Of a stretch of DNA of 64,000 nt, positions 1 through 64,000 are shown in pieces; within the stretch, counting starts at the first letter, position 1; the number at the start of each line of letters is the position of its first letter. Source of the DNA: Gammaproteobacteria bacterium (lineage in GTDB: Bacteria > Pseudomonadota > Gammaproteobacteria > Poriferisulfidales > Poriferisulfidaceae); NCBI GenBank assembly GCA_028819565.1, contig JAPPLD010000020.1, positions 32,099-96,098 on the forward strand, written 5' to 3'. A program made the translations under genes and the position numbers. The notes under the pieces were generated by a model. The model was not told the origin of the DNA. It was given only the letters and a program-made list of their open reading frames with translations, and did no database searches.

Positions 1-166
1 GACGGCTCTTGCGGCGCCAGTCGCGCTGTTGTTCCTGCATCTGGTCGCAACGTTTGACCAAGACTTGGTTGGCATTGACCAGACGCTCGCATAGCGTGGT
101 CAACGTGTCGACCTGTTGCTCAAGCGTGGTGAGCGCGGCTTCGACCGAAGGCTTGTTTAAGTCCAC
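1..166 (-). CDS. 5' fragment of a coiled-coil protein (ZapB/DUF904-like), runs off the window edge
   Basis: Minus-strand frame opens with GTG at 166, preceded by GAAGGAG, and stays open to position 1. The translation ...DLNKPSVEAALTTLEQQVDTLTTLCERLVNANQVLVKRCDQMQEQQRDWRRKS has a heptad-like pattern resembling ZapB. It is absent from the ORF track because it is truncated at the edge. Confidence 0.3.
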   Translation of the reverse strand, partial: MDLNKPSVEAALTTLEQQVDTLTTLCERLVNANQVLVKRCDQMQEQQRDWRRKSR

Positions 167-313
167 AATTAAGCGGCTCCTTCTCGACCTTCATTGAGTA
201 TAGCAAAAACTTGGCATGCTTTCCCTGCACGCTTGTGGAGGTCTTGCAACAAGGGAAAAGGCCTCGCGATGGCCTGTGCTGATGGCTTGGAGATCAGGTG
301 CGTGGCAGCCGGC

Positions 314-820
314 TTATCCCTGCAATGCGGCCATCGCTTCCGCGTAATTCGGCTCGTCTCCGATTTCAGGCACCAGTTCGGTGTACAGAACTTGGTTGTT
401 GCTGTCCAGCACCACGACGGCGCGGGCGGTAATCCCGGTCAGGGGCCCCTCGGCGATCAGTACGCCGTAGTCGCGCGCGAAGTCCCGGTTCCGCATCATT
501 GACAGGGTGACCAGGCGGTCGGCGCCCTGATCGGCGCAGAAGCGAGTCATGGCAAAAGGCAGGTCGGACGAGATCACCAGAACCACCGACTTGTCGTCGA
601 TTTTCTGGGCCTCTTGGTTGAATTGGACGGAAGATTTCGCGCAGACTGGGGTGTCGATACTGGGCAGGATTGAAAGCAGCTTTCGGGCATCGCCGAAGGT
701 GCCGAGGGTGGCTACGTTGAGGTCTCGGTCAACCAACTCAAAGTCCGGCGCGGTACTGCCGATCTCCGGCAGGGTACCTTCCAGGTTGACTTCGTTGCCG
801 TGCAGGGTGACGGTCGTCAT
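314..820 (-). CDS. tpx: thiol peroxidase (Tpx, atypical 2-Cys peroxiredoxin)
   Basis: ORF 314..967 minus. The N-terminus of a Tpx-like sequence (MTTVTLHGNEVNLEGTLPEIGSTAPDFELVD...SIDTPVCA) starts at internal Met50, with GGAGA six nt upstream of ATG at 820. About 168 aa, typical for Tpx. Confidence 0.85.
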   Translation of the reverse strand: MTTVTLHGNEVNLEGTLPEIGSTAPDFELVDRDLNVATLGTFGDARKLLSILPSIDTPVCAKSSVQFNQEAQKIDDKSVVLVISSDLPFAMTRFCADQGADRLVTLSMMRNRDFARDYGVLIAEGPLTGITARAVVVLDSNNQVLYTELVPEIGDEPNYAEAMAALQG

Positions 821-911
821 GAAATTCTCCTTCGGGGGATTTAGCGGACAGATTCTACCCGCTTTTGCCTGCATTGTAGAATGAGGCGCAAATTCATGCG
901 GGACGAATCGG

Positions 912-2129
912 TTGAGCCGACATAGCCTATTTACCTCCGAAGCCGTTTCCCGGGGCCACCCGGACAAAGTGTGCGATCAGATCTCGGATGCGGTGCTGGA
1001 CGAGGCGCTAGCACGGGATATCAATGCACGGGTTGCCGTGGAAACCCTGGTCAAGGATCAGCAGGTGATTTTGGCGGGAGAACTCTCGCTCGCCGAGGAC
1101 AAACAATTCAAGAAAGCGGATTACGAGCGGATCGTCCGTACTGTGATCGAAGACATTGGCTATACCGAAGACATTACCGAAGGCGAAGACATCAGGTTTG
1201 ACTCGACCCACTGCGAAATCAAAGTACACATTGGGGTACAGTCCCCGGATATCGGGCAGGGCGTGGACGCCGAGGAACAGGGCGCGGGCGATCAGGGCAT
1301 CATTTTCGGTTACGCCTGCGAGGACGACGAAGACATCTGGATGCCGGCCCCGATCCACTATGCGCACGAACTGATGCGTAAGCACGAGGAGGTCCGGGAA
1401 GAAGAAGGGAAGGACATCTTGCGCCCGGATGCAAAAAGCCAGGTCACGTTCCGCTACGACGGGAACGGGCGCCCGACGGAAGTTGACACGGTCGTGCTGT
1501 CCACCCAGCACAGCAAGGGGTACTCGCCACCGGAGAAGCAAAAGGAACTGCACGCATTCGTGCGCGAGAAAATCATCCATCCTGTTATCCTCCCGGAGTT
1601 GCGAGCCAAAGACTTAGAAATGCTCATCAACCCGACCGGAAAATTCGAAATCGGAGGCCCGGTCGGTGACTGCGGCGTCACCGGACGCAAGATCATCGTC
1701 GACACCTACGGCGGCATGGCCCGCCATGGCGGCGGGGCATTCTCCGGCAAGGACCCGTCCAAGGTAGACCGCTCGGCCGCTTACGCGGCACGCTACGTGG
1801 CCCGGCATATCGTCGGCGGCGGTTTCGCCCGGCGCTGCGAGGTGCAACTGGCCTATGCGATCGGCTGGCCCAAGCCGGTGTCGGTCCGGGTCGATACGTT
1901 CGGAACCGGAACGATTTCGGAAGAACGCCTGAACGAAGTGCTGATGGCTGGCGAAGTCTTCAAGCTGTCGCCCGGAGGAATCGTTAAAATGCTTGGTCTT
2001 CTGGATGAACCCCGCAGATTTCGTTACCAGGACACGGCCAAGCATGGGCACTTCGGCTACCCGGACGGGGTATTTCCATGGGAAAACTTGGATCAGCTGG
2101 ATGAATTGAAAAAAGCGCTGGGAGTATAG
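912..2129 (+). CDS. metK: S-adenosylmethionine synthetase (methionine adenosyltransferase)
   Basis: 405 aa with TTG start. FTSEAVSRGHPDKVCDQISDAVLD matches the MetK signature GHPDK(V/I)CDQ(I/V)SDA. Adjacent to ahcY. Confidence 0.9.
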   Translation: MSRHSLFTSEAVSRGHPDKVCDQISDAVLDEALARDINARVAVETLVKDQQVILAGELSLAEDKQFKKADYERIVRTVIEDIGYTEDITEGEDIRFDSTHCEIKVHIGVQSPDIGQGVDAEEQGAGDQGIIFGYACEDDEDIWMPAPIHYAHELMRKHEEVREEEGKDILRPDAKSQVTFRYDGNGRPTEVDTVVLSTQHSKGYSPPEKQKELHAFVREKIIHPVILPELRAKDLEMLINPTGKFEIGGPVGDCGVTGRKIIVDTYGGMARHGGGAFSGKDPSKVDRSAAYAARYVARHIVGGGFARRCEVQLAYAIGWPKPVSVRVDTFGTGTISEERLNEVLMAGEVFKLSPGGIVKMLGLLDEPRRFRYQDTAKHGHFGYPDGVFPWENLDQLDELKKALGV

Positions 2130-2139
2130 TTAACAGGTT

Positions 2140-3450
2140 ATGACTGAGCCCGCCACTCAACTCCGCCCGGACCACCAGGTCGCCGACTTGGGATTGGCCG
2201 CCTGGGGCCACAAGGAGATCGCGATCGCCCGCACCGAAATGCCCGGGTTGGTCGCGCTGCGTGATAAATACAAGGACAAGCAACCGCTGGCGGGTGCCCG
2301 CATTGCAGGCTGTCTGCACATGACGATCCAGACTGCCGTGCTGATCGAGACCCTCGTGGCGCTTGGTGCCGAAGTGCGTTGGTCGTCCTGCAACATCTAC
2401 TCGACTCAGGATCATGCCGCGGCCGCGGCCGCCGAGCAGGGCATTCCGGTGTTTGCCTGGAAGGGGGAGACCGAGGAAGAATACGAGGAGTGCATCCGCC
2501 GGACCATCGAGGGCCCGGATGGCTGGATCCCGAACCTGCTGCTGGACGATGGTGGCGACCTGACGCGCATGATGCACGACGAATACCCGGAATTGCTCGA
2601 TCAGGTGCGTGGCATCTCCGAAGAGACGACCACCGGCGTCAACCGCCTGTACGCCATGTACGAGAAAGGGGAGTTGAAGGTGCCGGCGATCAACGTGAAC
2701 GACTCGGTCACCAAGTCCAAGTTCGACAACACCTACGGTTGCCGCGAGTCCCTCCTCGACGGCCTCAAGCGGGCGACCGACGTGATGATTGCAGGCAAGA
2801 TCTGCGTGGTCTCGGGATACGGCGGGGTCGGAAAGGGCTGTGCCCAGTCCCTGCGGGCGCAGGGCGCGATCGTGTGGATTACGGAAGTGGATCCGATCTG
2901 CGCGCTGCAGGCGGCGATGGAAGGCCTGCCGGTGGTAACCATGGAGGAGGCTACGCCGAAGGCCGACATCTTCGTCACTGCGACCGGCTGCCATCATGTG
3001 ATCACCTTCGAGCATATGTGGCAGATGAAGAACGAGGCGATCGTCTGCAACATTGGACACTTCGATAACGAGATCGATATCGCTTCGCTGGACAATTACG
3101 CCTGGGAAGAAATCAAGCCGCAGGTCGACCACGTGACTTTCCCCGACGGCAAGCGCCTGATCGTGCTGGCCAAGGGGCGGCTGGTCAACCTGGGCTGTGC
3201 CACCGGGCATCCCAGTTTCGTGATGTCGTGCTCGTTCGCCAACCAGATACTGGCCCAGATCGAATTGTGGCAGCGCCCGGACGACTACGAACTCGGCGTG
3301 CATACCCTGCCGAAGGAGAAGGACGAAGAGGTGGCACGCCTGCACTTGGATAAGCTGGGTGTCCGGCTGACCGCCCTGACGCCGGAACAGGCGGAGTACC
3401 TGGGCGTTGGCGTGGACGGACCCTACAAGCCGGAACACTACCGCTATTGA
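2140..3450 (+). CDS. ahcY: adenosylhomocysteinase (S-adenosyl-L-homocysteine hydrolase)
   Basis: 436 aa. The N-terminus [27 protein letters not shown] and an NAD-binding [18 protein letters not shown] Rossmann motif are typical of AhcY. Part of the metK-ahcY methyl-cycle pair. Confidence 0.9.
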
Positions 3451-3477
3451 TGACACGTAAGGCGTCGGGCCCGGTTC

Positions 3478-4434
3478 GTGGGTGAGCTGCGCCGCGTCGC
3501 CGTTGTCATGGATCCGCCGGAGCGGATCCAACCCGCCAAGGATTCAACCGTCGCCCTGATGCTGGCGGCGCAGGCGCGGGGCGCCGAAATCTACATCACG
3601 ACCCCTTCCGACCTTTGCGGCGGCCCGACCGGCGTGGATGCGCATGTCCGCAGGGTCCAGGTTGCCGACCAGACCGACTGGTGGCAGGTCCGGGAGGAGG
3701 GCTCGGTGGCACTGACGGAGTTCGACGTGGTGCTGATGCGCAAGGACCCGCCGGTCGATATGGCGTACATCGCCACCACCTGGCTGCTGGATCAGGTTCG
3801 TGCCGCAGGCGTCTGTGTGCTCAATGCCCCAAAGACGCTGCGCAACATGAACGAAAAGCTCTCCATTGTGCCGTTCGCTGACCTGGCGCCGCCGTTGCTG
3901 GTGAGCGCGCGCCGGGACGACCTGGAGGGGTTCTTAGCGGAGTACAATGAGATCGTCATCAAGCCACTCGACCGTATGGGAGGAGCTTTGGTGTACCGCT
4001 TGCGCCTTGATGATGCCGACTTGGCTTCCATCATCGAGTCCGTCACGCACCAGGGGACCGTGCCGGTGATGGCGCAGCGTTTTATTCCCGAAGTCACGGA
4101 AGGGGATCGCCGCCTGCTGCTGATCGACGGGGAATTGATCCCGGATGTCGCCGTGCGCATTCCCAAGGCCGGTGAATTCCTCGCCAACCTTGCCCAGGGC
4201 GGGACCCTGCGGGTCGAGCCCGCCAATGATCGCGACCGCGAGATCGCCGACCGCCTCGGGGCGCCCCTGCGGGACGCCGGGGTCTGCTTTGCCGGCGCGG
4301 ATGTCGTCGGGGGATGGCTGACCGAAATCAACATCACGTCGCCGACCTGCATCCGGGAGGTAGAGGCGCACACCGGGCAGGCAGTGGCGATGCGCTTCTG
4401 GGATGCCGTGGCCGACCACTGGCTGGAGACCTGA
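3478..4434 (+). CDS. gshB: glutathione synthetase (ATP-grasp)
   Basis: 318 aa. VAVVMDPPERIQPAKDSTVALMLAAQARG aligns with the E. coli GshB N-terminus (MDPIEHINIKKDSSFAMLLEAQRRG). C-terminal ATP-grasp region present. Conserved position upstream of the tonB-like/yqgE/ruvX genes. Confidence 0.85.
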   Translation: MGELRRVAVVMDPPERIQPAKDSTVALMLAAQARGAEIYITTPSDLCGGPTGVDAHVRRVQVADQTDWWQVREEGSVALTEFDVVLMRKDPPVDMAYIATTWLLDQVRAAGVCVLNAPKTLRNMNEKLSIVPFADLAPPLLVSARRDDLEGFLAEYNEIVIKPLDRMGGALVYRLRLDDADLASIIESVTHQGTVPVMAQRFIPEVTEGDRRLLLIDGELIPDVAVRIPKAGEFLANLAQGGTLRVEPANDRDREIADRLGAPLRDAGVCFAGADVVGGWLTEINITSPTCIREVEAHTGQAVAMRFWDAVADHWLET

Positions 4435-4439
4435 CCCCC

Positions 4440-5021
4440 ATGCAACCGCTATTGCCTGCGGTTCCCGATTCCGAACGTTTGGCATTCTGCCTGTTTCTTG
4501 CGCTGGCGTTCCACGGCATGGTGATATTGGGCGTGACGTTTTCGTCTGCGCAGCCGGGAGCGAAACTGAATTTCGAGGTGTTCTGGGTCGGAGGCATGGG
4601 CCGATTGACCTCCGTGGCGGAGGCTGGAGAGGGATCACCTTGGCCTTCTTCCTCGATACCCATCCCGACTTTGGCGAGAGGTCTGGATGGAAAGATGCCG
4701 GAGGCGTATACTCTGGAACAGGAATATGTGCGCCAGTGGGTGGAGCGCACGGAACACTTGGGTAACGGCATGGTGCAGGGTCTCGATGGAGAAGTAGTCG
4801 TGCATGTGGTGGTGAATGCGCAGGGCGGGGTTCGGCAGTTCGAAGCCGAACCGGGGCCGAAGCCTCTGGCCGATGCCGCCCGCAGGATCGTGATGAAATC
4901 GCAGCCGCACGCGCCGTTTTCCGAGGAACTTCGCCAGCACCGCGACCAGTTGCAGATCAGCCGTCGCTGGTTGTTCGGGGAGTCGGCCGGGCTGTACGCC
5001 GCGGAGTCGCTCCGTCCATGA
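4440..5021 (+). CDS. TonB-family energy transducer-like protein (N-terminal TM helix, C-terminal TonB-like domain)
   Basis: In-frame ATG at 4440 within ORF 4314..5021. Hydrophobic segment LAFCLFLALAFHGMVILGVTF followed by a TonB C-terminal-like stretch (VVHVVVNAQGGVRQFEAE). Position matches the tonB-like gene of the Pseudomonas gshB-tonB-yqgE-ruvX-pyrR-pyrB block. Confidence 0.45.
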   Translation: MQPLLPAVPDSERLAFCLFLALAFHGMVILGVTFSSAQPGAKLNFEVFWVGGMGRLTSVAEAGEGSPWPSSSIPIPTLARGLDGKMPEAYTLEQEYVRQWVERTEHLGNGMVQGLDGEVVVHVVVNAQGGVRQFEAEPGPKPLADAARRIVMKSQPHAPFSEELRQHRDQLQISRRWLFGESAGLYAAESLRP

Positions 5022-5575
5022 AGACCTTGCGCGGCCGGATGCTGGTGGCGGCCCCGGATCTGCAGGATTCGATTTTCCAGCGTTCCCTGATTCTGGTTTG
5101 CGAGCATGAAGAGGAGAAGGGCGCGATGGGTTTCATCGTGAACCATCCCTCGGAAATGACCCTGCACGATCTGCTCGTCGATATGAAGATTACACCGGAG
5201 GTGGAACAGAACCTCGCCCGGCCGGTCTTCCTCGGCGGCCCGGTGCAGCCGAACCTGGGTTTCGGGCTGTACTCGGGAACCTACGAAATGTCGGACAGCG
5301 CGGAGATCGACGACCGGGTCCGGGTCACGGCGTCCCGTTCCCTGCTGGAGCACTGCGCAGTCGGCAAGGGGCCGGAGAACCTGCTGGTGACGATGGGCTA
5401 TTCCGGTTGGTCTCCCGGGCAACTGGAGCAAGAACTGGATACCGGTTCGTGGTGGCTGACCTCCCCGTCGCCAGAGTTGTTGTTCGACCTGCCCCCGGAG
5501 CGCCGCTGGGGCAAGGCGCTCGAGCAGTTGGGCTTGGAGGAGTCATCCCTGTATTTCGGAAGCGGGCATGCCTGA
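5018..5575 (+). CDS. yqgE: YqgE/AlgH family protein
   Basis: 185 aa. MLVAAPDLQDSIFQRSLILVCEHEEEKGAMGFIVNHP is characteristic of the YqgE/AlgH family. 4-nt overlap with the upstream gene and an overlap with ruvX. Confidence 0.8.
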   Translation: MKTLRGRMLVAAPDLQDSIFQRSLILVCEHEEEKGAMGFIVNHPSEMTLHDLLVDMKITPEVEQNLARPVFLGGPVQPNLGFGLYSGTYEMSDSAEIDDRVRVTASRSLLEHCAVGKGPENLLVTMGYSGWSPGQLEQELDTGSWWLTSPSPELLFDLPPERRWGKALEQLGLEESSLYFGSGHA

Positions 5576-6020
5576 CGCGTATAAGGTGGCCTTGGGATTT
5601 GATTTTGGATTGGCCCGGATTGGCGTGGCGGTGGGCTCCCTGGAGGTTGCGACCGCACGCGGGCTGGATGTGGTCGCTAACCGCGCTGGTGCCGTCGATT
5701 GGCCGGAGATCGACCGCTTGATCCAGACTTGGCGCCCTAGCGTGCTGGTGGTGGGCGAGCCGGAGGCGCAGACCGGATCCGGCGACCGCCTGCCTCGCGC
5801 ATTGCGCCGGTTTTGCACTGAATTGGGGTCCCGCTACGAATTGCCGGTGGCCCGGATCAACGAGGATTATTCTTCCGAGTGCGCCCGTGCCGAACTGCGC
5901 GCACAGCGCCAGGAGGGGGCTCGGAAAAAGCTCGCGCGGGGTGAAACTGATAAGATGGCCGCCGCCTATATCCTGAATGCTTGGCTGTCGGAGCAGCATG
6001 TCATCGCACGAGAGGGTTGA
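5568..6020 (+). CDS. ruvX: Holliday junction resolvase-like pre-16S rRNA nuclease RuvX (YqgF)
   Basis: 150 aa. ALGFDFGLARIGVAVGS matches the RuvX N-terminal motif (GxDxGxKRIGVA). Conserved yqgE-ruvX pairing. Confidence 0.85.
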   Translation: MPDAYKVALGFDFGLARIGVAVGSLEVATARGLDVVANRAGAVDWPEIDRLIQTWRPSVLVVGEPEAQTGSGDRLPRALRRFCTELGSRYELPVARINEDYSSECARAELRAQRQEGARKKLARGETDKMAAAYILNAWLSEQHVIAREG

Positions 6021-6534
6021 TGTCGGTGCCGTACTCGCCCATCTTGGCGATTCTGTTAAATCCTTCCTGACTACCCGCGGAATCAATTTGCCGGTTTTCG
6101 TCGGCATCCACACCGGCGGTGTGTGGGTGGCGCAAGCGCTGCACGCGCACTGCGCGGTCGCCGAGCCGTTGGGCATGCTGGACGTCAGCTACCACCGCGA
6201 TGACGTGGCACGCACTGGGGTGCGGCCGCTGAAGCCGGTCCGCATGCCGGCGTCGCTGGACGACCGGCATGTCCTGTTGATCGACGACGTGCTGTTCACC
6301 GGCCGGACAACCCGCGCGGCGCTCAACGAACTGTTCGAATACGGCCGGCCGGCCTCGGTTTCGCTGGTGGTGCTGGTGGAGCGGCCGGGGCGGGAGATTC
6401 CGGTGGCACCGGATCTGACCGGAATGCGCTTGGAACTGGGCCCGGAAGACCGGGTCAAACTTCAGGGTCCGGATCCCATGGAACTGGTGATCACGCGGCC
6501 CAACGACTCGTTGCTGGAAGAGCCCGCCCGGTGA
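5998..6534 (+). CDS. pyrR: bifunctional pyrimidine operon regulator / uracil phosphoribosyltransferase PyrR
   Basis: ORF 5977..6534. Contains the PRPP-binding motif [18 protein letters not shown]. Starting from the second Met (5998) gives ~178 aa, typical of PyrR. Lies directly upstream of pyrB. Confidence 0.8.
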
Positions 6535-7526
6535 GTTCGACTCAGCCGACACTGTTCCGGTTGCCGCCTGCGGCGCAATATCAATTGGACGAGGAAGGGC
6601 GCTTGCGTCACTTCCTGACCATCGAGGGATTGCCGACCGCGCTCCTGGAAGAGATCCTGAGTACCGCGCAGTCGTTTCATACGGCTTCGGACCAGGCGGC
6701 GCGGAAGGTTCCGTTGCTCCGCGGTAAAACCATCGTCAACCTGTTCTTCGAGGCAAGCACCCGCACCCGCACCACGTTCGAGCTCGCGGCCAAGCGCCTG
6801 TCCGCCGACGTGCTCAACCTGGACATGGCCACCGCCGCCACAACCAAGGGCGAGAGCCTGCTGGACACTCTGCGCAATCTCGAGGCGATGCACTGCGACA
6901 TGTTCGTGGTGCGCCATCACCAGAGCGGTGCGGCACATTTCATCGTCCGCCACGTCGCCGAGCACATCAGCGTCATCAATGCAGGCGACGGTCGGCATGC
7001 GCACCCGACCCAGGCCATGCTTGACATGTTTACCTTGCGTCAGCATTTCCCGGATTTCAGCGCAATCACGGTCGTGATCGTCGGCGACATCCTGCATTCG
7101 CGGGTGGCGCGCTCCGAGATTCAGGCCTTGCGCGCTCTGGGGGTCGGCGAGATCCGGGTGATTGCACCGCGGACTCTGCTGCCTCGCGAGGCAACTAGCT
7201 TGGGAGTGATTCCGTTCAAGTCCATGGAAGAAGGCTTGGTCGGGGCGCAGGCGGTAATCATGCTGCGCCTGCAGAAGGAGCGGATGCATGGCAGTTTCGT
7301 GCCGAGCGAGACTGAATATTACCGGCTCTACGGCCTGACTCGCGCACGGGTGGAATTACTGGCGGAGGATGGGATCGTGATGCATCCGGGTCCCGTCAAC
7401 CGCGGAGTGGAAATCGAGTCGGCCGTGGTGGATGGCCCTCGGTCGGTAATCCTAAAACAGGTCCGGAACGGGATTGCGGTGCGCATGGCGATCCTGTCCA
7501 TGGCGATGCGGAGGCATGCCTGGTAA
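6531..7526 (+). CDS. pyrB: aspartate carbamoyltransferase catalytic subunit
   Basis: 331 aa. STRTRTTFE (the STRTR carbamoyl-phosphate motif) and HPTQAMLD (the HPxQ motif) are present. 4-nt overlap with pyrR. Confidence 0.9.
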
Positions 7527-8809
7527 TGCGCTTGGCGATACGCGGAGGATACGTTCTCGACCCGGCTGGCGGGACGGATGCGGTGCGCGACGTGTTCTGT
7601 GCCCGCGGGAAGATCGTCGGGTTGGGGACGGCGACGGAAGAGTTCGAGGCGGAACAGGTCGTGGATGCCCAAGGCTGTCTGGTGATGCCGGGCGCAGTGG
7701 ATTTAGCGGTCTGCCTCAACCCGATGGGTGAGCAGCGCGCCAGCGTGGAAAGCGAGACCCGGGCCGCGGTGGCGGGCGGCGTGACCACGGTCTGCTCGGT
7801 GGCCGAGACGCAGCCGATCCCTGACTCGCCGGCAGCAGTGAGGCTTCTGATGGAGCAGGCGCAACAGGCCGGTTTCGCTCGGCTGGAAACCTTGGGCGCG
7901 GCCATGCACGGGTTGGGAGATACGCAACTGGCCAGTCTTGGTGCGTTGCGCGAAGCGGGCTGTGTCGGGGTCAGCAACGGGACGCGGCCCTACGCCAACC
8001 TGCTGGTGCTGCGTCGGGCCATGGAGTATGCGGCCAGTCAGGACTTGACCCTGTTTTACCACCCCTTGGATCATGCCTTGGCAGGTCAGGGCTGCGCGCA
8101 TGAAGGCACTTTCGCGGCCCGGCTGGGCCTACCGGGAATCCTGCCGGCAGCGGAAACCGCTGCCTTGGCGCAGATGACGGCCTTGGTACAGGATACCGGC
8201 GCACGGGTCCATTTCTGCCGGCTTTCCTGTGCACAGGCGGTGGATATGCTGGAAATCGGGCGGCAAGCGGGCTTGCCGGTGACGGCGGATGTGGCGGTGC
8301 ATCAGTTGTTTTTGACGGAAGAGGCTGTGGAAGGGTTCGAGGTCAACGCGCTGGTCAGTCCACCCCTGCGCACCGAACATGACCGGCAACGTTTACGCGA
8401 AGGTGTGCGGGATGGAGTAATCCAAGCGATTTGCTCGGATCACCAGCCGCTGGACCCGGATTCGAAGATGGCGCCGTTTCCCGAGGCTCGGCCTGGCATC
8501 TCGGGGATCGAGACGTTGTTGCCGCTGACCATGGAACTGGTGACCGAGGATATCCTCACGCGGGCGACCGCGGTGGAACGGCTGACGGCAGGTCCGGCCG
8601 AGATCCTGGGGCGCAACACGGGGACGTTGGCTGTCGGAGCGCCGGCGGATCTTTGCGTGGTGCGGTTGGACGACCCTTGGACTTTTGACGTGGAAGGAAT
8701 GCTGAGCGCAGGGCGGAACACGCCGTTCGATGGCTGGCAGTTCCATGATCGGGTGCAGGCGACTATTTGCGCCGGTCGTATTGTCTACGAGCGGGAAGGA
8801 GAGGTGTAA
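7526..8809 (+). CDS. dihydroorotase-like protein (PyrC' type, amidohydrolase fold, usually non-catalytic ATCase partner)
   Basis: 427 aa amidohydrolase-family sequence immediately after pyrB, as in the Pseudomonas pyrB-pyrC' arrangement. No obvious HxH metal motif near the N-terminus, consistent with an inactive DHOase-like subunit. Confidence 0.65.
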   Translation: MRLAIRGGYVLDPAGGTDAVRDVFCARGKIVGLGTATEEFEAEQVVDAQGCLVMPGAVDLAVCLNPMGEQRASVESETRAAVAGGVTTVCSVAETQPIPDSPAAVRLLMEQAQQAGFARLETLGAAMHGLGDTQLASLGALREAGCVGVSNGTRPYANLLVLRRAMEYAASQDLTLFYHPLDHALAGQGCAHEGTFAARLGLPGILPAAETAALAQMTALVQDTGARVHFCRLSCAQAVDMLEIGRQAGLPVTADVAVHQLFLTEEAVEGFEVNALVSPPLRTEHDRQRLREGVRDGVIQAICSDHQPLDPDSKMAPFPEARPGISGIETLLPLTMELVTEDILTRATAVERLTAGPAEILGRNTGTLAVGAPADLCVVRLDDPWTFDVEGMLSAGRNTPFDGWQFHDRVQATICAGRIVYEREGEV

Positions 8810-9693
8810 TGGAAGAATTCCGTAACGTCATCCACAGCCTTGACGCCCGGGTCGTCCAAGTGAGCCACCTAGAAGCGGATCAGCATGCGCTGGTGATCGA
8901 CGCCCCGGCGATCGCCGAATCCGCCACGCCGGGCAGTTTTGTTCATCTGGGCGTGCATGCCGAGCCATCCATGATGCGTCGCCCGCTCTCCATCCTGTGG
9001 AGTGACCCAGAGCGCGGGACGATCGAGGTGCTGTACAAGATAGTCGGAAAAGGGACGGAGGAGTTGGCGCGTGTTCAGGAAGGCGAGATACTGCCGGCGC
9101 TCGGTCCGATCGGGCGGGGGTTCCAGGCCGAACCGGATCGGGATCGTCCCCTGTTGATCGGAGGTGGGGTCGGAATCCCGCCGATCCTGTTCCTGGCCCG
9201 CGAAATCAAGGAGCACACCGTACCGCTGGTGGTGATGGGGTCGGAGATTCCCTTTCCGTTCACAAGCCGCCCCTCGACCATCCGGGTCCCGGGAATGCCG
9301 GACGGCGTCATCGCAGGCATGAGCCTGCTCGAGGACTGGGGTGTCGCTTCCCGCTTGTGTTCCACCCAGGGTTACGCTGGTTGCTACGACGGCTATGTCG
9401 ATGCGGCTGCCCGGATGTGGCTTGAGACCCAGACTCCAGAGCAACGTGCGCGGGTCGCCGTGTTCACGTGCGGGCCGGTGCCGATGCTGGAGGCGGTGGC
9501 CCGGTTGGCACGGGAGTTCGACGTGCCATGCCAGGTCTGCATGGAGGAATACATGGCATGTGCGGTGGGCGGGTGCGCGGGCTGTACGGTCCCGGTGTTG
9601 GGTGAAAACGGTTGGGCCATGAAGCGGGTGTGCGTGGACGGCCCGGTGTTCGATGCGCAGGCGGTGTTTCCGGAGGGAACCTATGCGCTCTAG
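8809..9693 (+). CDS. PyrK-like FAD/NAD-binding oxidoreductase with C-terminal 2Fe-2S Cys cluster (dihydroorotate dehydrogenase electron-transfer subunit family)
   Basis: ORF 8767..9693, with an ATG overlapping the pyrC' stop (TAATG). RPLSI FAD-binding motif, GGGVGIPP NAD-binding motif, and a C-terminal CQVCMEEYMACAVGGCAGC cluster typical of PyrK. Confidence 0.55.
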   Translation: MEEFRNVIHSLDARVVQVSHLEADQHALVIDAPAIAESATPGSFVHLGVHAEPSMMRRPLSILWSDPERGTIEVLYKIVGKGTEELARVQEGEILPALGPIGRGFQAEPDRDRPLLIGGGVGIPPILFLAREIKEHTVPLVVMGSEIPFPFTSRPSTIRVPGMPDGVIAGMSLLEDWGVASRLCSTQGYAGCYDGYVDAAARMWLETQTPEQRARVAVFTCGPVPMLEAVARLAREFDVPCQVCMEEYMACAVGGCAGCTVPVLGENGWAMKRVCVDGPVFDAQAVFPEGTYAL

Positions 9694-9763
9694 CCCGGTC
9701 TCATGAGTGGATTGAAGTAGAGATTTATTAACAGAATGTTCACGTAAGCCAATATAATTTCTA

Positions 9764-11641
9764 ATTTTTTTTGCCCTGGCAGCGATTCCGTTCGCGGCCC
9801 AGGCCGAAACATGGAACATATATGGTTGGCAGAATCATTCCTGGGAGTTTGTGGATATCGACGGCGGACGCAGCTTCGACCGGATCCAGTCCAACGCGGG
9901 CAACATCGGCTTCGCGGCCAGCATGGACGCCGGCAACGACATCTCGGTCAACGTGCAATGCGAGCAGTTCACCTACTACAACCACTTCGCGGGCGGCACC
10001 GGCTGGTGCAACCGCAACTCCAAGATCGGTCTGTCCCATCCGCAGATGGGCGAGATCATGTTCGCCACCTGGCTGCTCCCCTACAACGAGGGCGTGGCGC
10101 AGTGGGTGGACCCGTTCTATGACGCTGGCGCGGACTCGCATACCAGCATCATGGGTTCGGTCGGTGCCAACACCATCTTCTACAACACCGGCGACTTCGA
10201 CATGCAAGCTTCGAATTCGCATCACTCCAACAGATTCGACGGATCAGCAGAAGCCTATGATGGGAACGGAGGTCACAACAGTTTCGAAGGCTTTCCTGAA
10301 TTCAACTATTCAGCACTTGGCTACGACACGGGCTTCAACCGTCGTCAGGAGAACATCATTCAGTACTGGTCGCCGAATTGGAACGGTTTCGTGTTCCGCT
10401 TCGCATGGACCGCTGGAATCCGTGATGAAAGCAGAGCCCGGAACGATCACGAAATCGATCCAGTAATTCGCTCCTCGAGCCTTGCCTACACCAATGGCCC
10501 GCTGTGGCTGGCGGTGACCTGGCAGGATCATGAAGACTGGACTGCGGCTTCCATTTCCGATGACGACAACAACCCGGTTATGGAAAGTTCAGATGCAGAA
10601 AGCATCCGGATTGCTGGCCGCTACATCATGGACATGGGTGATGGCATGAGCGTGCAGCTCTCGGCCATGTGGGAAAATCTGGAATACGAGTTCAACGGCG
10701 TGGTCGATGTTGATACGGCCATGTCTGCGTTTGGGTACTGGGGGTTTGCTGGTTCATACGATCTGTTTGATTCAAATGGCATGATTGATAAAGACCTAAC
10801 GCCCCGTGCCCCAGTGAAATCTACCGACTATGCGTCGAAAATTAATGGGAAACTTTTTAACGAGACGCTGATGGTAGGGACAGAGGGTCGTGCGCCCCCA
10901 GTGAGCCTTTCCTACACTGAGGCGACGGATGGAACAAGAACTTGGGAGGTAGGTTCTGGGGGAGACACTGATGTCGCCGCTCCTACGTTCACATTGGCAA
11001 GACAAGCGGTTACGGACGACCCGCTTACAACTGCTGATGAAACTGCCGCAGCAGTCGAAGCGGCTATGACCGGTGATTTGGCGCTCTATCTACAGGGGTT
11101 GAGCTATGTTGCCGATGATGAGAATGATGTTTCAGGTAATGCTGTAGCCAAAGCTCAATATGAAGCACTCAAAGCTGCGGGCATGAAAATTATTGACGAA
11201 GAGCATGAGGTTGCAATGGGAATGCACGAAACTACCGTAGCGAATTTAGATGACAAAGCAACCAACCGCGCTCAAGCCACAGAAGACAAAAACGTCAAGA
11301 TCGAGCGTGATGCCTGGATGGTGTCCGGCAAGATCAAGTTTGGCGGTCCCGTGGACTTCCGCTTCTCATACATGGACGCGGATGACCTTGAGGTTTCCTG
11401 CGGTTCAGCCTGCCGAGGTGACTGGGATGAGACCGCAGCGGACGCATGGAACGTGGGCCTGTTCTACACCATGCCTGCTGGCACGGAACTGCGTCTGACC
11501 TACTCCGAAGTCGACAATGACGACAATGGTACTTATGGTCAGGGGATCTCCGGTACCGGACTTGCCGGTGTCGGCGTGCAAGGTGGTAGTGGCGGCGAAA
11601 TCGAGATGTTCGCAGTGGGCATCGTGCACTGGTTTGACTGA
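9764..11641 (+). CDS. putative outer-membrane porin (beta-barrel), with a non-canonical or possibly disrupted start
   Basis: ORF track gives 9851..11641 (GTG). The same frame is open back to 9758 and encodes ..FFFALAAIPFAAQA|ETWNIYGW, a signal-peptide end plus AQA cleavage site, with no in-frame ATG/GTG/TTG before the T8 homopolymer at 9765-9772. Alternating-hydrophilicity beta-strand pattern, with aromatic-rich C-terminal residues (GIVHWFD, C-terminal residue Asp). A rho-independent terminator follows. Confidence 0.45.
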   Translation: MFFALAAIPFAAQAETWNIYGWQNHSWEFVDIDGGRSFDRIQSNAGNIGFAASMDAGNDISVNVQCEQFTYYNHFAGGTGWCNRNSKIGLSHPQMGEIMFATWLLPYNEGVAQWVDPFYDAGADSHTSIMGSVGANTIFYNTGDFDMQASNSHHSNRFDGSAEAYDGNGGHNSFEGFPEFNYSALGYDTGFNRRQENIIQYWSPNWNGFVFRFAWTAGIRDESRARNDHEIDPVIRSSSLAYTNGPLWLAVTWQDHEDWTAASISDDDNNPVMESSDAESIRIAGRYIMDMGDGMSVQLSAMWENLEYEFNGVVDVDTAMSAFGYWGFAGSYDLFDSNGMIDKDLTPRAPVKSTDYASKINGKLFNETLMVGTEGRAPPVSLSYTEATDGTRTWEVGSGGDTDVAAPTFTLARQAVTDDPLTTADETAAAVEAAMTGDLALYLQGLSYVADDENDVSGNAVAKAQYEALKAAGMKIIDEEHEVAMGMHETTVANLDDKATNRAQATEDKNVKIERDAWMVSGKIKFGGPVDFRFSYMDADDLEVSCGSACRGDWDETAADAWNVGLFYTMPAGTELRLTYSEVDNDDNGTYGQGISGTGLAGVGVQGGSGGEIEMFAVGIVHWFD

Positions 11642-11670
11642 TTCAGTCTGCTGCAGCACCCCAAACCAAA

Positions 11671-11700
11671 CAGGCGCCCTTCGGGGCGCCTGTTTTTTCT
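11671..11700 (+). terminator. rho-independent terminator after the porin gene
   Basis: CAGGCGCCC-TTCG-GGGCGCCTG hairpin followed by TTTTTTCT. Confidence 0.7.
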
Positions 11701-11786
11701 GTGGCTCTTCGAATCGGTTCTATCACTCTATAAGCCAATATAATGCGAGTTGGAGACTTCGCCGCTTTTGCGAGCGGGAACCGCAC

Positions 11787-12626
11787 ATGTCTGAGAATCC
11801 ACGAATCCTTCTGATCGGGGGCGGCAACATGGGCCGCTCGCTGGTGGGTGGCCTGATCCGTTCCGGCTGGGAAGCCGGCGACATCACGGTCTCCGACCCC
11901 AACCCGCAGTCTCACCAGGAGTTGGCCGCCAATTTCGGCCTGATGCAACTGTACTACGAGAATTCGCTGGCCTACTCCCGGGCTTCCGCGGAGGTCGTGT
12001 TGTTCGCGACCAAGCCCGACAAGTTGCCGACGACCGCGACCGAACTGGCGCCCTGGATGGTCACGGACAACCCTTTGCTGATAACCATCGCGGCCGGTGT
12101 GCGCGCAGACGACCTGGCGCGTTGGACAGGAGGGCATTGCCCGGTGGTGCGCGTCATGCCGAACACGCCGGCACTGGTCGGTGCCGGAATGAGCGCCCTG
12201 TATGCGCGGGAGGATGTTTCCGATGCCCAGCGCGCGCTCGCGGGCAGGATTATGGAGAGCGTCGGGAAGATTCTCTGGGTACGGGATGAGGCCCAGATGG
12301 ATACCGCGACGGCGGTTTCGGGCAGCGGGCCCGCCTATTTCTTCCTGTTCATGCAGGCGATGATCGAGGGGGCATGCCGCATGGGACTGGACGAGGCGCA
12401 GGCGCGCCTGCTGGTGCTGGAGACGGCTCGTGGCGCGCAGGAGCTGGCGAGCGCCTCGGAGGATTCCCTGCAGGAGCTTTGCCGAAAGGTGACGTCCAAG
12501 GGCGGGACGACCGAAGCCGCTTTGGATGTACTGGAAGGGGCCGGTTTTGAGACCTTGATTCTCAATGCGCTTGAGGCGGCGCGTCAGCGTGCCGAGGAAC
12601 TGGGGGACGAAAACGGCCGGGCCTGA
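11787..12626 (+). CDS. proC: pyrroline-5-carboxylate reductase
   Basis: In-frame ATG at 11787 within ORF 11517..12626. MSENPRILLIGGGNMGRSLVGGL is the ProC NAD(P)-binding N-terminus. C-terminal ...SKGGTTEAAL is conserved in ProC. Confidence 0.85.
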   Translation: MSENPRILLIGGGNMGRSLVGGLIRSGWEAGDITVSDPNPQSHQELAANFGLMQLYYENSLAYSRASAEVVLFATKPDKLPTTATELAPWMVTDNPLLITIAAGVRADDLARWTGGHCPVVRVMPNTPALVGAGMSALYAREDVSDAQRALAGRIMESVGKILWVRDEAQMDTATAVSGSGPAYFFLFMQAMIEGACRMGLDEAQARLLVLETARGAQELASASEDSLQELCRKVTSKGGTTEAALDVLEGAGFETLILNALEAARQRAEELGDENGRA

Positions 12627-12627
12627 T

Positions 12628-13170
12628 ATGGAAAGCCTGATCCAGTTCCTGCTGACCCTGTACCTGTACGGGATTCTGGTCCGGTTGCTGCTCACGTTCC
12701 ACCAGGCAGACTTCTACAACCCGATCTCGCAAGTGCTGGCACGGGTGACCGATCCGGTGTACCAGCCGGTTCGGCGCATCATGCCGTCGGCTCGGGGCTG
12801 GGACCTCGCCCTGCTTGCGATCGCATTGGTTCTGAAATTAATCATCCTTTACGTCGGCGGGGCCATGCAGCTGGGAGCCTCGATCCTGGGCCTGGTATTG
12901 TTCGCGCTGACCCAGATCGGTGGGATGATGCTGAACATCTACCTGGTTTCCCTGATCGCGGTGGTGATTGCCAGCTGGGTGCAGCTGTCGGCTGGCGCAG
13001 ATCAGTTCCTGAGCCTGGTGCGCAGCCTGACGACCCCGATGCTCATGCGGATTCGCGGAATGCTGCCGGATACGGGAATTTTGGATTTGTCTCCCATGGT
13101 GGCCCTGTTCGGGCTGTATTTTCTGCAGAGCGGGCTGTACCAGATCGGCCGATGGGGGTTGACCGTTTGA
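12628..13170 (+). CDS. yggT: YggT family membrane protein
   Basis: ATG 12628 within ORF 12565..13170. Hydrophobic ~180 aa protein immediately downstream of proC, the conserved proC-yggT pair. Sequence LVRLLLTFHQADFYNPISQ. Confidence 0.7.
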   Translation: MESLIQFLLTLYLYGILVRLLLTFHQADFYNPISQVLARVTDPVYQPVRRIMPSARGWDLALLAIALVLKLIILYVGGAMQLGASILGLVLFALTQIGGMMLNIYLVSLIAVVIASWVQLSAGADQFLSLVRSLTTPMLMRIRGMLPDTGILDLSPMVALFGLYFLQSGLYQIGRWGLTV

Positions 13171-13345
13171 AGCATGGATGCAGCCCAGCCTCTACTTGGT
13201 CGTCCCTGAGGCATTCGTTTTAGGTCAGGCTGCGTTGAGCGGTTGGCGTGGGGAGCAAACTGCATAGGCGCTGGAGAAATAAGGGCAACGATGATATAAA
13301 ACATAGTATATAATACAATTATTTACTAGGAGATATATCACTTCC

Positions 13346-13954
13346 ATGTCTGAGCCTGTATCGCAGCGGGAACGCCTTCTACGATTTCTCCATGAGAAGG
13401 GCATGGCCAAGTCCGCGGAAATCCAGCGGGCCGGGATTACTGCGGCCACCCTGTCCCGACTGGTCGCCGAAGGAGTGATTCTCCAACTGTCGCGCGGCCT
13501 GTATCAGCTTCCAGATTCCATTGGCGATGTCCACCACACGCTTGCGGAGGCATCCATGCGCGTGCCGCGGGGGGTGGTCTGCCTAGTTTCCGCACTAGCG
13601 TTCCATGGCCTGACCGATCAGATGCCCCGGTGTGTCTGGATGGCAATTGGCACGAAGGACTGGAAACCAGTCATTGACTATCCGCCGGTCCGCATCGCGC
13701 GCTTCTCGGAACCTTACCTATCGGCTGGCATTAGCGAGCACGTTGTTGAAGGGGTTCGAGTACCGGTCTACGACGTGGCGAAAACTCTGGCTGATTGCTT
13801 CCGCCATCGGCGCAGCGTTGGGCATCAGGTTGCCATTGAGGGAATTAGGGAGACGCTGCGCCAAGGAAGGGTAACGCCTGCGGAAATTGCTGCGGCCGCC
13901 GAAGAAAGGCGAGCATGGAACGTGATGCGACCCTATGTTGAGGCACTGGTCTGA
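13346..13954 (+). CDS. abiEi: AbiEi-family antitoxin (type IV TA system, wHTH transcriptional regulator)
   Basis: 202 aa. The N-terminal wHTH RERLLRFLHEKGMAKSAEIQRAGITAATLSRLVAEGVILQLSRGLY is typical of AbiEi_4. Directly followed by an AbiEii-type nucleotidyltransferase gene. AT-rich upstream region. Confidence 0.75.
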   Translation: MSEPVSQRERLLRFLHEKGMAKSAEIQRAGITAATLSRLVAEGVILQLSRGLYQLPDSIGDVHHTLAEASMRVPRGVVCLVSALAFHGLTDQMPRCVWMAIGTKDWKPVIDYPPVRIARFSEPYLSAGISEHVVEGVRVPVYDVAKTLADCFRHRRSVGHQVAIEGIRETLRQGRVTPAEIAAAAEERRAWNVMRPYVEALV

Positions 13955-13955
13955 C

Positions 13956-14864
13956 ATGCCCAAGAATATCGGCGCATCGGTTCGGGCGAAACTGTTCAAC
14001 ATCGCCCGCCAACGAGGTCAGGCATTCGACGTTGTCCTCACGATGTTTGTCCTTGAGCGACTTCTGTTTCGTCTCTCGGGTTCACGTTTCTCTGACCAAT
14101 TCGTCCTCAAGGGAGCCATGTTGCTGGCAACATGGCTGCCCGATTTCCACCGTGTGACTCGTGATCTTGACTTGTTAGGATTCGGATCCAGTGTGCCGGA
14201 GAAAGTCGCCGAGATTTTCCATGAGGTCGTAGACATCAAATGCCCGGATGGGGTTGAGTTTGACACGAAGAGCATCCGCGTTGAGCGTATCCGCGAAGAA
14301 CAGGAATATGGAGGTCTCCGGCTGCGTGCGATAGCGACGCTATCTGACGCACGAATTCCGGTGATCGTGGACATCGGGTTTGGAGATGCCGTCGCCCCGG
14401 GGTTGAGAGACATTGAGTATCCTGCTTTGCTTGATTTCCCGGTGGCGAAAATCCGGGCCTATGCACCCGAGACTGTCGTTGCCGAGAAATTCCAGGCGAT
14501 GGTGGCCCTCGGGCGTGTGAACAGCCGAATGAAGGACTTCTACGATATTTGGATGCTGTCGCGAATTTTCGACTTCAACCGTGACAGTCTGGCGCAGGCG
14601 ATCGCCGCCACGTTTTGTCGCCGGGGAACAGAGATTCCCACCCAACGGCCCGCTGCGTTGACACAGAATTTCAGTCTGGAACCGATCAAGATCAATCAAT
14701 GGCGATCTTTCACCGAGGATCTTGCCGTAACGGCTCCTGATCTTTCAGCGGTCGTGGAAGACCTTGCGGGCTTTCTTATGCCGGCTGCGGTTGAGGCAAA
14801 CCGGTGCAGAGACAAAGTCTTGGATGATCTTGCCAAGCGTGGCCAGGAGTTTGATGCGGCTTGA
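13956..14864 (+). CDS. abiEii: AbiEii/AbiGii-family nucleotidyltransferase toxin (DUF1814)
   Basis: ATG at 13956 within ORF 13935..14864. MPKNIGASVRAKLFNIARQRGQAFDVVLTMFVLERLLFRL is the conserved AbiEii N-terminus. The GS..D.D nucleotidyltransferase region LKGAMLLATWLPDFHRVTRDLDL is present. Confidence 0.75.
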   Translation: MPKNIGASVRAKLFNIARQRGQAFDVVLTMFVLERLLFRLSGSRFSDQFVLKGAMLLATWLPDFHRVTRDLDLLGFGSSVPEKVAEIFHEVVDIKCPDGVEFDTKSIRVERIREEQEYGGLRLRAIATLSDARIPVIVDIGFGDAVAPGLRDIEYPALLDFPVAKIRAYAPETVVAEKFQAMVALGRVNSRMKDFYDIWMLSRIFDFNRDSLAQAIAATFCRRGTEIPTQRPAALTQNFSLEPIKINQWRSFTEDLAVTAPDLSAVVEDLAGFLMPAAVEANRCRDKVLDDLAKRGQEFDAA

Positions 14865-15099
14865 AGCGCATCCCGATCATCTTGTCGCTGTTCCGCACTG
14901 AAATCTCCGCTTTGTCAGGCATACCAAGTGGGACTTGCCCCTTTATCTCATGCTGTGAGCCAGTTGAAGAATAGGCGCGCAGCATATTGACTTTTTGTAA
15001 GAGAGCGCTGGGAAAATTTGGACTCGGTTGTAACAGACCAGCCAGTGGGGACTTATAATCCGAGATGTCACTGGAAACGTCAAGAGAAGGCTGATAGCG

Positions 15100-16497
15100 A
15101 TGGCCCGCAAGCCGAAAATCGTCATTGTCGGAGGGGGAACCTCTGGTTTGGCTGCGGCATACACTTTACGCAGCAAATACGGAAGCAAGTTGGAAGTCGT
15201 TGTGCTGGAGGCAGCTGATCGCGCTGGAGGTCGCATTGCAGGGGAAGAAATTGGTGGTTTCTCCATCCATACCGGTGCATCAGTTTTCCACGAATCGTTT
15301 GAAACGGTTCAGGACTTGGCCGAAAGCCTCGGTGTCCCCTTGAAGATGAGTCCCCGCAAAAAAGGGGGGCACATCTACCGCGATGGGAAACTTTGGGGCA
15401 TCTATTCGAACGGTTCACTGAAACAGATGATGACAACCGTCCAGACCATCCTTTCTTTCCGGTTGTTAACGCCGAAAGCAATGTGGCAGTCCATGCGATT
15501 CTTTGGAATGCTGAAAGCCCGGGGCAACGACATTGACTTTCAGGACCACTCGAGAATGCTGGACCTGGACACCCCCGAAAGCTTTGCCGAATTCATGAAA
15601 GCGAATTCCCTGGTTGAATATCTGGAGCAGACCGGAGAAGTCGACATTAACTGCTTTACGGCGGGTTGTTCTGAAGAGGTCGGTGCCGCCCTTGGGATGG
15701 CGATGCTTTGGCTTTGGACCCTGAACCAATCCGAACGCTCATGCCTGCCCGGAAAAGGTGTCGGAGAATTTGCCGACGCGCTTGTAGGTGCATGTGCAGA
15801 AGACACCCGGCTCGGCACACCCGTCCAGCGTGTCGTGGTTGAGGAAGGGTGCGTGAAGGGTGTCATGGCAGGTAACGTGGGGAATGGCGACGGCTTTGTT
15901 GAGGCGGATGCGGTCATTTGTGCCGCTCCGGCCACGAAGGCACTTGAAATTATTCCCGACCTTCCTCCCGAGGCCAGACGCATCCTGAGCCGAGTCACGT
16001 ATTCTTCCTGCATCAACATGGCCATCGGGCTTGACGCGAATATCCTTCCCGAGGGTTCTCATGCCGCTGTGTTTCCCCCGGAATCCGGAACTTTTCTGAC
16101 CAACGTCAGCAACTTGGCCTCGATGGCGCCTCAGGCGGCGCCGGAGGGCAAGTCCCTGGTGTATGCGCTGGTGATTGGCGAACATGCCAGGGAACTCTTC
16201 GCCTTGAGCGACGACGAGATCGCAGGTCGGATAATCGAAGAAATCAGCAAGTATCTGCCGACCATGCCCGAAAAGCCCCTGTTCGCTCGCGTCTATCGCT
16301 GGCCCGAGGCGTTGTGTCTAGCCCCCGGCGGGATGCTGAAGGAGATCTACGAGATGCGCCAGCAGAAACTAGTTGACCTGGAAGGCCTGTTTCTTGCGGG
16401 TGACTACATGCGGATGCCTTCATGCAACGGCGCCCTGCTGAGCGGGGTGGACGCCGCCGGGGAATGCGCCTCTTTCGTCTCTCGGGACACGGTCTGA
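15100..16497 (+). CDS. FAD-dependent oxidoreductase (amine oxidase / protoporphyrinogen oxidase-like family)
   Basis: 465 aa. N-terminal dinucleotide-binding motif KIVIVGGGTSGLAAAY...VLEAADRAGGRI. Lower GC than the flanks, preceded by a 230-bp AT-rich spacer. Confidence 0.6.
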   Translation: MARKPKIVIVGGGTSGLAAAYTLRSKYGSKLEVVVLEAADRAGGRIAGEEIGGFSIHTGASVFHESFETVQDLAESLGVPLKMSPRKKGGHIYRDGKLWGIYSNGSLKQMMTTVQTILSFRLLTPKAMWQSMRFFGMLKARGNDIDFQDHSRMLDLDTPESFAEFMKANSLVEYLEQTGEVDINCFTAGCSEEVGAALGMAMLWLWTLNQSERSCLPGKGVGEFADALVGACAEDTRLGTPVQRVVVEEGCVKGVMAGNVGNGDGFVEADAVICAAPATKALEIIPDLPPEARRILSRVTYSSCINMAIGLDANILPEGSHAAVFPPESGTFLTNVSNLASMAPQAAPEGKSLVYALVIGEHARELFALSDDEIAGRIIEEISKYLPTMPEKPLFARVYRWPEALCLAPGGMLKEIYEMRQQKLVDLEGLFLAGDYMRMPSCNGALLSGVDAAGECASFVSRDTV

Positions 16498-16525
16498 TTC
16501 GCGACAGGCCGCAGGCCTCGACCGG

Positions 16526-17506
16526 CTACACGAGTCCGTGGAGCCAATTGAAGAACAACTGCCGGGAGACTTCCTTCCATGAGTGGCGCATTTCCTTCGT
16601 GAGAGCTTCTTCCGGGAATTCCTCGATCAATTCTTCATCTCCGTTTCTTGGCAAGGCACTTTCGCGGAAGGTCGCCGCAAGGTCGGTTGCCGAATCATTG
16701 AATGTGTTGTCTGGCAGGGGCGGATAATCCTCACGCTCTTGGTTCAAGTAGCGCAGGACCTCGCGTTTGTACTCCTTCAGCAGGCTGACGGCCTCGTATT
16801 CGGGATGCCCCTGGAAATAGAGCCGACGGCCGTCCGGCTCCACGGCCATCTGCACGCCGGCCACGGGTCCCGTGATCAGAACCTGCACACCGCATTCCCG
16901 GAGACTCTCTTCCGGGGCGTCATTGAAGCGCGAATGCGGCATCTCGAAACGGCTCGGAAGATCGGCGACCAGGGGGTGGTCGGGTTCGCAGACCGAGTGA
17001 TCGAAAATACCCCAGCGCTTATGCGGCAGGTGGCGACGGGCGACGCCATGGAAGATCAGGGCGGAAGCATGTGCGGCCAAGCAGGAGCAGAGCACCGGCA
17101 GGCGGCAGTCGTCAGCCTGCTTCAGCACGCCGGCCAGACCGTCCCAAAAAGGTTCGCTCGTCAGGTCGGGTTTGGTGACGTTGGCCCCGGTAATAATCAA
17201 AGCGTCCAGGTCTGTGCTGCCAATTTCCGCGCAGTCCCGGTAGTACTGCTGGAGATGTTCGCGACCTTCGTCTCCACGGGGGACACCTTCGATCGTGAAT
17301 AGATGTACGGCGCAGTAGCGTTCTTCGTGGCTGTCCAGAAGCCGCAGGAACTGCCGCTCGGTCGCGGCCAGCGCGCGGTCCGGCATCATGTTGAGCAGGC
17401 CGACATTCAAACGGATGGCATGTTCCGGGGTCTGCTCGGCAACCCGGGTGCCTTGTTCAGCAATCCGGTCCAGGCTGGGCAGGTCCTGCAGGCGAAGCAG
17501 GGGCAT
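16526..17506 (-). CDS. metA: homoserine O-acyltransferase MetA family (homoserine O-succinyl/acetyltransferase)
   Basis: 326 aa. Aligns with E. coli MetA across its length (LNMMPDRALAATERQFLRLL... / ...GHPEYEAVSLLKEYKRE vs GHPEYDAQTLAQEFFRD). The catalytic Cys lies in the VLCSCLAAHA region. Confidence 0.8.
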   Translation of the reverse strand: MPLLRLQDLPSLDRIAEQGTRVAEQTPEHAIRLNVGLLNMMPDRALAATERQFLRLLDSHEERYCAVHLFTIEGVPRGDEGREHLQQYYRDCAEIGSTDLDALIITGANVTKPDLTSEPFWDGLAGVLKQADDCRLPVLCSCLAAHASALIFHGVARRHLPHKRWGIFDHSVCEPDHPLVADLPSRFEMPHSRFNDAPEESLRECGVQVLITGPVAGVQMAVEPDGRRLYFQGHPEYEAVSLLKEYKREVLRYLNQEREDYPPLPDNTFNDSATDLAATFRESALPRNGDEELIEEFPEEALTKEMRHSWKEVSRQLFFNWLHGLV

Positions 17507-17511
17507 GGGGG

Positions 17512-18357
17512 CTAGCCCGCGCGTTCGATGGCTTGGGCGATCAGGTCAACAAAATCATCGGCGTTCTGTACGCGGCTGACTTCGTCCATGCTGACGGTGT
17601 ACCCGTATTCGGTAGCAATGCCTTGGTAGCGTTCCAAGCGGTCCCGCGACAGCCTCGGGAAAGCCCAGCGGGTGAAATCGTCAGGGTTGATGTCTTGGAA
17701 ATCGCTCAAGTCGTGCTCGGCCATGAAATCCTCAATCGCTTGATCCAGGAAAGCCTCCGGGTAGTAGAGAGGTTTGGGGCTTTTCGCCTGGCGATCGCAG
17801 AGCTCCTCGATCTGCTGGTCGTCGGCGTGGATGTACAGGATCAGGGTATGTTCGGCCAGCAAGTCGAATACGTCCGGCCTTTGCAATTCGCATAGGCTGC
17901 CGCCGGCATCGTTCACGAGATGCGGATAGCCGTAGATCTCCTGTCCTTTACGGATGAAATCCGGGACATCCTGCATGGCCTTGATTTCGGCTTCGTGATG
18001 AAGCCGCAGGCGGTTCTTGAATTCCTCCAGCGACAGCCCGCCAAGCCCGGAATTTCCGGGTTTGCCGAGAAAGGTCGAGACCGGCTCCAGGTTGCCGACG
18101 GTGAGATTGTTGGAGATGTAGATGGAGTCCGAGCGCAGCAGGTCCGCCAGGAACGGCACCTCCATCATCTTCGACTTGAGGTTGTCGAGGATGTTCTCGC
18201 TGAGGTAGCGGGTTCCGATCCGGTAGTCCCCGGAGTAGTGGAACCACTGGGTCTTGTCCAGCCGCTCGGAAAGCCGGGTCTTGCCCACGCCGGACATGCC
18301 GAGCAAGGTGACGGCCTTGTGCGGGAGGGCGCGGAATTCAGCGGCGGTCAGGCGCAT
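17512..18357 (-). CDS. P-loop NTPase of unknown function (Walker A GMSGVGKT)
   Basis: 281 aa with Walker A LLGMSGVGKTRL near the N-terminus. Tightly linked on the same strand between the ALDH and metA genes. Confidence 0.45.
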   Translation of the reverse strand: MRLTAAEFRALPHKAVTLLGMSGVGKTRLSERLDKTQWFHYSGDYRIGTRYLSENILDNLKSKMMEVPFLADLLRSDSIYISNNLTVGNLEPVSTFLGKPGNSGLGGLSLEEFKNRLRLHHEAEIKAMQDVPDFIRKGQEIYGYPHLVNDAGGSLCELQRPDVFDLLAEHTLILYIHADDQQIEELCDRQAKSPKPLYYPEAFLDQAIEDFMAEHDLSDFQDINPDDFTRWAFPRLSRDRLERYQGIATEYGYTVSMDEVSRVQNADDFVDLIAQAIERAG

Positions 18358-18385
18358 CGGAATAGGGGAACGGGCGGTTCCAGAA

Positions 18386-19822
18386 TCAGAGGGACGGCGA
18401 GCGGACGACCATCAGCTTGTCGACCTGCATGTCCTCGTAGGTGTAGGGGATGCCGCCCACGCCGTGGCCGGACTGCTTGAGACCGGCAAAAGGCATCCAG
18501 TCGACCCGGAACGCGGTGTGGTTGTTGATCATCACCGCGGCGGCTTCCAACTGGTGGTAGCAATGCAGGGCGGTGTTGATGTTCTGGCTGAACACGGCGG
18601 ACTGGAACGAATACGGTCCGGCATTGGCCTGCGCGATGGCGGCGTCGATGTCGTCGAAGCCGTACACGCAGATTACCGGCCCAAACACCTCGTGGGCGCT
18701 GACCTTGGCATCGGCCGGAGGGTTCAGCAGCACGGTCGGCTGGTAGGCGGTGTCCGACAGCCGCTGGCCTCCGCTGACGAGCTGCGCTCCTGCGTTCACG
18801 GCTTCCTGGACCCAGGCTTCGACCCGGTCCACTTCAGCCGGTCGGATCAGGGGGCCGACCTCCGTGTCGGCTTCGGTCGGATCGCCCACTTTCATATCGT
18901 TGCCCAGTTCGGCCAGTCCTTCGGCAATACGCTGGGCGATGCTCTGGTCGGCGTAGACTCGCTGGACCGATACGCAGACCTGTCCGGCATGGTAGAACCC
19001 GCCCTTGGCCATCAGGGGCAGGGCATCGTCGATATCGGCATCCGCCGCCACGATGACTGGGGCGATGCCGCCGTGCTCCAGCGCGCAGCGTGCGCCGGGC
19101 GCCAGTTTCGACCGCAGCATCCAACCAACTTCACCGCTTCCGATAAAGCTGAAAAACGCTACCCGGGGATCTCCGACCATCTGCCCGGCAACCTCGTGAT
19201 CGCCCAAGTTGATTGCCTGCACGTAGCCTTCGGGAAGCCCGGCCTGATGCAGCATTTCAACGAAGCGCATGCACGACAGGGGCGTGTCGAGTGCCGGCTT
19301 GATGATGGCGGGACAGCCGGAAGCGAGGGCGGGACCGACTTGGTGCACGATCAAATTGAGTGGATGGTTGAATGCGGAGAATGCCAGCACCACGCCGATC
19401 GGGTACTTGCGGGTCAGCGCCATGTGGTGGGCCGACGCGGCATTCAAGTTCATCGGGATTTCCTGGCCTGCCTCGGTGCGCATGATTTCCACGCAACTGT
19501 GCATGCCGTCGATTGCCCGGGCCACTTCGACCTTGGAATCTGGCAAGGGCTTGCCGCCTTCACGGGCTGCTTCCACGGCCAGTTCTTCGCTGCGCGCAGC
19601 CATCAACTGTGCGGTTTTCTCCAGCACCTCGATGCGTTTCGCGGGCGGCAGCCAGCGCGACTTATCCTGGTAGATCGCGAAGGCAGTCTCCAAGACCTGG
19701 TCGGCTTGGTTACTGTCGACGACATCAACCGTGGCGATGGGCGAGCGATCCCAAGGAGCGTAGACAGTCGCCTGCTCGGCGCAGGCTCCAATACTGGGCG
19801 CAAAAGCGGAGTAGTGTTCCAT
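18386..19822 (-). CDS. aldehyde dehydrogenase family protein
   Basis: 478 aa. The ALDH catalytic region FFSFIGSGEVG / GQVCVSVQRVY (catalytic Cys) and the ELGG-type glutamate motif CALEHGG are present. Confidence 0.85.
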   Translation of the reverse strand: MEHYSAFAPSIGACAEQATVYAPWDRSPIATVDVVDSNQADQVLETAFAIYQDKSRWLPPAKRIEVLEKTAQLMAARSEELAVEAAREGGKPLPDSKVEVARAIDGMHSCVEIMRTEAGQEIPMNLNAASAHHMALTRKYPIGVVLAFSAFNHPLNLIVHQVGPALASGCPAIIKPALDTPLSCMRFVEMLHQAGLPEGYVQAINLGDHEVAGQMVGDPRVAFFSFIGSGEVGWMLRSKLAPGARCALEHGGIAPVIVAADADIDDALPLMAKGGFYHAGQVCVSVQRVYADQSIAQRIAEGLAELGNDMKVGDPTEADTEVGPLIRPAEVDRVEAWVQEAVNAGAQLVSGGQRLSDTAYQPTVLLNPPADAKVSAHEVFGPVICVYGFDDIDAAIAQANAGPYSFQSAVFSQNINTALHCYHQLEAAAVMINNHTAFRVDWMPFAGLKQSGHGVGGIPYTYEDMQVDKLMVVRSPSL

Positions 19823-19906
19823 GAGGCTAGGAGCAGTGGAAAAATCCCATTTTAAACCAAGTATTCCCGCATCTTGCGGCGTGAAGCGACCTGCGGGACA
19901 GCCCAG

Positions 19907-20695
19907 TCAGCCCGAAAAAGAAAAGAATTCCTGTGCGCACGCCTGCGTATGGCGGGCGAATTCATCCAGGCTCAGGTCTCGAGCCTCGGCAATCTGCTCG
20001 GCGATATGGGGCAGCCACATGGGTTCATTGCGGCGAGTTCGGGGGCGTGGGCGCAGCGTGCGTGGCAATAGATAGGGCGCATCCGTTTCAATCATCAGAC
20101 GATCCAGTGGAATCTCTTTGATCAGGTCCCTGAGCGACTGTCCCCGGCGTTCGTCGCAGAACCAACCGGTGACGCCGATGTATATGCCGCGCTCAAGGCA
20201 GGCATGCAACATAGACCGTCCTCCAGTGAAGCAATGCAAGACGGAGCGCGGTGGGCGGCTGGCCACGTTATCGAAAACCTGCAGGAAATCCTCGCTCGCA
20301 TCGCGATTGTGCATGAGTACGGGCAGACCTAATTCACCTGCCAGTTCTAGTTGTTCCGAGAAAACGGCGGCCTGTGTCTCGCGAGGCGACAGGTCCCGGT
20401 AGTAGTCCAGCCCACACTCGCCGATAGCAATGACTTTGGGATCATGTTGAAGGTCCCGGAGGATTTCGGCGCTGTCGGAGTCCCATTCACGCGCCTGATG
20501 CGGATGCACGCCGATTGCCGCCCAGCAGTCGGGATGGCGCTGTGCAGCCGAAATGCACGCCCGGCTCTCGGCAAGATCCGCGCCAGCCAGCAGAAACCGG
20601 GTGACGCCAGCTTCCCGGGCCCGATGCAGGACCTCTTCCTGATCGTTTGCGAACGACTCGTGGGTCAGGTTGCAGCAGATGTCAGTGAGCATCAA
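19907..20695 (-). CDS. tatD: TatD family hydrolase (metal-dependent DNase)
   Basis: 262 aa. MLTDICCNLTHESFANDQEEVLHRAREAGV aligns with the E. coli TatD N-terminus. AIGVHPH and GECGLDY motifs present. Confidence 0.8.
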   Translation of the reverse strand: MMLTDICCNLTHESFANDQEEVLHRAREAGVTRFLLAGADLAESRACISAAQRHPDCWAAIGVHPHQAREWDSDSAEILRDLQHDPKVIAIGECGLDYYRDLSPRETQAAVFSEQLELAGELGLPVLMHNRDASEDFLQVFDNVASRPPRSVLHCFTGGRSMLHACLERGIYIGVTGWFCDERRGQSLRDLIKEIPLDRLMIETDAPYLLPRTLRPRPRTRRNEPMWLPHIAEQIAEARDLSLDEFARHTQACAQEFFSFSG

Positions 20696-21488
20696 GCCTG
20701 GGATCTCCGCATTCCGCGCAGCGACCGAGCCTCATTTCCGAAAGGGGTTTCTGGCAGGTGCGGCATAGCTGGGGATAGGTGGCGTGCAGTTCGGGGTCCA
20801 CGGCTAGGCGGTCGTCAAAGACAAAGCATTCTCCCTGCCAGTGGCGGCCGCCGCATTGCTCGAAATAGTTTAGGATGCCTCCGGACAACTGCCAGACTTC
20901 CGGGTGTCCCTGCTCGCGCAGCCAGGCGCTGGCCAACTCGCAGCGGATGCCGCCCGTGCAGTAGGTCACGATGGGTCTTGTGTCCGGTTCCAGGTTGCGA
21001 GCCGCTTCCTGGAAATCACGGAATTGATGCAAAGGCAGGGTTTTGGCGGTGGCAAACTGCCCCAGATGCGTCTCGTAGACATTGCGCACATCCAGCAGTC
21101 GCAGTGGGCGACCCTCGTCCAGCCATTGGCATAGCTGTTGCGGTGGCAGGTGAGTGCCCGGCTGGCGGTAGGCGACCGGAGTGTCCACCTGGATGGGCAG
21201 GAGGGAAGGGCGGAATCGGATGATTAGCTTGGAAAAAGGTGAAGTGGCGATGCGGCTGCGCCGGAACTGGAGTTGTTTGAATGGACTTTCGTCCAAAAGA
21301 AGTCGCTCGATCTGGCCGATGCCATTTTCCGAACCCGACAAGCTCAGGTTGATGCCTTCGGGGGCCAGGGTGATGTTGCCGGTCAGTTGCAGACGTTCGC
21401 ATGCCTCGAGCAGGTGGCGGCGCAGCGTCTCGTCCTCGTCGAAGTCCAGGAATTGGTAGGCCGTGGTATGGGCCAGAAGGGGCGCCAT
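20682..21488 (-). CDS. trhO: rhodanese-domain tRNA uridine(34) hydroxylase TrhO (YceA/UPF0176)
   Basis: ORF 20682..21803 minus. Start placed at internal Met106 (MAPLLAHTTAYQFLDF...), since the preceding 105 codons are a Pro/Arg/Gly-rich read-through. Rhodanese active-site Cys in VTYCTGGIRCE. C-terminal CxxC Zn-ribbon-like CRTCQK...CAECG. Confidence 0.7.
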   Translation of the reverse strand: MAPLLAHTTAYQFLDFDEDETLRRHLLEACERLQLTGNITLAPEGINLSLSGSENGIGQIERLLLDESPFKQLQFRRSRIATSPFSKLIIRFRPSLLPIQVDTPVAYRQPGTHLPPQQLCQWLDEGRPLRLLDVRNVYETHLGQFATAKTLPLHQFRDFQEAARNLEPDTRPIVTYCTGGIRCELASAWLREQGHPEVWQLSGGILNYFEQCGGRHWQGECFVFDDRLAVDPELHATYPQLCRTCQKPLSEMRLGRCAECGDPRLDAH

Positions 21489-21490
21489 AG

Positions 21491-22006
21491 TCAGAACTGT
21501 TCCAGGGTAGTGAACAGGCCGACCCGAAGATCCTTCGCAGTGTAGATGTCGCGGCCGTCCACTTGGACCAAGCCGTCGGCAATCCCCATCACCAGTGAAC
21601 GGGTGATCAGGCGTTTGAGGTGGATGTGGTAGTGCACGGTGCGGTTTTCCGGAGTCACTTGGCCGGAAAACTTGACCCGGCCGACGCCCAGCGCTCGGCC
21701 TCGCCCCGGATGACCCTGCCATCCCAGGAAGAATCCCACCAACTGCCACAGGGCATCGAGCCCCAGGCAGCCTGGCATAACCGGATCGCCGGGGAAATGG
21801 CATTGGAAGAACCAGAGGTCGGGGCGAATGTCCAGTTCCGCCTGCAGTTCGCCTTTCCCGTAGGAGCCGCCTTGCTCGCTGATATGCGTGATGCGGTCCA
21901 GCATCAGCATGTTCGGACTCGGCAACTGGGCGTTGCCTTCGCCGAACATCTCACCGCGCGCGCAACGCAGGAGATCCTCGTAGGAGAAACTTTGAGGTGA
22001 ACCCAT
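21491..22006 (-). CDS. fabA: 3-hydroxydecanoyl-ACP dehydratase/isomerase
   Basis: 171 aa. [30 protein letters not shown] matches the FabA N-terminus. Active-site His in [14 protein letters not shown]. Confidence 0.85.
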
Positions 22007-22065
22007 GGGATGGAAACCGAGTAATAAACCTGCAGGCTATTCTATAGAGTGCGGGTGGGGGGCAA

Positions 22066-23022
22066 TCAGGCCGGTTCGGCATCGGCTTGGGCATCGAGCC
22101 GCATCCGTCCCAGGGCGAGACGCAGTTCACCGAACGTCTGTGTCGGGATGATCCGGGTATCGTCGATCACCGCTTCGAAAAGATTCAAGTTAGAGCCGTG
22201 CAGGAGGACCGGGTGATTTTCCGGGATGGCGCGGCGGAGTTTGCGCAACTCATTCGGAAGCAAAGGATCATCGACCGGGTAGGCGGCGATGGCGGTGCAC
22301 AGGGCCCGGCTACGTTCCGCTGTGTACGCGACTTCGTCAGCAGACAGCCCGACACCAAGGAAGATTGGCCGCCACCCGTAGGCTCGGGTCGCCACGGCCA
22401 AGCGAAGCAGCGGAAGTTCATCTGTTCCGGACAATCCGCCGGCCACGACCACGCGGAAGGCGGAACCGGTTCCCGGGCGGGTGGCATAGTTCAGCAAATG
22501 ACTGCGGATTACGCCTTCGGCCATGTGCTTTTGAGCCATGCGCAGGGTTCCGTTGCGGCATTCGTCCTGCATGTGCTGGATCAGCGGTGCGACCAAGTCT
22601 TCCTGCATGAACAACTCGACCAAATTCTTCTCGGCGTCGCTCAGGGTTTCGGCCAGTTGTTCCGGATCCATCCTGTCGATCGCCTCGAGGCAGCGGTCGA
22701 AGTATTCCATGACCGCGTCCGTGCGGGGTCGCGAGGAACCTAGGGAGGGGACCAGGACAGCCGCTTGCTCGTCTCCTTCCACCATGGTCTGGAGTTCGGC
22801 AATGGACGACCGCGCGATGGCGCCGATGCGCCGTCCGGCATGGGTGGCACGGGCCAGCAGGCGCAGGCGCTCGATATCCTCGTCCCGGTACAATCGATGC
22901 TGGTTCCGGGTTCGCGTCGGTTCGACTGCGTGATAGCGGCGCTCCCAGGCGCGGATCAGTTCCACGCTCAGGCCCGATCTCCGCGCGGCGACCTGGATCG
23001 GATGGAGTGGATGTTCGGCCAT
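22066..23022 (-). CDS. MerR-family transcriptional regulator with C-terminal B12-binding-like domain (CarH/LitR-like architecture)
   Basis: 318 aa. N-terminal MerR HTH IQVAARRSGLSVELIRAWERRY. C-terminal Rossmann-like B12-binding-type region FRVVVAGGLSGTDELPLLRLAVATRAYGWRPIFLGVGLSADEV. The canonical ExHxxG His ligand is not evident. Divergent from an AlkB-like gene. Confidence 0.55.
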   Translation of the reverse strand: MAEHPLHPIQVAARRSGLSVELIRAWERRYHAVEPTRTRNQHRLYRDEDIERLRLLARATHAGRRIGAIARSSIAELQTMVEGDEQAAVLVPSLGSSRPRTDAVMEYFDRCLEAIDRMDPEQLAETLSDAEKNLVELFMQEDLVAPLIQHMQDECRNGTLRMAQKHMAEGVIRSHLLNYATRPGTGSAFRVVVAGGLSGTDELPLLRLAVATRAYGWRPIFLGVGLSADEVAYTAERSRALCTAIAAYPVDDPLLPNELRKLRRAIPENHPVLLHGSNLNLFEAVIDDTRIIPTQTFGELRLALGRMRLDAQADAEPA

Positions 23023-23191
23023 GTCGGGTCATTCACCTTTTGTTCAGGGAAAAACCAGAGAATCTGGCATTTCGTACAGCCATTGTACTGGATGTTTTTC
23101 CATCAGCCAACTGGTCGGCTGAAATATTTGTGATAGATTAGCCTCAAAAGAGTCGTGTCCCCACGATTGTCAGAATTACTTAGGAGGAGCC

Positions 23192-24334
23192 GTGAAAAAA
23201 CTGTTTATTAATCTACGCTATTTCCTCGCGCCGCTGCTGATCCTGTCGGCACTGTTCGGGGTTTTGGCAGGCGGCCCGTGGGTCTGGACCGGAATCGCCC
23301 TGATGGGCATCGGCATTCTGGTTGATACCACAACGCCACAACGCACCATGGGTGCGGGGTTTGACGAAGAGGGTAACACCTATGGCATCCCTGCTCTTCA
23401 GAACGGTGTCATGTACAGCATGCTGGGCGTTTTCGTCCTATTGCAGTTGGCGATCTGCTGGCGCATCTACCAATATGTAAATGGTGTCCCGATGGGGACT
23501 GGCACTTTCCTGGGCCTGTCCTATCAGGAAGGGATTACCGGGATGCAGTTGGTCGGGGCGGTCGTTTCGACAGGCATCTTTGCCGGCATCGGCATCATCT
23601 ACGGGCACGAGCTGGCGCACACCAAGGGCTTCAGTTTCGTGATTGCACGCTGGATGATGGGGCTGTCCGGTTCATCCCATTTCTGCTACGCGCATGTGTA
23701 CAACCATCATCTGGAACTGGGTTGCGAGGATGATCCCGCAACTTCGCCGCGCGGACGCAGTCTGTACGCTCATTTCCCGAAATCCTATTTCGGCCAAAGC
23801 AAATTCCTGTATTCGATGGAGAAGCATCGCCTAGAGCGTCTGGGCGTGCCGTTCCTGTCTTGGCAGAACCGCTGGATTCGTGGCTATGCAATGAGCTTGC
23901 CGACGCTTTTCCTGTTCTGGATGGCAGGCGGCTGGCTCGGCATCTGCGCCATGCTGCTGATCTGGATGATCTCGAACTTCGAGCTGGAAGCGCTCAACTA
24001 TCTGGAGCACTATGGGCTGATTCGCGAGAAAGGCCAGCCCATCGACTATCGCCATAGCTGGGACAACAGCACGGCGTTCACCAGCTGGTTCTTCATCGAG
24101 ATCGGCCGTCAGGCAGACCACCACGACCGTGGTGAAACTCACTTCTGGGAGCTCGACGAGGTCGGGGCGCCAAATACGGGGATGGGGTATTTCACCCTGT
24201 TCGCGCTGGCGTTGGTTCCACCGGCATTCCATGCTCTCATGGAAATTGAGTTGAAGAAGTGGGACGACAACGAAGCCTCTGAAGGCGAGTTGGAAGTCTC
24301 CCGGGCGATCAACAAGGTTGCAGGCTACGCATAA
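23192..24334 (+). CDS. AlkB-like integral-membrane non-heme di-iron hydroxylase / fatty-acid-desaturase-superfamily protein
   Basis: 380 aa, multiple TM helices. Has the four AlkB-family His boxes (HELAHTK, HVYNHH, NYLEHYGL, ADHHDRG), cf. AlkB HELGHK / EHNRGHH / NYIEHYGL / SDHHA. Confidence 0.7.
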   Translation: MKKLFINLRYFLAPLLILSALFGVLAGGPWVWTGIALMGIGILVDTTTPQRTMGAGFDEEGNTYGIPALQNGVMYSMLGVFVLLQLAICWRIYQYVNGVPMGTGTFLGLSYQEGITGMQLVGAVVSTGIFAGIGIIYGHELAHTKGFSFVIARWMMGLSGSSHFCYAHVYNHHLELGCEDDPATSPRGRSLYAHFPKSYFGQSKFLYSMEKHRLERLGVPFLSWQNRWIRGYAMSLPTLFLFWMAGGWLGICAMLLIWMISNFELEALNYLEHYGLIREKGQPIDYRHSWDNSTAFTSWFFIEIGRQADHHDRGETHFWELDEVGAPNTGMGYFTLFALALVPPAFHALMEIELKKWDDNEASEGELEVSRAINKVAGYA

Positions 24335-24363
24335 GAGGTCTGAAAACCCTAACCATATAAAAG

Positions 24364-24396
24364 AACGCCCCCTTTCGAGGGGGCGTTTCTTTTTTG
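24364..24396 (+). terminator. rho-independent terminator after the AlkB-like gene
   Basis: AACGCCCCC-TTTCGA-GGGGGCGTT hairpin followed by TCTTTTTT. Confidence 0.7.
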
Positions 24397-24423
24397 AGGC
24401 AAGCCCTCCGTACAATAAGGGTC

Positions 24424-25122
24424 ATGAGTGAATTCGGGCAAACCCGTCGGCTGGAAGACCGGTTGATCGACGATGCCGCGGCCGCAGGGCAGTCGGCACG
24501 GCAGCAGCGTCGATTGACGCTGGAGAAGGAATTGCGCCGCCCGAATCTCAAGGATTCGGAACGTCTTGACGCACAATTGGAACTTTCCCAAGTTTTGCTT
24601 GACCTCGGCGAGTCCGAGACCGCTTTCGCGACAGCTCGGGAAGTGCTGGATGTGGGTATTCGGGCGGAACGCTACGAAGAGGCGACCTCGGCCTGCCAGG
24701 TCATGTACCTGAGCGAGCAGCCGGAGTCCACGCCAGCTCTGGGACACGGCCTTTGGCTGGCGCTGGCTTGCCCCATGGATCCGGATCTGACTTGGCAGTT
24801 GTTCCGCCATTTGGTCGAAGAGACTCCGGCTCATTCCGATGGTGCGGCTGTGGCTGCGATGCTGGCTTATTTCCTGATGGACAAGCGAGCGACCGGTACG
24901 GAACGCGATCGCCTAATCTTCCTGGCCCGGCAGCAAGTGGCGGAAGTGGCTGAGCGCCACCGTGGCATCACCGACGAGGAAGCAATCGGGATCTGGGTGC
25001 AGATGCATGACTTGGACGATGTGGATCTATTGCTGGAACGGATGGCATGCATTCTCGATACGATCACGCCGGACTGGTGGTTTGACCGGGAGGCGGTGCG
25101 CGCCCGGTTTTCCTCCGATTGA
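24424..25122 (+). CDS. hypothetical protein
   Basis: ORF 24394..25122 with a likely start at MSEFGQ (24424). Balanced composition and a terminator upstream. No recognisable motifs. Confidence 0.4.
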   Translation: MSEFGQTRRLEDRLIDDAAAAGQSARQQRRLTLEKELRRPNLKDSERLDAQLELSQVLLDLGESETAFATAREVLDVGIRAERYEEATSACQVMYLSEQPESTPALGHGLWLALACPMDPDLTWQLFRHLVEETPAHSDGAAVAAMLAYFLMDKRATGTERDRLIFLARQQVAEVAERHRGITDEEAIGIWVQMHDLDDVDLLLERMACILDTITPDWWFDREAVRARFSSD

Positions 25123-25141
25123 TTCCAACCGGTACGGGGTC

Positions 25142-26233
25142 ATGGCATCCGCTGACGATCCTTACGCACGCCGCATCATCCACATTGACATGGATGCGTT
25201 CTATGCGGCAGTCGAGATGCGCGAGGACCCTTCGCTACGAGGTCGCCCCCTGGTCGTTGGCGGTGATCCGGAACGGCGGGGCACGGTGGCGACATGCAAC
25301 TACGAGGCCCGAGCCTACGGCATTCACTCGGCAATGGCGAGCCGGACTGCCAAGAAGCGATGCCCGGAAGTAATCTTCATCCGCCCGCGGTTCGATCTGT
25401 ACCGCGCAGTGTCGGCCGAAATACGTGAAATCTTCCTCCAGTACACTCCCAAGGTCGAGCCTTTGTCCCTGGATGAGGCATACCTTGACGTGACCGGCTG
25501 CCGCCTGTTCGGTGGAATTGCAACTGACATTGCGCGTGACATCAAGCGTCGCATCTTGGAGAAAACCCGGTTGACCGGTTCGGCCGGCGTCTCGTACAAC
25601 AAGTTCCTCGCCAAGATCGCTTCGGACATGAACAAACCGGATGGCTTGACCGTGGTGCGTCCGGAGGACGGCCCGAAGCTGGCGGCCCGCCTGCCGATCC
25701 GAAAATTCTTCGGGATCGGACCGGTCACGGCGGCACGAATGAAGGAATTGGGGATCGAAACCGGAGCCGATCTCAGGCAGTGGCCGCTGGAACGGCTCCA
25801 GCCTTTGTTCGGGAAGCACGCCGAGTACTACTATCAGGCGGCACGGGGCGTGGATCTGCGCGAAGTAGAGCCGGACCGGCCCCGCAAGTCGCTGGGCTCG
25901 GAGACGACATTCGTGCAGGACATCCAGGACCTGGAAGAAATGCTGAATGCGCTCAAGTTGCGGGCGCGCGAGGTGGCGCTGGATCTGCAGGAAAAGCAGT
26001 TGACCGGGAAGACCGTCACGGTGAAAGTCAAGTTCAGCGATTTCACGCAGGTCACCCGGAGTCATTCGTTCGACCGGCCGCTGACTTCGTACCGGCAGAT
26101 GGCGGATATCCTGCCGGATCTGCTGCGCCGAGCCACGCAACCAGGCCGGGCGGTACGCCTGCTCGGGGTGACGGTTTCGAACCTGGTTCCGCATGCCGAC
26201 GAGGAGGAATCTGTACAGCGCAGCTTGCTGTAG
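25142..26233 (+). CDS. dinB: DNA polymerase IV (Y-family)
   Basis: In-frame Met61 of ORF 24962..26233. RIIHIDMDAFYAAVEMREDPSLRGRPLVVGG and SLDEAYLDVTG are hallmark DinB motifs. About 363 aa. Confidence 0.9.
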   Translation: MASADDPYARRIIHIDMDAFYAAVEMREDPSLRGRPLVVGGDPERRGTVATCNYEARAYGIHSAMASRTAKKRCPEVIFIRPRFDLYRAVSAEIREIFLQYTPKVEPLSLDEAYLDVTGCRLFGGIATDIARDIKRRILEKTRLTGSAGVSYNKFLAKIASDMNKPDGLTVVRPEDGPKLAARLPIRKFFGIGPVTAARMKELGIETGADLRQWPLERLQPLFGKHAEYYYQAARGVDLREVEPDRPRKSLGSETTFVQDIQDLEEMLNALKLRAREVALDLQEKQLTGKTVTVKVKFSDFTQVTRSHSFDRPLTSYRQMADILPDLLRRATQPGRAVRLLGVTVSNLVPHADEEESVQRSLL

Positions 26234-26389
26234 ATGCGGGGTTTCCATCATGCAAATCGTTGATGGATTGAAGCTTGATAATCTGATAAGGTCTGACGAA
26301 TGGCATGGAAACCGAACAAAGGATTATGGCCATTTACGAATCGGCGCCATGTGCATTTCGTCTTCGCCTGGACCGGTCTTAGATAAATA

Positions 26390-27523
26390 ATGACTACGGT
26401 GCCCTTGGACATGGCAGTCATCGGCGCTGGGCCAGCTGGAAGTGTCTGCGCCTATAGCGCGCTTGCCATGTCCACGAAAATACAAGTAGCGCTTGTAGAC
26501 GGGGAAACCTTCCCGCGCGACAAGTCCTGCGGCGATGGGGTCCGGTGTGATGCCGTGTCCATACTGAGAAAGCTTGGCCTAGGGACCATCTTCGATGGGA
26601 AGCCGGTAATCCGGCAGTTGGAGCATACAAGCCCCCCTGGCTTTAAATGTCCGGAAATATCCTTGACAGACGGCGAAGTTGATCCCATGGATGAAATCGG
26701 GTATTACATCGTCGAACGCAAAATCTTTGATCACCATTTGTATGAAGCGGCAATAACTCAAGGGGCAAAAGACTATACGGGGTGCAGGCTGACAGATGCC
26801 AAATTTGATGAATCACAGAAGTTCTGGAATCTGATTTTGCAGGAACGGTCTGGAGCGAGGACCGCGATCCGGAGCCGGGTCTTAATCGGTGCAGACGGCG
26901 CAGGGTCGCGAGTTCGACGGATTGCGGGGTTGAGCCTCAACGGACAGCAGCACAAAGCGGTTGGTCTTCGCGCATATGCGCGAACCGAAGATCTGGCGGA
27001 GAACATCATGCGTGTTGATTTCACCAAGAGCCTGATTCCCGGATATGGATGGGTGTTCCCGCTGGGGGGAGGCAAAGTCAATATAGGAGTAAGCCTTGAT
27101 GCGCGTGATTACAGAAGTTGTGGCAGGAGCCTGGTCTCCTATCTGGACGAGTACATGGGGTATCTAAGCGGCCAGGATGTGGCGATTCAAGACTTGAGCG
27201 GCATCAAATCTCATTCATTGCCGCTAGCGTCGATGTCTCCGCCTCTCGTTCCAAGGCGGCAACTGGCGCTGATCGGTGATGCGGCGGCGATGATCAACCC
27301 ATTCACCGGAGAAGGAATCCACTACGGAATTTGGGCAGGGCACTCGCTGGGAACGGCTATCGGCAAAAATGTGAGCCAGAAAAAATCCGTACAAGCTGCT
27401 TTGGAAGGCTACGCTAGATCATACGCAGAACGATTCGAGGAGACCATGAAGCAGTATGAGAACCTGCGTAAGTGGCTAAGATTCCTGAGATTCCTGGCCA
27501 ACCCGGCCGAGGCGCGGTCTTGA
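26390..27523 (+). CDS. geranylgeranyl-reductase-family FAD-dependent oxidoreductase
   Basis: 377 aa. N-terminal AVIGAGPAGSVCAY...VALVDGETFPRDKSCGDGV matches the GG-reductase family (FAD-binding GxGxxG plus a conserved Cys after the DG motif). Lower GC. First gene of the low-GC RiPP island. Confidence 0.6.
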   Translation: MTTVPLDMAVIGAGPAGSVCAYSALAMSTKIQVALVDGETFPRDKSCGDGVRCDAVSILRKLGLGTIFDGKPVIRQLEHTSPPGFKCPEISLTDGEVDPMDEIGYYIVERKIFDHHLYEAAITQGAKDYTGCRLTDAKFDESQKFWNLILQERSGARTAIRSRVLIGADGAGSRVRRIAGLSLNGQQHKAVGLRAYARTEDLAENIMRVDFTKSLIPGYGWVFPLGGGKVNIGVSLDARDYRSCGRSLVSYLDEYMGYLSGQDVAIQDLSGIKSHSLPLASMSPPLVPRRQLALIGDAAAMINPFTGEGIHYGIWAGHSLGTAIGKNVSQKKSVQAALEGYARSYAERFEETMKQYENLRKWLRFLRFLANPAEARS

Positions 27524-27701
27524 CGGAAAAAGTGCCGGTGGCCCCTGTGGTTCGAGGGCCTGCCTAATCCGACCGTTCCTCTATTGCCGATGCTTTCGAG
27601 TCCGCCGTAGGTCCTCGGCTCTCACTTGACACGACTGTCGCGCCGTGGACAATTCCTGCTATGTCGTCGCCGGATTAATCCTGGCAAGCGAGGAGGGTGT
27701 T

Positions 27702-30119
27702 ATGGCGGAAGGCAGGGCAGAGACAGAGGGCTTGGAGATTGCGGCAGAAAAGGCGATGGAACCCTCGTTCGGGAATGCCTTGCTGTATTTCCAGTCTCTC
27801 GCGGTTTTCCCCCTTATTGTTTGCGCTGCCATGTACGGTGGTTGGTGGATCGCGGGCCCGATCCTCTTCATTATCCTTGTTGAAAGTCTCGATGGCGCCT
27901 TTGGAGAGGAAGAGCGCAACATGGATCCGGACCGGACGTCCGCAAACCAATTGCACTGGTACGAATTGAGCCTCTGGTTATGGGCGATTCTCTGGCCCGC
28001 GACACTGGTGTTCTCGCTCTGGCAGATTCTTGTTGTTGGGCATCTATCCGTTTGGGAAATTGTGCTGATGGCGTCGGTATTGGTGAATGTCGGCCAGGCG
28101 GTCTTCATCATCGGCCATGAACTGGTTCATCGGCAGGCTGCCTGGGAACGCTGGTTTGGTGAGTTTCTGCTCGCCTCCTCTTCCTACCCGCATTACGCCA
28201 CTGAGCACATCTACGTTCATCACGCCCTCGCCTGCACGCCCATGGATTCCGGGACCGCCCCCAAGGGAGTGAGCTTCTGGCAACTCCTTCCGGGAGATTT
28301 GAAGGACAGCTTGGTCAAATCTTGGCGCTTCGCACGCAACCGGTTAGCCCGTCGGCGCCTGCCCGTCTGGCACTACACGAATCCGTTCTGGCGATACGCC
28401 ATTGGAGTCGCGGTGTGGTATTCGCTGGTTTATTGGATGGGTGGGCCGTGGGCATTGTTGATCTTCATCGCTCTTTGCTTCAGCGCAATCCTTTCGATGA
28501 AGATCATCAATTATGTCCAGCACTATGGGCTGCAGCGGGTTCTCTTGCCGAGCGGTCGGCACGAGAAAGTTCGGCCGCGGCATTCTTGGACTGCTTCCAG
28601 CAGGTTCACGAACTGGCTTTTCTATAACATGGAGCGCCATGCCGACCACCACCTCGAGGCAACCCGGCATTATCCGCTGTTGCAGCATTACGGCGAGGAC
28701 GAATCACCGAAATTGCCGGGAAGTTACCTCAAGATGGCAGGCCTCGCCATGTTTCCCCGCAAATGGTTCCGAACCATGGACCCATTGGTCGATCGCTGGC
28801 GCGCGAAATTCTATCCGCAGATCGAGGACTGGCGCACTTATGAAAGCCGGGCGTACGCCGCGTACCCGGGCGCATTCGAGGCAATCAGTGAAATCCTTGG
28901 CGCTGCGCCTCTCCTCGCCGAGTGGATTAACCACTCCCCAGAACTGCTCACGAATCTTCAGGACAGGGAGTTCACTGACCTTGACCTGCCGGATGGTTTT
29001 GGGCCGGACCCGGAATCCGAGAGAGTGGCCCGCAGCGGTCTTGTGCGCCTCTACTGGACGCGCGAGTTTGGGGTCTCCGAAATGGAAGAGCAGATTACGG
29101 AAGTCCCGTTCCAAGGGACTCGCGAGGCGGTGGAGATCGCCCGGCACTGGTCAAATGACAAGACGTTTCAGGTTGGCATGCATATTATGCGCGGCAACCT
29201 GTCGCCGGTCGAGGCAGGAACAGCGTTGTCCAATATCGCCGAAGCCTCGGTTTCTGCCTTGCTGCTGGCAGTCCAGAAAGTCCTTTCCAACCGCCACGTT
29301 TGGCAGGCCGGGGATGGCGTGGCAGTGGTGGCTTTGGGAGACCTCGCCAGCAGGGAAGTGGTGCCTGGGACCGAATTGCGTCTTATGATTGCCCATGGCA
29401 GCGGCAGTGCTCCCGGAGCCCATCACGAAGTGATTTGCCGCCGCTTCCTTGATGCGCTTCATTCGCTGTCGCGCAACCACCTGCTTTTCACATCAGCCCC
29501 GGGCGGGGGAGACGATAATGCCGTTCATTCCCTCACCGATTTCACGGAACTCTATCAGGCTGCCGGTTCGGTCAGGGAACTGTTAGACCTGGCTCGGGCA
29601 CGGTGTGTTTTCGAAACTGGCGACCCAGATATCGGGGAGCGATTTGCTGAAGCAAGACGCGAGATCCTGGCCTCCGACCCGACTTCGCAACGCATGATCG
29701 CCGAACTTCGCGGAATCACCGAAGGCACGGCCGACCCTGGCCTGTCCTCAATCGACGATATGCGGGGAGGTCGCCGAGACGTCGAACGCGCCGCCCGATT
29801 CTTGCAACTGACCCACGCGAATGACACTCCGGACATTCTGGTTCCCGATGCGGTCTCCATCTTCCGAACCGCAGGTGCCGGTGGCTTGATTTCGGCCGAG
29901 GTTGCAGCGCGGTTGGTGGAGGCCACGGAGATGTGGCAGAACTTGCGAGGCATACTGCGGCTGGCTATGGAAGACGATCTTCCAGTCGAAGCGGCAAGCG
30001 CGGAGGCTAAGGACATGATCGCCAGATCCTGCGGGCTGGACGATTTTGACGAGTTGACTGCCGCGATTCGTGAAACGGCTTCCCGTGCCGCTGCTGATAT
30101 TGAAGAAGTAATGACGTAA
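27702..30119 (+). CDS. fusion protein: N-terminal AlkB-like membrane di-iron hydroxylase domain plus C-terminal GlnE/GlnD-like nucleotidyltransferase-type domain (catalytic acidic pair degenerate)
   Basis: Strong RBS GAGGAGGG before ATG 27702 within ORF 27645..30119. N-terminal ~390 aa have TM helices and His boxes HELVHRQ, EHIYVHH, NYVQHYGL, ERHADHH. C-terminal ~430 aa resemble GlnE adenylyl-removase NT plus helical domains, but GAVVALGDLASREVVPGTELRLMIAHGSG replaces the G(S)x9-13DxD motif. Confidence 0.55.
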   Translation: MAEGRAETEGLEIAAEKAMEPSFGNALLYFQSLAVFPLIVCAAMYGGWWIAGPILFIILVESLDGAFGEEERNMDPDRTSANQLHWYELSLWLWAILWPATLVFSLWQILVVGHLSVWEIVLMASVLVNVGQAVFIIGHELVHRQAAWERWFGEFLLASSSYPHYATEHIYVHHALACTPMDSGTAPKGVSFWQLLPGDLKDSLVKSWRFARNRLARRRLPVWHYTNPFWRYAIGVAVWYSLVYWMGGPWALLIFIALCFSAILSMKIINYVQHYGLQRVLLPSGRHEKVRPRHSWTASSRFTNWLFYNMERHADHHLEATRHYPLLQHYGEDESPKLPGSYLKMAGLAMFPRKWFRTMDPLVDRWRAKFYPQIEDWRTYESRAYAAYPGAFEAISEILGAAPLLAEWINHSPELLTNLQDREFTDLDLPDGFGPDPESERVARSGLVRLYWTREFGVSEMEEQITEVPFQGTREAVEIARHWSNDKTFQVGMHIMRGNLSPVEAGTALSNIAEASVSALLLAVQKVLSNRHVWQAGDGVAVVALGDLASREVVPGTELRLMIAHGSGSAPGAHHEVICRRFLDALHSLSRNHLLFTSAPGGGDDNAVHSLTDFTELYQAAGSVRELLDLARARCVFETGDPDIGERFAEARREILASDPTSQRMIAELRGITEGTADPGLSSIDDMRGGRRDVERAARFLQLTHANDTPDILVPDAVSIFRTAGAGGLISAEVAARLVEATEMWQNLRGILRLAMEDDLPVEAASAEAKDMIARSCGLDDFDELTAAIRETASRAAADIEEVMT

Positions 30120-30196
30120 ACGACATCCTGCAGGCCAAGTGATACTGGAGGCACCAGTAGAATGGTTGCGAACGAGTACCGGTTTTGAAAGCGGAT

Positions 30197-32539
30197 ATGA
30201 GTCATAACACGCAGGAAGACGCAGAGTCGCACCAAAAGTTGAATCGCGGAATCCTGCGCAAGGTGGATGCCGCCGACCTCGGCGTGATCGAAATGCCGGC
30301 ATTGACGCCGCATCTTGAGTTTCGAGAGATTGGTGATGGACAGGTGCTTCTGGTCTCCGAACTGTTCAATACGCTGCTTCGCGGGTCAATCCATTCCGAT
30401 CTTCTGCCTCTTCTCGACGGTTCGCGTTCGCACCATGACATTGTGGCCGCTCTTTCCGGTACTTATTCGGAATCCAATATTCGGACGGCATTGGCAGCCC
30501 TTGCCTCAAGAGGCTATGTCGTCTCGGGTGATTATGCCTTGGAGCGAGAATCGGCGGCGTTCTGGTCTTCGTTGGGCGCTTCTCCCCGGTGGGCCGAAAA
30601 ACGCTTGGCAGCCTCGAAAATTTCGATGACCGGTGACGAGGGCAATATTGCCCGTCGGCTTGATGCCGCGGGCGTGACCATAGATGCGGATGGCCCGACC
30701 CTCTCCGTGGTGGTGTGCAAGGACTACCTTGAGCAGATGCATGAGGACATAAACCGGCGCCACATTGAGTCCGGCGTGCCGTGGATGCTGGTCAGGCCGA
30801 AGGGCATCCACCCTTTGTTCGGGCCGATTTTCCGGCCGGCGGAGCAGGGGCCGTGCTGGGCCTGTCTCGCCTATCGTCTTCGCGGCCACCAGGAAGTGCA
30901 CAATTTCCTGCGAAATTTCGCTGGTGCAGATGCCGCGTTTCTTCCTGGTGCCGCTGACCCCACCGTTCTGGATGCGATATACGGCCTTGCCGCGACTGAA
31001 ATCGCGAAATGGCTGGTTTTGGAAGAAATGGCGCCACTTCATGCACAGGCAATCTCGATCGATACCATTCGCCTGAAAAGCGAACACCATCAGGTTATGC
31101 GTCGCCCGCAGTGCTTCACATGTGGCGATGAGAGGCTGTACCGCGCTGACCGGCCACCGGAGCCGGTGCGGCTGAAGCCAAGCCCGAAAGACATCTGCAA
31201 CAGTGGTGGCGTGCGCTCAGTACCTCCAGAAAAGACTCTGGCCAAGTATCAGCGCCTGATCAGCCCCGTCAGCGGGGTCGTGTCGTGGGTTGCGCGTACT
31301 ACGGAGGAGACGGACCCATGGCTGCATGTCTATTGGGCGGGGAGCAATTTCGCACTGAGAAGCAGCGAACTGAATTCGTTGCGGCGGAGCCTGCGTAGCA
31401 AGAGCGCGGGCAAGGGAAGCACGCCGCGGCAGTCTGAAGCAAGTGCGCTTTGTGAGGCGATAGAACGCTACTCCGGGGCCTTTCATGGCGATGAGATTCG
31501 TTGTCGAAGACGTCTTGCGGATTTTCTCAAAGCCGGAGAATCCGAGGCGATCCATCCAAATGACGTTCAACTGTTCAGCGACCAGCAATTGAATAATGCC
31601 GAGCAACTCAATGCGCGCGGTCATCCTTACAATTTTGTCCCGGCGCGGTTCGACCCAGATGCAGAGGTGGATTGGTCGCCTGTGTGGTCGCTTACGCAGG
31701 GTCGGCATCGATACCTGCCGACATCTATGCTCTATGGAATGCTCGATGAACAACGAGGGAATTCAGGTCTCAAGGCGGATTCGAATGGCTGTGCTGCGGG
31801 CAACACGCTTGAGGAAGCCATCCTGCAAGGGTTCTTGGAATTGATCGAACGTGATGCTTTCGCTGTTTGGTGGTACAACCGACTTCGCTTGCCTGGAGTG
31901 GACCTGGAAAGCTTTGGAGACGATTATCTTGCATCCGCGCAGAATTACTACGGCGGTTTCAATCGTGAAATGTGGGTGTTGGATGTCACCCATGATTTCG
32001 GCATACCTACTTTTGTTGCCGTCTCGCGCCGGACTGACGAGGGAGAGGAAGACATTATCTACGGGGCCGGGGCGCACCTGGACCCACACATTGCAGCCTT
32101 ACGTGCGGTGTGCGAACTGAACCAGTTTTTGAACTGGGCCCAAGGGTCGGAGCGGGGGGGGTGCGGCCATGATGTTGACGAGCCATTGTGCCGATGGTGG
32201 TGGAAGAACGGGAAACTCGGGGATCATCCCTACTTGATGCCAGCGTCTGACGTCTCGTTACGCGGCAAGTCTGATTACCCCATCCCTGACACTGCGGATG
32301 TCAGAGAGGATGTGGAGCGATGCCGTGCACTGGTCGAAGCCAAAGGCTTGGAGTTCTTGGTTCTGGATCAGACGCGGCCAGACATCGGCATGCCGGTTGC
32401 AAGGGTCATCGTGCCCGGCTTGCGCCATTTCTGGGAACGTTTCGCGCCTGGGCGCCTGTTTGACGTGCCGGTCGAAATGGAATGGCGCGAAAGTCCTGTT
32501 GAGGAAACGGATCTCAATCCCATCCCGGTCATCGCCTGA
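30197..32539 (+). CDS. PatD/TruD-like azoline-forming cyclodehydratase (fused E1-like/RRE N-terminus plus YcaO domain)
   Basis: ORF 30185..32539 (TTG), with the likely start at ATG 30197. YcaO hallmark motifs GKGSTPRQSEASALCEAIERYSG and GCAAGNTLEEAILQGFLELIERDAFAVWWYN. About 780 aa, matching fused heterocyclases of cyanobactin/TOMM pathways. C-terminal PxPxP-like tail. Confidence 0.8.
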   Translation: MSHNTQEDAESHQKLNRGILRKVDAADLGVIEMPALTPHLEFREIGDGQVLLVSELFNTLLRGSIHSDLLPLLDGSRSHHDIVAALSGTYSESNIRTALAALASRGYVVSGDYALERESAAFWSSLGASPRWAEKRLAASKISMTGDEGNIARRLDAAGVTIDADGPTLSVVVCKDYLEQMHEDINRRHIESGVPWMLVRPKGIHPLFGPIFRPAEQGPCWACLAYRLRGHQEVHNFLRNFAGADAAFLPGAADPTVLDAIYGLAATEIAKWLVLEEMAPLHAQAISIDTIRLKSEHHQVMRRPQCFTCGDERLYRADRPPEPVRLKPSPKDICNSGGVRSVPPEKTLAKYQRLISPVSGVVSWVARTTEETDPWLHVYWAGSNFALRSSELNSLRRSLRSKSAGKGSTPRQSEASALCEAIERYSGAFHGDEIRCRRRLADFLKAGESEAIHPNDVQLFSDQQLNNAEQLNARGHPYNFVPARFDPDAEVDWSPVWSLTQGRHRYLPTSMLYGMLDEQRGNSGLKADSNGCAAGNTLEEAILQGFLELIERDAFAVWWYNRLRLPGVDLESFGDDYLASAQNYYGGFNREMWVLDVTHDFGIPTFVAVSRRTDEGEEDIIYGAGAHLDPHIAALRAVCELNQFLNWAQGSERGGCGHDVDEPLCRWWWKNGKLGDHPYLMPASDVSLRGKSDYPIPDTADVREDVERCRALVEAKGLEFLVLDQTRPDIGMPVARVIVPGLRHFWERFAPGRLFDVPVEMEWRESPVEETDLNPIPVIA

Positions 32540-32590
32540 AGTGCCGCTCTGCGGCAGCCGTATTTTCGATCTCGCACGCAGCTCGTTTCT

Positions 32591-33475
32591 CTATTCTTCG
32601 GACTTCTGGCCTGGCTTTGTGCCGGACAAGAAGTGGTAAGTGAACGCGCCTGCCTGCAGGCCTTTGTCAAAGTCGAGGGCGGCCCCCATGAATTCATGGT
32701 AGGCCAGATCCGGTCCCGGAGGAGGAGGGGTCAGAAATCCGAACCATGACCAGAATTTTCGGGTCATTTCTGTAGATGGGGCCACCTCTGCTGACAGATT
32801 TTTTTCCTGCACTTCGCGGAATCCCGCTTTTTCCAGGGCCACGCGCGCGTCGGACCACGTCACCAATGGGGGCATGCGAAAGCCCCACTGCATACTGGCG
32901 TGAACAGCCTCATGGGCTTCGGACAGGGGAACTCCGCTCAGCAAGCCTTCCAAAGCCTGCCAGCGACCGCCTGGCCTCAGAATTCGGTAGACACCCTGTA
33001 AGTAGGCATGTTTGTCGGGTGCGTAGCAGAATGATTCATGGTTCAACACTGCATCGAAACAAGCGTCGGGAAAGGGCATATCCATGAAATCGCCATGGTG
33101 GAACTCAACCAAGCCGCCGACTCCGCGCTGTTCCGCGAGTTCTGTCGCAACCGCGACATGGGATTCGCAATTAGTCAAACCGATGGCTTGGACTTTGTAC
33201 GTTTCCGCCAACCAGATCACCATTCCCCCGACGCCGCAGCCGGAGTCGAGGATCCGTTGCCCCGGCTTGAGATTGCATTCCTGTGTCAACGTCTGATTGG
33301 CGCGCAGTAGGGATTCGTAGTGGGATTTCGTGTCCGACCCCCAAAGCCCGAAATGGCAGGTAAGGAGGTCGCCTCCGCCGTATTTCACAATGGGGTCTGT
33401 CAACGCTTCATAATGAGCAGGAACAGAAGTTTCTTGTTCTTGGTCGCTTTTCGGAATTTGTTGCGGATTCGTCAT
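32591..33475 (-). CDS. class I SAM-dependent methyltransferase
   Basis: 294 aa. SAM-binding motif I RILDSGCGVGG, plus the acidic residue after beta-2 and motif post-I. Convergent with the cyclodehydratase gene. Confidence 0.75.
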   Translation of the reverse strand: MTNPQQIPKSDQEQETSVPAHYEALTDPIVKYGGGDLLTCHFGLWGSDTKSHYESLLRANQTLTQECNLKPGQRILDSGCGVGGMVIWLAETYKVQAIGLTNCESHVAVATELAEQRGVGGLVEFHHGDFMDMPFPDACFDAVLNHESFCYAPDKHAYLQGVYRILRPGGRWQALEGLLSGVPLSEAHEAVHASMQWGFRMPPLVTWSDARVALEKAGFREVQEKNLSAEVAPSTEMTRKFWSWFGFLTPPPPGPDLAYHEFMGAALDFDKGLQAGAFTYHFLSGTKPGQKSEE

Positions 33476-34596
33476 GGTAGCGCAGTTTAGGGCATCTATT
33501 GCAGTTTGGATAGTTTTGGGTCGCCATTTCTTTCTTTCCCTTTTAGGTGGCAGGTTTCAGGATCAGAACCAGTAATTGGGATTTTCCCACGACTGAGATG
33601 GTCACCATCATCTCAACCCCAACGGGCGTAGGATTGCCACCAGGCCCAGGCCCAGGTGTCACATCCGCAGGAGCGACGATTTCAGGCGGTGCGTCTTTCG
33701 CTTCGGGCGCAAGAACTTATGGGTCCACGGGGACGGGAATTATGATACCGCCGAGCAACGAATCCCATAATATATCTGTCCAATTCAGGCACATGGGTAC
33801 TCACAGAGGTAAGGCGCACTTCGCCGTCGAAGCCGACACGGCGAATCGATACTCTGCTGTCTGCAGAGGCTGCGGGCATTTTACTATCGGAGCATTTGTT
33901 AGTGGCGTAGTAGGCACCACGTGCTAAGCGGTGGCCGACAGGCCAGTCATTTGCCCGCCGCCGGGTGTAATGCCAGCGGTCGTTGATCGGAACCGACAGC
34001 GGCCTCCCCCATCGTCGCCTTGGATTCCGAGCCGGGGTTCAGCACTGCCGGCGCAATAGGCTGGAGAACCCGATTGCCCGGACCCCGGATCAAGCCCGGG
34101 GCAGGCGGCTTCGCTGCGGCAGTCTCCGCGACCCAACTTCAACAGTGGGTCTCAAGGGTATTCAATCACACAGGGGGTTACGCCGCGTTGCCGAGTGCAT
34201 CCATTGCATTTTTCTCACCCTGCGCCAACCCGGACGCCACGATCCAATGGTTTCAACAACTTGACGAAACCGGAGCCGGCAAGAATCGATGCCTACGGTT
34301 GGAGTCGGGTCTGGGTGGACACCAGCGTCATCGACGGCCGGGACGGGCACGGGTCATGCTCAAACCGAGCGGTTCCAAACCGTTCTCCCGGATGCGGTGG
34401 ATTGCTCATCGCCATGTTGCCATTCCTGCCGGTGGGGGTCGATCAGGTCAACTTGTTTCGTGAATTTCCCCGGAATTAGGCATGCTCGATGCTACACTGT
34501 AAAAATAAAAATTGGCATCGCCTCGAATCCAGCCATCAACAGCGTGGGCAAGCCATGTGCATCACTGGAGTTAATCCTTTCACTTGAGTCGTCGCT

Positions 34597-35706
34597 GTGA
34601 GTCTCGAAGAACAATGGGTCGCGACTGAAGACCGCCTTCTTCATGAAACGGAATCCCTGGGTGGGCTGCTTGGGCAATTAAGGGATCGTGTCTCTTCCGG
34701 TTTGATTGGTGACGAGGAGTGGGGGAAGATACTGGAACGTGCCCGCGGATTGCCTGTCACAATGGGTGCTTTTCCTTTCGGCTTCGAATTGCTCATGCAC
34801 GAATCACGGCCGGGGGCGGATTTCGGCGCGTCGCTGGTCGGGGGAAGCCAATCGGCGGCGTTCTTTGAGAAAAGGAGTAAAACGAAAGATGCGGACCCGG
34901 CTACTGCTGGAGTGGCTTGGTTGCTAAAGGAAACGGAACCAGAGAGCGCCCCCCTCCGACGCATCGCTGGCCGAAAGATGCTGCTCGAATATGATGTCGA
35001 TCAAATACCGTCTGGAGAATTTCCGGATCCCGGCATTTTTCTGTATCCTGCCGATCAGGTGTTGGCTGGCGATGGTTCCGATCAGCGCCTTCATGAACTA
35101 AGGATCGTGGCCGACGCGGTGGCTTCTGCGACGAACCGCAGGTTGAACGAAGCTGAGCACCGACAGATAGACCAGGTATTCTTGGCGATGAACCCGAATA
35201 CGAGTGTTCGGGCCGTTGGCGCTTTCCCGTCGCGAGCAAGGGAAATTCGATTGACGGCGACGGGATTCAGGAAGGCGGATGAGGTCGGGGAATTCCTGAA
35301 ACGCACGAACTGGCCTGGACAGCATTCTGCTGTGACTTCCACCGTGTCGCACTTGGAAGAACGCGAGGCTTTCGCCTATGTTGGAATCCACTACGATGTT
35401 GCGGAAAACGGTGTAGGCCCGACGCTCGGACTGAGTTTTTTCGCCAAGGAAGGGCAGTGGCTTAAAGATGTCCGACACTGGACTCCATTGATTGACAGCA
35501 TCCGCGAGGAACAACTCGCTGTTCCAGAGAAACTGTCGGAATTGGTCGCTTGGTCGTCGGGGTCGGAACCCTTATCCGGCAAGTCCGGTTCGTTTGTGCT
35601 GGTGCGCGGCATTCACCACATCAAATTTACACTGGTCGACGACCGGGTCGAGCAGGTCAAAGCATATATTTTTCTTCTTTTACTGGCATGGCCGTTGACC
35701 GGTTGA
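34597..35706 (+). CDS. hypothetical protein (RiPP-cluster associated, GTG start)
   Basis: 369 aa ORF with balanced composition and no recognisable motif. Sits between the modification genes and the RND exporter. Confidence 0.4.
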   Translation: MSLEEQWVATEDRLLHETESLGGLLGQLRDRVSSGLIGDEEWGKILERARGLPVTMGAFPFGFELLMHESRPGADFGASLVGGSQSAAFFEKRSKTKDADPATAGVAWLLKETEPESAPLRRIAGRKMLLEYDVDQIPSGEFPDPGIFLYPADQVLAGDGSDQRLHELRIVADAVASATNRRLNEAEHRQIDQVFLAMNPNTSVRAVGAFPSRAREIRLTATGFRKADEVGEFLKRTNWPGQHSAVTSTVSHLEEREAFAYVGIHYDVAENGVGPTLGLSFFAKEGQWLKDVRHWTPLIDSIREEQLAVPEKLSELVAWSSGSEPLSGKSGSFVLVRGIHHIKFTLVDDRVEQVKAYIFLLLLAWPLTG

Positions 35707-35755
35707 TTTTCCTTCAACGCCTTGGGCAATTTCCCTGCATGGGAGAAAGACGGAC

Positions 35756-38098
35756 TTACGCCGGAATTGTTTTGCGCGATTTGGTGCGCTGGCCCAAAGT
35801 TATCAGCAAGGAGGGCAGCAGCAGCAGATCGGCAATCAGCGCGAGCACGATGATCAACGCGGTAAGCAATCCCACCTGGACAGTCGGGATGAATGGAGAA
35901 AGGACCAGGATTAGGAAACCTGCCGCCAGCACGGTCGACGTCGTGAACAATGCCCGCCCGACTGCCTGGAAAGCGTAACGCACCGCATCCTCGGCCGTAG
36001 AGTTGTACTCACGGCGTGCCCGGCAGTATTTGCTGAGAAAGTGCACCGAGTCATCCACCACAATTCCGATGGTCATCGCCATAACGACCGACAGCACAAG
36101 CCCGACTTCTCCTACTGCCAGTCCCCAGATTCCAAATCCCATTGCGCCGGGAACGAGATTTGGCACGAGGCTTACGAGACCAAGCCGTAGTGAGCGAAGG
36201 GCGGCGATGAGGAGCATGGAAATGCCGAAAAGCGCGAGCGTCGTTCCGAGCAACATGGCCTTGATGTTGCGTAGCCCGATGTGTGCGAACATTAATGCGG
36301 CTCCTGCGCCTTCGGCTTGAGTGAAGTGGGGCGCATGGTCGTCCAGCCATGCCGCGGCACGCTCGTTCAGTTCCACGACCTCCCGCGAAGAGAGCGTTCT
36401 CGTCGTCACCGTCATGCGGGTGGCTGACCTGGAAACATCAATCTGGTTATTGAGGTCGAGGCCAAGAGGGAGCGAGAGTTCATAAAGGAGCAAGTATTGC
36501 GAGGCGAGGTCGCGGCTGGCGGGTAGCCGATAGGCGGCAGGGTCGTCTCCGTGCATGCTCTTGTTGAGTTGCTGGAAAGTGTCGCTAAGTACCGTGACGT
36601 GACGTGTTTCCGGTTGTACGCGATACCAGGCGGCGAAAGCTGCGAGATTTTCGAGAAAGGCAGGTTCGGAGATCCCGCCCGGCCCAGATGAGACCACCGA
36701 ATATTCAAGCACGGTGTTTCCGCTGAGATGCTCATCCATAAAATCTATATCTCGACGAAACTCCACGCTCTCATCGAAGAAATACACCAAAACATCATTC
36801 AGCTCATTGCGGGGGATGGCTGCGACCAGCATCAGGACCACTGCGACCGAACCCCACAGCAAATGCTTCCGGTGACGCACCACAAATTCCGCAATGACTG
36901 CCATAACCGGATCGGCGTCCTGTCGGATTCTTGGCGCACGGACCGGAAGGAGTGAAAGCAGGGCGGGCAGAAACGTCACCGTGAGCACAAACGAAGCGCC
37001 GACCCCAAATGCGACGAACATTCCGAGGTGACGGTATGGAGGGACTTCAGAGAAATTCATGCTCAGGAACCCAAGTGCCGTCGTTAGGCTCGCGAGGAAG
37101 ACCGGATACAGGTTGATGTTGAGGGATTCGACAATCGCGACGTGTTTCGAGTCTCCAGCCCGCAAGCGTTGCAACAAAGTGACCAGCAGGTGTATGCAAC
37201 TGGCAACAGCGATCATCAGCACGATAGTGGGTGCCGGAGCGGTCGGTGGCGTGAACGGAAGGCCAACCCAGCCCCCCAGCCCCATTGCCACGAGAACCGA
37301 AAAGATGATGATCAAGCCCGTTGCCACGACTCCCGTAAATCCCCGGATCAGGATGCCGAGCGTCAATGCCATGATGGCCAGGCTCGCGGGCAGGAAAGTT
37401 TTCTGGCCGTCTATCGTTGCCCTTGAGAGGGTGTCGTTGATTATCACTGTGCCAACCAGACGGAGATCAATGCCGGGAAAATTTTCTTCCGCTTCGACAG
37501 CAAGGTCATGCGCGAATTTGGCAACTTCGGAGACCTCGGCCGATTCGTCTTCTTCAGAAAGTTTTATGGTGACGCTGACCGCACTCACGCCTCCATCCCG
37601 GGCCACGAGATTCCCAACGAGTCGGGGTTCGGCCAATGCCGTTTCGCGGATCCAGGATCGTTCTTGGACATTATCCAGCTGCAGCGGATTCACGAGATTG
37701 CGCACAACCAAATCGTCGCCGTCGGCGGCGGTATGCTGGAAGTTTGCAATTGAATCGACTCGTGTCGAATACGGTGTTTGCCAGGCGCGGTCGGTAAGCC
37801 AGACTATGGCCGCGAGAGATTGCTCTGATGCGAAATCACGATTTTCCGGAACCACCAGGAAGACGACGTTGTCGTTTTTCCCGTAGGTATTTTCTAGTGC
37901 TTCAAACGCCAAGAGTTGAGGATTGTCCTCATCGAAGAACATACGATAACTTGTAGAGGTCTGAAGAAACATGCTGCCGCTAGCGGCGAGCATGACCAGG
38001 ACCAAAGAGATGATGATGATCGGCCAGCGGGTCGCGATCACCCACTCCCCGAATCGCATTCCAAAAGATTTGGGAGTGCGGGGAGGCTTGCTCGTCAT
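35756..38098 (-). CDS. RND-superfamily exporter (MMPL/HpnN-like, two 6-TM bundles)
   Basis: 780 aa. Two hydrophobic blocks, each after a large periplasmic loop, typical of the COG1033 predicted exporters. Directly downstream, on the same strand, of the NHLP precursor gene. Confidence 0.75.
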   Translation of the reverse strand: MTSKPPRTPKSFGMRFGEWVIATRWPIIIISLVLVMLAASGSMFLQTSTSYRMFFDEDNPQLLAFEALENTYGKNDNVVFLVVPENRDFASEQSLAAIVWLTDRAWQTPYSTRVDSIANFQHTAADGDDLVVRNLVNPLQLDNVQERSWIRETALAEPRLVGNLVARDGGVSAVSVTIKLSEEDESAEVSEVAKFAHDLAVEAEENFPGIDLRLVGTVIINDTLSRATIDGQKTFLPASLAIMALTLGILIRGFTGVVATGLIIIFSVLVAMGLGGWVGLPFTPPTAPAPTIVLMIAVASCIHLLVTLLQRLRAGDSKHVAIVESLNINLYPVFLASLTTALGFLSMNFSEVPPYRHLGMFVAFGVGASFVLTVTFLPALLSLLPVRAPRIRQDADPVMAVIAEFVVRHRKHLLWGSVAVVLMLVAAIPRNELNDVLVYFFDESVEFRRDIDFMDEHLSGNTVLEYSVVSSGPGGISEPAFLENLAAFAAWYRVQPETRHVTVLSDTFQQLNKSMHGDDPAAYRLPASRDLASQYLLLYELSLPLGLDLNNQIDVSRSATRMTVTTRTLSSREVVELNERAAAWLDDHAPHFTQAEGAGAALMFAHIGLRNIKAMLLGTTLALFGISMLLIAALRSLRLGLVSLVPNLVPGAMGFGIWGLAVGEVGLVLSVVMAMTIGIVVDDSVHFLSKYCRARREYNSTAEDAVRYAFQAVGRALFTTSTVLAAGFLILVLSPFIPTVQVGLLTALIIVLALIADLLLLPSLLITLGQRTKSRKTIPA

Positions 38099-38270
38099 CT
38101 ACGCAAACCCTCTCCCTAGGAAGTTTCCTAGAATTTTTCCGTCAAGACATGACGGAGGAGAAACAACTGACTCCTGGCGAGAATGTGTTATGCGTGTTCT
38201 GCGCCAGAAGTCATCTTGTTTCTGGAAATGCTTCTAACTCGACTTGCCAGTTAAGAGAGGCAAGGGTTCG

Positions 38271-38546
38271 TTAGGTACAGCAGCAAAGACCCGCAGCAAT
38301 TGTCTCAAGTTGCTCTTCATCCAGGTCCGGACCTGCCGGCAGGGCAAGATGGAGCGTGGTCATGCTGCTTTCATGTACTACGATTTCAAAGCCTTCCGGA
38401 ACCTCAACGCCGAATTCTTCCGCGATGACGCCTTTAGGGTCGGCTAGCAACCGTTGACGAAAACCAGTGTCTTCACACGCTTTATCCGTCAGGTGCTGAC
38501 GCATTTCCTCGGCCCGTTGCTGGGCCGTTTCGACAAATTCTCCCAT
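38271..38546 (-). CDS. RiPP precursor peptide with nitrile-hydratase-like leader peptide (NHLP family), AG cleavage motif and 5-residue core LCCCT
   Basis: 91 aa with RBS GAGGAGG seven nt before the ATG. Leader LLADPKGVIAEEFGVEVPEGFEIVVHESSMTTLHLALPAGPDLDEEQLETIAAG matches the NHLP consensus (LLANP..AL.EEGIE.PEG.EVKVVEDT..TLHLVLP.....LSDEELE.VAGG). The ORF ends ...IAAG-LCCCT-stop. Confidence 0.8.
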   Translation of the reverse strand: MGEFVETAQQRAEEMRQHLTDKACEDTGFRQRLLADPKGVIAEEFGVEVPEGFEIVVHESSMTTLHLALPAGPDLDEEQLETIAAGLCCCT

Positions 38547-38828
38547 AATTCCTCCTCGCTTAGGTGGGTAATTTGAATACTCATAATGTATTCTTTTTCA
38601 GAGATTTGTCAAGCCCCAGTTGCGCATGTGCAGGCTTTCAGGACTTTACCTTGCGCGCTGATTTTCAGCGGACTTTCGAGGGTTTTTCACTAAGTAAAGT
38701 ATTCTGAAAAAGCTTTGTGCCATACCCGTCAAAATGGCAGAGCAATAACAATTTTCACAACATGCCGTTCTTCCCTAGCAGACAGACGATGACTTTTGAT
38801 AATGGTGTGTCAGTTGTGGCTATAATGA
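38547..38828. promoter_or_regulatory. AT-rich divergent promoter region between the precursor gene and the HlyD/ABC export genes
   Basis: ~280 bp at ~40% GC. Contains inverted repeat GAATAC-N7-GTATTC (38575..38593) ~30 nt upstream of the precursor start, and a TATAAT box at ~38818 on the plus strand. Confidence 0.35.
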
Positions 38829-39737
38829 ATGACCCTATATGGACAAGCATTGATGTTCAATAGTCTGTTTTTTGATGATGCTGCGGCCAGCAGGAACAAA
38901 CGCCATCAACTCGGCTATTTATTAAGGGTAGCGGCTCCTCACGAGCGCGTCATCCTGGCTGGCATCGGTGCGGTTTTGTTGGCGCTCCTCGTTTGGATAT
39001 TATTCGGCAGTGTTGTACGCAGCGTTACGGTCGACGGAGTCCTGCTGAAGCCAGGAATCCGCCATGAGGTTGTCTCGACCGAGCCGGGCCATTTGATGAA
39101 GTTTTTGGTGACCCTTGGAGACCAGATTGAAAAGGGGGGGGCGATTGCCCGTCAGACCGTACCGGAATTGGAGCGCGAGATTACCGCTTTACGTGACCAG
39201 ATTGAGATTCTGGAGGCGGGGGTGCGGCAGGTTGGTGGTGACGGCACGAACTCATTTCTAATCTCGGCCCAAGAAGCATTGCTGCAAATGGAAGCCCGGC
39301 GTATTGCGAAAGAAGTCATCGCCAGCCACATGAATGGCGAAATCATGGTTTTGGATGCTGCCCCGGGAGACTACTTGCCTGCTGGATCAGTTGTTGCCCA
39401 GCTTCGCGATCCGGAGGACAAGCCACTCCAAGCGGTGCTGCTAGTCGCTCCGCGTATGGCAAAACGTCTCCGTGCTGGCATGCAGACATCGGTCGAGGTT
39501 GTAATGTCGGACGGGGCAGTGCGTGAAGTGGATGGAGAAATTGTCGCTGTAACCTCTGGGCCGTTTCCGAATTGGCTTGCGGCGTTTCAGTCGGAGAGCG
39601 TGGATTACGCCTATCGCGTCGACATTACCCTTGACTCTGAATCGAAACTCGCTGTGCCGGACGGCACGCCATGCCACGTACGCATCTTGCTTGGTCGGCA
39701 TTCGCCTATCGCGCTGCTTAGCCTAGAGCAAATTTGA
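38829..39737 (+). CDS. HlyD-family secretion adaptor (NHLM bacteriocin-system secretion protein type)
   Basis: 302 aa. N-terminal TM helix LAGIGAVLLALLVWILFG. Coiled-coil region PELEREITALRDQIEILEAG. C-terminal beta-barrel-type region. Immediately upstream of a C39-peptidase ABC transporter. Confidence 0.7.
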   Translation: MTLYGQALMFNSLFFDDAAASRNKRHQLGYLLRVAAPHERVILAGIGAVLLALLVWILFGSVVRSVTVDGVLLKPGIRHEVVSTEPGHLMKFLVTLGDQIEKGGAIARQTVPELEREITALRDQIEILEAGVRQVGGDGTNSFLISAQEALLQMEARRIAKEVIASHMNGEIMVLDAAPGDYLPAGSVVAQLRDPEDKPLQAVLLVAPRMAKRLRAGMQTSVEVVMSDGAVREVDGEIVAVTSGPFPNWLAAFQSESVDYAYRVDITLDSESKLAVPDGTPCHVRILLGRHSPIALLSLEQI

Positions 39738-39749
39738 TGGCTATCCTGA

Positions 39750-41972
39750 ATGCCTTCTTCCAACCCGAAAGAACCGACTAAACCCGGTAAGTTGCAAATA
39801 AAAGAACGCGAAAAGCGGCGTGTGACTACTCCGCTTCTGCTGCAGATGCACATGACCGAATGCTCTGCCGCATGTTTGGGTAGCGTACTTGCCTATTTCG
39901 GGCGCTGGGTGCCACTGGCCGAATTGCGCGACAGATGTGAGATCAGTCGGGATGGTTCTACAGCTGCCGGCATCAAGCGTGCGGCCCAACACTATGGCCT
40001 CGAATGTTCCGGATGGTTCGGAAAAATTAGCCAGATCAAGCAACGGCCACTCCCGATGATCTTATTCTGGGAATTCAACCACTTTCTGATCCTGGAAGGC
40101 TATGACCGCGATTGGTTCTATCTCAACGACCCAGCCACCGGACGCCGAAATCTCTCAAGGAAGGAATTTGAAAGCGGCTTTACAGGAGTGGCTCTGCAGT
40201 TCGAACCTGGACCGGAATTCCAGCCCGGAGGCGTTCGTCCTAGCGTCTTGGAACGTATCCTGCCCTGGTTGCAAGGCACTTGGGGTGGATTGGCTTATGC
40301 GGTTGGATGCGGGCTATTGCTGGCCGTCCTGGCCCTCGCTACACCTGCATTACTGATCATATTCGTGGATCAAGTATTGGGCAAAAGTGAGCCTTGGGGA
40401 GGGATTGTGGCCGGTGCCATGGCAAGCGCGGCCGTTCTCATCTACGGGTTGACTTGGTTGAAACGGAGATGTTTGCGGCGTTTGGCTGCCCGCATCTCGA
40501 TAGTTGCTTGGGATCAATGTCTGACTCGGCTACTGCAGTTGCCAATCGACTTCTTCCATCATCGGTTAGCGGGAGAACTGACAGCCCGCGTCCTGTCTGT
40601 CGACAAGATTGCCAAGGCTCTTTCGAATCACTTCATCAGCCTGTTGATCGAACTCGGAATGAGCATAGTGTTTTTGTTCGCCATGCTGGCGTACGAGCCG
40701 ACGTTAGCGCTAATCGTCTTGGGCTTGGCCGTACTTAATGCCGTTTTGATGCGCCTGATCTCACGTATTCGCGCCGATGCGAGCCATACCCTGCAGAGAG
40801 AGCAAAGCCTGTTACTGGGCATCGGAACGATGATGCTGCATCACACGGATACATTGCGGGTGACTGCTGCGGATGATCGCTTCTTTTCCCGCTGGAGCGG
40901 CCATCAAGCTCGAGAGATAGAAGCGCGCCAGTGCTTTTCCGAGTGGAGCCATGTTAATTCGGCTTTGCCGGGCCTGTTCTTGATCTTGGGGAGTGTGGCT
41001 GTATTGGCGATTGGCGCAACAGAGGTTATGGCTGGTGAAATGACACTCGGCATGTTGGTGGGATTTTATGTTGTGGCGGCTATGTTTTTGGAACCCGTCG
41101 GGCGTTTCGTTTCGTTTTCAGACGATCTTCAGATACTTGAGACGGATATGCAACGCTTGGAAGACATTACGAAGGCCTCGAAAGATCCTGGGTTAGCCCA
41201 GAGGCGTGATTCGTCGGATTCCATTGCCACACTGAATGGGCGGTTGCAGTTGGCTGGGCATGTAGAGCTGCGCGACATCACCTTTGGCTACAACCAGAGT
41301 CGCCCTCCCATAATCGAGAATTTTGACTTGACAATAAAACCAGGGCAGAGAGTCGCAGTGGTTGGGGCGAGCGGGTCGGGAAAATCGACACTGGCCCGCT
41401 TGATTTCCGGCCTCTACCAGCCATGGTCCGGTGAAATTCTGTTCGACGGTTATCTCAGAGATGAAGTTCCTGACGAAGTTCTATCCCGGTCTTTATCGAT
41501 GGTTGACCAGAATATTATTCTTTTTTCTGCGACAGTACGTGAGAACATCACTTTATGGAATCCTGCCATTCCAGACGATATTCTGGCTAGGGCAGCCCGC
41601 GATGCCTGCATTCACGATGAGATTCTCAGCCGGCCACATGGCTACGCGACGCAGGTCGAGGAAGACGGAGATAATTTCAGCGGCGGTCAGCGACAGCGAT
41701 TGGAAATCGCGCGCGCATTGGTCGGCAACCCGACAGTATTGATTCTTGATGAAGCAACCAGCGCGCTTGACGCGGCCACCGAGGATTTGGTCGACGATGC
41801 ACTACGCCGCCGGGGAATTAGTTGCCTAATCGTGGCGCACCGGCTGAGTACGGTTCGGGATTGCGACCAGATTATTATGCTCGAAAAGGGGAAGGCAGTA
41901 CAGCGTGGCACACACGCTGAGTTGATAACGGACAAGGACGGGACCTACTACCGGCTTGTCCAGGCTGGTTAG
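39750..41972 (+). CDS. ABC transporter with N-terminal C39 bacteriocin-processing peptidase domain (NHLM-system peptidase/ATP-binding protein type)
   Basis: 740 aa. C39 domain LLQMHMTECSAACLGSVLAYFG with the catalytic Cys. Six-TM domain. Walker A GASGSGKST, signature FSGGQRQRL, Walker B ILILDEATSALD. Confidence 0.85.
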   Translation: MPSSNPKEPTKPGKLQIKEREKRRVTTPLLLQMHMTECSAACLGSVLAYFGRWVPLAELRDRCEISRDGSTAAGIKRAAQHYGLECSGWFGKISQIKQRPLPMILFWEFNHFLILEGYDRDWFYLNDPATGRRNLSRKEFESGFTGVALQFEPGPEFQPGGVRPSVLERILPWLQGTWGGLAYAVGCGLLLAVLALATPALLIIFVDQVLGKSEPWGGIVAGAMASAAVLIYGLTWLKRRCLRRLAARISIVAWDQCLTRLLQLPIDFFHHRLAGELTARVLSVDKIAKALSNHFISLLIELGMSIVFLFAMLAYEPTLALIVLGLAVLNAVLMRLISRIRADASHTLQREQSLLLGIGTMMLHHTDTLRVTAADDRFFSRWSGHQAREIEARQCFSEWSHVNSALPGLFLILGSVAVLAIGATEVMAGEMTLGMLVGFYVVAAMFLEPVGRFVSFSDDLQILETDMQRLEDITKASKDPGLAQRRDSSDSIATLNGRLQLAGHVELRDITFGYNQSRPPIIENFDLTIKPGQRVAVVGASGSGKSTLARLISGLYQPWSGEILFDGYLRDEVPDEVLSRSLSMVDQNIILFSATVRENITLWNPAIPDDILARAARDACIHDEILSRPHGYATQVEEDGDNFSGGQRQRLEIARALVGNPTVLILDEATSALDAATEDLVDDALRRRGISCLIVAHRLSTVRDCDQIIMLEKGKAVQRGTHAELITDKDGTYYRLVQAG

Positions 41973-44895
41973 TCCCATGGCGTCTCCGGAATCCCACTCA
42001 CTTGCCAGTTTGGCGGTTCGATCAGGATCTTTGGTGCCCTGCGCCGGAAACCTACCGATAGACCTGGACGACCCGCAAAGCATCTGGTTCATCGAGAAAG
42101 GTGCGGTTGATTTGTTTCTAGTCGAGCGTCAGGGCGGAGTGGATCAGGCATCCCCGCAACACCTGTTTCGTGCCCACTCCGGACGTCTTCTGCCGGGTGT
42201 GGTTCCGCAGGAAGGGGACACGACTTTCGGCTTGGCTGCGAAAGGATTGCCGGACACGGTTTTGTGGCGTCTTTCGATTGCAGACTTGAGTGTGGTTCCG
42301 AATGCGGAATTGGCAGAGCATGTCGATGCATGGATCGCGGATGTTTCTACTGAACTGTCCCGGGATGCAGGACAGCGGCCACGGCCGGACACGCCTGTCG
42401 AGCCCGGCAAGATTTTTCCAGAAGTGGGCGGCACACTTTCGTCCCGGCAGGGCGTGGTGTGGGTATCGCAACTGTCTTCAGGAGCGGGATTGTTTCTGGG
42501 GCTAATCGATCCGGTCGAGGGCGATTTGTATGGTGAGCCCGCCAGTGGCACCGTACCGCTCACGCCTGCGACTTGGCTGACCTTGATGGAAAAAACGAAG
42601 ATTTCCATTCGATCCTCGGAAAATTTTGCCAAAGAGGGGCTTCTTCTGTCTGCCTTAGCGAATTTCCACGTGACAGCGTTTTCTCATGAGCGGCTCAACC
42701 GCAATCTGGCGGTTGCTGATCAGGCGAATTTGGAGCGGGATCGCGTGACTAGTCGCCGCAGCGACGAAGAGCATGCCCGACACCGCCTGTTCAATCTCTA
42801 CGATCTTCCGGATGAAGAAAAGGCCGATGTGGACGGTACAGCATTGCATGAGGTGTTGAAAGTTATAGGGGAACATGAAGGTATTGATTTCAAATGGCCC
42901 GCAAAATCGGGCATTGTTGATTCGGCTCCTACCCTCGGCGACGTCTTGGATGCATCTGGAGTGCGCGGTCGGCAGGTGCGGCTAACTTGGGAAGAACGGT
43001 GGTGGATTGGAGACAGCGGTGCGATGTTGGCGTTTCGGGAAGCCGATGGACAGCCTGTGGCATTGCTGCCGGGTATGCTCGGGCATTATCAGGAAACGGA
43101 GATAGTCGGACAACGCGGCACTCGAGTGACCCCCGAACGTGCGAAGGCGCTCGATCCTGATGCCTGGGTTTTCTACCAGCCGCTGTCGTCGGGCAAGGTC
43201 GGATGGCGAGACTTGTACCGCCTTGTTCGCAAAGGTCTAGTTGCTGATTTTTTACGCTTTGCGACAGCCGGGCTGCTTGGTGGCTTGGTCATACTGGTGC
43301 CTGCCGTAGTGGTCGGTTTCGTCGTGGATAAAGTCATTCCAACTGGTGAGATAAGTCTGCTGTATCTGGCGACAGCAACACTGGCGGCATTCGCTTTGGT
43401 TGGGGCATTACTGCATATCCTTCAGGGCATGGCGCTCATGCGCCTCGAAGGACGTGGCGCGTCTCGACTTGAGGCTGCATTCTGGGATCGCCTGCTTCGG
43501 CTGCCTTTGAGTTTCTTGCGTCGTTACCCGGCGGGCAATCTCGCCATGCGAGGTATGACGTTTCAGGCTCTCCGCGATGCCGTGCGGGCCGTGATCGCAA
43601 ATGCAGTGCTGTCAATCATTTTCCTGTTACCCGCGTTTCTCCTGATTTCCTACTACGATGAGGTGCTGGGAACTGTTACAGCTGCTTTTGGTTTTTTGTC
43701 CTTGGTTGTAATCGTGGTATTGGGCCTGCAGCAAATCTCGCCTTATGGTCAAGTGATGCAGACCGTTCACCACATGGCGGGCCAGCTGTTTCAGTTCATC
43801 AACGGCATTTCTAAACTACGGATCGATGATGCGGAAGGGACCGCTTTCGCGGTTCTGGCGCGTGGCTACCGCGAGCAGAAACGCGCGGAATCCAAACTGG
43901 GCGCCTTGGAAGATCATCTACAGGCATTTGGAGCCGCATTGCCACTGCTAGCCGGTGCGGTGCTGTTTCTGATGATGACGCTGGGCCGGGAGGGACTCGA
44001 GATCGGAGACTTCCTTGTCATTTACCTCGTATTTATAGCGTTTCAGGCGGCGGTGGCCCGGTTGGGCGCATCGTTCAGTGCAGTCGTTGGCATCATGCTA
44101 GCATTCGATCAAATCCGCCCATTTCTATCCGAGACCCCGGAGACAAGTTTTGAGGGAGAACTTGTCGAGAGTTTGGGGGGCGAGGTCGTGTTCGACCACA
44201 TCACTTTTCGATATGATCCTGAGGGTCCCCTGATTCTCGACGATGTCACAATTCGCGCCAACCCCGGCGAGTTTGTCGCTATTGCCGGCGAGTCGGGGGC
44301 GGGCAAGAGTACGATTTTCCGAATTGCGCTTGGCTTGGACCATCCGTCTTCCGGGGCGGTGTACTACGACGGGCGCGACCTTCAGCATCTCAACCTCAAG
44401 CAAGTGCGCCGGAAGATTGGCGCAGTTCCTCAGGACCTGCAATTGCATCCAGAGGACGTATGGGACAACATCGTTGGAGACCGGGAAGGTGTGACCAGTG
44501 ATGTCGCATGGACAGCCGCCAAGGCCGCATCTGTCGACCGCGACATCATGCGGATGCCGATGGGGATGCTGACGTGCGTGGGTGGTGGTGGCCTTACGTC
44601 AGGAGGAGAAAGTCAGCGTATCGTGATTGCTCATGCGCTGATTGAGACTCCCCGAGTCATGTTGCTTGACGAGGCGACGAATTGGCTCGACAACGATAAT
44701 CAAGCCAGGGTCATGGACAATCTCGCGAGTCTACGTTCAACTCGGATTGTCATTGCCCACCGACTTTCAACGTTGCGCCAGGCAGATCGCATTTATGTCA
44801 TGCAAGCCGGGAAAGTGGTCGAAGTGGGGACCTTCGAGACATTGATGGAGGTTGGAGGGGTTTTTCAGGATCTAGTTCGCCGTCAAGTCGCCTGA
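41956..44895 (+). CDS. ABC transporter ATP-binding/permease protein with N-terminal cyclic-nucleotide-binding-like domain (NHLM-system second ABC protein type)
   Basis: 979 aa. N-terminal ~300 aa with a cNMP-binding-like fold (IWFIEKGAVDLFLVERQGG). TM domain. Walker A GESGAGKST. Degenerate signature TSGGESQRIVIA. Walker B VMLLDEATNWLD. Confidence 0.8.
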   Translation: MSRLVSPMASPESHSLASLAVRSGSLVPCAGNLPIDLDDPQSIWFIEKGAVDLFLVERQGGVDQASPQHLFRAHSGRLLPGVVPQEGDTTFGLAAKGLPDTVLWRLSIADLSVVPNAELAEHVDAWIADVSTELSRDAGQRPRPDTPVEPGKIFPEVGGTLSSRQGVVWVSQLSSGAGLFLGLIDPVEGDLYGEPASGTVPLTPATWLTLMEKTKISIRSSENFAKEGLLLSALANFHVTAFSHERLNRNLAVADQANLERDRVTSRRSDEEHARHRLFNLYDLPDEEKADVDGTALHEVLKVIGEHEGIDFKWPAKSGIVDSAPTLGDVLDASGVRGRQVRLTWEERWWIGDSGAMLAFREADGQPVALLPGMLGHYQETEIVGQRGTRVTPERAKALDPDAWVFYQPLSSGKVGWRDLYRLVRKGLVADFLRFATAGLLGGLVILVPAVVVGFVVDKVIPTGEISLLYLATATLAAFALVGALLHILQGMALMRLEGRGASRLEAAFWDRLLRLPLSFLRRYPAGNLAMRGMTFQALRDAVRAVIANAVLSIIFLLPAFLLISYYDEVLGTVTAAFGFLSLVVIVVLGLQQISPYGQVMQTVHHMAGQLFQFINGISKLRIDDAEGTAFAVLARGYREQKRAESKLGALEDHLQAFGAALPLLAGAVLFLMMTLGREGLEIGDFLVIYLVFIAFQAAVARLGASFSAVVGIMLAFDQIRPFLSETPETSFEGELVESLGGEVVFDHITFRYDPEGPLILDDVTIRANPGEFVAIAGESGAGKSTIFRIALGLDHPSSGAVYYDGRDLQHLNLKQVRRKIGAVPQDLQLHPEDVWDNIVGDREGVTSDVAWTAAKAASVDRDIMRMPMGMLTCVGGGGLTSGGESQRIVIAHALIETPRVMLLDEATNWLDNDNQARVMDNLASLRSTRIVIAHRLSTLRQADRIYVMQAGKVVEVGTFETLMEVGGVFQDLVRRQVA

Positions 44896-45022
44896 TGGGA
44901 AGGGATTTACACGGTGGCAACACCTGAATCGAAAGAGTTTCTGCCCACCTGCGCGATTTGCAGTGAGAGCGAGTCTCTGTGATAGACTTGCGCGCAGCGT
45001 TTTCTGACGGTTTTTCAGCGAG

Positions 45023-45949
45023 ATGTCTGAGCGTCTTACTCCGGTAGCACTTATTGCATTGTTGCTTGTTCTGCTGATCGGATCCATCTATATCTCCCAA
45101 AGACCGGCACCATTTTCGGAAGGTGTCTTCTGGGAGGTGAGCAAGGACGGCATGGTCGTCGGGCATATTCTCGGCACCCTCCACAGTAACGATGAACGCG
45201 TCACGCGGATCCCGAAACGAGTCATGGACGTGTTCGCGCAATCGTCGGCCTATGCCATCGAGGCATTTCCCGGAAGTGAATTATGGAATCCCTACCATGG
45301 GCTTCAGAATATTCGCGGCCGCATGATGTTGCCGGGCAAGCAGACCCTTGCGGAGGTTGCTGGTGAGGAAGTGGCGCAGAAGGTGTATACGATCCTCAAG
45401 AGCAATTACGTCGACGATGAGTTTGCACGGCGCGTAAAACCGTGGGCCGCGATCCACAGCCTCGCTATTAAGTCAGAGCACCAAGGGCCGATTGTGGATC
45501 AGAAGCTTCTGGATCTGGCGGTGCTGCAGGATAAAGAGTTGTATCAAATCGAGAGTCCGGAAGAATTGTTGGCTGCCTTCTATGCAATGCCGATGGATTC
45601 GCAGATCTCATTACTGAAAGACAAGTTGCGGGCCTTTCCGGAGATGCGTCACACCATGGAAGATATCGTTGTGGCTTATGGGCAGGAAAATCTGCAGGCC
45701 ATGATGGATCTGTCGACGGGCTTTATTGATAAGGACCCGAACAAACGGAAGCATTATGAGATGTATGTCAAGCATGCCATTGATATTCGAAGTATTGTGA
45801 TGACGCACTACATGGGCGCAGCGTTCCGCGAGGGCAATGCGTTCATTGCCGTCGGTGCCTTGCATCTGTATGGAAAGAACGGAGTGTTGGCGTTGCTCGG
45901 CCAAGACTTTTACGGTAGATACGCAGTCAAGCGAATTTTGATCAAGTAA
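45023..45949 (+). CDS. TraB/GumN family protein
   Basis: 308 aa. N-terminal signal/TM segment. FWEVSKDGMVVGHILGTLHSND matches the TraB/GumN GTxH motif region. Low GC. Confidence 0.6.
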   Translation: MSERLTPVALIALLLVLLIGSIYISQRPAPFSEGVFWEVSKDGMVVGHILGTLHSNDERVTRIPKRVMDVFAQSSAYAIEAFPGSELWNPYHGLQNIRGRMMLPGKQTLAEVAGEEVAQKVYTILKSNYVDDEFARRVKPWAAIHSLAIKSEHQGPIVDQKLLDLAVLQDKELYQIESPEELLAAFYAMPMDSQISLLKDKLRAFPEMRHTMEDIVVAYGQENLQAMMDLSTGFIDKDPNKRKHYEMYVKHAIDIRSIVMTHYMGAAFREGNAFIAVGALHLYGKNGVLALLGQDFYGRYAVKRILIK

Positions 45950-45996
45950 CCTGCTTGGTCTTGCTGTCGCGGAACAGGCGACAAAGGCACCTTTCG

Positions 45997-46689
45997 TCAA
46001 CTGCGTCCGTAAACCGGCACGATGGCGCCGTTAATAGATCTGCTGGATGGATTGGCGAGATGGATGATGGCAGCGGCGAGATCCTCGGGCGGCACCCACT
46101 TTGAATGGTCGGCATTGGGCATGTCGGAGCGATTCCGGGGGGTATCAATGGTGCCGGGCAAGATGCAGTTGGCCGTGATTCCGGTTTCGGCGCATTCAAG
46201 GGCAAGCACTTCCGTCAGGGTGACCACGGCTGCTTTCGAGACACAGTAGGGGGCCATTCGCGCCCCCGGTTTACGCACGGCGCGAGCCCCCACGTTGATG
46301 ATGCGGCCGAAATCAGCCTCTCGCATGATTGGTAGGGCGTACTTGCAAGCCAGCCAGGCAGTGACAGCGTTAATCTGAAACATGTCAATCCAGTCGTCCA
46401 GGGTCGTTTCTTCGACTGTTGGTCCCATCGCGAACCCGCCGGCGATGTTGGCAAGAATATCGATGCGGCCTTGCTGCTGGTGAATGGCGTTAAATGTTTC
46501 GTGTACGGAAGACTCATTGGTCAGGTCGCAGGCATGGACCGCCGAACTTGGCAGGTCTTCCAACCGTTTGGCATCGCAGTCCACGGCAACGGTAGTCGCA
46601 CCGCATTCCTCGAAGCGTCGAATTGTGGCTTGACCCAGCACCCCGGCTGCCCCGGTGACAATAGTGACGCGGTCGGTGAAGATGCTCAT
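45997..46689 (-). CDS. SDR-family short-chain dehydrogenase/reductase
   Basis: ORF 45997..46770. Start placed at Met28 (MSIFTDRVTIVTGAAGVLGQA, the TGxxxGxG motif), which avoids overlap with the upstream transporter gene. YxxxK in PYCVSK. Confidence 0.75.
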   Translation of the reverse strand: MSIFTDRVTIVTGAAGVLGQATIRRFEECGATTVAVDCDAKRLEDLPSSAVHACDLTNESSVHETFNAIHQQQGRIDILANIAGGFAMGPTVEETTLDDWIDMFQINAVTAWLACKYALPIMREADFGRIINVGARAVRKPGARMAPYCVSKAAVVTLTEVLALECAETGITANCILPGTIDTPRNRSDMPNADHSKWVPPEDLAAAIIHLANPSSRSINGAIVPVYGRS

Positions 46690-46714
46690 GGACGGGTCGA
46701 GTCTGGCGGTGGAT

Positions 46715-48403
46715 TCATTGTATGGCCCAGCCGGGGATTTCGCCCAACAGACCGAAGACCCAATGGCCAAGGCTAAAGACCAGCGTGGTCAATATGACGA
46801 CCGACAGGATGTCTAACCAAACTCCGGCGATGATCATCTTGATTATCGGGACCCGCCGTGAGCCGTAGACGATGGCATTGGGTGGGGTGGAGATAGGCAG
46901 CATGAACGCGCAGGAGGCGGCCAGAGCCGTCGGGATCAGCAGCAGCAAGGGGTGCACCTCGATGCCTAGCGCGAGACTGGCCATAATCGGGATGGCCGTG
47001 GAGGTGGTGGCCGTATTGGAGGTCAGTTCGGTCAGGCTGGTGATGAAACCGACCGTGCTCATGACAACCACAAGCGAACTGCTGTCGTGCAGCAGGATTT
47101 CAAATTGCTGAGCTGCCCAGGCAGACAGACCGGAAACGCCGAACCCCTTGGCCAGCGCTAGGCCGCCGCCGAAGAGAATCAATACGCCCCAAGGGACCTT
47201 GTTCACATCATCCGCATCCAACAGCCGGCCGTGAGTCGATTTGGCGGGAAGCGCGAACAGCAGGAGTGCCATGGCAATGGCAACTGTGCCGTCGTCGAGC
47301 ATTGAGCCGACGGCAGAAATATCGAGTCGGGCTAGGAACAGGTCCAGGTAATGGCTCCAGCCGAAGATGTCGACATCGCTGCCAAATAGGTGCTTCTTGC
47401 GGGTAAACCACAGGACGACCAGGGTAATGAATACCGCCAAGACTCTCTTTTCCTCGGGACTCATCGGCCCAAGTTCCCGGTGTTGCCGTGCAATCAGATC
47501 GCCACCGCTGAATTGACCCGTAGGAGGCAGGGGAAAGACCAGACGAGTCAGCAGCAGCCAAGCGCACCCCAAGAACAAGAATGAGAAAGGCATGGCCATC
47601 ATCGACCAGGAAGCAAACGAGATAGAAGGCGCATGGGGATAAAGTTGCTCAAACTGGGCGACCAGAATGGCGTTGGGCGGTGTTCCCGTCAGCGTGGCCA
47701 TGCCGCCGATGGAAGCGGCATATGCAAGCCCCAACAGCAGGGCAAAGGAAAAATTCCTCTCGCGGGGGTGCGGAGAAGTGTCGGCCGCGCTATGAGCCGC
47801 GTGGAATTCCTCGCGAAGCAGGACGACGGAGAGCGCGATCGGAAGCAGCATCATGGTGGTGGCGGTATTGGATAGCCACATCGACAGTAGGGCGGCCGCC
47901 AGCATGAATCCGAGTATCAGGGTATCAAGCCGATTGCCCATGACCCGAAGAATGTTCAGCGCAATGCGTTTATGTAGATCCCACTTCTGCACCGCGATCG
48001 CCACTAGGAACCCGCCCAGCAGGAGAAATGTCACCCAGCTCATGTACTGGCTGACCACGTTGTGGAGACTGATGCTCAGGTCGCCGGGAGCCAGCCCGCC
48101 GCTGAGCGCGGAGTCTCCGAAATCGACTTGCCTTGAAACATCGGTGTAGCGGCCCCGCATGATGCCCATGGCCGGGAACAGTACCAGCGGCATCAGGGCA
48201 GTCGCGGCGATCGGGATGGCTTCGCTGATCCACCAAATGGCCATCCAGGCGGTGATGGCCACCATGCGGGTGACCATCGGATTTCCGGGATCGAGATCTG
48301 TGAAGGCGAGAATCAGGACGAACGCCAACGGTCCGAGCCATAGCCCGACCCGGTTGCGCAGGGTGACCGGCCCGTCGTCATGCCATGTTGGGCGAGCGAA
48401 CAT
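46715..48403 (-). CDS. SLC13/DASS-family anion transporter permease
   Basis: 562 aa polytopic membrane protein with an internal duplication and hairpin-loop SNT motifs (WLSNTATTMMLLP / LTSNTATTSTAIP) characteristic of DASS transporters. Confidence 0.7.
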   Translation of the reverse strand: MFARPTWHDDGPVTLRNRVGLWLGPLAFVLILAFTDLDPGNPMVTRMVAITAWMAIWWISEAIPIAATALMPLVLFPAMGIMRGRYTDVSRQVDFGDSALSGGLAPGDLSISLHNVVSQYMSWVTFLLLGGFLVAIAVQKWDLHKRIALNILRVMGNRLDTLILGFMLAAALLSMWLSNTATTMMLLPIALSVVLLREEFHAAHSAADTSPHPRERNFSFALLLGLAYAASIGGMATLTGTPPNAILVAQFEQLYPHAPSISFASWSMMAMPFSFLFLGCAWLLLTRLVFPLPPTGQFSGGDLIARQHRELGPMSPEEKRVLAVFITLVVLWFTRKKHLFGSDVDIFGWSHYLDLFLARLDISAVGSMLDDGTVAIAMALLLFALPAKSTHGRLLDADDVNKVPWGVLILFGGGLALAKGFGVSGLSAWAAQQFEILLHDSSSLVVVMSTVGFITSLTELTSNTATTSTAIPIMASLALGIEVHPLLLLIPTALAASCAFMLPISTPPNAIVYGSRRVPIIKMIIAGVWLDILSVVILTTLVFSLGHWVFGLLGEIPGWAIQ

Positions 48404-48420
48404 AAGGCGCTATCTCTCTG

Positions 48421-48452
48421 AATAAAAAGCGCACGCAGAAGTGTGCGTGCGC
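48421..48452 (-). terminator. rho-independent terminator downstream of nrdB
   Basis: On the minus strand, AGCGCACGCAC-ACTTC-TGCGTGCGCT hairpin followed by TTTTTATT. Confidence 0.65.
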
Positions 48453-48474
48453 TAGGTTGGCACTCAACCGATCG

Positions 48475-49668
48475 TCAGTCCCAACTAAGTGCCCCTCCGG
48501 TCTGGTATTCGGTCACCCGGGTTTCGAAGAAATTCTTTTCCTTTTTCAGGTCCAGGGTTTCCGACATCCATTGAAACGGGTTCTGCGCGCCGGGGAATTG
48601 CGCTGGTAGGCCGATCTGGGCGAGTCTGCGATTAGCAATGAACTTGACGTAGTCCTCGAATACAGGAGCGTTCATCCCCAAGATACCGCGCGGCATGGTG
48701 TCGTAGGCGTAGGCAATTTCCAATTCCACGCCTTCCATAATCAAGTCGATCATCTGTTGCTGGAATTCTCCGGACCACAGCTGCGGATTTTCGATCTTGA
48801 TCTGGTTGATGACGTCGATCCCGAAATTCATGTGCATGGACTCGTCGCGCAGGATGTACTGAAACTGTTCGGCAACGCCGGTCAATTTGTTTCGGCGACC
48901 CATCGACAAGATCTGTGAGAACCCCACGTAAAAGAAAATTCCCTCGAAAACCACATAGAACGCGATCAGGTCGCGCAACAGGCGCTGGTCGTTCTCAAAA
49001 GTTCCGGTTTGGAAGTTCGGATCGCCTAGGCTCTGGGTGAAGGGAAGCGCCCACTCCGCTTTGCGCGCCACGGATGGTAGTTCGCGATACATGTTGAATA
49101 CTTCGCCTTGGTCCAGTCCCAGGGATTCGACGCAGTATTGGTAGGCATGGGTGTGAATGGCCTCTTCGAAGGCTTGACGAAGCAGGTATTGCCGGCATTC
49201 CGGGTTGGTGATGTGCCGGTATACGGCCAGCACTAGGTTGTTGGCCACCAGCGAATCGGCGGTGGAGAAGAATCCGAGGTTGCGCATGACGATCATGCGT
49301 TCGTCCTCGGTCAGGCCGTCCGGGTTCTTCCACAACTCGATGTCCGCGGTCATGTTGATTTCCTGCGGCATCCAGTGGTTGTTGCAGGCGGCCAGGTATT
49401 TCTCCCAGGCCCAGGTGTACTTGAAAGGAACCAGCTGATTCAGGTCAGCGCGACAGTTGATGATCTGCTTGTCATCGACTTGGATACGGGCCGCGCCCAT
49501 CTCTAGGGTCTCCAAGCCAGTGGCTCCGGCGCCAGTTTCGGCGTCGGGTGTTTCCGTGGCGACTGGAGCCTCGGGCAGACGAGGTTCTAGGGCGAGGTCG
49601 GCGGCTGGCGGTGGGGAGCTCGATGGAGAGAGCGGATCGTCCCAAGCGGTAGGAGTCATGGATGTCAT
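48475..49668 (-). CDS. nrdB: ribonucleoside-diphosphate reductase beta subunit (class Ia)
   Basis: 397 aa. Di-iron/tyrosyl-radical region and the C-terminal NrdA-binding tail. The N-terminal ~55 aa are Pro/Ala-rich; the true start may be Met57. Confidence 0.85.
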
Positions 49669-49695
49669 AGTGATCCTCCTTCGTAGGTTCGGGGA

Positions 49696-52602
49696 CTACT
49701 GGCAAGCCTCGCAATCCTCGTCCATGGAGCAGAACGAGGCGGCGTCTTCGCCGGTGTCCGGAGTGGTCGCACTTGCGGCGACCGCGTTGAGTTGGCTGCG
49801 CTCGTCACCGGTACTTTTCTCAACGTGTGTGGCGCCGAGCGAGCGCAGATAGTAAGTGGTCTTCAGGCCGCGCACCCAAGCCAACTTGTACAGGTTGTCG
49901 AGATCGCGTCCGGAAGGCGTAGCCATGTAGAGGTTTAGTGATTGCGCTTGGTCGATCCACTTCTGCCGGCGCGAAGCGGCTTCCACCAGCCAGCGCGGAT
50001 CCAGTTCGAATGCTGTGATGTACAGCTGTTTGATCTCGTCCGGGATGCGGGCGATGTCCTGAATGCCGCCGTTGTAGTGCTTGAGGTCGTTGATCATCAC
50101 ATCGTCCCACAGGTCTTCCTTCTTGAGGTCGCGTACCAGATACAGGTTGATGACCGTGAATTCGCCGGACAGGTTGGACTTCACGAACAGGTTCTGGTAA
50201 GTGGGCTCGATGCTTTGCGTCACGCCGGTGATATTGGAGATGGTGGCGGTCGGTGCGATAGCCATCGTGTTGGAATTGCGGATGCCAAGGCGCACTTTTT
50301 CGCGCAGGTTGTCCCAGTCCATCGTGGTGTCGGCGTTGACCTGATAGAACCGTTCGTCGCCGCGCGTCTGGCGGACCCGTTCCATTGAATCGATAGGCAG
50401 GATCCCTTGGGACCATAGCGAGCCTTGGAAGCTCGGATAAGCGCCGCGTTCCTGAGCCAAGTCAGCAGATGCGTCAATGGCGAAGTAGCTGACCGCCTCC
50501 ATGGATCGGTCGGCGAAATCGATCGCTTCGTCGCTGGCGTAGGGGATACGCAACTGATACAGCGCGTCCTGGAAACCCATCAGGCCCAAGCCGACCGGGC
50601 GGTGGAGCAGGTTGGAACGGCGCGCCTTGGAGACGCTGTAGTAGTTGTAGTCGATCACGTTGTCCAGCATGCGCATGGCGGTCCGCACGGTGCGCTCGAG
50701 TTTTTCCATCATCAGGCCGTTTTCGTCGACGTGAGCCGCGAGATTGATGGAACCAAGGTTGCACACGGCGATCTCGTCGTCGGAAGTATTGAGCGTGATT
50801 TCGGTGCACAGGTTGGATGAATGGATGACGCCATGGTGCTGCTGCGGGGAGCGCAGATTGCAGACATCCTTGAAGGTAATCCAGGGATGACCGGTCTCGT
50901 AGAGCATGCCCAGCATCTTGCGCCACAGATCCTTGGCGCGGACTGTCTTGAAGTTCGAGACCTGTCCGTTTGCCGCCATCGCTTCATATTGGGTGTAGCG
51001 GGCTTCGAACGCTTCGCCGATCAAGTCATGCAGGTCGGCTGTGTCACTCGGGCTGAAGAGGGTCCAGTCTCCGTCGTCAGCGACGCGTTTCATGAACAGG
51101 TCGGGAACCCAGTTGGCCGTGTTCATGTCGTGCGTGCGTCGCCGGTCGTCGCCGGTGTTCTTGCGCAGCTCCAGAAATTCCTCGATGTCCAGATGCCAGG
51201 TTTCGAGATAAGCGCACATGGCGCCCTTGCGCTTGCCGCCCTGGTTGACGGCGACGGCCGTGTCATTGGCCACCTTGAGGAATGGCACCACGCCCTGGGA
51301 GCGGCCGTTGGTGCCCTTGATGTGCGAACCCATGGCGCGAATCCGGGTCCAGTCGTTGCCAAGGCCGCCGGCGAATTTGGACAGCATGGCATCGTCCTTG
51401 ATGGAACTAAAGATGCCGTCCAGATCGTCTGGCACGGTGGTCAGATAGCACGAGGACAGTTGCGGGCGCAGGGTGCCGGAGTTGAACAAGGTCGGGGTTG
51501 AACTCATGAAGTCGAAGGTCGACAGCAGGTTGTAGAACTCGATGGTCCGGGCCTCCCGGTCCACTTCGGGACCGGCAAGGCCCATGGCCACGCGCATAAA
51601 AAAGGCCTGAGGCATTTCGAAACGGGTGCTGTTCGAGTGTATGAAGTAGCGGTCATACAATGTCTGCAGGCCAAGGTAGGTGAATTGCATATCCCGCTCC
51701 GGCACGATGGCGGCCGCGAGTTTTTCCAGGTCGTATTCCTGGGCCAGATGCGGGCTGAGCAGTTCGAGTGTGGTGCCGCGGCGGATGTAGCGGGGGAAGT
51801 AGTCGGCGTAATCGACCGTCATTTCCACGCTCTGTGTCTGCACGGGTGCGTCATAGACGAATCCCGTTGCTTCCTGGTGCAGGCTGTGCAGCAGCAGGCG
51901 CGCCGCGACAAACGTGTAATTCGGTTCCTTCTCGATCAAGCTGCGGGTGCTGATCGTCAACTGGCGGTCGACCTCGGCTTCGGGGACGCCGTCATACAGG
52001 TTTCGGCAGGCCTCTTCCACGACGGGGTCGGGCTCGACGTCATCAATGCCCCGGCAGGCTTCCTCGGCGAGTTTGCGCAGGCGCTCCGTGTCCAGCGGGC
52101 GCAGGGAACCATCGGCAGCCTTGACTTGAAGGGGGGTGGCAGGCCGCCCCTCAGTGCTTTTCTCTTCTGCCTCTTTCTCGGCACGTTCGCGGGCGCGTTC
52201 CTCCCGGTACAGCACGTATCTCCGGGCCACCTTGTGGTGACCTCCACGCATCAGGGCCAACTCCACGTGATCCTGGATATCCTCGATATGAAACGTGCCG
52301 TTTTCCGGATGACTGCGGGTTAGAGCATGAACGGTCTGCCGGGTGAGGTCGGCGACTATCTCATGAATGCGGCTGGAGGCGGCAGCGGTACCGCCCTCAA
52401 CGGCGAGAAACGCCTTGGTAATGGCGACTTGGATCTTGGATTCGTCGAAAGGTGTCAGTTGCCGATTGCGTCGAATAACTCTATATTTTCCAGGGGCGGT
52501 GGCTTGGAGGCTGGCCTCGGTGGGAGCGTTCGGACGCGGCACGCCGGCAGCAATGCTCGGCTTGTCGATGGCAGGCTGTTCGGGGGTGGCTTCGGTGGTC
52601 AT
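49696..52602 (-). CDS. nrdA: ribonucleoside-diphosphate reductase alpha subunit (class Ia)
   Basis: 968 aa. N-terminal ATP-cone(s). Catalytic core with NLCTEI / CNLGSINL motifs. C-terminal CxxC redox tail (CSMDEDCEAC). Confidence 0.9.
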   Translation of the reverse strand: MTTEATPEQPAIDKPSIAAGVPRPNAPTEASLQATAPGKYRVIRRNRQLTPFDESKIQVAITKAFLAVEGGTAAASSRIHEIVADLTRQTVHALTRSHPENGTFHIEDIQDHVELALMRGGHHKVARRYVLYREERARERAEKEAEEKSTEGRPATPLQVKAADGSLRPLDTERLRKLAEEACRGIDDVEPDPVVEEACRNLYDGVPEAEVDRQLTISTRSLIEKEPNYTFVAARLLLHSLHQEATGFVYDAPVQTQSVEMTVDYADYFPRYIRRGTTLELLSPHLAQEYDLEKLAAAIVPERDMQFTYLGLQTLYDRYFIHSNSTRFEMPQAFFMRVAMGLAGPEVDREARTIEFYNLLSTFDFMSSTPTLFNSGTLRPQLSSCYLTTVPDDLDGIFSSIKDDAMLSKFAGGLGNDWTRIRAMGSHIKGTNGRSQGVVPFLKVANDTAVAVNQGGKRKGAMCAYLETWHLDIEEFLELRKNTGDDRRRTHDMNTANWVPDLFMKRVADDGDWTLFSPSDTADLHDLIGEAFEARYTQYEAMAANGQVSNFKTVRAKDLWRKMLGMLYETGHPWITFKDVCNLRSPQQHHGVIHSSNLCTEITLNTSDDEIAVCNLGSINLAAHVDENGLMMEKLERTVRTAMRMLDNVIDYNYYSVSKARRSNLLHRPVGLGLMGFQDALYQLRIPYASDEAIDFADRSMEAVSYFAIDASADLAQERGAYPSFQGSLWSQGILPIDSMERVRQTRGDERFYQVNADTTMDWDNLREKVRLGIRNSNTMAIAPTATISNITGVTQSIEPTYQNLFVKSNLSGEFTVINLYLVRDLKKEDLWDDVMINDLKHYNGGIQDIARIPDEIKQLYITAFELDPRWLVEAASRRQKWIDQAQSLNLYMATPSGRDLDNLYKLAWVRGLKTTYYLRSLGATHVEKSTGDERSQLNAVAASATTPDTGEDAASFCSMDEDCEACQ

Positions 52603-52687
52603 TTTTGTATGTCCCTCTTTTAGGTTTAGACCCCATCCGGGAGGCTACTGGATTCCCGGACAAGTCCCTTTCGACTGTGGAAAGAGA

Positions 52688-52739
52688 TTACCACAATATA
52701 TAGGGTTAATCACACGTGTCAAGCACTATAAGCGGTGGA
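52688..52739 (-). promoter_or_regulatory. candidate tandem NrdR boxes upstream of nrdAB
   Basis: Two AT-rich partial palindromes, CCACAATATATAGGG and CACTATAAGCGGTG, ~33 bp apart in the nrdA 5' region. They resemble the NrdR operator consensus (acaCwAtATaTwGtgt). Confidence 0.35.
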
Positions 52740-52973
52740 ATAGACCTCGAATTTAAGTGGAGAAATCTCTGAAATTCTGTGGAAAACATCAAAACAGGCG
52801 GGGAAAAGCGCTTATCTGGTTGGTTTATCGAGGAGTATGGCCGGAAAAGTATGAACAATTCATGACTATTCTGGTTTTGTATAGCAATCCTGTTTTCAAT
52901 AATTTATATTTATGAAAGAGGGGTTTGGCGCGCCGCGCGGGGCAAATTCGGGATTTTCTGGTATGGTTTCGGC

Positions 52974-54146
52974 ATGAATACTCCTGCCTCCGCATCCGGA
53001 ATCCAGGCTGAAACCGACCTCTGTGTCAAATGCGGCCTTTGCTTACCGCATTGCCCGACTTGGCGGGTTCATCGCCGCGAAGGAGACTCTCCGCGCGGTC
53101 GCGTCGAGTTGATTGCAGCGCTGGCTGGCGGACAAGTAGAATCCAGCCCGACGTTGCAGGCTCGGCTGGATGGTTGTCTGATGTGCCGGGCCTGCGAAAG
53201 CGTCTGTCCTGCCCGGGTTCCATTTGGTCGCTTGATGGATCAGGCCCGTGAGCGCTGGCCTGCCCGTGGAGTCTGGTGGAGCCGCCTGTTCTGTTCCGCA
53301 GTTGGTCGGTCCCTGCTGCGTTTCGGATTCTGGTTGGCGGCTGCTAGCGGACTTGCTCGAATCGGCCAGCCGTTGCTTGCTTTGTTGCCAGAGGCCGTCG
53401 TGCTGCGGCGCAAGCGCCTGTCAAAGACCGGGAGCCTTGAGATCGGGCTGTTTACGGGATGTGTGTCGGATGCTGTGGACCGGGCCACGCTCAACGATGC
53501 GGCAACTTTACTGGAACGCTGCGGTGCTCGAGTCGCATGGATCGAAGGATCAGGTTGCTGTGGCGCACTGGATCGACACCAAGGCAATGTCGCGAATGCT
53601 GACGCGCATGTCCAGAGCAACGCTGCGCGCATCGACCTGCAAGCATTCGACCGTCTGGTTTCGGTCGCCACCGGATGCGCGGCGGAACTGATGGACTACC
53701 CGCAGATGCTAGGCGGTGAAGAGGCCGCAGCTTGGGAGGGCAAGCACTGCGAAGTGATGGCCTATTTGGCGTCCCGTCAGGAAAAACTTTCATTCCGGCC
53801 CTTACGGAAGGCGGTCATGCTGCATCATCCCTGCAGTGCACGCAATGTGTTGCGGGAAACCACTTTGACCGCGCACCTGTTGCAAAAGATCCCGGATTTG
53901 AACGTGATCGAATCTAGGAGCGTCCAGTGTTGTGGCGCGGCCGGCGTGACCATGTTTCGTACGCCGCAAATGGCCCAGGCCTTGGCAGACGACCTTGTCG
54001 AGGAATTCTCACGCAGTGGGGCGGAAGTCCTGGTGACGTCCAACATTGGCTGTGCGCTGCATTTGCGTGGGGCGTTTCGTGCGGCCGGCGTGGATGTTGC
54101 CGTCAAACATCCCGTAAACTTGTTGCGTGAGCAGTTGCGAGATTAG
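52974..54146 (+). CDS. (Fe-S)-binding protein, GlcF/GlpC-like (two 4Fe-4S ferredoxin motifs plus two CCG domains)
   Basis: 390 aa. CVKCGLCLPHCP and CLMCRACESVCP ferredoxin motifs. C-terminal Cys-rich CCG-type repeats (GSGCCGA, VQCCGAAG). Confidence 0.6.
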   Translation: MNTPASASGIQAETDLCVKCGLCLPHCPTWRVHRREGDSPRGRVELIAALAGGQVESSPTLQARLDGCLMCRACESVCPARVPFGRLMDQARERWPARGVWWSRLFCSAVGRSLLRFGFWLAAASGLARIGQPLLALLPEAVVLRRKRLSKTGSLEIGLFTGCVSDAVDRATLNDAATLLERCGARVAWIEGSGCCGALDRHQGNVANADAHVQSNAARIDLQAFDRLVSVATGCAAELMDYPQMLGGEEAAAWEGKHCEVMAYLASRQEKLSFRPLRKAVMLHHPCSARNVLRETTLTAHLLQKIPDLNVIESRSVQCCGAAGVTMFRTPQMAQALADDLVEEFSRSGAEVLVTSNIGCALHLRGAFRAAGVDVAVKHPVNLLREQLRD

Positions 54147-54148
54147 AC

Positions 54149-54784
54149 ATGCGCCGAATGAGCCCACTGGATCACTTGCTGAATGAGGCTGGCCGCTGGC
54201 TTTCCGATTTCCACCCTCCACCCGGAGCAGCGCGGGCTTATCCGGCGGAGTCGTTGCCCGACGACAAGTTGAGCGAATCCCGGAAGCGGGAATCTGCCGC
54301 ATTCATGCGGGTCAACCATGCGGGGGAAATCGCGGCGCAGGGTTTGTACTTGGGGCAAGCCTTGACAGCGCGCAGTGAAGCGGTCCGCACGCACATGCGG
54401 ATGGCGGCCCGGGAGGAAACGGATCACCTGCGCTGGTGCGAACAGAGACTGCGTGAACTGGATTCGAGAGTCAGTTGGTTGACCCCGGTTTGGGGCTTGG
54501 GGTCTTTGGCCATCGGAGTTGCCGCCGGCTTGGCCGGGGATCGCCGGAGCTTAGGCTTCGTGGAGGAGACGGAACGTCAGGTTGGCGCGCATCTGGAGTC
54601 CCACCTGGTGCGTCTGCCGGAGGAAGATACGCGGAGTCGTGCGGTGGTCAAGCAGATGAGAGAAGACGAGGAAAGCCACCGTCGGCAAGCGGCCGAAGTC
54701 GGTGCCGAGAGAGTGCCAGAACCCGTGCGCCATGGTATGGCTGCTGCCGCCCGGATGATGACAGGGACCGCATATTGGCTGTAA
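54149..54784 (+). CDS. coq7: demethoxyubiquinone hydroxylase Coq7 (di-iron carboxylate)
   Basis: 211 aa. RVNHAGEIAAQGLY and the EExxH motifs (REETDHLRW, EDEESHRRQ) are typical of the Coq7 family. Confidence 0.8.
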   Translation: MRRMSPLDHLLNEAGRWLSDFHPPPGAARAYPAESLPDDKLSESRKRESAAFMRVNHAGEIAAQGLYLGQALTARSEAVRTHMRMAAREETDHLRWCEQRLRELDSRVSWLTPVWGLGSLAIGVAAGLAGDRRSLGFVEETERQVGAHLESHLVRLPEEDTRSRAVVKQMREDEESHRRQAAEVGAERVPEPVRHGMAAAARMMTGTAYWL

Positions 54785-55139
54785 CAAATGTGACAGCCGA
54801 TAAAACATATAAATTCATTATAAATCAATAATCTTGACAAGTGTCTGCCATAGTGTATATTTTTCGGAGACGGACCCACCATCGTCAAGACGGGACTAAG
54901 ACCCATGCGTTCTTCTTTACACAGGGAAGTGTTTTGGTGGCTTGCGGTATTGGCTGGCACGGAAAGACGAAAAAGTAGCAGTGCTGGCCGGTCGGGCATG
55001 AGGGCAATCCCTCGTCTCCGGTTGATCCTTTCCCAAACATCCCGGCATTTGCCGATTCTCGATATCACCCGGCGGGAGTTTTCCGGTCATGCCGAGCGGT
55101 ATGGAGTGGCGGGCGGAGCCTGGGAACGGAGACGGAATA

Positions 55140-56138
55140 ATGAAAATAAAAAGCTCCTCAAGTTTTGCTCTAATCAGTTACATTTCGCGCTGTTACCACG
55201 ATGGCGACAGGGCGGCTCTGGATGTCCTGAATATCGACCCTGGGCAAGCGCGCCGAATCAGCAGGCTCTCTGCATTTGAAAGCAACACGCTCAGCGGCAT
55301 TGCTGGGCGTTTCACTATCTTCAGGCTGCAGTTCAGCAGCCTGGAGAAATGTTATCGCCTGGTTGTAGAGGATCCCGTTTCCCTTAGCGGTTCCCGGTCC
55401 AAGACCAAGGAGGTCGATCTCTGCTTGCATGTGTTCAATCACATCATTACCCTGTACCGCCGCAGCGAGCAGCAAGCGTTGGCCGAGATCGGACTCGAGC
55501 CGGAGCAGGCGGAATTCATCAGTCTGCGCCCTTGGGTGGAGCTTCAGAAGTTGGCTCGGTATCTCTGGTTTTTCACTACCGTAAAAATCGACAACAAGCT
55601 CTTGGAGCAGTCGATCGATACGGCGATTGCTTCTGCCCGCTGGATCGGCCAGTGCGCGGAACTGATCCGCGCAGGTGCGCCTCGGGACCTGATGACGCGC
55701 TATTACGGCATGAGTTGCGAGTTGTACGCGGCGGCACGCGAGATGCACGGCCGGCAGTGCCGTGGGCGCCCCCGGGTCCTGTCGGAAGACCTGCAATACC
55801 TTCTGTACGAGGAGTTCGTGCGCCGTTACCAGAGCTATGACGAAGGTGTCGATCCGCTGTGCCAGCCGGGCTTTTTCTTGGCGATTTACGAAAGCCTTGA
55901 GCGGAAGGTTTCGCTGCGGGAGATCTGGATTCTGATCCAGGAATGGCTGAATGGGAAGCGAGAACTCCGGCGGCTTGCAGGCGTGCCGGAGAAATGCTCA
56001 GTGCCGGTTCAGGATTCGGGCTTCAATACGCCGAGTACAGCACCACGTTTGCGCAACCGTTCCAAAATCTCCAAGCCGCCATCCACCACGGCCTCGGGGG
56101 TGTCCCGTCCAAGCTCGGCGGCAATCCTTTCGAGGTGA
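55140..56138 (+). CDS. hypothetical protein (low-GC; 3' end uncertain, ORF runs into the convergent DUF2063 gene)
   Basis: Start at MKIKSSSS (Met18 of ORF 55089..56138), after a 350-bp AT-rich region. Protein-like composition until ~55.95 kb, then Pro/Ser/Arg-rich read-through that overlaps the minus-strand gene. Confidence 0.35.
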   Translation: MKIKSSSSFALISYISRCYHDGDRAALDVLNIDPGQARRISRLSAFESNTLSGIAGRFTIFRLQFSSLEKCYRLVVEDPVSLSGSRSKTKEVDLCLHVFNHIITLYRRSEQQALAEIGLEPEQAEFISLRPWVELQKLARYLWFFTTVKIDNKLLEQSIDTAIASARWIGQCAELIRAGAPRDLMTRYYGMSCELYAAAREMHGRQCRGRPRVLSEDLQYLLYEEFVRRYQSYDEGVDPLCQPGFFLAIYESLERKVSLREIWILIQEWLNGKRELRRLAGVPEKCSVPVQDSGFNTPSTAPRLRNRSKISKPPSTTASGVSRPSSAAILSR

Positions 56139-56788
56139 GACCGAGCTGGCGTGGCGGGCTGATCCTTCAGCAGGGCAATCAGCCGGGCGGCCACTGGATT
56201 GAGTTCCATGAACCGGGCCTTTCCGGCGGGATTGCGGAAAACAAACAGGAAGGTCGGGATCTCGGGTTTCTGTTGCGGTTGGAAGTCCTGGTTGATACGG
56301 TGCACCGGGTACGCGTAGACGCAGAGCTCCGAGGCTGACGACAGGATCACGGGATAATCCAGCAGGTCGCCGTCAGGGTCGATCCGTTCCGGATCGTGCG
56401 GGGTGATCTCGTCGCTAAGTCGGATCTTGACGTCAATCCATTCGTGGTGGGCGAGTTCCGCCAGAAAGGGGGGAATATCGGGTTCGGAGACGTGTTCCCG
56501 GGAGAGGTAGTCGACGAATTCCTGCCCGATCTTGTGAAAATACGGGGTGTGGCAGCCGTGCTGCGAGAAAAAGGCGTAGGACAGCTCACGCAGCGCATCC
56601 GGTCCAAGCAGTTGGGCGGTCACGGGGAACGAACGCTCGACGAACCCTTGGATGTTCTTAAAGAAGAGGTCGCGGTAGACGGCCATGCGCCGTTCCTCGA
56701 CATCCTTCGGGCGGGGGTTCTGACGCGGGTCGCGCAGGTGCGCGCAGAATTCTTCCTGGACGCGCTGGAAGTCGGGTTGCGCGGCCAT
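56009..56788 (-). CDS. DUF2063-family protein (BufC/MbnC-like partner of the DUF692 oxidase)
   Basis: ORF 56009..56887. Start placed at Met34, 4 nt after the DUF692 stop. Downstream of a DUF692 gene in the typical two-gene arrangement. Confidence 0.65.
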   Translation of the reverse strand: MAAQPDFQRVQEEFCAHLRDPRQNPRPKDVEERRMAVYRDLFFKNIQGFVERSFPVTAQLLGPDALRELSYAFFSQHGCHTPYFHKIGQEFVDYLSREHVSEPDIPPFLAELAHHEWIDVKIRLSDEITPHDPERIDPDGDLLDYPVILSSASELCVYAYPVHRINQDFQPQQKPEIPTFLFVFRNPAGKARFMELNPVAARLIALLKDQPATPARSHLERIAAELGRDTPEAVVDGGLEILERLRKRGAVLGVLKPES

Positions 56789-56792
56789 TGCG

Positions 56793-57638
56793 TCAGGCGG
56801 AATGGGGGGCCTGGGCCTGATGGTCGCGGATGCGCTGGACTTCTCCAAGCAGTTGATCGATCGGCGGGAAATTGAAGTCGCGCTCAAGCAGGGTCGGCAG
56901 CGGACCGAAGCGTTCGTATGCGTGATCCAGGAGATCCCAGACCGGCTCGATCACGTCGGCGCCGTGCGTATCGATAATCAGGTCCTTGGCCTCGTTGTAG
57001 TGGCCGGCGATGTGGAAGTACGCCACCCGTTCGGCAGGCAACGCGTCCAGGTAGGCGTGCGGGGAATAGCCGTGGTTCACTGAATTGACGTAGACGTTGT
57101 TGACGTCCAGCAGCATCAGGCAATCGGCTTCCTCGAGCACGTCTCGGACGAAGTCGATCTCCTCCATCTGCTTGCCCGGCGCGGCATAGTAGGAGACGTT
57201 CTCGATCAGCATCTGGCGGTTCAGTGTTTGCTGCACCTTGCGGATTCGGTCGGCAACGTAATGCACGGCTTCTTCCGTGAACGGGATCGGCGCGAGGTCG
57301 TAGAGTTGCGCGTGATCCGAACAATAACTCAGGTGTTCGCTGTACAGGCCGATGCCGTAATCGTCCAGAAAGCCGCGGATGCCCTCAAGCAGCTCACGAT
57401 CCAGGGGAGCTGGGCCGCCAAGCGACAGGGACAGACCATGCGTCGTGATGGGATAGCGTTCGGCAAGCTCGTCGAAACTGGATTTCAGGGAACCGCCGAG
57501 GCCAATCCAGTTCTCGGGAGCGACCTCGAAGAAATCGATTGCGCCGTCCTCGAAGCGGAGGAACTCGTTCAGGATGTCGCGGCGCAGGCCCAGGCCGGAA
57601 CTGCGCGGGCGCGGCCTTTCACTCGGTTGGACAGGCAT
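56793..57638 (-). CDS. DUF692-family multinuclear non-heme iron oxidase (MNIO; BufB/MbnB-like)
   Basis: 281 aa. [13 protein letters not shown]...[11 protein letters not shown]...HGLSLSLGG...LYSEHLSYC...MLIENVSYY are the conserved DUF692/UPF0276 TIM-barrel motifs. Confidence 0.75.
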
Positions 57639-58239
57639 TTCGGCAGGATCTCGAGATCCAGTAGTCCAGGCTGACGCAGCGTCCCGAACCGATGAAGAAC
57701 AGGGTCAGCAGCATGATGAAGTAAGTGGCCGCGAATTCGATGCCGTTGTTCAGCATGACCAGGCTGCCGTGCTCGGTCAGCCAGGCATAGTCGCCGTCCT
57801 CGCGCAGGATAGATTTGGCAACCTGCAGCCGTTCGACGGCTTCGACGGTACGCTCGGTGGCGAAAAATCCGCTGCCGGTGGCGATGGCGAGCCAGCCGTT
57901 CTTCCAGTGCACGGCAAAGGTGGCGACCAGCATGGTGACCATCAGGGGGATGCTCATCCAGCGCGTGGCGAGCCCGACCAGCAGCAGGAGGCCGCCGAAC
58001 AGTTCGGCCCACCCGGCCAGGGCGGCCATCAGGGCCGGGAACGGCAGCCCCAGGCCGTACTCGAACCACTGCACGGTGCCGGCGTTCGGCAACAGGCTCG
58101 GAAGGTCCAGTTTTCGGGAGCCCGCCTCGATGAAGATCGGGGCCAGGTACAGACGCAGCAGCAGCGGCGGCAGGAAGTCAAGCGGCTGCAGCCGTTCGAG
58201 AGAGTTGTAAGCGCGACAGGCACAACGGATAAGGTTCAT
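57619..58239 (-). CDS. DoxX-family membrane protein
   Basis: 206 aa with four TM helices ([11 protein letters not shown]..., [36 protein letters not shown]). DoxX-type architecture within the DUF692 operon. Confidence 0.6.
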
Positions 58240-58372
58240 GGTGCAAGTCCTCGTTTACAGTCGAGCGACATCAGGTCGGTGCCGTCCGGGGAATGGTTCC
58301 CGGAGGACCCGGATTCGGTCCGCGCCCCCCGGAGTCCGGTTGCAGGCACTTTGCGTGCCGGCAGCTTGGGCT

Positions 58373-58744
58373 TTACTCGCTCGCCTCGCCCTCGGAGGCG
58401 CCTTCGGCGTCACCGCCGCACTTGCCCTCGCCGCATTTGCCTTCCCCGCACTTGCCTTCACCCTCTTTCTCGGCTTCGCCTTCGGCAGGAGCTTCCCCTT
58501 CAGCCCCTTCTTCGGCCGGGGCTTCGCCTTCAGCGGCTCCATCCTTGGCGTCCTCTCCGCACCGGCCTTCCCCGCACTTGCCCTCGCCGCAGTTGCCTTC
58601 GCCACCATGTGCGTCGGCGACCATGTGGCCCGGGGACAGTTCGGTCAGGCTGAAAGGATTGTCGGCGGCGACGGCGCTGGAGCACGCCAAGGCGCCCGTG
58701 ATGCCCAAGGCCAGCGCGATGGGGCTTAGATCTTTCTGGTTCAT
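58373..58744 (-). CDS. bufferin-like Cys-rich RiPP precursor (Sec signal peptide plus six EG[KR]CG repeats)
   Basis: 123 aa. Signal peptide MNQKDLSPIALALGITGALACSSAVAA. Repeats NCGEGKCGEGRCGED ... EGKCGEGKCGEGKCGGD, separated by an acidic Glu/Ala/Gly-rich spacer. First gene of the DoxX/DUF692/DUF2063 operon. Confidence 0.7.
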   Translation of the reverse strand: MNQKDLSPIALALGITGALACSSAVAADNPFSLTELSPGHMVADAHGGEGNCGEGKCGEGRCGEDAKDGAAEGEAPAEEGAEGEAPAEGEAEKEGEGKCGEGKCGEGKCGGDAEGASEGEASE

Positions 58745-59084
58745 GTGTCGGATACTCCTTGATTAATGGGGACAGAAATGTCCATTCGATTGTAACAGAC
58801 CATGCGGCGGAAAAGTTTTGATTTTGGGGTTCCCTTCGGACAGGGGCGTTTTCTCCGGGCCGGAGCAGATCTCAGAGACGCCGCTCGGGCCACCCACACG
58901 GGTCGGAAATCCCGCTCAGGCCCTTCGGATTGCACGCGGTGCAGGTATGTTGTCCTGCAGGATCGTTCCTGCTACTGTCGGTCGTGTGCGAATATTAGGG
59001 GGCCTCTAGTGTGCGGTCCCCTAATATCATAAGATCGTTTCCGAGGACGATTCTGGAGGCACTGCAATCCGGAGGGGCAAACAG

Positions 59085-59309
59085 GTGAAGACATTGCCCC
59101 GCTGTTCTGCTGTCGAGCAGGATCCCGATAAAGTGAGCGGAGCCTTGGTTTTTCAAGGCACGCGCGTACCCGCCGCGGCACTGTTCGAGAATCTCCGCGA
59201 CGGGGCCACGCTCGAACAGTTTCTGGATTGGTTTTCGGGTGTTGAGCGGTGGCAGGTGGAGAGCGTTGTGGACTACGAAAGCCAAGAGTTGAGGGAACTG
59301 GCTTTTTGA
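59085..59309 (+). CDS. DUF433 domain protein (antitoxin-like, orphan)
   Basis: 74 aa. VSGALVFQGTRVPAAALFENLRDGATLEQFLDWF matches DUF433. No DUF5615/PIN partner follows. Confidence 0.55.
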   Translation: MKTLPRCSAVEQDPDKVSGALVFQGTRVPAAALFENLRDGATLEQFLDWFSGVERWQVESVVDYESQELRELAF

Positions 59310-59400
59310 AAAGACTGCTTAATCAGGGTATGCGGCAGAATGCCATAAACCTTATTTTGCTTCAATTATGATGGTGTGTGTGGGTGCAGAGAGAGCGAAG

Positions 59401-62202
59401 TCATTTGCCACGCTTTTTCTTGCGAGGTTGACGCTTCGTTGCTGCGGTTGCAAGAGGTAAGGACATTTTCTCGTAAAGTCCAAAGAGATACTCAATCCGC
59501 TCGCGCTCGGACAAGAATTCGGCACGGCGATATAGCCGGTCCACCGCGCAATCAAGTGCTTGATGCGCCCGGCGCAGGGTCGGCGGCATCAGGTCCGGAT
59601 CATAGAGGCTGGCCAATGTCGCGTCAGGATGTTCGGCTCGGGCATCCAATACGGCTTGAGCCAAGGGCTCCAATTTGGACAGATCAGCATCCTTGGACGG
59701 TAGAGGGAAGGTGTTGTAGACAAGACCGATGGAGTATCGATAGTCACTTTTCAACCGTCCGCCGATATGACGTAGCCAGGCCATGTGCATGGCGGAAGTC
59801 AGCAGGGCGAAGTCGGCGAGGGTTGCGTTTTGAAGCAGTAAGGCCGAGTCACTTGGGATTACTGGTGGTTCAAGCCAGCCAATTGGCGCATAGTCTCGTC
59901 GTTCAGAGCTAACTCGTGGAATAAGCAGAAATGGTGCCGCAGGCAGCACATTGATATGGTAGAGCGTTGGTGTTTCGGCGAGTTTCCGCGTCGGAGCGCT
60001 CTTGCTGGCTTTTCGGTAGGCACGGACAGCAGCAATCCGTTCCCGCACGTGCGGCAACCGCGCCAGCACATCGGGCGGGGCATCGTGCAGGGCTAGAATC
60101 CAGCGTTGGCCGCCTTGCAGGTATTCACGCGCTCCGACGAACGGCCGAAGGAAGGGTGTGGCGTTTGGCTCGGCGTCCAGAAACGTGGTACGTTCCTCCA
60201 CATCAAAAATGTAATGGCCCCCGTCGATGGGCTTGGAGCCGATGATCAGCCTGGGCATCCCATTGATCGGAGCGCTCTCTTCCCGCACCACCAGGCGCGG
60301 GTCGGAAAGCCCACTGGCATCGAACAGGTAGGGTGACAGCAGACTGTGGGTGCTTTCCTCCGGCTCACCGTTGATGTCGGGGTAGCTGAACAGACGTTTT
60401 TCCGGTCGTGCGGTGTCCTGCCGGTCAAGACCAAGGATGATTACATGCACGTGCGCTTTGCCGCGTGCGTCCGACCCCCACGCAAAAGTCCGATGCGCGA
60501 ACGCGATCTCCAGTTTGTGGCGGTCGAACAGGATCGGCCACAGCTGCGCAACCTGTTCGCCTTGCGTGAGTGAGTTGGTGGCCACGAAGCCGATTCGAGC
60601 AGGACTTTTCCGAAGATATTCTCCTGCTTTGATCAACCATGCAGCCACGTAGTCGAGGGAGCCGCCACTCTTGCCAAGCGCCGCGATCCTGTGCACTTGG
60701 GCACGTTGATCTGTCGTCTGCAATTTCGCACCCGAGAAGGGAGGATTACCGAACATGAAAGAACAACGCTCGGGTTGCAACAGATCCGCCCACTCAATCT
60801 CCAATGCATCTCCATGGAAGATATGCGGGGATTTCTCTAGTGGGATCCGGGTGTAGGTCTGGCCGAACTCCAGGCTCAGTTGGTTGTTCATGATGTGATC
60901 CATCATCCACAACGCAGTTTCCGCGATGCGGGCCGGGAATTCTCCAATCTCAATGCCGTAGAACTGATCGACATCGATCTGGGACAGGTCTGCCGCGAGC
61001 GCGTCCATCTGCCTTTTTCCCTGCAATTTCGGATAAAGCTCCCTCAGGACCTCCATCTCAAGCAATCGCAGTTCCCGATACGCGATGATCAGGAAATTGC
61101 CGCAGCCGCAGGCCGGATCGAAGAAAGCCAGGGAACCGAGTTTTTCCTGGAACCGTTCAAGCCCCGTGCGCCGATCTCGGGATTTGCGTTTCTTCAGGCG
61201 TTCGAACTCGGAACGCACGTCGTCCATGAACAACGGCTCGATGACCTTGAGAATGTTCTTCTCGGTTGTGTAGTGCGCTCCTTGGGTGCGCCGCTCTGCC
61301 GGATCCATGACCGACTGGAACAGGGCGCCGAAGATGGCCGGTGAAATCTCCGACCAGTCGAACCGGGAAGCATCCAGCAATGCCCCGCGCATGGCCGCAT
61401 CGAACGCGGGGATGCGCAACGACCCGTTGAACAGTTCGCCGTTGACGTGGGGGAATCGCGCGAGGTCCTCGTCGAGCGTGTTTTGGCGCCGGTCTTCCGG
61501 CGTGTCCAGCACCTGGAACAGTTGCGACAGCCACAGGCCAAGATCTGCGCCGTCTGTCCCAGTCCGTGTCTCGATGAAGTCGAGAAAAATGTCACGCGGC
61601 TCGAAAATCCCGGTGTCGTCGGCAAACAGGCAGAACACGATTCGCACCAGGAATTGCTCCAAGTCATGCCCTTGGTAGCCTGCATTGTGGAGCGCATCAT
61701 GCAGCCGTCCGACCAGTTCGGCAGCCTTGACGTTGGCGGGATCCTGATCGCGGAAAGTCCGACGCTGGCGACCGCAGATGAATCCGAAATCCTCCACATG
61801 GCCGGGAAGTTCGGCAAGCGGGAAAAAGAGGGCCTGGCGCTCGCTGAGGTCGTGGAGTTCGAAGGTCTGGAAGTCGCTGACCAGGACATAGCGGGGATGA
61901 TCGCGTTCAGGCAGGGCGAGCAGATAGTCGAGTGCCTGGCTGTAGGCTTTCTCGAGATTGCGTCCGGCGCTTTTCTGCTCCACGACCAGCATGCCCGGCC
62001 AGAAAAGGTCGATGAAGCCTGAGTGGTTGTCGATTTTCCCGACATGTGCCTCGTAGGTGGCGACTCGTCGTCGCCGAACACCGAAGATCTCGAAGAATTC
62101 GTTGTAGAAACTCTGCGTCTCACCTTTCTCGTATCGGGCATCCCTCCACTCTTCGGCGAAGGCGGCGGCCCGGACGCGCATCTCGTTCCACGATAGGTGC
62201 AT
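59401..62202 (-). CDS. MmeI-family Type IIL restriction-modification enzyme (single-chain endonuclease, gamma-class N6-adenine MTase and TRD)
   Basis: 933 aa. N-terminus MHLSWNEMRVRAAAFAEEWRDARYEKGETQSFYNEFFEIFGVRRRRV matches the MmeI-family N-terminal nuclease region. MTase motif I FFDPACGCGNF and motif IV FMFGNPPFSG. Confidence 0.7.
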   Translation of the reverse strand: MHLSWNEMRVRAAAFAEEWRDARYEKGETQSFYNEFFEIFGVRRRRVATYEAHVGKIDNHSGFIDLFWPGMLVVEQKSAGRNLEKAYSQALDYLLALPERDHPRYVLVSDFQTFELHDLSERQALFFPLAELPGHVEDFGFICGRQRRTFRDQDPANVKAAELVGRLHDALHNAGYQGHDLEQFLVRIVFCLFADDTGIFEPRDIFLDFIETRTGTDGADLGLWLSQLFQVLDTPEDRRQNTLDEDLARFPHVNGELFNGSLRIPAFDAAMRGALLDASRFDWSEISPAIFGALFQSVMDPAERRTQGAHYTTEKNILKVIEPLFMDDVRSEFERLKKRKSRDRRTGLERFQEKLGSLAFFDPACGCGNFLIIAYRELRLLEMEVLRELYPKLQGKRQMDALAADLSQIDVDQFYGIEIGEFPARIAETALWMMDHIMNNQLSLEFGQTYTRIPLEKSPHIFHGDALEIEWADLLQPERCSFMFGNPPFSGAKLQTTDQRAQVHRIAALGKSGGSLDYVAAWLIKAGEYLRKSPARIGFVATNSLTQGEQVAQLWPILFDRHKLEIAFAHRTFAWGSDARGKAHVHVIILGLDRQDTARPEKRLFSYPDINGEPEESTHSLLSPYLFDASGLSDPRLVVREESAPINGMPRLIIGSKPIDGGHYIFDVEERTTFLDAEPNATPFLRPFVGAREYLQGGQRWILALHDAPPDVLARLPHVRERIAAVRAYRKASKSAPTRKLAETPTLYHINVLPAAPFLLIPRVSSERRDYAPIGWLEPPVIPSDSALLLQNATLADFALLTSAMHMAWLRHIGGRLKSDYRYSIGLVYNTFPLPSKDADLSKLEPLAQAVLDARAEHPDATLASLYDPDLMPPTLRRAHQALDCAVDRLYRRAEFLSERERIEYLFGLYEKMSLPLATAATKRQPRKKKRGK

Positions 62203-62265
62203 CGGTTCGCGTCTCCTTACCGCTCAGTCTGCACCCGCTTGGGTTTGCCAAGGCATGTTTTACGA

Positions 62266-62287
62266 TATTGAGTAAATTTACTCAATA
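62266..62287. promoter_or_regulatory. perfect 22-bp palindrome TATTGAGTAAATTTACTCAATA in the AT-rich region upstream of the MmeI-like gene
   Basis: 11+11 inverted repeat with no mismatch, ~65 bp upstream of the minus-strand start at 62202. The surrounding 130 bp are <30% GC. Confidence 0.5.
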
Positions 62288-62338
62288 TCATAATTATCAT
62301 TTTAATCAATTTCTTATACATTATTCCTAAATGGTAAT

Positions 62339-62977
62339 TTATAATTTTTTTGTGCGTCCAGGCCATTCGCACAGGTCGGAAATCCCGCATTCCGGACACT
62401 TCGGATTGCGTGCGGTGCAGGTATAGCGGCCATGCAGAATCAGCCAGTGGTGGGCATCCTTGAGGAACGCCCGGGGGACCCGCTGCATCAGGCCGTCCTC
62501 TACCTCGCGCACGGTTCGCCCGGGGGCGATGCCGATCCGGTTACTGACCCGGAAGATGTGGGTGTCCACCGCGATCACGGGTTCACCGAATGCGGTGTTG
62601 AGGATCACGTTCGCGGTTTTCCGCCCGACGCCGGGCAACGCCTGCAGGGCCTCGCGGGTCTGCGGGACCTGCCCGCCGTGCTGCTCAATCAATGTGCGGC
62701 AGGTGGCGATGATGTTGGCGGCCTTGCTGTTATGCAGGCCGATCGAGCGGATGTAGGGTTTGAGGCCGGCGACGCCGAGCGCCAGGATGGATTTCGGGGT
62801 GCGTGCGCGGGCAAACAGTTTTCGCGTCGCCTTGTTGACCGCGACGTCCGTGCATTGGGCGGACAGGATGACTGCAACGAGCAATTCGAACGCGTTGCGG
62901 TAACGCAGTTCGGTGGTCGGCTCCGGGCGCAGTTTCTGGAAGCGGCGAAAAATCCGCGCGCACTGGCGCGTGTCCAT
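62339..62977 (-). CDS. nth: endonuclease III (DNA glycosylase/AP lyase)
   Basis: 212 aa. HhH-GPD region LPGVGRKTANVIL with the catalytic Lys. C-terminal CxxxxxxCxxC...C 4Fe-4S cluster loop (CTARNPKCPECGISDLC). Confidence 0.9.
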   Translation of the reverse strand: MDTRQCARIFRRFQKLRPEPTTELRYRNAFELLVAVILSAQCTDVAVNKATRKLFARARTPKSILALGVAGLKPYIRSIGLHNSKAANIIATCRTLIEQHGGQVPQTREALQALPGVGRKTANVILNTAFGEPVIAVDTHIFRVSNRIGIAPGRTVREVEDGLMQRVPRAFLKDAHHWLILHGRYTCTARNPKCPECGISDLCEWPGRTKKL

Positions 62978-63429
62978 CAGCGAGACGGCGCCGTGCGGTC
63001 GAGCGCACGACCGACGGCCTCCCGAATGGCAGCTTGCCGTGCCTCGCTGCTGCCGTCCCGGAACTGGGCGTGCGCTGCTTGCACCTGTCGCTCATGCGCG
63101 TCGCGCAGCACGGTCAGGCGCTGCAGGCGTTGCCGTGCCCGGTTGCGAGCCCGGAGGCGGTAGTCGTGATCGCGGGGCGGATGTTCCGTGTCCGGTCGCA
63201 GGGAGATGCAATCGACCGGGCAGGCTGGAAGGCACAGGGCGCATTCCGTGCACAGGTCCGGGAGTATGCGATGGGTCTTCTGCGCGAGACCGGCGATGGC
63301 ATCGAATGGGCAGGCTTCGATGCACAGGGTGCAGCCCACGCACTGCGCTTGGGTGATCCAGGCAACCTGGCTGGCGCTCACCGGATCTTCATGCCCGGTT
63401 GCGCGCCTTCGTCCAGCGTCAGCAACCAC
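62977..63429 (-). CDS. 4Fe-4S ferredoxin-type protein (RnfB C-terminal-like)
   Basis: Two CxxCxxCxxxCP motifs (CVGCTLCIEACP, CTECALCLPACP). Gene immediately upstream of nth, as in the Pseudomonas-type arrangement. The N-terminal 20 codons may be read-through. Confidence 0.6.
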   Translation of the reverse strand: MVADAGRRRATGHEDPVSASQVAWITQAQCVGCTLCIEACPFDAIAGLAQKTHRILPDLCTECALCLPACPVDCISLRPDTEHPPRDHDYRLRARNRARQRLQRLTVLRDAHERQVQAAHAQFRDGSSEARQAAIREAVGRALDRTAPSR

Positions 63430-64000
63430 ATTCCCTCGTCGTCTCCTGCTGCCAGAATCATGCCTTCGGAAGTCCCGAAGCGCATCTTGCGCGGCTCCAG
63501 GTTGGTGACCATCACGACCATGCGGCCGTTCAACTGTTCCGGCGTGTAGGCGGTACGAATGCCGGCGAAGACTTCACGCTGTTCATCGCCGAGGTCGAGA
63601 GTCAACGCCAGCAGCCGGTCGGCGCCTTCGACCTCGCGGGCCTCCGCGATCCGGGCGACCCGGAGATCGACCTTGGCGAAGTCTTCGTAGGGAATGGTGT
63701 CGGATTGCGCGGGCTCGGGCGGCGGCGCGTTTGAGGATTTGGTTTCTTCGATCATGGCTTGAACGGATTTCGGGTCGATGCGGGTGGACAGGGGGGTGAA
63801 CGGGCGAATCGGGCAGTCCAGTTGCGGCGTCTGCCGGGCGGTCCAGTCGAGCGGGCCGCAGTCGAGGAAGGCCTCGCTCTTGGCCGCCAGCGCGGGCAGC
63901 ACCGGTTTCAGGTAGATGACCAACACCCGGAACAGGTTGAGACCCTGGGTGCAGGCCTCCCAGGCCTGTTCGCGGGTGGCGGCGTCGCGCACCGTTTCCC
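63378..64000 (-). CDS. metG: methionyl-tRNA synthetase, C-terminal part (gene continues beyond the window end)
   Basis: GLNLFRVLVIYLKPVLPALAAKSEAFL and the C-terminal EMAP/tRNA-binding domain DFAKVDLRVARIAEAREVEGADRLLALTLDLG...NLEPRKMRFGTSEGMILAAG align with E. coli MetG residues ~520-677. Confidence 0.85.
   Translation of the reverse strand, partial: ETVRDAATREQAWEACTQGLNLFRVLVIYLKPVLPALAAKSEAFLDCGPLDWTARQTPQLDCPIRPFTPLSTRIDPKSVQAMIEETKSSNAPPPEPAQSDTIPYEDFAKVDLRVARIAEAREVEGADRLLALTLDLGDEQREVFAGIRTAYTPEQLNGRMVVMVTNLEPRKMRFGTSEGMILAAGDDEGMWLLTLDEGAQPGMKIR

What the first reader, a model, noticed from the sequence alone, without database searches (positions are those of the whole stretch)
26390..44895. 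NHLP-leader RiPP biosynthetic island with an unusual mix of modifying enzymes
An ~18.5-kb block sits between dinB and a TraB/GumN gene. The sequence shows an NHLP-type precursor, a fused E1-YcaO (PatD/TruD-like) cyclodehydratase, a SAM methyltransferase, an AlkB-like membrane di-iron hydroxylase fused to a GlnE-like domain, and a geranylgeranyl-reductase-family flavoprotein. It also carries an RND exporter and the three-gene NHLM export set (HlyD, C39-ABC, ABC). NHLP precursors are known to pair with cyclodehydratases and NHLM transporters. I do not recognise a described pathway that adds a membrane fatty-acid-hydroxylase/desaturase-type enzyme, a GG-reductase-like flavoprotein and an RND pump to a five-residue core.
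Basis: partly seen in the sequence, partly recalled or inferred. Interest (0 to 1): 0.9.

Follow-up and report, generated by a model that had tools for sequence, protein, structure and literature searches.

The report
Variant srp thiazoline-peptide gene cluster
This 18.5-kb block is a real gene cluster for a tiny ribosomally made peptide with sulfur-containing rings, but it belongs to the already described 'srp' family shared by many sponge-symbiont bacteria; this copy lacks the family's one well-studied tailoring step (bromination), and its conserved 'unknown' gene turns out to have the fold of a lipid-attaching prenyltransferase.

Summary
One gene was missed: a 369-aa protein at 34597-35706.

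The block is not an undescribed pathway. Its precursor is 57% identical to SrpE, with the same ...EEQLExIxAG|LCCC end. It is therefore a member of the published 'srp' (sponge-derived RiPP proteusin) clusters, in which SrpC (YcaO) makes three thiazolines and SrpI brominates a C-terminal Trp.

The AlkB-GlnE fusion is a signature gene of that family. It has 499 loci in GTDB species genomes. Of the 80 inspected, 65 carry other srp genes, spread over many phyla of mostly sponge symbionts.

This copy is a variant: core LCCCT, no Trp, no brominase, and a geranylgeranyl-reductase-family flavoprotein instead. Across loci the accessory flavoenzyme tracks the core's last residue.

My inference is a prenylated, lipid-like tris-thiazoline peptide, tailored by the GGR, AlkB and methyltransferase enzymes and exported by the RND pump.

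Verdict: new variant of a known kind; interest moderate.

The parts
26390..27523 (+). Geranylgeranyl-reductase-family FAD protein. It is the accessory flavoenzyme of this variant and sits where other srp clusters carry a different flavoenzyme.
   Evidence: TIGR02032 scores 161.3 against a cut-off of 158.8. The best solved relative is 3OZ2, an archaeal digeranylgeranylglycerophospholipid reductase, at 6e-16. The motifs PRDKSC47GDG and PGYGWVFP are kept in all four srp-linked GGRs: window, L012, L031 and L034. It is not an SrpI orthologue.
27702..30119 (+). AlkB-type membrane di-iron monooxygenase fused to a degenerate GlnE-like nucleotidyltransferase domain. It is a signature gene of the srp family. 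The ORF opens at 27645; the likely start is the ATG at 27702 (805 aa).
   Evidence: Pfam and NCBIfam hits. The AlkB part matches 8F6T at 1.6e-54 with HELVH, EHIYVHH, NYVQHYGL and RHADHH aligned. The nine His are invariant in 23 homologues, which also place the start at MAEGRAE. The GlnE motif GKLGG..SDLDL is GDLAS..TELRL here. There are 893 homologues and 499 GTDB loci.
30185..32539 (+). Fused leader-binding (E1/RRE-like) and YcaO cyclodehydratase; SrpC counterpart.
   Evidence: TIGR03882 scores 132 (cut-off 36.9), TIGR03604 scores 276.8 (cut-off 219) and PF02624 gives 2.9e-96. It is 70-71% identical to the YcaOs of loci that carry SrpI and LCCCW precursors.
32591..33475 (-). Class I SAM-dependent methyltransferase.
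   Evidence: Pfam Methyltransf_11/25/31. The nearest solved relatives are natural-product O/N-methyltransferases, with prenyl-diphosphate C-methyltransferases lower in the list. A methyltransferase is present in 33 of 80 related loci.
33476..34596 (.). Apparently non-coding 1.1-kb spacer inside the island.
   Evidence: No convincing ORF. No protein similarity to any gene of the related loci. No Rfam family. An IS110-type transposase is inserted here in a contig of the same species, L002.
34597..35706 (+). Conserved 369-aa protein with an ABBA (PT-barrel) prenyltransferase fold; proposed peptide prenyltransferase.
35756..38098 (-). RND-superfamily exporter of the HAE3/MMPL (hydrophobe/amphiphile) type, directly downstream of the precursor on the same strand.
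   Evidence: TIGR00921, PF03176 and a sterol-sensing domain. The precursor-then-RND arrangement recurs across phyla.
38271..38546 (-). NHLP (proteusin) precursor peptide of 91 aa; SrpE homologue.
   Evidence: TIGR03793 scores 73.1 against a cut-off of 50.9. It is 57% identical to published SrpE, E 1e-35, with the same L(X)4L and AG|LCCC. It is the only such precursor in the island.
38274..38288 (-). Predicted core LCCCT (residues 87-91), after the AAG cleavage motif.
   Evidence: Read directly from the sequence. The boundary is inferred from SrpE, where LahT150 releases LCCCW.
38547..38828 (.). Divergent intergenic region between the precursor/RND unit and the HlyD/ABC unit. It holds a sigma-70-like site at 38612-38585(-).
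   Evidence: TTGACA-16-TACATT, 10 of 12 matches, about 40 nt upstream of the precursor ATG. The count of such sites in the region is not above chance. The region is 80-90% conserved with L013 and L014.
38829..39737 (+). HlyD-like adaptor of the NHLM export set.
   Evidence: TIGR03794 is the best hit at 82 bits, below the cut-off of 156; PF13437 also hits.
39750..41972 (+). C39-peptidase ABC exporter (NHLM ABC1), which would cut off the leader and export the core.
   Evidence: TIGR03796 scores 876.8 against a cut-off of 853.3; Peptidase_C39 gives 5e-31.
41956..44895 (+). Second NHLM ABC permease/ATPase (ABC2), with an N-terminal extension of about 290 aa.
   Evidence: TIGR03797 scores 670.2, just below the cut-off of 709.4, and is by far the best hit.

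Best explanation
The block is one biosynthetic gene cluster of the srp (sponge-derived RiPP proteusin) family. Its host is a gammaproteobacterium close to the 'Ca. Porisulfidus' MAGs, and it sits in a conserved chromosomal slot just after dinB.

Steps shown for the family's orthologues:
- The 91-aa NHLP precursor is recognised through its leader (the L(X)4L motif, here LDEEQL).
- The fused E1/RRE-YcaO uses ATP to turn the three consecutive cysteines into thiazolines.
- A double-glycine-type cut after ...AAG releases a five-residue core.

Steps that follow from family assignments here:
- The C39-ABC, second ABC and HlyD set does the leader cleavage and export.

This copy is a variant. The core is LCCCT rather than LCCCW, so it has neither the C-terminal Trp nor the SrpI brominase. 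It carries a geranylgeranyl-reductase-family flavoprotein instead.

Steps that are my inference (about 0.4 on their own):
- The conserved 369-aa PT-barrel protein prenylates the leader-bound thiazoline peptide.
- The AlkB-type di-iron domain of the fusion hydroxylates a terminal methyl of that hydrophobic substrate at the membrane. Its GlnE-like domain has lost the nucleotidyltransferase motif and serves as a non-catalytic scaffold or binding module.
- The GGR-family enzyme saturates prenyl double bonds in this variant.
- The methyltransferase caps a terminus or the prenyl group.
- The HAE3-type RND pump, apparently co-transcribed with the precursor, handles the resulting small lipophilic product.
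For: Family membership:
- The precursor is 57% identical to SrpE, with the same cleavage motif and LCCC.
- The YcaO models score above cut-off.
- Published biochemistry exists for SrpE, SrpC and SrpI.
- The fusion co-occurs with the YcaO in 53 of 80 GTDB loci and with at least one other srp gene in 65 of 80. In 18 loci it sits with SrpI orthologues of 65-82% identity.
- The gene set is conserved in Nitrospira and Defluviicoccus MAGs.

Variant status:
- SrpI is found with 8 of 12 LCCCW cores and 0 of 22 other cores (p = 2.7e-5).
- FAD_binding_4 enzymes accompany LCCCG[FVLI], LSCCL and LCCCL cores. GGR accompanies LCCCT, LSCCV and LCCCG. An amine oxidase accompanies RCCC.

Prenylation idea:
- The AF2 model has pLDDT 93.
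- Distant family members are the only, or nearly the only, tailoring gene next to NHLP precursors with short cores.
- A constellation of acidic, basic and Tyr residues is invariant down to 23% identity.
- There is a published precedent for a leader-dependent ABBA prenyltransferase on a Nif11-leader RiPP, MppC.
- A GGR-family reductase sits in the same cluster in two phyla.
- The AlkB domain is a close relative of alkane 1-monooxygenase with all iron ligands.
- The pump is of the hydrophobe/amphiphile type, and LolA-like genes occur in sister clusters.

GlnE-like domain degenerate.
Against: - No product has been observed for this or any srp cluster beyond the thiazoline and bromo-Trp intermediates.
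- The prenyltransferase assignment rests on a predicted fold only. No sequence-level link to known prenyltransferases was found. PatF shows that PT-barrel proteins can be inactive.
- Cores such as LCCC and RCCC lack the aromatic or hydroxyl side chains that most peptide prenyltransferases use, so the acceptor atom is unknown.
- No prenyl-diphosphate synthase, rubredoxin or rubredoxin reductase is in the island.
- GGR occurs in only 3 of the 80 GTDB loci, plus the window.
- 15 of 80 fusion genes have no srp neighbour within 10 kb.
- The HlyD and ABC2 scores are below NCBIfam cut-offs.
- I could not read the founding JACS 2021 paper, so I do not know how its authors annotated these genes.
Confidence: 0.7

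Rival explanations
1. The product is a small, non-lipidated poly-thiazol(in)e peptide, for example a metal-binding or signalling molecule. The PT-barrel protein would be a non-catalytic or differently acting partner. The AlkB domain would oxidise the peptide itself, either hydroxylating the conserved Leu side chain or desaturating thiazoline to thiazole, since no McbC-type dehydrogenase is present. The GGR-family flavoprotein would act on the peptide, as its relatives QhpG, LodB and CmlS act on peptides or amino acids.
For: - Contiguous thiazolines are classic metal ligands (my general knowledge).
- No FMN azoline dehydrogenase is among the island's genes.
- The GGR protein also scores against the peptide-modifying flavoenzymes QhpG (3e-19), LodB (5e-17) and CmlS (1e-18).
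- Accessory flavoenzymes track the C-terminal residue, as expected for enzymes that act on the peptide.
- Leu is conserved at core position 1 in most variants.
Against: - The PT-barrel family keeps an invariant charged and aromatic constellation down to 23% identity, and it is the sole tailoring enzyme in other NHLP clusters. That argues for catalysis.
- The best models for the flavoprotein are GGR-family ones, and the GGR Cys and YxWxFP motifs are kept.
- The HAE3/MMPL pumps and the LolA-like genes point to a hydrophobic cargo.
- No TonB receptor or uptake genes are conserved in the clusters.
Confidence: 0.22
2. One reading: this is a RiPP pathway of an undescribed kind.
For: The searchable papers that mention NHLP or YcaO never mention a fatty-acid desaturase, GlnE or an RND pump alongside them. 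The roles of most of the genes are unassigned.
Against: The precursor, the YcaO and the fusion are orthologous to those of the published srp clusters, which carry the characterised SrpI. The LCCC motif and its variable ending are already noted in the literature.
Confidence: 0.03
3. The island is a mosaic: a RiPP module (precursor, YcaO, NHLM export) that merely sits next to unrelated lipid-metabolism genes (GGR, AlkB fusion, RND pump).
For: Taken one at a time, GGR, AlkB and MMPL families are lipid enzymes. A standalone AlkB-like gene lies in the flank at 23192-24334. 15 of 80 fusion genes are 'orphans'.
Against: The fusion, the PT-fold gene, the RND pump and the methyltransferase recur with the precursor and YcaO in at least six phyla, in shuffled orders. 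GGR lies between the fusion and the YcaO in Vicinamibacterales (L031, L034). The precursor and the RND pump are adjacent and co-directional across phyla.
Confidence: 0.03
4. The cluster in this genome is decaying and makes nothing.
For: There is a 1.1-kb non-coding stretch inside the island. IS elements are inserted in two intergenic gaps in a contig of the same species. GC content is lower than in the flanks.
Against: All eleven genes are intact full-length ORFs and are identical or nearly identical in six independent assemblies. The IS insertions spare the coding regions. Precursors of this family are among the most highly transcribed genes in sponge microbiomes.
Confidence: 0.02

Closest known systems
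srp (sponge-derived RiPP proteusin) gene clusters: SrpE precursor, SrpC YcaO, SrpI brominase (Nguyen et al., JACS 2021; PMC10286304; PMC10858898)
   Same: Both have an NHLP leader with an L(X)4L motif, an ...AxxAG cleavage motif, an LCCC core and a fused YcaO that makes three thiazolines. They share the same partner genes (AlkB-GlnE fusion, PT-fold protein, methyltransferase, RND pump, NHLM export). Both occur across the phyla of sponge symbionts.
   Different: Here the core ends in Thr rather than Trp. There is no SrpI, so no bromination. A GGR-family flavoprotein fills the accessory slot.
mpr cluster of Methylovulum psychrotolerans (MprC YcaO and MprD azoline oxidase on NHLP precursors; PMC10286304)
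   Same: It is a proteusin-type leader with YcaO azoline formation. MprC and MprD can process an appended LCCCW core.
   Different: The mpr cluster has a dedicated azoline dehydrogenase and many longer precursors. This island has one precursor and no McbC-type dehydrogenase.
Leader-dependent ABBA prenyltransferase MppC of the Moorena producens mpp lanthipeptide cluster (PMC12715784)
   Same: It is a soluble alpha-beta-beta-alpha prenyltransferase in a cluster with a long structured (Nif11/NHLP-type) leader and a short core. It needs the leader and the L(X)4L motif, and it is sequence-divergent from the cyanobactin prenyltransferases.
   Different: MppC geranylates a Trp of a lanthionine ring. 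Here there is no Trp and no lanthionine. I could not test the sequence relation to MppC because its sequence is not in the held files.
Linear cyanobactins with protected termini (aeruginosamides, muscoride). I recall these from general knowledge; I did not check them here.
   Same: They are very short linear azol(in)e peptides made ribosomally, then capped by a PatF-type prenyltransferase and, in aeruginosamides, by a C-terminal methyl ester. A prenyltransferase plus a methyltransferase on a 4-6-residue azoline peptide is the same logic.
   Different: Cyanobactins use PatA/PatG proteases and short leaders, and their prenyltransferases are leader-independent. No AlkB, GGR or RND pump is involved.
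AlkB alkane 1-monooxygenase naturally fused to rubredoxin (PDB 8F6T)
   Same: The membrane di-iron domain is the same and all His boxes align, at E 1.6e-54. Both carry a C-terminal fusion partner on the cytoplasmic side.
   Different: The partner here is a GlnE-like domain of about 430 aa with a degenerate nucleotidyltransferase motif, not an electron-carrying rubredoxin. The substrate is unknown.

Membership tests
srp (sponge-derived RiPP proteusin) BGC | NHLP precursor with an L(X)4L motif, an AxxAG cleavage motif and an LCCC-type core | tested here: met
   57% identity to SrpE (E 1e-35); LDEEQLETIAAG|LCCCT against LTEEQLEAISAG|LCCCW.
srp (sponge-derived RiPP proteusin) BGC | SrpC-type YcaO cyclodehydratase in the cluster | tested here: met
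   The YcaO models score above cut-off. The protein is 70-71% identical to the YcaOs of loci that carry SrpI orthologues and LCCCW precursors. The published SrpC sequence itself was not available to me.
srp (sponge-derived RiPP proteusin) BGC | C-terminal Trp in the core and the flavin-dependent brominase SrpI | tested here: not met
   The core ends in Thr. No SrpI homologue is in the window. The flavoprotein matches SrpI only at superfamily level, E 0.004.
srp (sponge-derived RiPP proteusin) BGC | Origin in a sponge microbiome | tested here: inconclusive
   The identical island occurs in MAG GCA_028824105.1 and in metagenome assemblies. The nearest relatives are titled Ca. Porisulfidus, 'lac_sponge' and similar. 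I inferred the host from record titles and did not read a sample description.
NHLP/proteusin precursors (TIGR03793) | Leader matches the NHLP model above the curated cut-off | tested here: met
   73.1 bits against a cut-off of 50.9.
Azoline-forming YcaO/TOMM cyclodehydratases | E1-like/RRE leader-binding domain plus a YcaO domain | tested here: met
   TIGR03882 scores 132 and TIGR03604 scores 276.8, both above cut-off; a wHTH domain lies at residues 41-112.
Azoline-forming YcaO/TOMM cyclodehydratases | Partner FMN (McbC-type) azoline dehydrogenase. This is optional for the family. | tested here: not met
   None of the island's ORFs has such a domain.
NHLM export trio (TIGR03794/03796/03797) | All three proteins reach the curated scores | tested here: inconclusive
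   ABC1 scores 877 against 853 and is met. ABC2 scores 670 against 709 and HlyD scores 82 against 156; both are below cut-off, although each model is the top hit.
ABBA (PT-barrel) prenyltransferases | Ten-strand antiparallel barrel built of alpha-beta-beta-alpha repeats | tested here: met
ABBA (PT-barrel) prenyltransferases | Sequence membership in a known prenyltransferase family (Pfam or a PDB sequence match) | tested here: not met
   No hit for 36 members, for 10 distant members or for the profile.
ABBA (PT-barrel) prenyltransferases | Basic and Tyr residues lining the lumen that bind the diphosphate; prenyl-transfer activity | not testable with these tools
   Conserved E64, D75, D133, R213, R218, K312, K343, K355 and Y357 lie on strands and are compatible with this.
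Geranylgeranyl reductase family (TIGR02032) | Family model above cut-off, with the conserved Cys near the flavin and the YxWxFP motif (motifs recalled from the archaeal GGR structures) | tested here: met
   161.3 against 158.8, which is marginal. The best solved relative is 3OZ2. C47 and YGWVFP are present. Pfam GGR_cat scores 26.1, just under its cut-off of 27.
AlkB alkane 1-monooxygenase family | The four His boxes, including NYxxHYGL (nine iron-ligand His) | tested here: met
   Aligned with 8F6T and invariant in 23 homologues.
AlkB alkane 1-monooxygenase family | Rubredoxin or rubredoxin reductase partner nearby | tested here: not met
   No rubredoxin-like ORF and no reductase in the window. 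A ferredoxin-reductase-like gene occurs in only one lineage of related loci.
GlnE adenylyltransferase | Nucleotidyltransferase motif G[GS]...D-x-D | tested here: not met
   GKLGG..SDLDL of E. coli GlnE aligns with GDLAS..TELRL here. Most family members have x-L-D, and only a few have D-L-D.

The most novel reading that the evidence does not exclude
The srp clusters, including this one, would make prenylated (lipidated) poly-thiazoline mini-peptides. A previously unrecognised, large family of leader-dependent PT-barrel enzymes (about 1,500 clusters at 50% identity) would attach an isoprenoid to NHLP-delivered cores. An AlkB-type alkane monooxygenase and, in this variant, a geranylgeranyl-reductase homologue would then remodel the lipid tail, and a lipid-type RND pump would export the product. 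That would be the first use of AlkB and GGR chemistry in a ribosomal peptide pathway. It would also give a concrete structure class for a cryptic metabolite shared by many phyla of sponge symbionts.
Probability: 0.3. Interest if true: 0.75.

Novelty: new variant of a known kind. Interest (0 to 1): 0.55.

Why it matters
The srp clusters are among the most widespread and most highly transcribed specialised-metabolite genes in sponge microbiomes, yet their final product and role are unknown.

This window shows three things:
- The family is modular. A fixed core of genes (precursor, YcaO, AlkB-GlnE fusion, PT-fold protein, methyltransferase, pumps) is combined with exchangeable flavoenzymes that track the last residue of the core.
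- Brominase-free variants exist.
- The conserved 'unknown' gene has a prenyltransferase fold.

Together with the AlkB, GGR and lipid-type pump genes, this gives a testable structural hypothesis, a lipidated tris-thiazoline peptide, with defined mass shifts to look for.

Tried and rejected
- SrpI in the window: I looked for a homologue and found none.
- GlnE-like domain as an active adenylyltransferase: rejected, because the motif is degenerate.
- The 1.1-kb gap and the two small gaps: I searched for pseudogene remnants, small precursors and known RNAs and found nothing.
- Signs of mobility: there are no tRNA genes in the window. I did not screen the window systematically for integrase or transposase genes. 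IS elements appear only in a sister contig.
- Sequence-level identification of the 369-aa protein: negative in Pfam, NCBIfam, PDB sequences, a member-by-member Pfam scan and Pfam on distant relatives.
- The afdb50 fold library was not available.
- Glutamine synthetase next to the fusion: it recurs only in two closely related loci.
- 'Orphan' fusion genes: they share no consistent neighbours.
- Ferredoxin-reductase-like and AcrB-type neighbours: they are confined to one gammaproteobacterial lineage, so I treated them as context rather than cluster.
- Papers: the JACS 2021 and ACS Chem Biol 2022 papers are not held. The MppC sequence is not in the held supplement.
- The promoter/terminator scan gives counts no higher than chance.

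Full report
**What is there.**

Between a dinB-like gene (24962-26233) and a TraB/GumN gene (45023-45949), the window carries eleven intact genes.

The individual scores are listed in the observation check and the parts list.
- The AlkB half of the fusion aligns with the solved alkane 1-monooxygenase 8F6T at E 1.6e-54. All four His boxes are in register.
- Alignment with 22 homologues places the true start of the fusion at the internal ATG at 27702, giving 805 aa.
It has no match in Pfam or NCBIfam.
- The 1.1 kb at 33476-34596 holds no convincing gene, no remnant of genes seen in related loci, and no Rfam family.

**Where it comes from.**

The precursor sequence occurs, with the same gene neighbourhood, in six public assemblies. 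These include MAG GCA_028824105.1 (contig JAPPEW010000121.1) and a 1.85-Mb contig. In that contig, IS elements sit in two of the island's intergenic gaps without breaking any gene.

The nearest species-level relatives are MAGs titled 'Candidatus Porisulfidus' and unnamed Gammaproteobacteria or Chromatiales from sponge projects.

Against three of them (L013, L014, L016):
- The left flank is 92-94% identical in DNA up to position 26233.
- Identity then drops to 65-76% across the fusion, YcaO, methyltransferase and 369-aa genes.
- It rises again to about 85% from the RND gene onwards, and ABC1 is 95-96% identical in protein.

So the biosynthetic module has been exchanged, or has diverged much faster, inside a conserved chromosomal slot. 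The slot just upstream of the fusion holds a FAD_binding_4 enzyme, a methyltransferase or a GGR in different relatives.

**It is a member of a described family.**

- The fusion protein has 893 homologues at 55-76% identity over its full length.
- It has 499 loci in one-genome-per-species GTDB contigs. The best 80 are almost all MAGs whose titles point to sponges. They span Gammaproteobacteria, Alphaproteobacteria, Nitrospirales, Vicinamibacteria, Binatia and Gemmatimonadota.
- In a Nitrospira MAG and a Defluviicoccus contig, the fusion sits with a YcaO, a homologue of the 369-aa protein, methyltransferases, an MMPL pump and an NHLP precursor ending in RCCC or LCCCGF.

The literature search then identified the family as the 'srp' clusters (sponge-derived RiPP proteusins). 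In the published work:
- SrpE has the core LCCCW.
- The YcaO SrpC converts the three Cys to thiazolines.
- The flavin-dependent SrpI brominates the C-terminal Trp in a leader-dependent way.
- The precursors are among the most transcribed genes in sponge microbiomes, and the ecological role is called elusive.

The window's precursor is 57% identical to the published SrpE (E 1e-35). It has the same L(X)4L motif and the same AG|LCCC junction.

**Census of 80 related loci.**

I compared six-frame ORFs of all fetched loci with the window's proteins and with the published SrpI.

| Gene found within 10 kb of the fusion | Loci (of 80) |
|---|---|
| At least one other srp gene | 65 |
| YcaO | 53 |
| Precursor | 39 |
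| 369-aa homologue | 37 |
| Methyltransferase | 33 |
| RND pump | 32 |
| SrpI orthologue (65-82% identity) | 18 |

The counts are lower bounds, because the flanks are only 10 kb.

The core ending and the accessory flavoenzyme go together:

| Accessory flavoenzyme | Cores it accompanies |
|---|---|
| SrpI | 8 of 12 LCCCW cores, 0 of 22 others (Fisher p = 2.7e-5) |
| FAD_binding_4 | LCCCG[FVLI], LSCCL, LCCCL |
| Amine oxidase | RCCC |
| GGR homologue | LCCCT (this window), LSCCV (L012), LCCCG (two Vicinamibacterales) |
| None | four LCCC clusters |

In the two Vicinamibacterales loci, the GGR gene lies between the fusion and the YcaO.

The window has no SrpI. Its flavoprotein resembles SrpI only at superfamily level. 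This copy therefore fails one defining feature of the characterised srp type (Trp plus brominase) while meeting the others. It is a variant within the family.

**The missed gene.**

The 369-aa protein has 277 close homologues, all unnamed and without Pfam domains.

- An AlphaFold2 model built on 36 of them is confident, with pLDDT 93.3 and pTM 0.91. It shows repeated helix-helix-strand-strand units.
- The 53 best Foldseek hits against the PDB are all ABBA aromatic prenyltransferases.
- No sequence-level link to those families could be found.

A profile search of 1.84 billion representatives finds 1,494 members at E ≤ 0.001. I looked at four distant members. Two lie in minimal NHLP clusters that have no YcaO:
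- In one, an NHLP precursor (core NEESDTNDPPTWHP), the PT-fold protein and the NHLM export trio stand alone.
- In the other, a FAD_binding_4 enzyme and the PT-fold protein precede two NHLP precursors with cores LPDMSW and FYYDW, plus the export trio.

The third sits next to a methyltransferase with no NHLP precursor or export genes called on its 8.7-kb contig. The fourth is on a 1.7-kb contig that shows no context.

Down to 23% identity the family keeps E64, D75, D133, R213, K343, Y357 and W295 invariant. E131, Y132, R218, K312, H341 and K355 are nearly invariant. That is what one expects of an active enzyme with a diphosphate-binding, acid/base-equipped barrel. I could not inspect the coordinates.

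A leader-dependent ABBA prenyltransferase acting on a Nif11-leader RiPP (MppC) was published in late 2025. Its relatives were reported next to a few NHLP genes. I could not compare sequences.

**How it most likely works.**

Shown for orthologues: leader recognition, three thiazolines made by the YcaO, and release of a five-residue core at the AG motif.

Following from family assignments: cleavage and export by the C39-ABC, ABC and HlyD set.

Inferred here:
- The PT-barrel protein prenylates the leader-bound peptide.
- The membrane AlkB domain oxidises a terminal methyl of the now hydrophobic substrate.
- The GGR-family enzyme saturates the prenyl chain in this variant. Its best solved relative is the archaeal lipid reductase 3OZ2, and it keeps the Cys and YxWxFP motifs.
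- The methyltransferase caps the product.
- The HAE3/MMPL pump moves a small lipophilic molecule. The pump gene follows the precursor on the same strand here and in many phyla. Sister clusters add a LolA-like gene.

The GlnE-like half of the fusion aligns with the E. coli GlnE adenylyltransferase domain 3K7D, but GKLGG..SDLDL has become GDLAS..TELRL. Most family members also lack the first Asp. I take it to be a non-catalytic module. It stands where natural AlkB fusions carry rubredoxin.

Weak points:
- The prenyl acceptor is unknown, because several cores have no aromatic or hydroxyl residue.
- No prenyl-diphosphate synthase or rubredoxin is in the island.
- GGR is rare in the family.
- Nothing beyond thiazolines and bromo-Trp has been seen experimentally.

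The main rival is a non-lipidated thiazol(in)e peptide whose oxidations are done directly by the AlkB domain and the flavoprotein. It remains quite possible.

**Verdict.**

It is wrong that no described pathway matches.
- Novelty: a new variant of a known kind.
- Interest is moderate. The family is known and much discussed. The brominase-free LCCCT/GGR variant, the modular pairing of core ending with flavoenzyme, and the prenyltransferase fold of the conserved unknown gene make the open question of the srp product more directly testable.
- As a check, the published value 569.15 for modified LCCCW equals my calculated two-thiazole-one-thiazoline form.

Noticed in passing
window 17400-26233 against 27700-35700 against 35800-42000: There is a sharp step in DNA identity to the sister MAGs L013, L014 and L016: 92-94% in the left flank, 65-76% over the biosynthetic genes, and about 85% over the RND and export genes. 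This suggests the biosynthetic module is swapped, or evolves fast, inside a fixed slot after dinB.
   Followed up: partly
L002 (same species, 1.85-Mb contig): 15247-16197 and 8564-9838: An IS110-type transposase is inserted in the spacer that corresponds to window 33.5-34.6 kb. An rve integrase is inserted between the precursor and HlyD. No gene is disrupted.
   Followed up: no
L049:1925-3502(-), and 11 other loci: LCCCW/SrpI-type clusters carry a protein of about 450-525 aa whose N-terminal part resembles the NHLP leader (PF02979 1.8e-5; 41-56% identity to the window precursor over that part). It may be a leader-like domain fused to an unknown C-terminal domain. It is absent from the window.
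   Followed up: partly
L035:14055-15107(+), and 8 other SrpI-type loci: A LolA-like (outer-membrane lipoprotein-sorting) gene sits inside the srp clusters next to the RND pump. It is absent from the window.
   Followed up: partly
L090:5002-6534 and L094:6664-10022: These are minimal NHLP clusters without a YcaO. In them a distant homologue of the window's 369-aa PT-fold protein is the only tailoring gene, or one of two. The cores are NEESDTNDPPTWHP, LPDMSW and FYYDW.
   Followed up: partly
window 23192-24334(+): A standalone AlkB-like fatty-acid desaturase/hydroxylase gene, 27% identical to the fusion's AlkB domain, lies next to a MerR-type regulator in the conserved flank rather than in the island.
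   Followed up: partly
window 15100-16497(+): This flavin amine oxidase is 46% identical (E 6e-149) to the amine oxidase that sits directly upstream of the fusion in Nitrospira srp clusters. Here it lies 10 kb away, beside an AbiEii toxin gene (13935-14864). Whether it is linked to the island is unknown.
   Followed up: no
L011 and L063 (both on contig OY288106.1): One Ca. Porisulfidus genome carries a second, more divergent copy of the AlkB-GlnE fusion (53% identity) about 30 kb from the first. It has no other srp gene within 10 kb.
   Followed up: no
L007 and L033 (Nitrospira), also L023, L024, L042, L075: Nitrospira-type clusters carry two paralogues of the PT-fold protein (44% identical to each other across families), plus an MPAB/Lcp-like gene and an amine oxidase. 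The two Nitrospira loci where the precursor was captured (L007 and L033) have the core RCCC.
   Followed up: no
window 38585-38612(-): A sigma-70-like TTGACA-16-TACATT site lies about 40 nt upstream of the precursor start codon, in a 282-bp divergent intergenic region that is 80-90% conserved with sister MAGs. The number of such sites in the scanned region is not above chance.
   Followed up: no
window 38000-46000: GC content of the export half of the island (0.52-0.56) is lower than that of the flanks (0.58-0.62).
   Followed up: no

What the first reader, a model, noticed from the sequence alone, without database searches (positions are those of the whole stretch)
30197..32539. Fused E1-YcaO heterocyclase with no cognate FMN dehydrogenase nearby
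The 780-aa protein carries the two YcaO signature blocks and an N-terminal E1-like/RRE region, the PatD/TruD architecture. No SagB-type FMN-dependent azoline dehydrogenase is recognisable in the island. The only flavoproteins there are a GG-reductase-like enzyme (26390..27523) and, far outside the island, an amine-oxidase-like one. The product may therefore keep thiazolines rather than thiazoles, or oxidation may be carried out by a non-canonical enzyme.
Basis: partly seen in the sequence, partly recalled or inferred. Interest (0 to 1): 0.65.

Follow-up and report, generated by a model that had tools for sequence, protein, structure and literature searches.

The report
Sponge-symbiont srp thiazoline peptide cluster
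The gene is a typical member of the published "srp" peptide gene clusters of sponge bacteria, whose enzyme is already known to make thiazoline rings without a partner oxidase. Its conserved, unstudied neighbours look like lipid and isoprenoid enzymes, which suggests the final product carries a lipid tail.

Summary
Window 30197-32539 (+) encodes a 780-aa fused RRE/E1-like/YcaO cyclodehydratase that aligns end to end with LynD and TruD. No SagB-type dehydrogenase was found anywhere in the 64-kb window.

It is not an orphan curiosity. It is an orthologue of SrpC from the published "srp" (sponge-derived RiPP proteusin) clusters. The precursor (38271-38546, -) is an NHLP peptide ending ...EEQLETIAAG|LCCCT, a variant of the canonical LCCCW. 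Papers held here state that SrpC converts the three Cys to thiazolines. Of 64 related loci, only one (L009) has a SagB/ThcOx oxidase nearby. So "thiazolines are kept" is the supported reading and is already known.

What seems new lies in the conserved neighbours:
- The unannotated 369-aa gene (34597-35706), directly downstream of the YcaO in 53 of 64 loci, is predicted with high confidence to have the ABBA prenyltransferase fold.
- The "desaturase" (27645-30119) is an AlkB-type alkane hydroxylase fused to a GlnE-like module that is probably inactive.
- The "far-away" amine-oxidase-like gene (15100-16497) recurs beside the YcaO in about 16 other loci.

Together with the GGR-like reductase and the HpnN-like MMPL pump, this suggests a lipidated (prenylated) thiazoline peptide. 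That reading is inferred, not shown.

The parts
30197..32539 (+). Fused RRE / E1-like / YcaO cyclodehydratase, orthologue of SrpC
   Evidence: PF02624 E 2.9e-96, TIGR03604 and TIGR03882 above their cut-offs, PF21084 winged helix. Aligns end to end with LynD, TruD and MusD. Homologues are 60-85% identical in 64 loci from many phyla of sponge-symbiont MAGs.
38271..38546 (-). NHLP (proteusin) precursor peptide, SrpE-like. Leader contains LDEEQL (an L(X)4L motif) and ends in AAG. Predicted core is LCCCT.
   Evidence: TIGR03793 73.1 bits against a cut-off of 50.9. GAGGAGG ribosome-binding site upstream of the ATG. Family cores are LCCCW, RCCC, LCCCT, LCCCL, LSCCL, LSCCA and others.
34597..35706 (+). 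Conserved 369-aa protein with no family annotation and a predicted ABBA (PT-barrel) prenyltransferase fold
   Evidence: No Pfam or NCBIfam hit for it or for 33 homologues. AF2 model has pLDDT 93.1 and pTM 0.91, with five alpha-alpha-beta-beta repeats. The top 50 Foldseek PDB hits are all ABBA prenyltransferases at probability 1.00. Present in 60 of 64 family loci and directly downstream of the YcaO in 53.
27645..30119 (+). Membrane AlkB-type alkane-1-monooxygenase-like domain (about aa 40-400) fused to a GlnE/DrrA-like nucleotidyltransferase-fold module (about aa 400-824)
   Evidence: PF00487 and PF03710. 8f6t AlkB, E 5.4e-54 over aa 69-385, with the HELVH, EHIYVHH, NYVQHYGL and ERHADHH motifs. 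The histidines are invariant in 43 homologues. C-terminal model has pLDDT 86 and TM 0.71 to GlnE 1v4a. The catalytic dyad is E577/R579 here and variable in the family. Present in 45 of 64 loci.
26390..27523 (+). Geranylgeranyl-reductase-family flavoprotein, a rare accessory gene
   Evidence: TIGR02032 161.3 bits against a cut-off of 158.8; PF01494; PF22578. Homologues found in only 3 other family loci: L003, L019, L054.
32591..33475 (-). Class I SAM-dependent methyltransferase, a recurrent accessory gene
   Evidence: PF08241 E 4.3e-20. Homologues at 50-66% identity near the YcaO in about 8 family loci.
33476..34596 (.). 1.1-kb unassigned spacer between the methyltransferase and the PT-like gene
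   Evidence: Its ORFs have no family hit. No blastn or tblastx match to any related locus or elsewhere in the window. No Rfam family. No SagB signal.
35756..38098 (-). MMPL/RND (HAE3, HpnN-like) transporter, immediately downstream of the precursor gene on the same strand (possibly one operon)
   Evidence: PF03176 E 1.2e-23; TIGR00921; TIGR03480 HpnN-like below its cut-off. Present in about 19 of 64 loci.
38829..39737 (+). HlyD-like adaptor of the NHLP export system
   Evidence: TIGR03794 82 bits, below its cut-off; PF13437.
39750..41972 (+). NHLP-type export ABC transporter with a C39 leader peptidase domain
   Evidence: TIGR03796 876.8 bits against a cut-off of 853.3; PF03412.
41956..44895 (+). 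Second NHLP export ABC transporter subunit (979 aa)
   Evidence: TIGR03797 670 bits, E 3.7e-201, slightly below its cut-off of 709.
15100..16497 (+). Amine-oxidase / HemY / HpnE / CrtI-superfamily flavoprotein, a displaced accessory gene of the family
   Evidence: PF01593 E 7.9e-46. NCBIfam hits to protoporphyrinogen oxidase, HpnE and CrtI, all below their cut-offs. Homologues at 32-58% identity within 10 kb of the YcaO in about 16 other family loci; in L007 and L008 it lies directly upstream of the AlkB-fusion gene.

Best explanation
The gene encodes the SrpC-type cyclodehydratase of a srp-family (sponge-derived proteusin) RiPP cluster.

Proposed mechanism:
1. The N-terminal winged-helix/RRE and E1-like domains dock the NHLP leader of the 91-aa precursor, which carries the L(X)4L motif LDEEQL.
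2. The YcaO domain uses ATP to cyclodehydrate the consecutive Cys residues of the very short core LCCCT to thiazolines.
3. There is no cognate FMN (SagB) dehydrogenase because this family as a whole works without one. Thiazolines are the product of this step.
4. The C39-ABC/ABC/HlyD trio cleaves after AAG and exports the peptide.

Shown here: domain architecture, orthology, precursor, transport genes, and absence of SagB in this window and in 63 of 64 related loci.
Taken from the literature: thiazoline formation by SrpC on SrpE.
Inferred: the conserved neighbours further convert the peptide into a lipidated product. Those neighbours are a protein with an ABBA prenyltransferase fold, an AlkB-type membrane hydroxylase, and in this genome a GGR-family reductase, a methyltransferase and a CrtI/HemY-like flavoprotein. 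The HpnN-like MMPL pump may handle the lipidated product. I put about 0.4 on this second part. The 0.8 confidence applies to the first part.
For: - Architecture and homology to LynD, TruD and MusD.
- 64 related loci at 53-80% identity, nearly all from sponge-symbiont MAGs of Gammaproteobacteria, Alphaproteobacteria, Nitrospirales, Gemmatimonadota, Acidobacteriota and others.
- Precursors with conserved ...EEQLE.I.AG + (L/R)(C/S)CC(x) tails.
- SrpI-like halogenase (about 83% identical to the L002 copy) occurs only with cores ending in Trp, as published.
- The papers state that SrpC makes three thiazolines in -LCCCW, and that srp differs from the MprC/MprD YcaO/oxidase pair (PMC10286304, PMC10858898). 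srp precursors are highly transcribed across phyla (bioRxiv 10.1101/2023.06.09.544420). 'LCCC' clusters contain 'several genes of unknown function' (PMC11832590).
- No SagB in the window, with working positive controls.
- For lipidation: the PT-like fold and its near-obligate adjacency to the YcaO; AlkB homology; GGR family; HpnE/CrtI-like flavoprotein recurring in the family; HpnN-like MMPL.
- Distant PT-like relatives sit beside NHLP precursors without any YcaO, so they are peptide-directed partners in their own right.
Against: - The native srp product has not been isolated, as far as the held papers say ('azol(in)e-containing', 'ecological role elusive'). The final oxidation state in vivo is therefore unknown.
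- Only 64 kb of this genome was visible, so a SagB gene in trans cannot be excluded.
- One family locus (L009) does carry a ThcOx/SagB oxidase next to the operon.
- The prenyltransferase assignment rests on predicted fold only: TM 0.4-0.55, 7-15% identity, no sequence-family hit. I saw no prenyl-diphosphate synthase gene in the clusters I examined.
- The core peptides of distant relatives (KSDG, KPDG) share no obvious common acceptor residue.
- I could not read the original srp paper (JACS 2021), so I do not know what it says about the neighbouring genes.
Confidence: 0.8

Rival explanations
1. Thiazolines are made by the YcaO but then oxidised to thiazoles by a non-canonical enzyme encoded with the cluster. 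The most plausible candidate is the HemY/CrtI-superfamily flavoprotein (15100-16497). Alternatives are the di-iron AlkB-like domain or the GGR-like flavoprotein.
For: The amine-oxidase-like gene recurs within 10 kb of the YcaO in about 16 family loci. It is the first gene of the operon in L007 and L008. Its superfamily carries out flavin-dependent dehydrogenations: protoporphyrinogen oxidase, phytoene desaturase. The AlkB-like domain is in 45 of 64 loci with all iron-binding histidines intact. The literature hedges with 'azole' (bioRxiv 10.1101/2023.06.09.544420).
Against: No member of these families is known, to my knowledge, to oxidise azolines. The flavoprotein is absent from about three quarters of the loci and lies 14 kb from the YcaO here. 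GGR-like genes are in only 4 loci. The one locus that evidently needs an oxidase uses a standard ThcOx/SagB (L009). The same enzymes fit a lipid-tail role at least as well.
Confidence: 0.15
2. A canonical SagB-type dehydrogenase exists but is encoded elsewhere in the genome and acts in trans, so the final product is a tri-thiazole.
For: Only 64 kb was inspected. TOMM components can be unlinked (Haft 2010, PMC2887384, gives examples of distant precursors). The closest non-srp relatives of this YcaO (Methylovirgula, Bradyrhizobium, Isosphaeraceae) have SagB immediately downstream.
Against: 63 of 64 family loci, with up to 10 kb on each side, lack SagB. The slot directly downstream of the YcaO is occupied by the PT-like gene instead. 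SrpC alone gave thiazolines, and the authors contrast srp with the MprC/MprD pair (PMC10286304).
Confidence: 0.05
3. The YcaO performs a different backbone chemistry on this precursor, such as thioamide or amidine formation, rather than azoline formation.
For: YcaO enzymes as a superfamily also make thioamides and amidines (established knowledge). TIGR03266 (McrA thioamidation YcaO) gives a sub-threshold hit.
Against: The full E1-like + RRE fusion is about 40% identical to the azoline-forming LynD and TruD over the whole length. TIGR03604 scores above its cut-off. There is no TfuA gene. The core is Cys-rich. The orthologue is reported to make thiazolines.
Confidence: 0.02

Closest known systems
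srp (sponge-derived RiPP proteusin) gene clusters: SrpE precursor, SrpC YcaO, SrpI brominase (Nguyen et al., JACS 2021; follow-ups PMC10286304, PMC10858898)
   Same: NHLP precursor with an L(X)4L motif, an AG/GG cleavage site and a 4-6-residue core containing CCC. The fused YcaO is 60-85% identical to loci that encode the canonical ...ITEEQLEAISAGLCCCW precursor together with an SrpI-like halogenase. The NHLP export trio is present. There is no azoline oxidase. Relatives come from sponge-symbiont MAGs of many phyla.
   Different: The core ends in Thr (LCCCT), not Trp, and there is no SrpI-type halogenase, so no bromination is expected. This genome adds a GGR-family reductase and a methyltransferase. 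The PT-like gene is separated from the YcaO by an inverted methyltransferase gene plus a 1.1-kb spacer.
Cyanobactin heterocyclases LynD / TruD / PatD / MusD
   Same: Same three-part architecture (RRE, E1-like, YcaO), alignable end to end (E 1e-156 to 1e-172). TruD-type pathways also leave thiazolines unoxidised because no oxidase domain is present. Cyanobactin pathways pair the heterocyclase with ABBA prenyltransferases (LynF, PagF, MusF).
   Different: About 40% identity only. The leader is an NHLP rather than a cyanobactin leader. There are no PatA/PatG proteases and no macrocyclisation. The PT-like protein has no detectable sequence similarity to the cyanobactin F-family.
MprC/MprD of Methylovulum psychrotolerans, and classical TOMM/LAP BCD synthetases
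   Same: An NHLP-directed YcaO cyclodehydratase with an RRE.
   Different: Those systems have a flavin-dependent azoline oxidase (MprD / SagB / McbC). This cluster and 63 of 64 relatives do not.
AlkB alkane 1-monooxygenase (Fontimonas thermophila 8f6t/8sbb) and GlnE glutamine-synthetase adenylyltransferase
   Same: The upstream gene keeps all AlkB histidine motifs and matches the AlkB structure sequence at E 5e-54. Its C-terminal half has the GlnE/DrrA fold (TM 0.71).
   Different: AlkB is normally stand-alone or fused to rubredoxin and sits in alkane-degradation operons. Here it is fused to a GlnE-like module whose catalytic carboxylate pair is incomplete (E577/R579), and it sits in a RiPP operon.

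Membership tests
Fused E1-like/YcaO azoline-forming cyclodehydratase (PatD/TruD/LynD type) | YcaO ATP-binding domain | tested here: met
   PF02624 E 2.9e-96 over the full profile (1-325); TIGR03604 276.8 bits, above the 219 cut-off.
Fused E1-like/YcaO azoline-forming cyclodehydratase (PatD/TruD/LynD type) | N-terminal E1-like domain fused to YcaO, with a winged-helix RRE for leader binding | tested here: met
   TIGR03882 aa 199-366, 132 bits, above the 36.9 cut-off; PF21084 aa 41-112, 28.1 bits, above the 24.1 cut-off. Collinear alignment with LynD aa 9-773.
Fused E1-like/YcaO azoline-forming cyclodehydratase (PatD/TruD/LynD type) | Proline-rich C-terminal tail of azoline-forming YcaOs | tested here: met
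   The C-terminus ...DLNPIPVIA aligns with ...QMNPTPM of LynD.
Fused E1-like/YcaO azoline-forming cyclodehydratase (PatD/TruD/LynD type) | ATP-dependent cyclodehydration of Cys/Ser/Thr (-18 Da per ring) | not testable with these tools
   Reported for the orthologue SrpC on SrpE (PMC10286304, PMC10858898). Not measured for this protein.
srp (sponge-derived RiPP proteusin) cluster | NHLP precursor with a conserved leader end and a short core containing LCCC | tested here: met
   TIGR03793 73 bits. The tail ...LDEEQLETIAAGLCCCT compares with family tails ...ITEEQLEAISAGLCCCW.
srp (sponge-derived RiPP proteusin) cluster | SrpC-type YcaO orthologous to those in LCCCW clusters | tested here: met
   62-64% identity over the full length to YcaOs of loci that carry LCCCW precursors plus an SrpI-like halogenase, for example L030-L033 and L045.
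srp (sponge-derived RiPP proteusin) cluster | SrpI flavin-dependent brominase and a C-terminal Trp | tested here: not met
   The core ends in Thr. blastp with the L002 SrpI-like halogenase found no hit in the window at E 1e-5. None of the non-Trp cores in the family has this halogenase within 10 kb.
srp (sponge-derived RiPP proteusin) cluster | NHLP-type export and cleavage system | tested here: met
   TIGR03796 876.8 bits, above the 853.3 cut-off. TIGR03797 670 bits and TIGR03794 82 bits are partial, sub-threshold matches.
Classical TOMM/LAP synthetase (cyclodehydratase + SagB dehydrogenase) | FMN-dependent SagB/McbC/ThcOx dehydrogenase encoded with the cyclodehydratase | tested here: not met
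   No PF00881 or TIGR03605 hit in any scanned ORF. The custom SagB profile and tblastn were negative over the whole window, with positive controls recovered.
ABBA (PT-barrel) aromatic prenyltransferases, for the 369-aa neighbour | Barrel of five alpha-alpha-beta-beta repeats | tested here: met
   AF2 pLDDT 93.1 with five aabb repeats. The top 50 Foldseek PDB hits are all ABBA prenyltransferases, E 5e-7 to 2e-4, probability 1.00.
ABBA (PT-barrel) aromatic prenyltransferases, for the 369-aa neighbour | Sequence membership in a known prenyltransferase family (PTase_Orf2, Trp_DMAT, cyanobactin F) | tested here: not met
   No Pfam, NCBIfam or PDB-sequence hit for the protein, its 33 homologues or 10 distant relatives.
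ABBA (PT-barrel) aromatic prenyltransferases, for the 369-aa neighbour | Ring of basic and Tyr residues inside the barrel that binds the prenyl diphosphate; prenyl transfer activity | tested here: inconclusive
   Conserved K127, R218, R337, K343, K355, Y132, Y357, H265, H340 and H341 lie on predicted beta-strands. No coordinates were available to confirm that they face the barrel. Activity was not testable.
AlkB alkane 1-monooxygenase, for the N-terminal half of 27645-30119 | Histidine motifs HEL.H., EH..GHH, NY.EHYGL and RH.DHH in a membrane domain | tested here: met
   HELVH(158-162), EHIYVHH(187-193), NYVQHYGL(288-295) and ERHADHH(330-336) align with 8f6t. The histidines are invariant in 43 homologues.
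GlnE/DrrA-type nucleotidyltransferase, for the C-terminal half of 27645-30119 | Catalytic G-x11-[DE]-x-[DE] motif | tested here: not met
   The fold matches (TM 0.71 to 1v4a). But the window protein has E577 and R579 at the two carboxylate positions, and both columns vary across the family.

The most novel reading that the evidence does not exclude
The srp peptides are transcribed across many bacterial phyla in sponges, and their products are still unknown. They may not be plain brominated thiazoline pentapeptides but lipopeptides.

In this reading:
- A previously unrecognised, sequence-dark family of ABBA-fold enzymes (1,514 representatives of 50%-identity clusters at E <= 1e-3) acts as a general NHLP-leader-guided prenyltransferase.
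- The attached isoprenoid is then tailored by an AlkB-type hydroxylase fused to a pseudo-GlnE module, and in some genomes by GGR-like and CrtI/HemY-like flavoproteins.
- The product is moved to the envelope by an HpnN-like MMPL pump.

A variant of this reading is that one of these redox enzymes is a new kind of azoline oxidase.
Probability: 0.35. Interest if true: 0.7.

Novelty: new member of a known kind. Interest (0 to 1): 0.35.

Why it matters
As written, the finding is explained. A YcaO without a dehydrogenase is normal for the srp family and for TruD-type cyanobactin pathways, and thiazoline retention is already published.

It still matters for three reasons. First, srp clusters are among the most widespread and most highly transcribed biosynthetic genes in sponge microbiomes. 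Second, they are shared at 60-85% protein identity across phyla. Third, according to the papers I could read, they have no isolated natural product and no known role.

The near-obligate partner of the YcaO has a prenyltransferase fold, and the other conserved partner is an alkane-hydroxylase homologue. This gives a concrete, testable prediction for the missing chemistry (a lipid tail) and for what to look for in sponge metabolomes. It also flags a large unannotated enzyme family that travels with NHLP precursors even where no YcaO is present.

Tried and rejected
- I tested whether the 369-aa gene is a diverged SagB or the amidohydrolase that follows the YcaO in cyanobacterial relatives. There was no BLASTP similarity, and the fold is an ABBA barrel instead.
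- I looked for anything in the 1.1-kb gap (33476-34596). There was no protein-family hit, no match to related loci or to the rest of the window, and no Rfam family. It stays unassigned.
- I tested whether the GGR-like flavoprotein is a diverged SrpI halogenase. There was no similarity at E 1e-5. It is present in only 3 other loci, so it is not a core enzyme.
- I tested whether FAdes1, DinB and MerR (22-26 kb) belong to the cluster. They are 82-96% identical in L003-L005, against 73-80% for the YcaO, and absent from other phyla. They are host backbone.
- The profile search against PDB sequences with the PT-like alignment gave only noise.
- The original srp paper (PMC8780398 / 10.1021/jacs.1c03474) and the mpr paper (PMC9746716) are not held. 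I could not check how the authors annotated the neighbouring genes.
- All-against-all clustering of locus ORFs was polluted by shadow ORFs. I used it only as a pointer.
Full report
1. What is at the coordinates

The ORF 30197-32539 (+) is 780 aa. The mechanical ORF begins at a TTG at 30185, but the identical 780-aa database protein and all homologues support the ATG at 30197. It matches:
- PF02624 YcaO over the whole profile (E 2.9e-96);
- TIGR03604, 276.8 bits against a cut-off of 219;
- TIGR03882, the E1-like 'leader peptide-binding' domain, at aa 199-366;
- a winged-helix domain at aa 41-112.

It aligns collinearly over aa 36-778 with the solved cyanobactin heterocyclases LynD (E 1.7e-172) and TruD (E 1.8e-166), and also matches MusD (E 1.1e-155). 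It ends in a proline-rich tail...NPIPVIA.

2. Is a dehydrogenase missing?

I scanned the long, plausible ORFs from about 18 to 50 kb with Pfam and the main island genes with NCBIfam. This included the three ORFs inside the 33.5-34.6 kb gap. None hits Nitroreductase (PF00881), ThcOx or TIGR03605.

To cover every frame, I took two annotated SagB genes that lie directly downstream of the nearest non-srp relatives of this YcaO. These are Methylovirgula at 43% identity and Bradyrhizobium at 36%. I built a profile from them and searched all stop-to-stop ORFs of at least 50 aa in the window and in all fetched loci with filters off.
- The profile recovered SagB genes in L061, L071 and L009 at E 1e-85 to 1e-89.
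- It found nothing in the window.
- A five-seed rebuild and tblastn gave the same result, with the best window E = 4 and nothing in the gap.

3. What the cluster is

The island contains the following genes.

| Coordinates | Strand | Product |
|---|---|---|
| 38271-38546 | - | 91-aa NHLP precursor, ...LDEEQLETIAAG\|LCCCT, with a good RBS |
| 38829-44895 | + | NHLP export trio: HlyD-like, C39-ABC, second ABC |
| 35756-38098 | - | MMPL pump |
| 32591-33475 | - | SAM methyltransferase |
| 26390-27523 | + | GGR-family flavoprotein |
| 27645-30119 | + | 824-aa 'desaturase-GlnE' fusion |
| 34597-35706 | + | 369-aa protein with no annotation |

Homologues of the YcaO are strikingly conserved. More than 120 database clusters are at least 68% identical. 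A scan of one genome per species returned 64 loci, nearly all from sponge-symbiont MAGs of many phyla: Ca. Porisulfidus, Nitrospirales, Ca. Palauibacter, Poriferihabitaceae, Rhodobacteraceae, Acidobacteriota and Longimicrobiales. Their precursors end in LCCCW, RCCC, LCCCT, LCCCL, LSCCL, LSCCA, LCCCG(L) and similar tails.

This is the published 'srp' family. The held papers say the following:
[quoted passage not shown] - 'LCCC' proteusin clusters contain 'several genes of unknown function' (PMC11832590).

In my loci the SrpI-like halogenase (about 83% identical between loci) occurs only with cores ending in Trp. The window's LCCCT cluster, like its closest relatives L003 and L004, has none.

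4. Consequence for the finding

A YcaO without SagB is the rule in this family. 63 of 64 loci lack it within up to 10 kb. The exception, L009, carries a genuine ThcOx/SagB oxidase (PF00881 + PF22767, TIGR03605 157 bits) plus a canonical Trp halogenase, both divergent from the operon. Thiazoline formation by the orthologue is experimental knowledge. What cannot be excluded is a SagB elsewhere in this genome, or a non-canonical oxidase.

5. The conserved partners (the less ordinary part)

(a) The 369-aa protein. It is present in 60 of 64 loci and lies directly downstream of the YcaO on the same strand in 53. In the window it is displaced by an inverted methyltransferase gene and a 1.1-kb spacer that matches nothing.
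- Neither it nor 33 homologues nor 10 distant relatives hit any Pfam model.
- An AlphaFold2 model from a 34-sequence alignment is confident (pLDDT 93.1, pTM 0.91) and shows five alpha-alpha-beta-beta repeats.
- In Foldseek against the PDB, all top 50 hits are ABBA prenyltransferases at probability 1.00, TM 0.4-0.55 and 7-15% identity. They include PriB, AmbP3, 5- and 6-DMATS, NphB, EpzP, FamD1, CymD, and the cyanobactin enzymes LimF and PirF.
- Conserved Lys, Arg, Tyr and His residues sit on the predicted strands. Without coordinates I could not show that they face the barrel.
- A profile search of 1.84 billion representatives finds 1,514 relatives at E <= 1e-3.
- Three distant ones that I could place lie next to NHLP precursors or NHLP exporters without any YcaO. 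Their cores are AGAENCEWGHDHHDEYHVPLGGP, KSDG and KPDG. The family therefore looks like a general NHLP-peptide partner.

(b) The 'desaturase'. It is an AlkB-type alkane 1-monooxygenase homologue (8f6t, E 5.4e-54) with all four AlkB histidine motifs, and the histidines are invariant in 43 homologues. Its C-terminal half folds like GlnE and DrrA (TM 0.71). However, the catalytic carboxylate pair is E577/R579 here and varies across the family, so that half is probably not an active nucleotidyltransferase. The fusion occurs in 45 of 64 loci.

(c) The amine-oxidase-like flavoprotein. It has homologues within 10 kb of the YcaO in about 16 other loci, and it is the first gene of the operon in two Nitrospirales genomes. 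It belongs to the HemY/HpnE/CrtI superfamily.

(d) Other accessories. The GGR-like gene is rare, with 3 other loci. The methyltransferase is in about 8 and the HpnN-like MMPL in about 19.

6. Most likely mechanism

Shown or published:
- leader-guided, ATP-dependent cyclodehydration of the Cys run to thiazolines;
- C39 cleavage after AAG and export.

Inferred, at about 0.4:
- the ABBA-fold protein attaches an isoprenoid, at an unknown site;
- the AlkB-like enzyme, and the flavoproteins where present, tailor that chain or possibly the heterocycles;
- the MMPL pump handles the lipidated product.

Five independent components with lipid or isoprenoid affinities make this pattern hard to ascribe to chance: the PT fold, AlkB, GGR, the HpnE/CrtI-like oxidase and the HpnN-like pump. 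Against it, there is no activity data, I saw no prenyl-diphosphate synthase gene in the clusters I examined, and I could not read the founding paper.

7. Verdict

Interest in the finding as stated is low. The conserved unannotated partners deserve follow-up.

Noticed in passing
window 15100-16497 (+); L007 6036-7439; L008 6024-7466; L021 5919-7436; L028 4482-6062 and others: The amine-oxidase/HemY/CrtI-like flavoprotein lies 14 kb from the YcaO in this window, next to an AbiEi/AbiEii toxin-antitoxin pair (13346-14864). It is a recurrent neighbour of the YcaO operon in about 16 other srp-family loci, mostly those with RCCC cores.
   Followed up: partly
L009 4415-7407 (-): One srp-family locus (a Pseudomonadales MAG) carries a genuine ThcOx/SagB azoline oxidase and a 667-aa canonical Trp halogenase, divergently transcribed from the AlkB-fusion/YcaO operon. 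At least one variant of the family therefore probably makes thiazoles. The contig ends before the precursor.
   Followed up: partly
L030 8661-9980 (+) and about 25 other loci of the LCCCW group: A protein of about 440 aa lies directly upstream of the YcaO. It starts with an NHLP-leader-like domain (TIGR03793 49.8 bits) and continues into a region weakly resembling the squalene-hopene cyclase C-terminal toroid. It looks like a leader-like domain fused to an enzyme-sized body. It is absent from this window.
   Followed up: no
L074 7464-9092; L075 2391-6367; L076 4876-7520: Distant relatives of the PT-like protein lie beside NHLP precursors in clusters with no YcaO. Those precursors have unrelated short cores: a 23-mer, and the tetrapeptides KSDG and KPDG. 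The clusters also carry a WelO5-like gene or P450 genes.
   Followed up: partly
window 33476-34596: A 1.1-kb stretch between the methyltransferase and the PT-like gene has no protein-family, RNA-family or DNA match to any related locus. In relatives the PT-like gene follows the YcaO directly.
   Followed up: yes
window 45023-45949 (+): A TraB/PrgY/GumN-family gene follows the second ABC transporter on the same strand, 128 nt downstream. It is absent from all 64 related loci. Members of this family are linked to peptide-pheromone shutdown in enterococci (my recollection), so a link to the exported peptide is conceivable but untested.
   Followed up: no
window 22066-26233: MerR, a second membrane desaturase (23192-24334), a 242-aa unknown and DinB are 82-96% identical in L003-L005, more conserved than the RiPP genes beside them (73-80%). 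They look like host backbone rather than part of the cluster.
   Followed up: partly
L014, L017, L020, L023, L034: Several loci carry two precursor genes, either identical RCCC copies or two different cores (for example MCCCGI + LCCCW, or LCCCI + RCCC).
   Followed up: no

What the first reader, a model, noticed from the sequence alone, without database searches (positions are those of the whole stretch)
38271..38546. Precursor peptide with NHLP leader and an ultrashort tri-cysteine core (LCCCT)
The 91-aa ORF has a strong RBS and a leader matching the nitrile-hydratase-like leader peptide consensus over ~50 residues. It ends ...EEQLETIAAG|LCCCT-stop. If cleavage follows the AG double-glycine-type motif, as expected with the adjacent C39-ABC exporter, the mature scaffold is only five residues. 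Three contiguous Cys and a Thr are all potential azoline/azole sites for the YcaO enzyme, and a contiguous tri-thiazol(in)e is reminiscent of NRPS-made thiazoline metallophores. The next in-frame codons after the stop encode no further Cys, so the short core is not a truncation artefact of the ORF call. The precursor lies 172 bp upstream of, and co-oriented with, the RND exporter, and a small hairpin (CTTGCC-N10-GGCAAG) right after its stop could act as a partial terminator.
Basis: partly seen in the sequence, partly recalled or inferred. Interest (0 to 1): 0.85.

Follow-up and report, generated by a model that had tools for sequence, protein, structure and literature searches.

The report
Three-cysteine peptide precursor of known family
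This small gene encodes a long-leader precursor whose five-residue tail (LCCCT) is predicted to become a sulfur-ring peptide; it belongs to the already published 'srp' family of marine-sponge symbionts, but in a version that carries a methylating enzyme instead of the family's brominating one.

Summary
ORF 38271-38546 (-) encodes a 91-aa NHLP-leader peptide ending AG|LCCCT. It has its own promoter-like site and RBS, and sits among a LynD-type YcaO, an RND pump and the three-gene NHLP exporter with an intact C39 peptidase.

It is not new in kind. It is 56% identical to SrpE, the precursor of the published sponge 'srp' clusters. SrpE's core is LCCCW, its three Cys are converted to thiazolines by the YcaO SrpC, and its Trp is brominated by SrpI.

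More than 339 species-level genomes carry a relative. In 82 loci examined:
- The SrpI-like halogenase occurs only with ...W cores (23/38 vs 0/44).
- A SAM methyltransferase occurs only with non-W cores (0/38 vs 32/44).

The window belongs to the methyltransferase, non-Trp branch, which no paper I could read describes.

Both branches share three features:
- an AlkB-type hydroxylase fused to a GlnE-like domain;
- a lipid-type RND pump.

A geranylgeranyl-reductase-family gene joins in some loci, including the window. This suggests a lipidated product, which remains untested. The metallophore idea has no support from gene context.

The parts
38271..38546 (-). Precursor gene (SrpE homologue), 91 aa plus stop. 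Leader = residues 1-86 (38289-38546). Core LCCCT = residues 87-91 (38274-38288).
   Evidence: Translation. TIGR03793 73.1 bits against cutoff 50.9. 56% identity to SrpE, E 3e-33. Family alignment.
38274..38288 (-). Core peptide LCCCT. Cys88-90 are the predicted thiazoline sites.
   Evidence: Core LCCC conserved across the family. Thiazoline formation on the SrpE core LCCCW is reported in PMC10858898 and PMC10286304.
38307..38324 (-). L(X)4L recognition motif LDEEQL (residues 75-80) in the leader.
   Evidence: E77, E78, Q79 and L80 are invariant in the family. The motif is shown to be required for SrpI and for the YcaO MprC in relatives.
38551..38557 (-). Ribosome-binding site GAGGAGG, 4 nt before the ATG.
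   Evidence: Sequence.
38585..38612 (-). Sigma-70-like promoter TTGACA-16-TACATT (10/12 matches).
   Evidence: This is a consensus match only.
38243..38264 (-). Stem-loop CTTGCC-N10-GGCAAG just after the stop codon, with no U-tract.
   Evidence: -13.4 kcal/mol, z = -2.8. Not called as a terminator. 27% of family precursors have a z < -2 structure downstream.
30185..32539 (+). Fused wHTH/E1-like + YcaO cyclodehydratase (SrpC homologue, LynD/TruD/MusD type).
   Evidence: TIGR03604 276.8 bits and TIGR03882 132 bits, both above cutoff. LynD 4V1T E 1.7e-172. Present at 26/38 W-type and 33/44 non-W loci.
27645..30119 (+). AlkB-type membrane di-iron hydroxylase domain fused to a GlnE-like nucleotidyltransferase-like domain. 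Lies directly upstream of the YcaO gene at most loci inspected; in L015 and L017 a GGR-family gene lies between them.
   Evidence: PDB 8F6T E 1.6e-54, with motifs HELVH, EHIYVHH, NYVQHYGL and ERHADHH. GlnE Pfam and 3K7D E 5e-5. Conserved synteny.
34597..35706 (+). Conserved 'hypothetical' protein with an ABBA/PT-barrel prenyltransferase fold.
32591..33475 (-). Class I SAM methyltransferase, the marker of the non-Trp branch.
   Evidence: Methyltransf_11 and related Pfam families. Found at 32/44 non-W loci and 0/38 W loci. PDB relatives are O- and N-methyltransferases, including LahSB.
26390..27523 (+). Geranylgeranyl-reductase-family flavoprotein (accessory cluster member).
   Evidence: TIGR02032 161.3 bits against cutoff 158.8, MenJ E 2.9e-41. 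PDB 3OZ2 E 6e-16. Lies inside the operon in L015 and L017 and adjacent in L013.
35756..38098 (-). RND transporter of the HAE3/HpnN/MMPL type with a sterol-sensing domain.
   Evidence: Present at 30/44 non-W and 9/38 W loci.
38829..39737 (+). HlyD-type adaptor of the NHLP export system.
   Evidence: TIGR03794 is the best hit at 82.1 bits, below its cutoff of 156.2. HlyD_3.
39750..41972 (+). C39 peptidase/permease/ATPase exporter, the predicted leader-cleaving enzyme.
   Evidence: TIGR03796 876.8 bits against cutoff 853.3. Peptidase domain matches LahT150 6MPZ at E 3.7e-36 with catalytic Cys and His conserved.
41956..44895 (+). Second ABC permease/ATPase subunit of the NHLP export system, with a roughly 290-aa N-terminal extension of unknown function.
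   Evidence: TIGR03797 670.2 bits, just below its cutoff of 709.4. No family hit for the N-terminal part.
45023..45949 (+). TraB/PrgY/GumN-family protein. A lineage-specific neighbour whose membership in the cluster is uncertain.
   Evidence: PF01963 E 1.9e-38. Found at only 7/44 non-W loci, those inspected all from close relatives, and at 0/38 W loci.

Best explanation
The ORF is a genuine RiPP precursor of the SrpE (sponge-derived RiPP proteusin, 'srp') family. It sits in a cluster from an uncultured gammaproteobacterium; several closest relatives carry sponge-associated names or labels.

Proposed pathway:
1. The precursor is transcribed from its own promoter (inferred).
2. The LynD-type YcaO binds the NHLP leader through the L(X)4L motif and cyclodehydrates Cys88-90 to three contiguous thiazolines. 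This is shown for SrpE/SrpC and inferred here by homology.
3. The LahT-like C39 domain of the ABC exporter cuts after Ala-Gly86 during export. This releases a five-residue product, Leu-thiazoline x3-Thr. The step is inferred; LahT150 does this to the LCCCW core in vitro.

How the window differs from the published cluster: it lacks the SrpI brominase and a C-terminal Trp, and carries a SAM methyltransferase instead. Because that methyltransferase tracks the identity of the C-terminal residue, it most likely modifies the C-terminal end, for example by carboxyl methylation (inference).

Other genes conserved in both branches:
- a PT-barrel (prenyltransferase-fold) protein;
- an AlkB-type hydroxylase/GlnE-like fusion;
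- an HpnN/MMPL-like RND pump;
- in some loci, including the window, a geranylgeranyl-reductase-family enzyme.

These suggest that the peptide is further lipidated and oxidised before export (inference, untested).
For: - Family membership: the NHLP HMM scores above cutoff and ends at G86. The peptide is 56% identical to SrpE with the same AG|LCCC boundary.
- Conservation: 120/120 listed homologues keep LCCC-type cores that stop within 0-2 residues.
- Distribution: more than 339 species-representative genomes carry a relative; all 80 kept loci are MAGs across many phyla, many with sponge-related names or isolate labels.
- Literature: SrpC makes three thiazolines on LCCCW, SrpI brominates the Trp, and LahT150 excises the modified core.
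- YcaO: E 1.7e-172 to LynD.
- Peptidase: the C39 domain matches LahT150 at E 3.7e-36 with the catalytic residues present.
- Halogenase/methyltransferase split: halogenase 23/38 W vs 0/44 non-W (Fisher p 1e-10). Methyltransferase 0/38 W vs 32/44 non-W (p 4e-13). L070 has both precursor types and both enzymes.
- Conserved operon AlkB/GlnE-YcaO-PT-like.
- Reductase: the GGR-family HMM scores above cutoff, and the gene lies inside the operon in another phylum.
- Expression of the family: family precursors are the most highly transcribed BGC genes in sponge metatranscriptomes.
Against: - No chemistry has been done on this variant or on any non-Trp member in the papers I could read.
- The natural product of even the published srp cluster is described as cryptic.
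- The prenyltransferase assignment rests on predicted fold alone. There is no sequence similarity to known prenyltransferase families, and PatF shows that this fold can be catalytically inactive.
- The target of the methyltransferase is unknown. Its PDB relatives include both O- and N-methyltransferases.
- The census covers only +/-10 kb and the 80 genomes most similar to the window. The loci are phylogenetically non-independent, so the Fisher p-values overstate the independence of the evidence.
- The JACS 2021 paper that first described srp could not be read. It may already mention some of these genes or variants.
Confidence: 0.85

Rival explanations
1. The mature product is a small metal-binding molecule (metallophore). 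In this reading the three contiguous thiazolines, and a terminal carboxylate in some variants, chelate a metal, as in NRPS-made thiazoline siderophores.
For: Contiguous thiazolines are chemically plausible ligands. Four of the census loci end in LCCC, which would give a terminal thiazoline-4-carboxylate. This concerns function and does not exclude the srp identification.
Against: No TonB-dependent receptor, metal-uptake or metal-regulator gene lies in the cluster or elsewhere in the ORFs scanned. The conserved accessory genes point to lipid and isoprenoid chemistry instead. In this branch a methyltransferase may cap a potential ligand. No held paper reports metal binding for srp products.
Confidence: 0.1
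2. The product is just the methylated tri-thiazol(in)e pentapeptide. The PT-barrel protein is non-catalytic (like PatF) or acts on another substrate. The AlkB-like enzyme acts on the peptide itself, for example oxidising thiazolines to thiazoles or hydroxylating Leu, rather than on a lipid.
For: No SagB/McbC-type FMN dehydrogenase was found among the cluster ORFs scanned, so some other oxidase would be needed if thiazoles are made. The fold-only assignment cannot show activity. PatF is among the structural matches.
Against: The PT-like family has many invariant charged residues (E64, D75, K127, E131, D133, R213, R218, K343, K355, Y357), as expected for an active site rather than a decayed one. 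It is retained in both branches across many phyla. A GGR-family reductase and a lipid-type RND pump co-occur with it.
Confidence: 0.3
3. The ORF is a chance reading frame or a decayed fragment of a nitrile hydratase alpha subunit, and is not a functional gene.
For: It matches Pfam NHase_alpha (34.5 bits) and TIGR01323 weakly.
Against: The nitrile hydratase equivalog score (32.4) is far below its cutoff (249.85), while the NHLP model is above its own. The peptide has hundreds of homologues with a conserved core and stop position. It has an RBS and a promoter-like site and conserved cluster context.
Confidence: 0.01
4. The YcaO installs thioamides or amidines on the core rather than azolines.
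For: The YcaO superfamily includes thioamide-forming members. TIGR03266 is a weaker hit.
Against: The enzyme is a full-length fused E1-like/YcaO protein closest to the azoline-forming LynD, TruD and MusD. It passes the TOMM cyclodehydratase models. No TfuA was found among the ORFs scanned. The homologue SrpC was shown to make thiazolines.
Confidence: 0.02

Closest known systems
srp (sponge-derived RiPP proteusin) clusters: SrpE precursor, SrpC YcaO, SrpI brominase (Nguyen et al., JACS 2021; PMC10286304; PMC10858898)
   Same: NHLP leader 56% identical to SrpE, with the same L(X)4L motif and the same AG|LCCC boundary. Five-residue core with three contiguous Cys. LynD-type YcaO about 60% identical to those beside LCCCW precursors. 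Same AlkB/GlnE, PT-like, RND and ABC genes. Closest relatives are uncultured-bacterium MAGs, several with sponge-associated names.
   Different: The last core residue is Thr, not Trp. There is no SrpI-like halogenase. A SAM methyltransferase, never found with LCCCW cores, is present, as is a full-length HlyD adaptor. No chemistry is known for this branch.
mpr cluster of a methanotroph: MprE1-10 precursors, MprC YcaO, MprD FMN oxidase (PMC12455567; cited in PMC10286304)
   Same: An NHLP leader with an L(X)4L motif directs an RRE-containing YcaO to make azolines. MprC/MprD can even process an LCCCW core.
   Different: The Mpr cores are longer and varied, and an FMN-dependent azoline oxidase is present. 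No such oxidase was found among the window's cluster ORFs.
Cyanobactin pathways: LynD/TruD/MusD heterocyclases with F-type ABBA prenyltransferases (PagF, PatF, LimF, PirF). Muscoride is a short linear prenylated example (this last point is from my own knowledge).
   Same: The YcaO is closest to LynD, TruD and MusD. The cluster also has a PT-barrel protein that structurally matches PatF, PagF, LimF and PirF among others. The product would be a very short azoline peptide.
NHLP/Nif11 three-gene export system (TIGR03794, TIGR03796, TIGR03797; Haft, Basu and Mitchell, BMC Biol 2010)
   Same: HlyD adaptor, C39-ABC and a second ABC subunit lie next to an NHLP precursor. TIGR03796 scores above cutoff.
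   Different: TIGR03794 and TIGR03797 score below their curated cutoffs. An additional RND pump is present.
NRPS thiazoline metallophores such as yersiniabactin and pyochelin (own knowledge)
   Same: Contiguous or multiple thiazoline rings.
   Different: This product is ribosomal, and the cluster has no salicylate cap and no uptake genes. The resemblance is chemical only and was not tested here.

Membership tests
NHLP leader peptide family (TIGR03793) | Match to the curated HMM above its trusted cutoff | tested here: met
   73.1 bits against cutoff 50.9, E 1.2e-20, model positions 3-77 of 77.
NHLP leader peptide family (TIGR03793) | Gly-Gly-type cleavage motif at the leader end and an adjacent C39-ABC export system | tested here: met
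   The leader ends AAG. TIGR03796 scores 876.8 bits against cutoff 853.3. The C39 domain is LahT150-like with catalytic Cys and His.
srp / SrpE family | Leader homologous to SrpE, with the L(X)4L motif | tested here: met
   56% identity, E 3e-33, to the SrpE sequence from PMC10858898 Supplementary Table 1. LDEEQL at residues 75-80.
srp / SrpE family | Ultrashort core with three contiguous Cys directly after AG | tested here: met
   The core is LCCCT. The family core is LCCC(x).
srp / SrpE family | Co-located SrpC-type YcaO cyclodehydratase | tested here: met
   30185-32539. It is about 60% identical to the YcaOs beside LCCCW precursors and 70-77% identical to those of non-W loci.
srp / SrpE family | C-terminal Trp and an SrpI-type flavin-dependent brominase (the published definition: 'LCCCW core and bromination of the terminal tryptophan') | tested here: not met
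   The core ends in Thr. There is no tblastn hit to the halogenase in the 64-kb window, and none at any of 44 non-W loci.
srp / SrpE family | Thiazoline formation on the three Cys | not testable with these tools
   Shown for SrpE/SrpC in the literature. Only inferred here.
[quoted passage not shown] | YcaO cyclodehydratase with an E1-like/RRE partner | tested here: met
   TIGR03604 276.8 bits and TIGR03882 132 bits, both above cutoff.
[quoted passage not shown] | SagB/McbC-type FMN dehydrogenase for azole formation | tested here: not met
   No nitroreductase or SagB-type domain among the ORFs scanned between 23 and 47 kb. Small ORFs were not scanned exhaustively.
Cyanobactins | PatE-like precursor with PatA/PatG subtilisin-like proteases | tested here: not met
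   The leader is NHLP and no subtilisin-like protease domain is present in the cluster.
ABBA (PT-barrel) prenyltransferases (for the 369-aa protein) | Barrel of five alpha-alpha-beta-beta repeats | tested here: met
ABBA (PT-barrel) prenyltransferases (for the 369-aa protein) | Sequence membership in a known prenyltransferase family | tested here: not met
   No Pfam or NCBIfam hit for the window protein. None of the 36 aligned family members hits a prenyltransferase family at E <= 1.
ABBA (PT-barrel) prenyltransferases (for the 369-aa protein) | Prenyl diphosphate binding and prenyl transfer | not testable with these tools
   Invariant Lys, Arg, Tyr, Asp and Glu residues exist in the family, but I did not map them onto the model's barrel.

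The most novel reading that the evidence does not exclude
The srp-family clusters, including this methyltransferase branch, do not stop at a bare tri-thiazoline pentapeptide. Instead they would make an isoprenoid-lipidated RiPP. In this reading:
- the sequence-orphan PT-barrel protein is a new subfamily of peptide prenyltransferase;
- the GGR-family enzyme saturates the prenyl chain, and the AlkB-type hydroxylase oxidises it;
- the methyltransferase (or, in the Trp branch, the brominase) finishes the C-terminus;
- the HpnN/MMPL-like RND pump exports the lipopeptide.

This would define the still-cryptic product of one of the most widespread and most highly transcribed gene clusters of sponge microbiomes.
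Probability: 0.3. Interest if true: 0.75.

Novelty: new variant of a known kind. Interest (0 to 1): 0.45.

Why it matters
- Open question in the field: the srp clusters are reported as ubiquitous across sponge symbionts of many phyla, and their precursors as the most highly transcribed BGC genes in sponges. Their natural product and ecological role are still unknown.
- A second branch: this window shows that the published Trp/brominase form is one of two mutually exclusive branches. The other, with non-Trp cores plus a methyltransferase, made up about half of the 82 loci examined. That sample was ranked by similarity to this window, so it is not an unbiased estimate.
- A concrete hypothesis: the conserved 'hypothetical' gene of both branches gets a testable assignment as a prenyltransferase fold. 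Together with the AlkB-type, GGR-type and lipid-pump genes, this gives a specific idea (a lipidated tri-thiazoline peptide) for a product that has resisted identification.
- For the scan itself: the main lesson is that the 'ultrashort tri-cysteine NHLP core' is a rediscovery, not a new class.

Tried and rejected
- The original srp paper (PMC8780398) is not held. I therefore could not check its gene annotations or whether it mentions non-Trp variants.
- A full-text search for the variant cores (LCCCGI, LCCCL, LCCCT and others) found nothing relevant.
- The 369-aa protein gave no sequence-level identification in Pfam, NCBIfam or PDB. Scanning 36 family members against Pfam at E <= 1 gave only noise, with DsrD best at E 0.009. 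Only the fold search was informative.
- Rfam over 26-46.5 kb at E <= 0.1 gave no hit, so it does not explain the 1.1-kb gap at 33476-34596.
- ORFs 33547-33927 and 34020-34463 in that gap have no Pfam hits and no homologue at any related locus. I rejected them as genes.
- The hairpin is not a canonical terminator, having no U-tract and not being called by the scan. A downstream structure is only moderately enriched in the family: median z -1.07, 27% below -2, using mononucleotide shuffles.
- I looked for metal-uptake context for the metallophore idea across the window and found none.
- My first census script used a wrong regular expression for the leader end and misclassified every locus. I corrected it.
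Full report
**1. Observation**

The 276-nt ORF at 38271-38546 lies on the minus strand. It encodes MGEFVETAQQRAEEMRQHLTDKACEDTGFRQRLLADPKGVIAEEFGVEVPEGFEIVVHESSMTTLHLALPAGPDLDEEQLETIAAGLCCCT.

- A GAGGAGG ribosome-binding site lies 4 nt before the ATG.
- A sigma-70-like TTGACA-16-TACATT site (10 of 12 matches) lies at 38612-38585.
- The curated NHLP leader model TIGR03793 scores 73.1 bits against a cutoff of 50.9. Its last position aligns to Gly86, so the leader/core boundary falls at AG|LCCCT.
- The weak nitrile hydratase hits are far below their cutoffs.
- After the stop there is a CTTGCC-N10-GGCAAG stem-loop (-13.4 kcal/mol, z = -2.8). It has no U-tract and is not called as a terminator.
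- The RND gene starts 172 bp downstream on the same strand.

**2. The short core is real and conserved**

- A search of the large protein collection found 223 relatives. All 120 listed end in AG/GG followed by LCCC, or the variants LSCC, LCGC or MCCC, plus 0-2 further residues.
- In a 27-sequence alignment, F29, R30, P37, the EEQL of the L(X)4L motif, G86, C89 and C90 are invariant.
- Position 5 is hypervariable even among leaders at least 77% identical to the window's (T, I, L or nothing). Thr91 is therefore unlikely to be a conserved modification site.
- The identical gene is called in several independent assemblies. One is a 1.85-Mb contig.

**3. It belongs to a published family**

- The literature describes 'sponge-derived RiPP proteusin' (srp) clusters. 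The precursor SrpE has the core LCCCW, the YcaO SrpC converts the three Cys to thiazolines, and the flavin-dependent SrpI brominates the C-terminal Trp (PMC10858898, PMC10286304).
- LahT150, a double-glycine C39 protease, excises the modified LCCCW core in vitro.
- I took the SrpE leader sequence from Supplementary Table 1 of PMC10858898. The text extraction appears to have dropped one residue. The window peptide is 56% identical to it (E 3e-33), with the same boundary.
- Sponge metatranscriptomes show that the family's precursor genes are by far the most highly transcribed genes of these clusters (bioRxiv 2023.06.09.544420).
- The central claim of the finding, an NHLP precursor with an ultrashort tri-Cys core processed by a YcaO, is thus already known. 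For a homologue it has been shown experimentally.

**4. Distribution and provenance**

- All 80 loci kept are MAGs. Several carry sponge-associated names or labels, such as Ca. Porisulfidus ('lac_sponge') and Ca. Poriferihabitaceae. They also include Ca. Rariloculus, Ca. Foliamicus, Gemmatimonadota, Nitrospirales, Binatia, Vicinamibacterales, Alphaproteobacteria and Chloroflexota.
- The window's 369-aa protein is 100% identical to a hypothetical protein of an NCBI Gammaproteobacteria MAG.
- The cluster recurs in the assemblies ROBB21-1_SAMN13943213 and SRR10996925/6.
- The closest species-level relatives are the Ca. Porisulfidus/Chromatiales MAGs L005-L007, whose ABC exporter is 95-96% identical.

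**5. Anatomy of the cluster**

| Coordinates | Strand | Product | Key evidence |
|---|---|---|---|
| 26390-27523 | + | Geranylgeranyl-reductase-family flavoprotein | TIGR02032 161.3 bits vs cutoff 158.8; MenJ E 2.9e-41 |
| 27645-30119 | + | AlkB-type di-iron hydroxylase fused to GlnE-like domain | PDB 8F6T E 1.6e-54; His motifs HELVH, EHIYVHH, NYVQHYGL, ERHADHH; 3K7D E 5e-5 |
| 30185-32539 | + | Fused wHTH/E1-like/YcaO cyclodehydratase | LynD E 1.7e-172; also TruD and MusD |
| 32591-33475 | - | Class I SAM methyltransferase | |
| 34597-35706 | + | 369-aa protein with no sequence annotation | |
| 35756-38098 | - | HAE3/HpnN/MMPL-like RND pump with sterol-sensing domain | |
| 38271-38546 | - | Precursor | |
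| 38829-39737 | + | HlyD adaptor | |
| 39750-41972 | + | C39-ABC exporter | |
| 41956-44895 | + | Second ABC subunit | |

- The exporter's peptidase domain is most similar to LahT150 (6MPZ, E 3.7e-36) and keeps the catalytic Cys and His.
- No SagB-type azoline dehydrogenase, TfuA, subtilisin-like protease or halogenase was found among the ORFs scanned.

**6. Two mutually exclusive branches**

I ran tblastn with the window's proteins, plus the halogenase from a Gemmatimonadota locus, against 82 non-redundant loci.

| Gene | Loci with ...W cores (38) | Loci with non-W cores (44) | Fisher p |
|---|---|---|---|
| SrpI-like halogenase | 23 | 0 | 1e-10 |
| Methyltransferase | 0 | 32 | 4e-13 |

- The non-W cores were LCCC, LCCCL/V/T/I/F, LCCCG(I/V), LSCCx, RCCC, WCCCGx, LRCCI and LYCCV.
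- One further locus, L070, has both an LCCCW and a WCCCGN precursor. It also has both enzymes.
- Both branches share the AlkB/GlnE-YcaO-369-aa operon, the RND pump and the ABC exporters.
- Both branches occur in several phyla.
- Caveats: flanks are only 10 kb, several contigs are truncated, the loci are the 80 most similar to the window, and related genomes are not independent. The direction of the result is clear, but the p-values are optimistic.
- No held paper mentions the non-Trp cores or a methyltransferase in srp clusters. The original JACS paper could not be read.

**7. The conserved 'hypothetical' protein**

- It has 277 relatives. None of the 120 listed has a Pfam domain or an informative name.
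- It has no sequence similarity to PDB entries or to prenyltransferase Pfam families.
- An AlphaFold2 model built from a 36-sequence alignment is very confident (pLDDT 92.9, pTM 0.91). It consists of five alpha-alpha-beta-beta repeats.
- The Foldseek top 50 PDB matches are all ABBA prenyltransferases. They include IptA, EpzP, PriB, DMATS, LimF and PirF.
- The family has many invariant charged residues: E64, D75, K127, E131, D133, R213, R218, K343, K355 and Y357.
- The fold assignment is solid. Catalytic activity and substrate are inferred.

**8. How it most likely works**

- Shown in homologues and inferred here: the YcaO recognises the leader's LDEEQL motif and makes three thiazolines. The C39-ABC exporter cuts after Gly86 and exports the five-residue product.
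- Inferred from covariation: the methyltransferase acts at or near the C-terminus, plausibly as carboxyl methylation. It tracks the identity of the C-terminal residue, whereas the N-terminal Leu is common to both branches. Its PDB relatives include the lanthipeptide C-terminal methyltransferase LahSB (E 3.7e-11), but also N-methyltransferases, so this is not settled.
- Inferred from gene content: the peptide is lipidated. Four things point this way:
  - the PT-barrel protein;
  - a GGR-family reductase, which sits inside the operon in two Vicinamibacterales loci (L015, L017) and next to it in L013 and the window;
  - an AlkB-type alkyl hydroxylase;
  - a hopanoid/lipid-type RND pump.
  
  I put this at about 0.3.
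- The alternative is that the AlkB-type enzyme oxidises the peptide itself, for example thiazoline to thiazole given the missing SagB-type enzyme, and that the PT-like protein is inactive like PatF.
- The metallophore idea remains chemically conceivable but has no contextual support.

**9. Verdict**

- The locus is a new variant (non-Trp core, methyltransferase instead of brominase) of a known and partly characterised RiPP family.
- Interest is moderate. The surprising element was published in 2021. The second branch and the prenyltransferase-fold assignment do give testable handles on a widespread cluster whose product is still cryptic.

Noticed in passing
window 27645-30119 (+): An AlkB-type alkane-monooxygenase domain is fused to a GlnE-like nucleotidyltransferase-like domain. 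This is the position where the solved AlkB 8F6T carries its rubredoxin partner (from my own knowledge, not checked here). The NTase D-x-D motif is canonical in a few family members (L064 DID, L058 DLD) but degenerate in the window's clade (ELR), so the domain may be non-catalytic here.
   Followed up: partly
window 34597-35706 (+): The 'hypothetical protein' conserved in srp-type clusters has a confident ABBA/PT-barrel prenyltransferase fold, with no detectable sequence similarity to known prenyltransferase families.
   Followed up: yes
window 26390-27523 (+); L015 14584-15708; L017 14708-15832; L013 19281-20264: A geranylgeranyl-reductase-family flavoprotein lies next to the cluster in the window. 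In two Vicinamibacterales loci it lies inside the operon, between the AlkB/GlnE gene and the YcaO. Many other loci are cut at this boundary, so its true frequency is unknown.
   Followed up: partly
window 33476-34596: A 1.1-kb stretch between the methyltransferase and the PT-like gene has no convincing ORF, no Rfam hit and no conservation at related loci. In the long-read assembly of the same organism (L089) an IS110-family transposase is inserted in this gap, and an rve-family integrase sits between the precursor and the HlyD gene.
   Followed up: partly
L070 (Alphaproteobacteria MAG JAJDZX010000079.1): One locus carries two precursors, LCCCW and WCCCGN, together with both the halogenase and the methyltransferase. 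L031 also has two precursors (RCCC and LCCCI).
   Followed up: no
L008 (Ca. Porisulfidus chromosome OZ220480.1): An LCCCL precursor sits next to a TraB/PrgY-family gene with none of the biosynthetic genes within 10 kb. A PT-like homologue (P0125) comes from a contig of the same length (2,018,984 bp), which suggests a split cluster.
   Followed up: no
L003, L004, L057, L065, L068, L080 (Gemmatimonadota); other W-type loci: Trp-type clusters have a roughly 190-aa protein in place of the roughly 300-aa HlyD adaptor. In Gemmatimonadota, MacB/FtsX-type ABC genes lie directly after the precursor, and no YcaO was seen within 10 kb at several of these loci.
   Followed up: no
window 41956-42840 (+): The second ABC subunit has a roughly 290-aa N-terminal extension that is outside the TIGR03797 model and has no NCBIfam hit.
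   Followed up: partly
window 13346-14864 (+): An AbiEi/AbiEii type IV toxin-antitoxin pair.
   Followed up: no
window 22066-26233: A MerR-family regulator, a second FA_desaturase-family protein only about 26% identical to the cluster's AlkB-like domain, and a DinB/Pol IV-type polymerase lie just upstream of the cluster. Any relation to it is unknown.
   Followed up: no
window 1984-3531, 4334-5431, 8869-9819, 9851-11641, 11643-12695, 18254-19855: Six long ORFs (316-596 aa) have no Pfam hit at E <= 1e-4. I did not examine them further, and some may not be genes.
   Followed up: no
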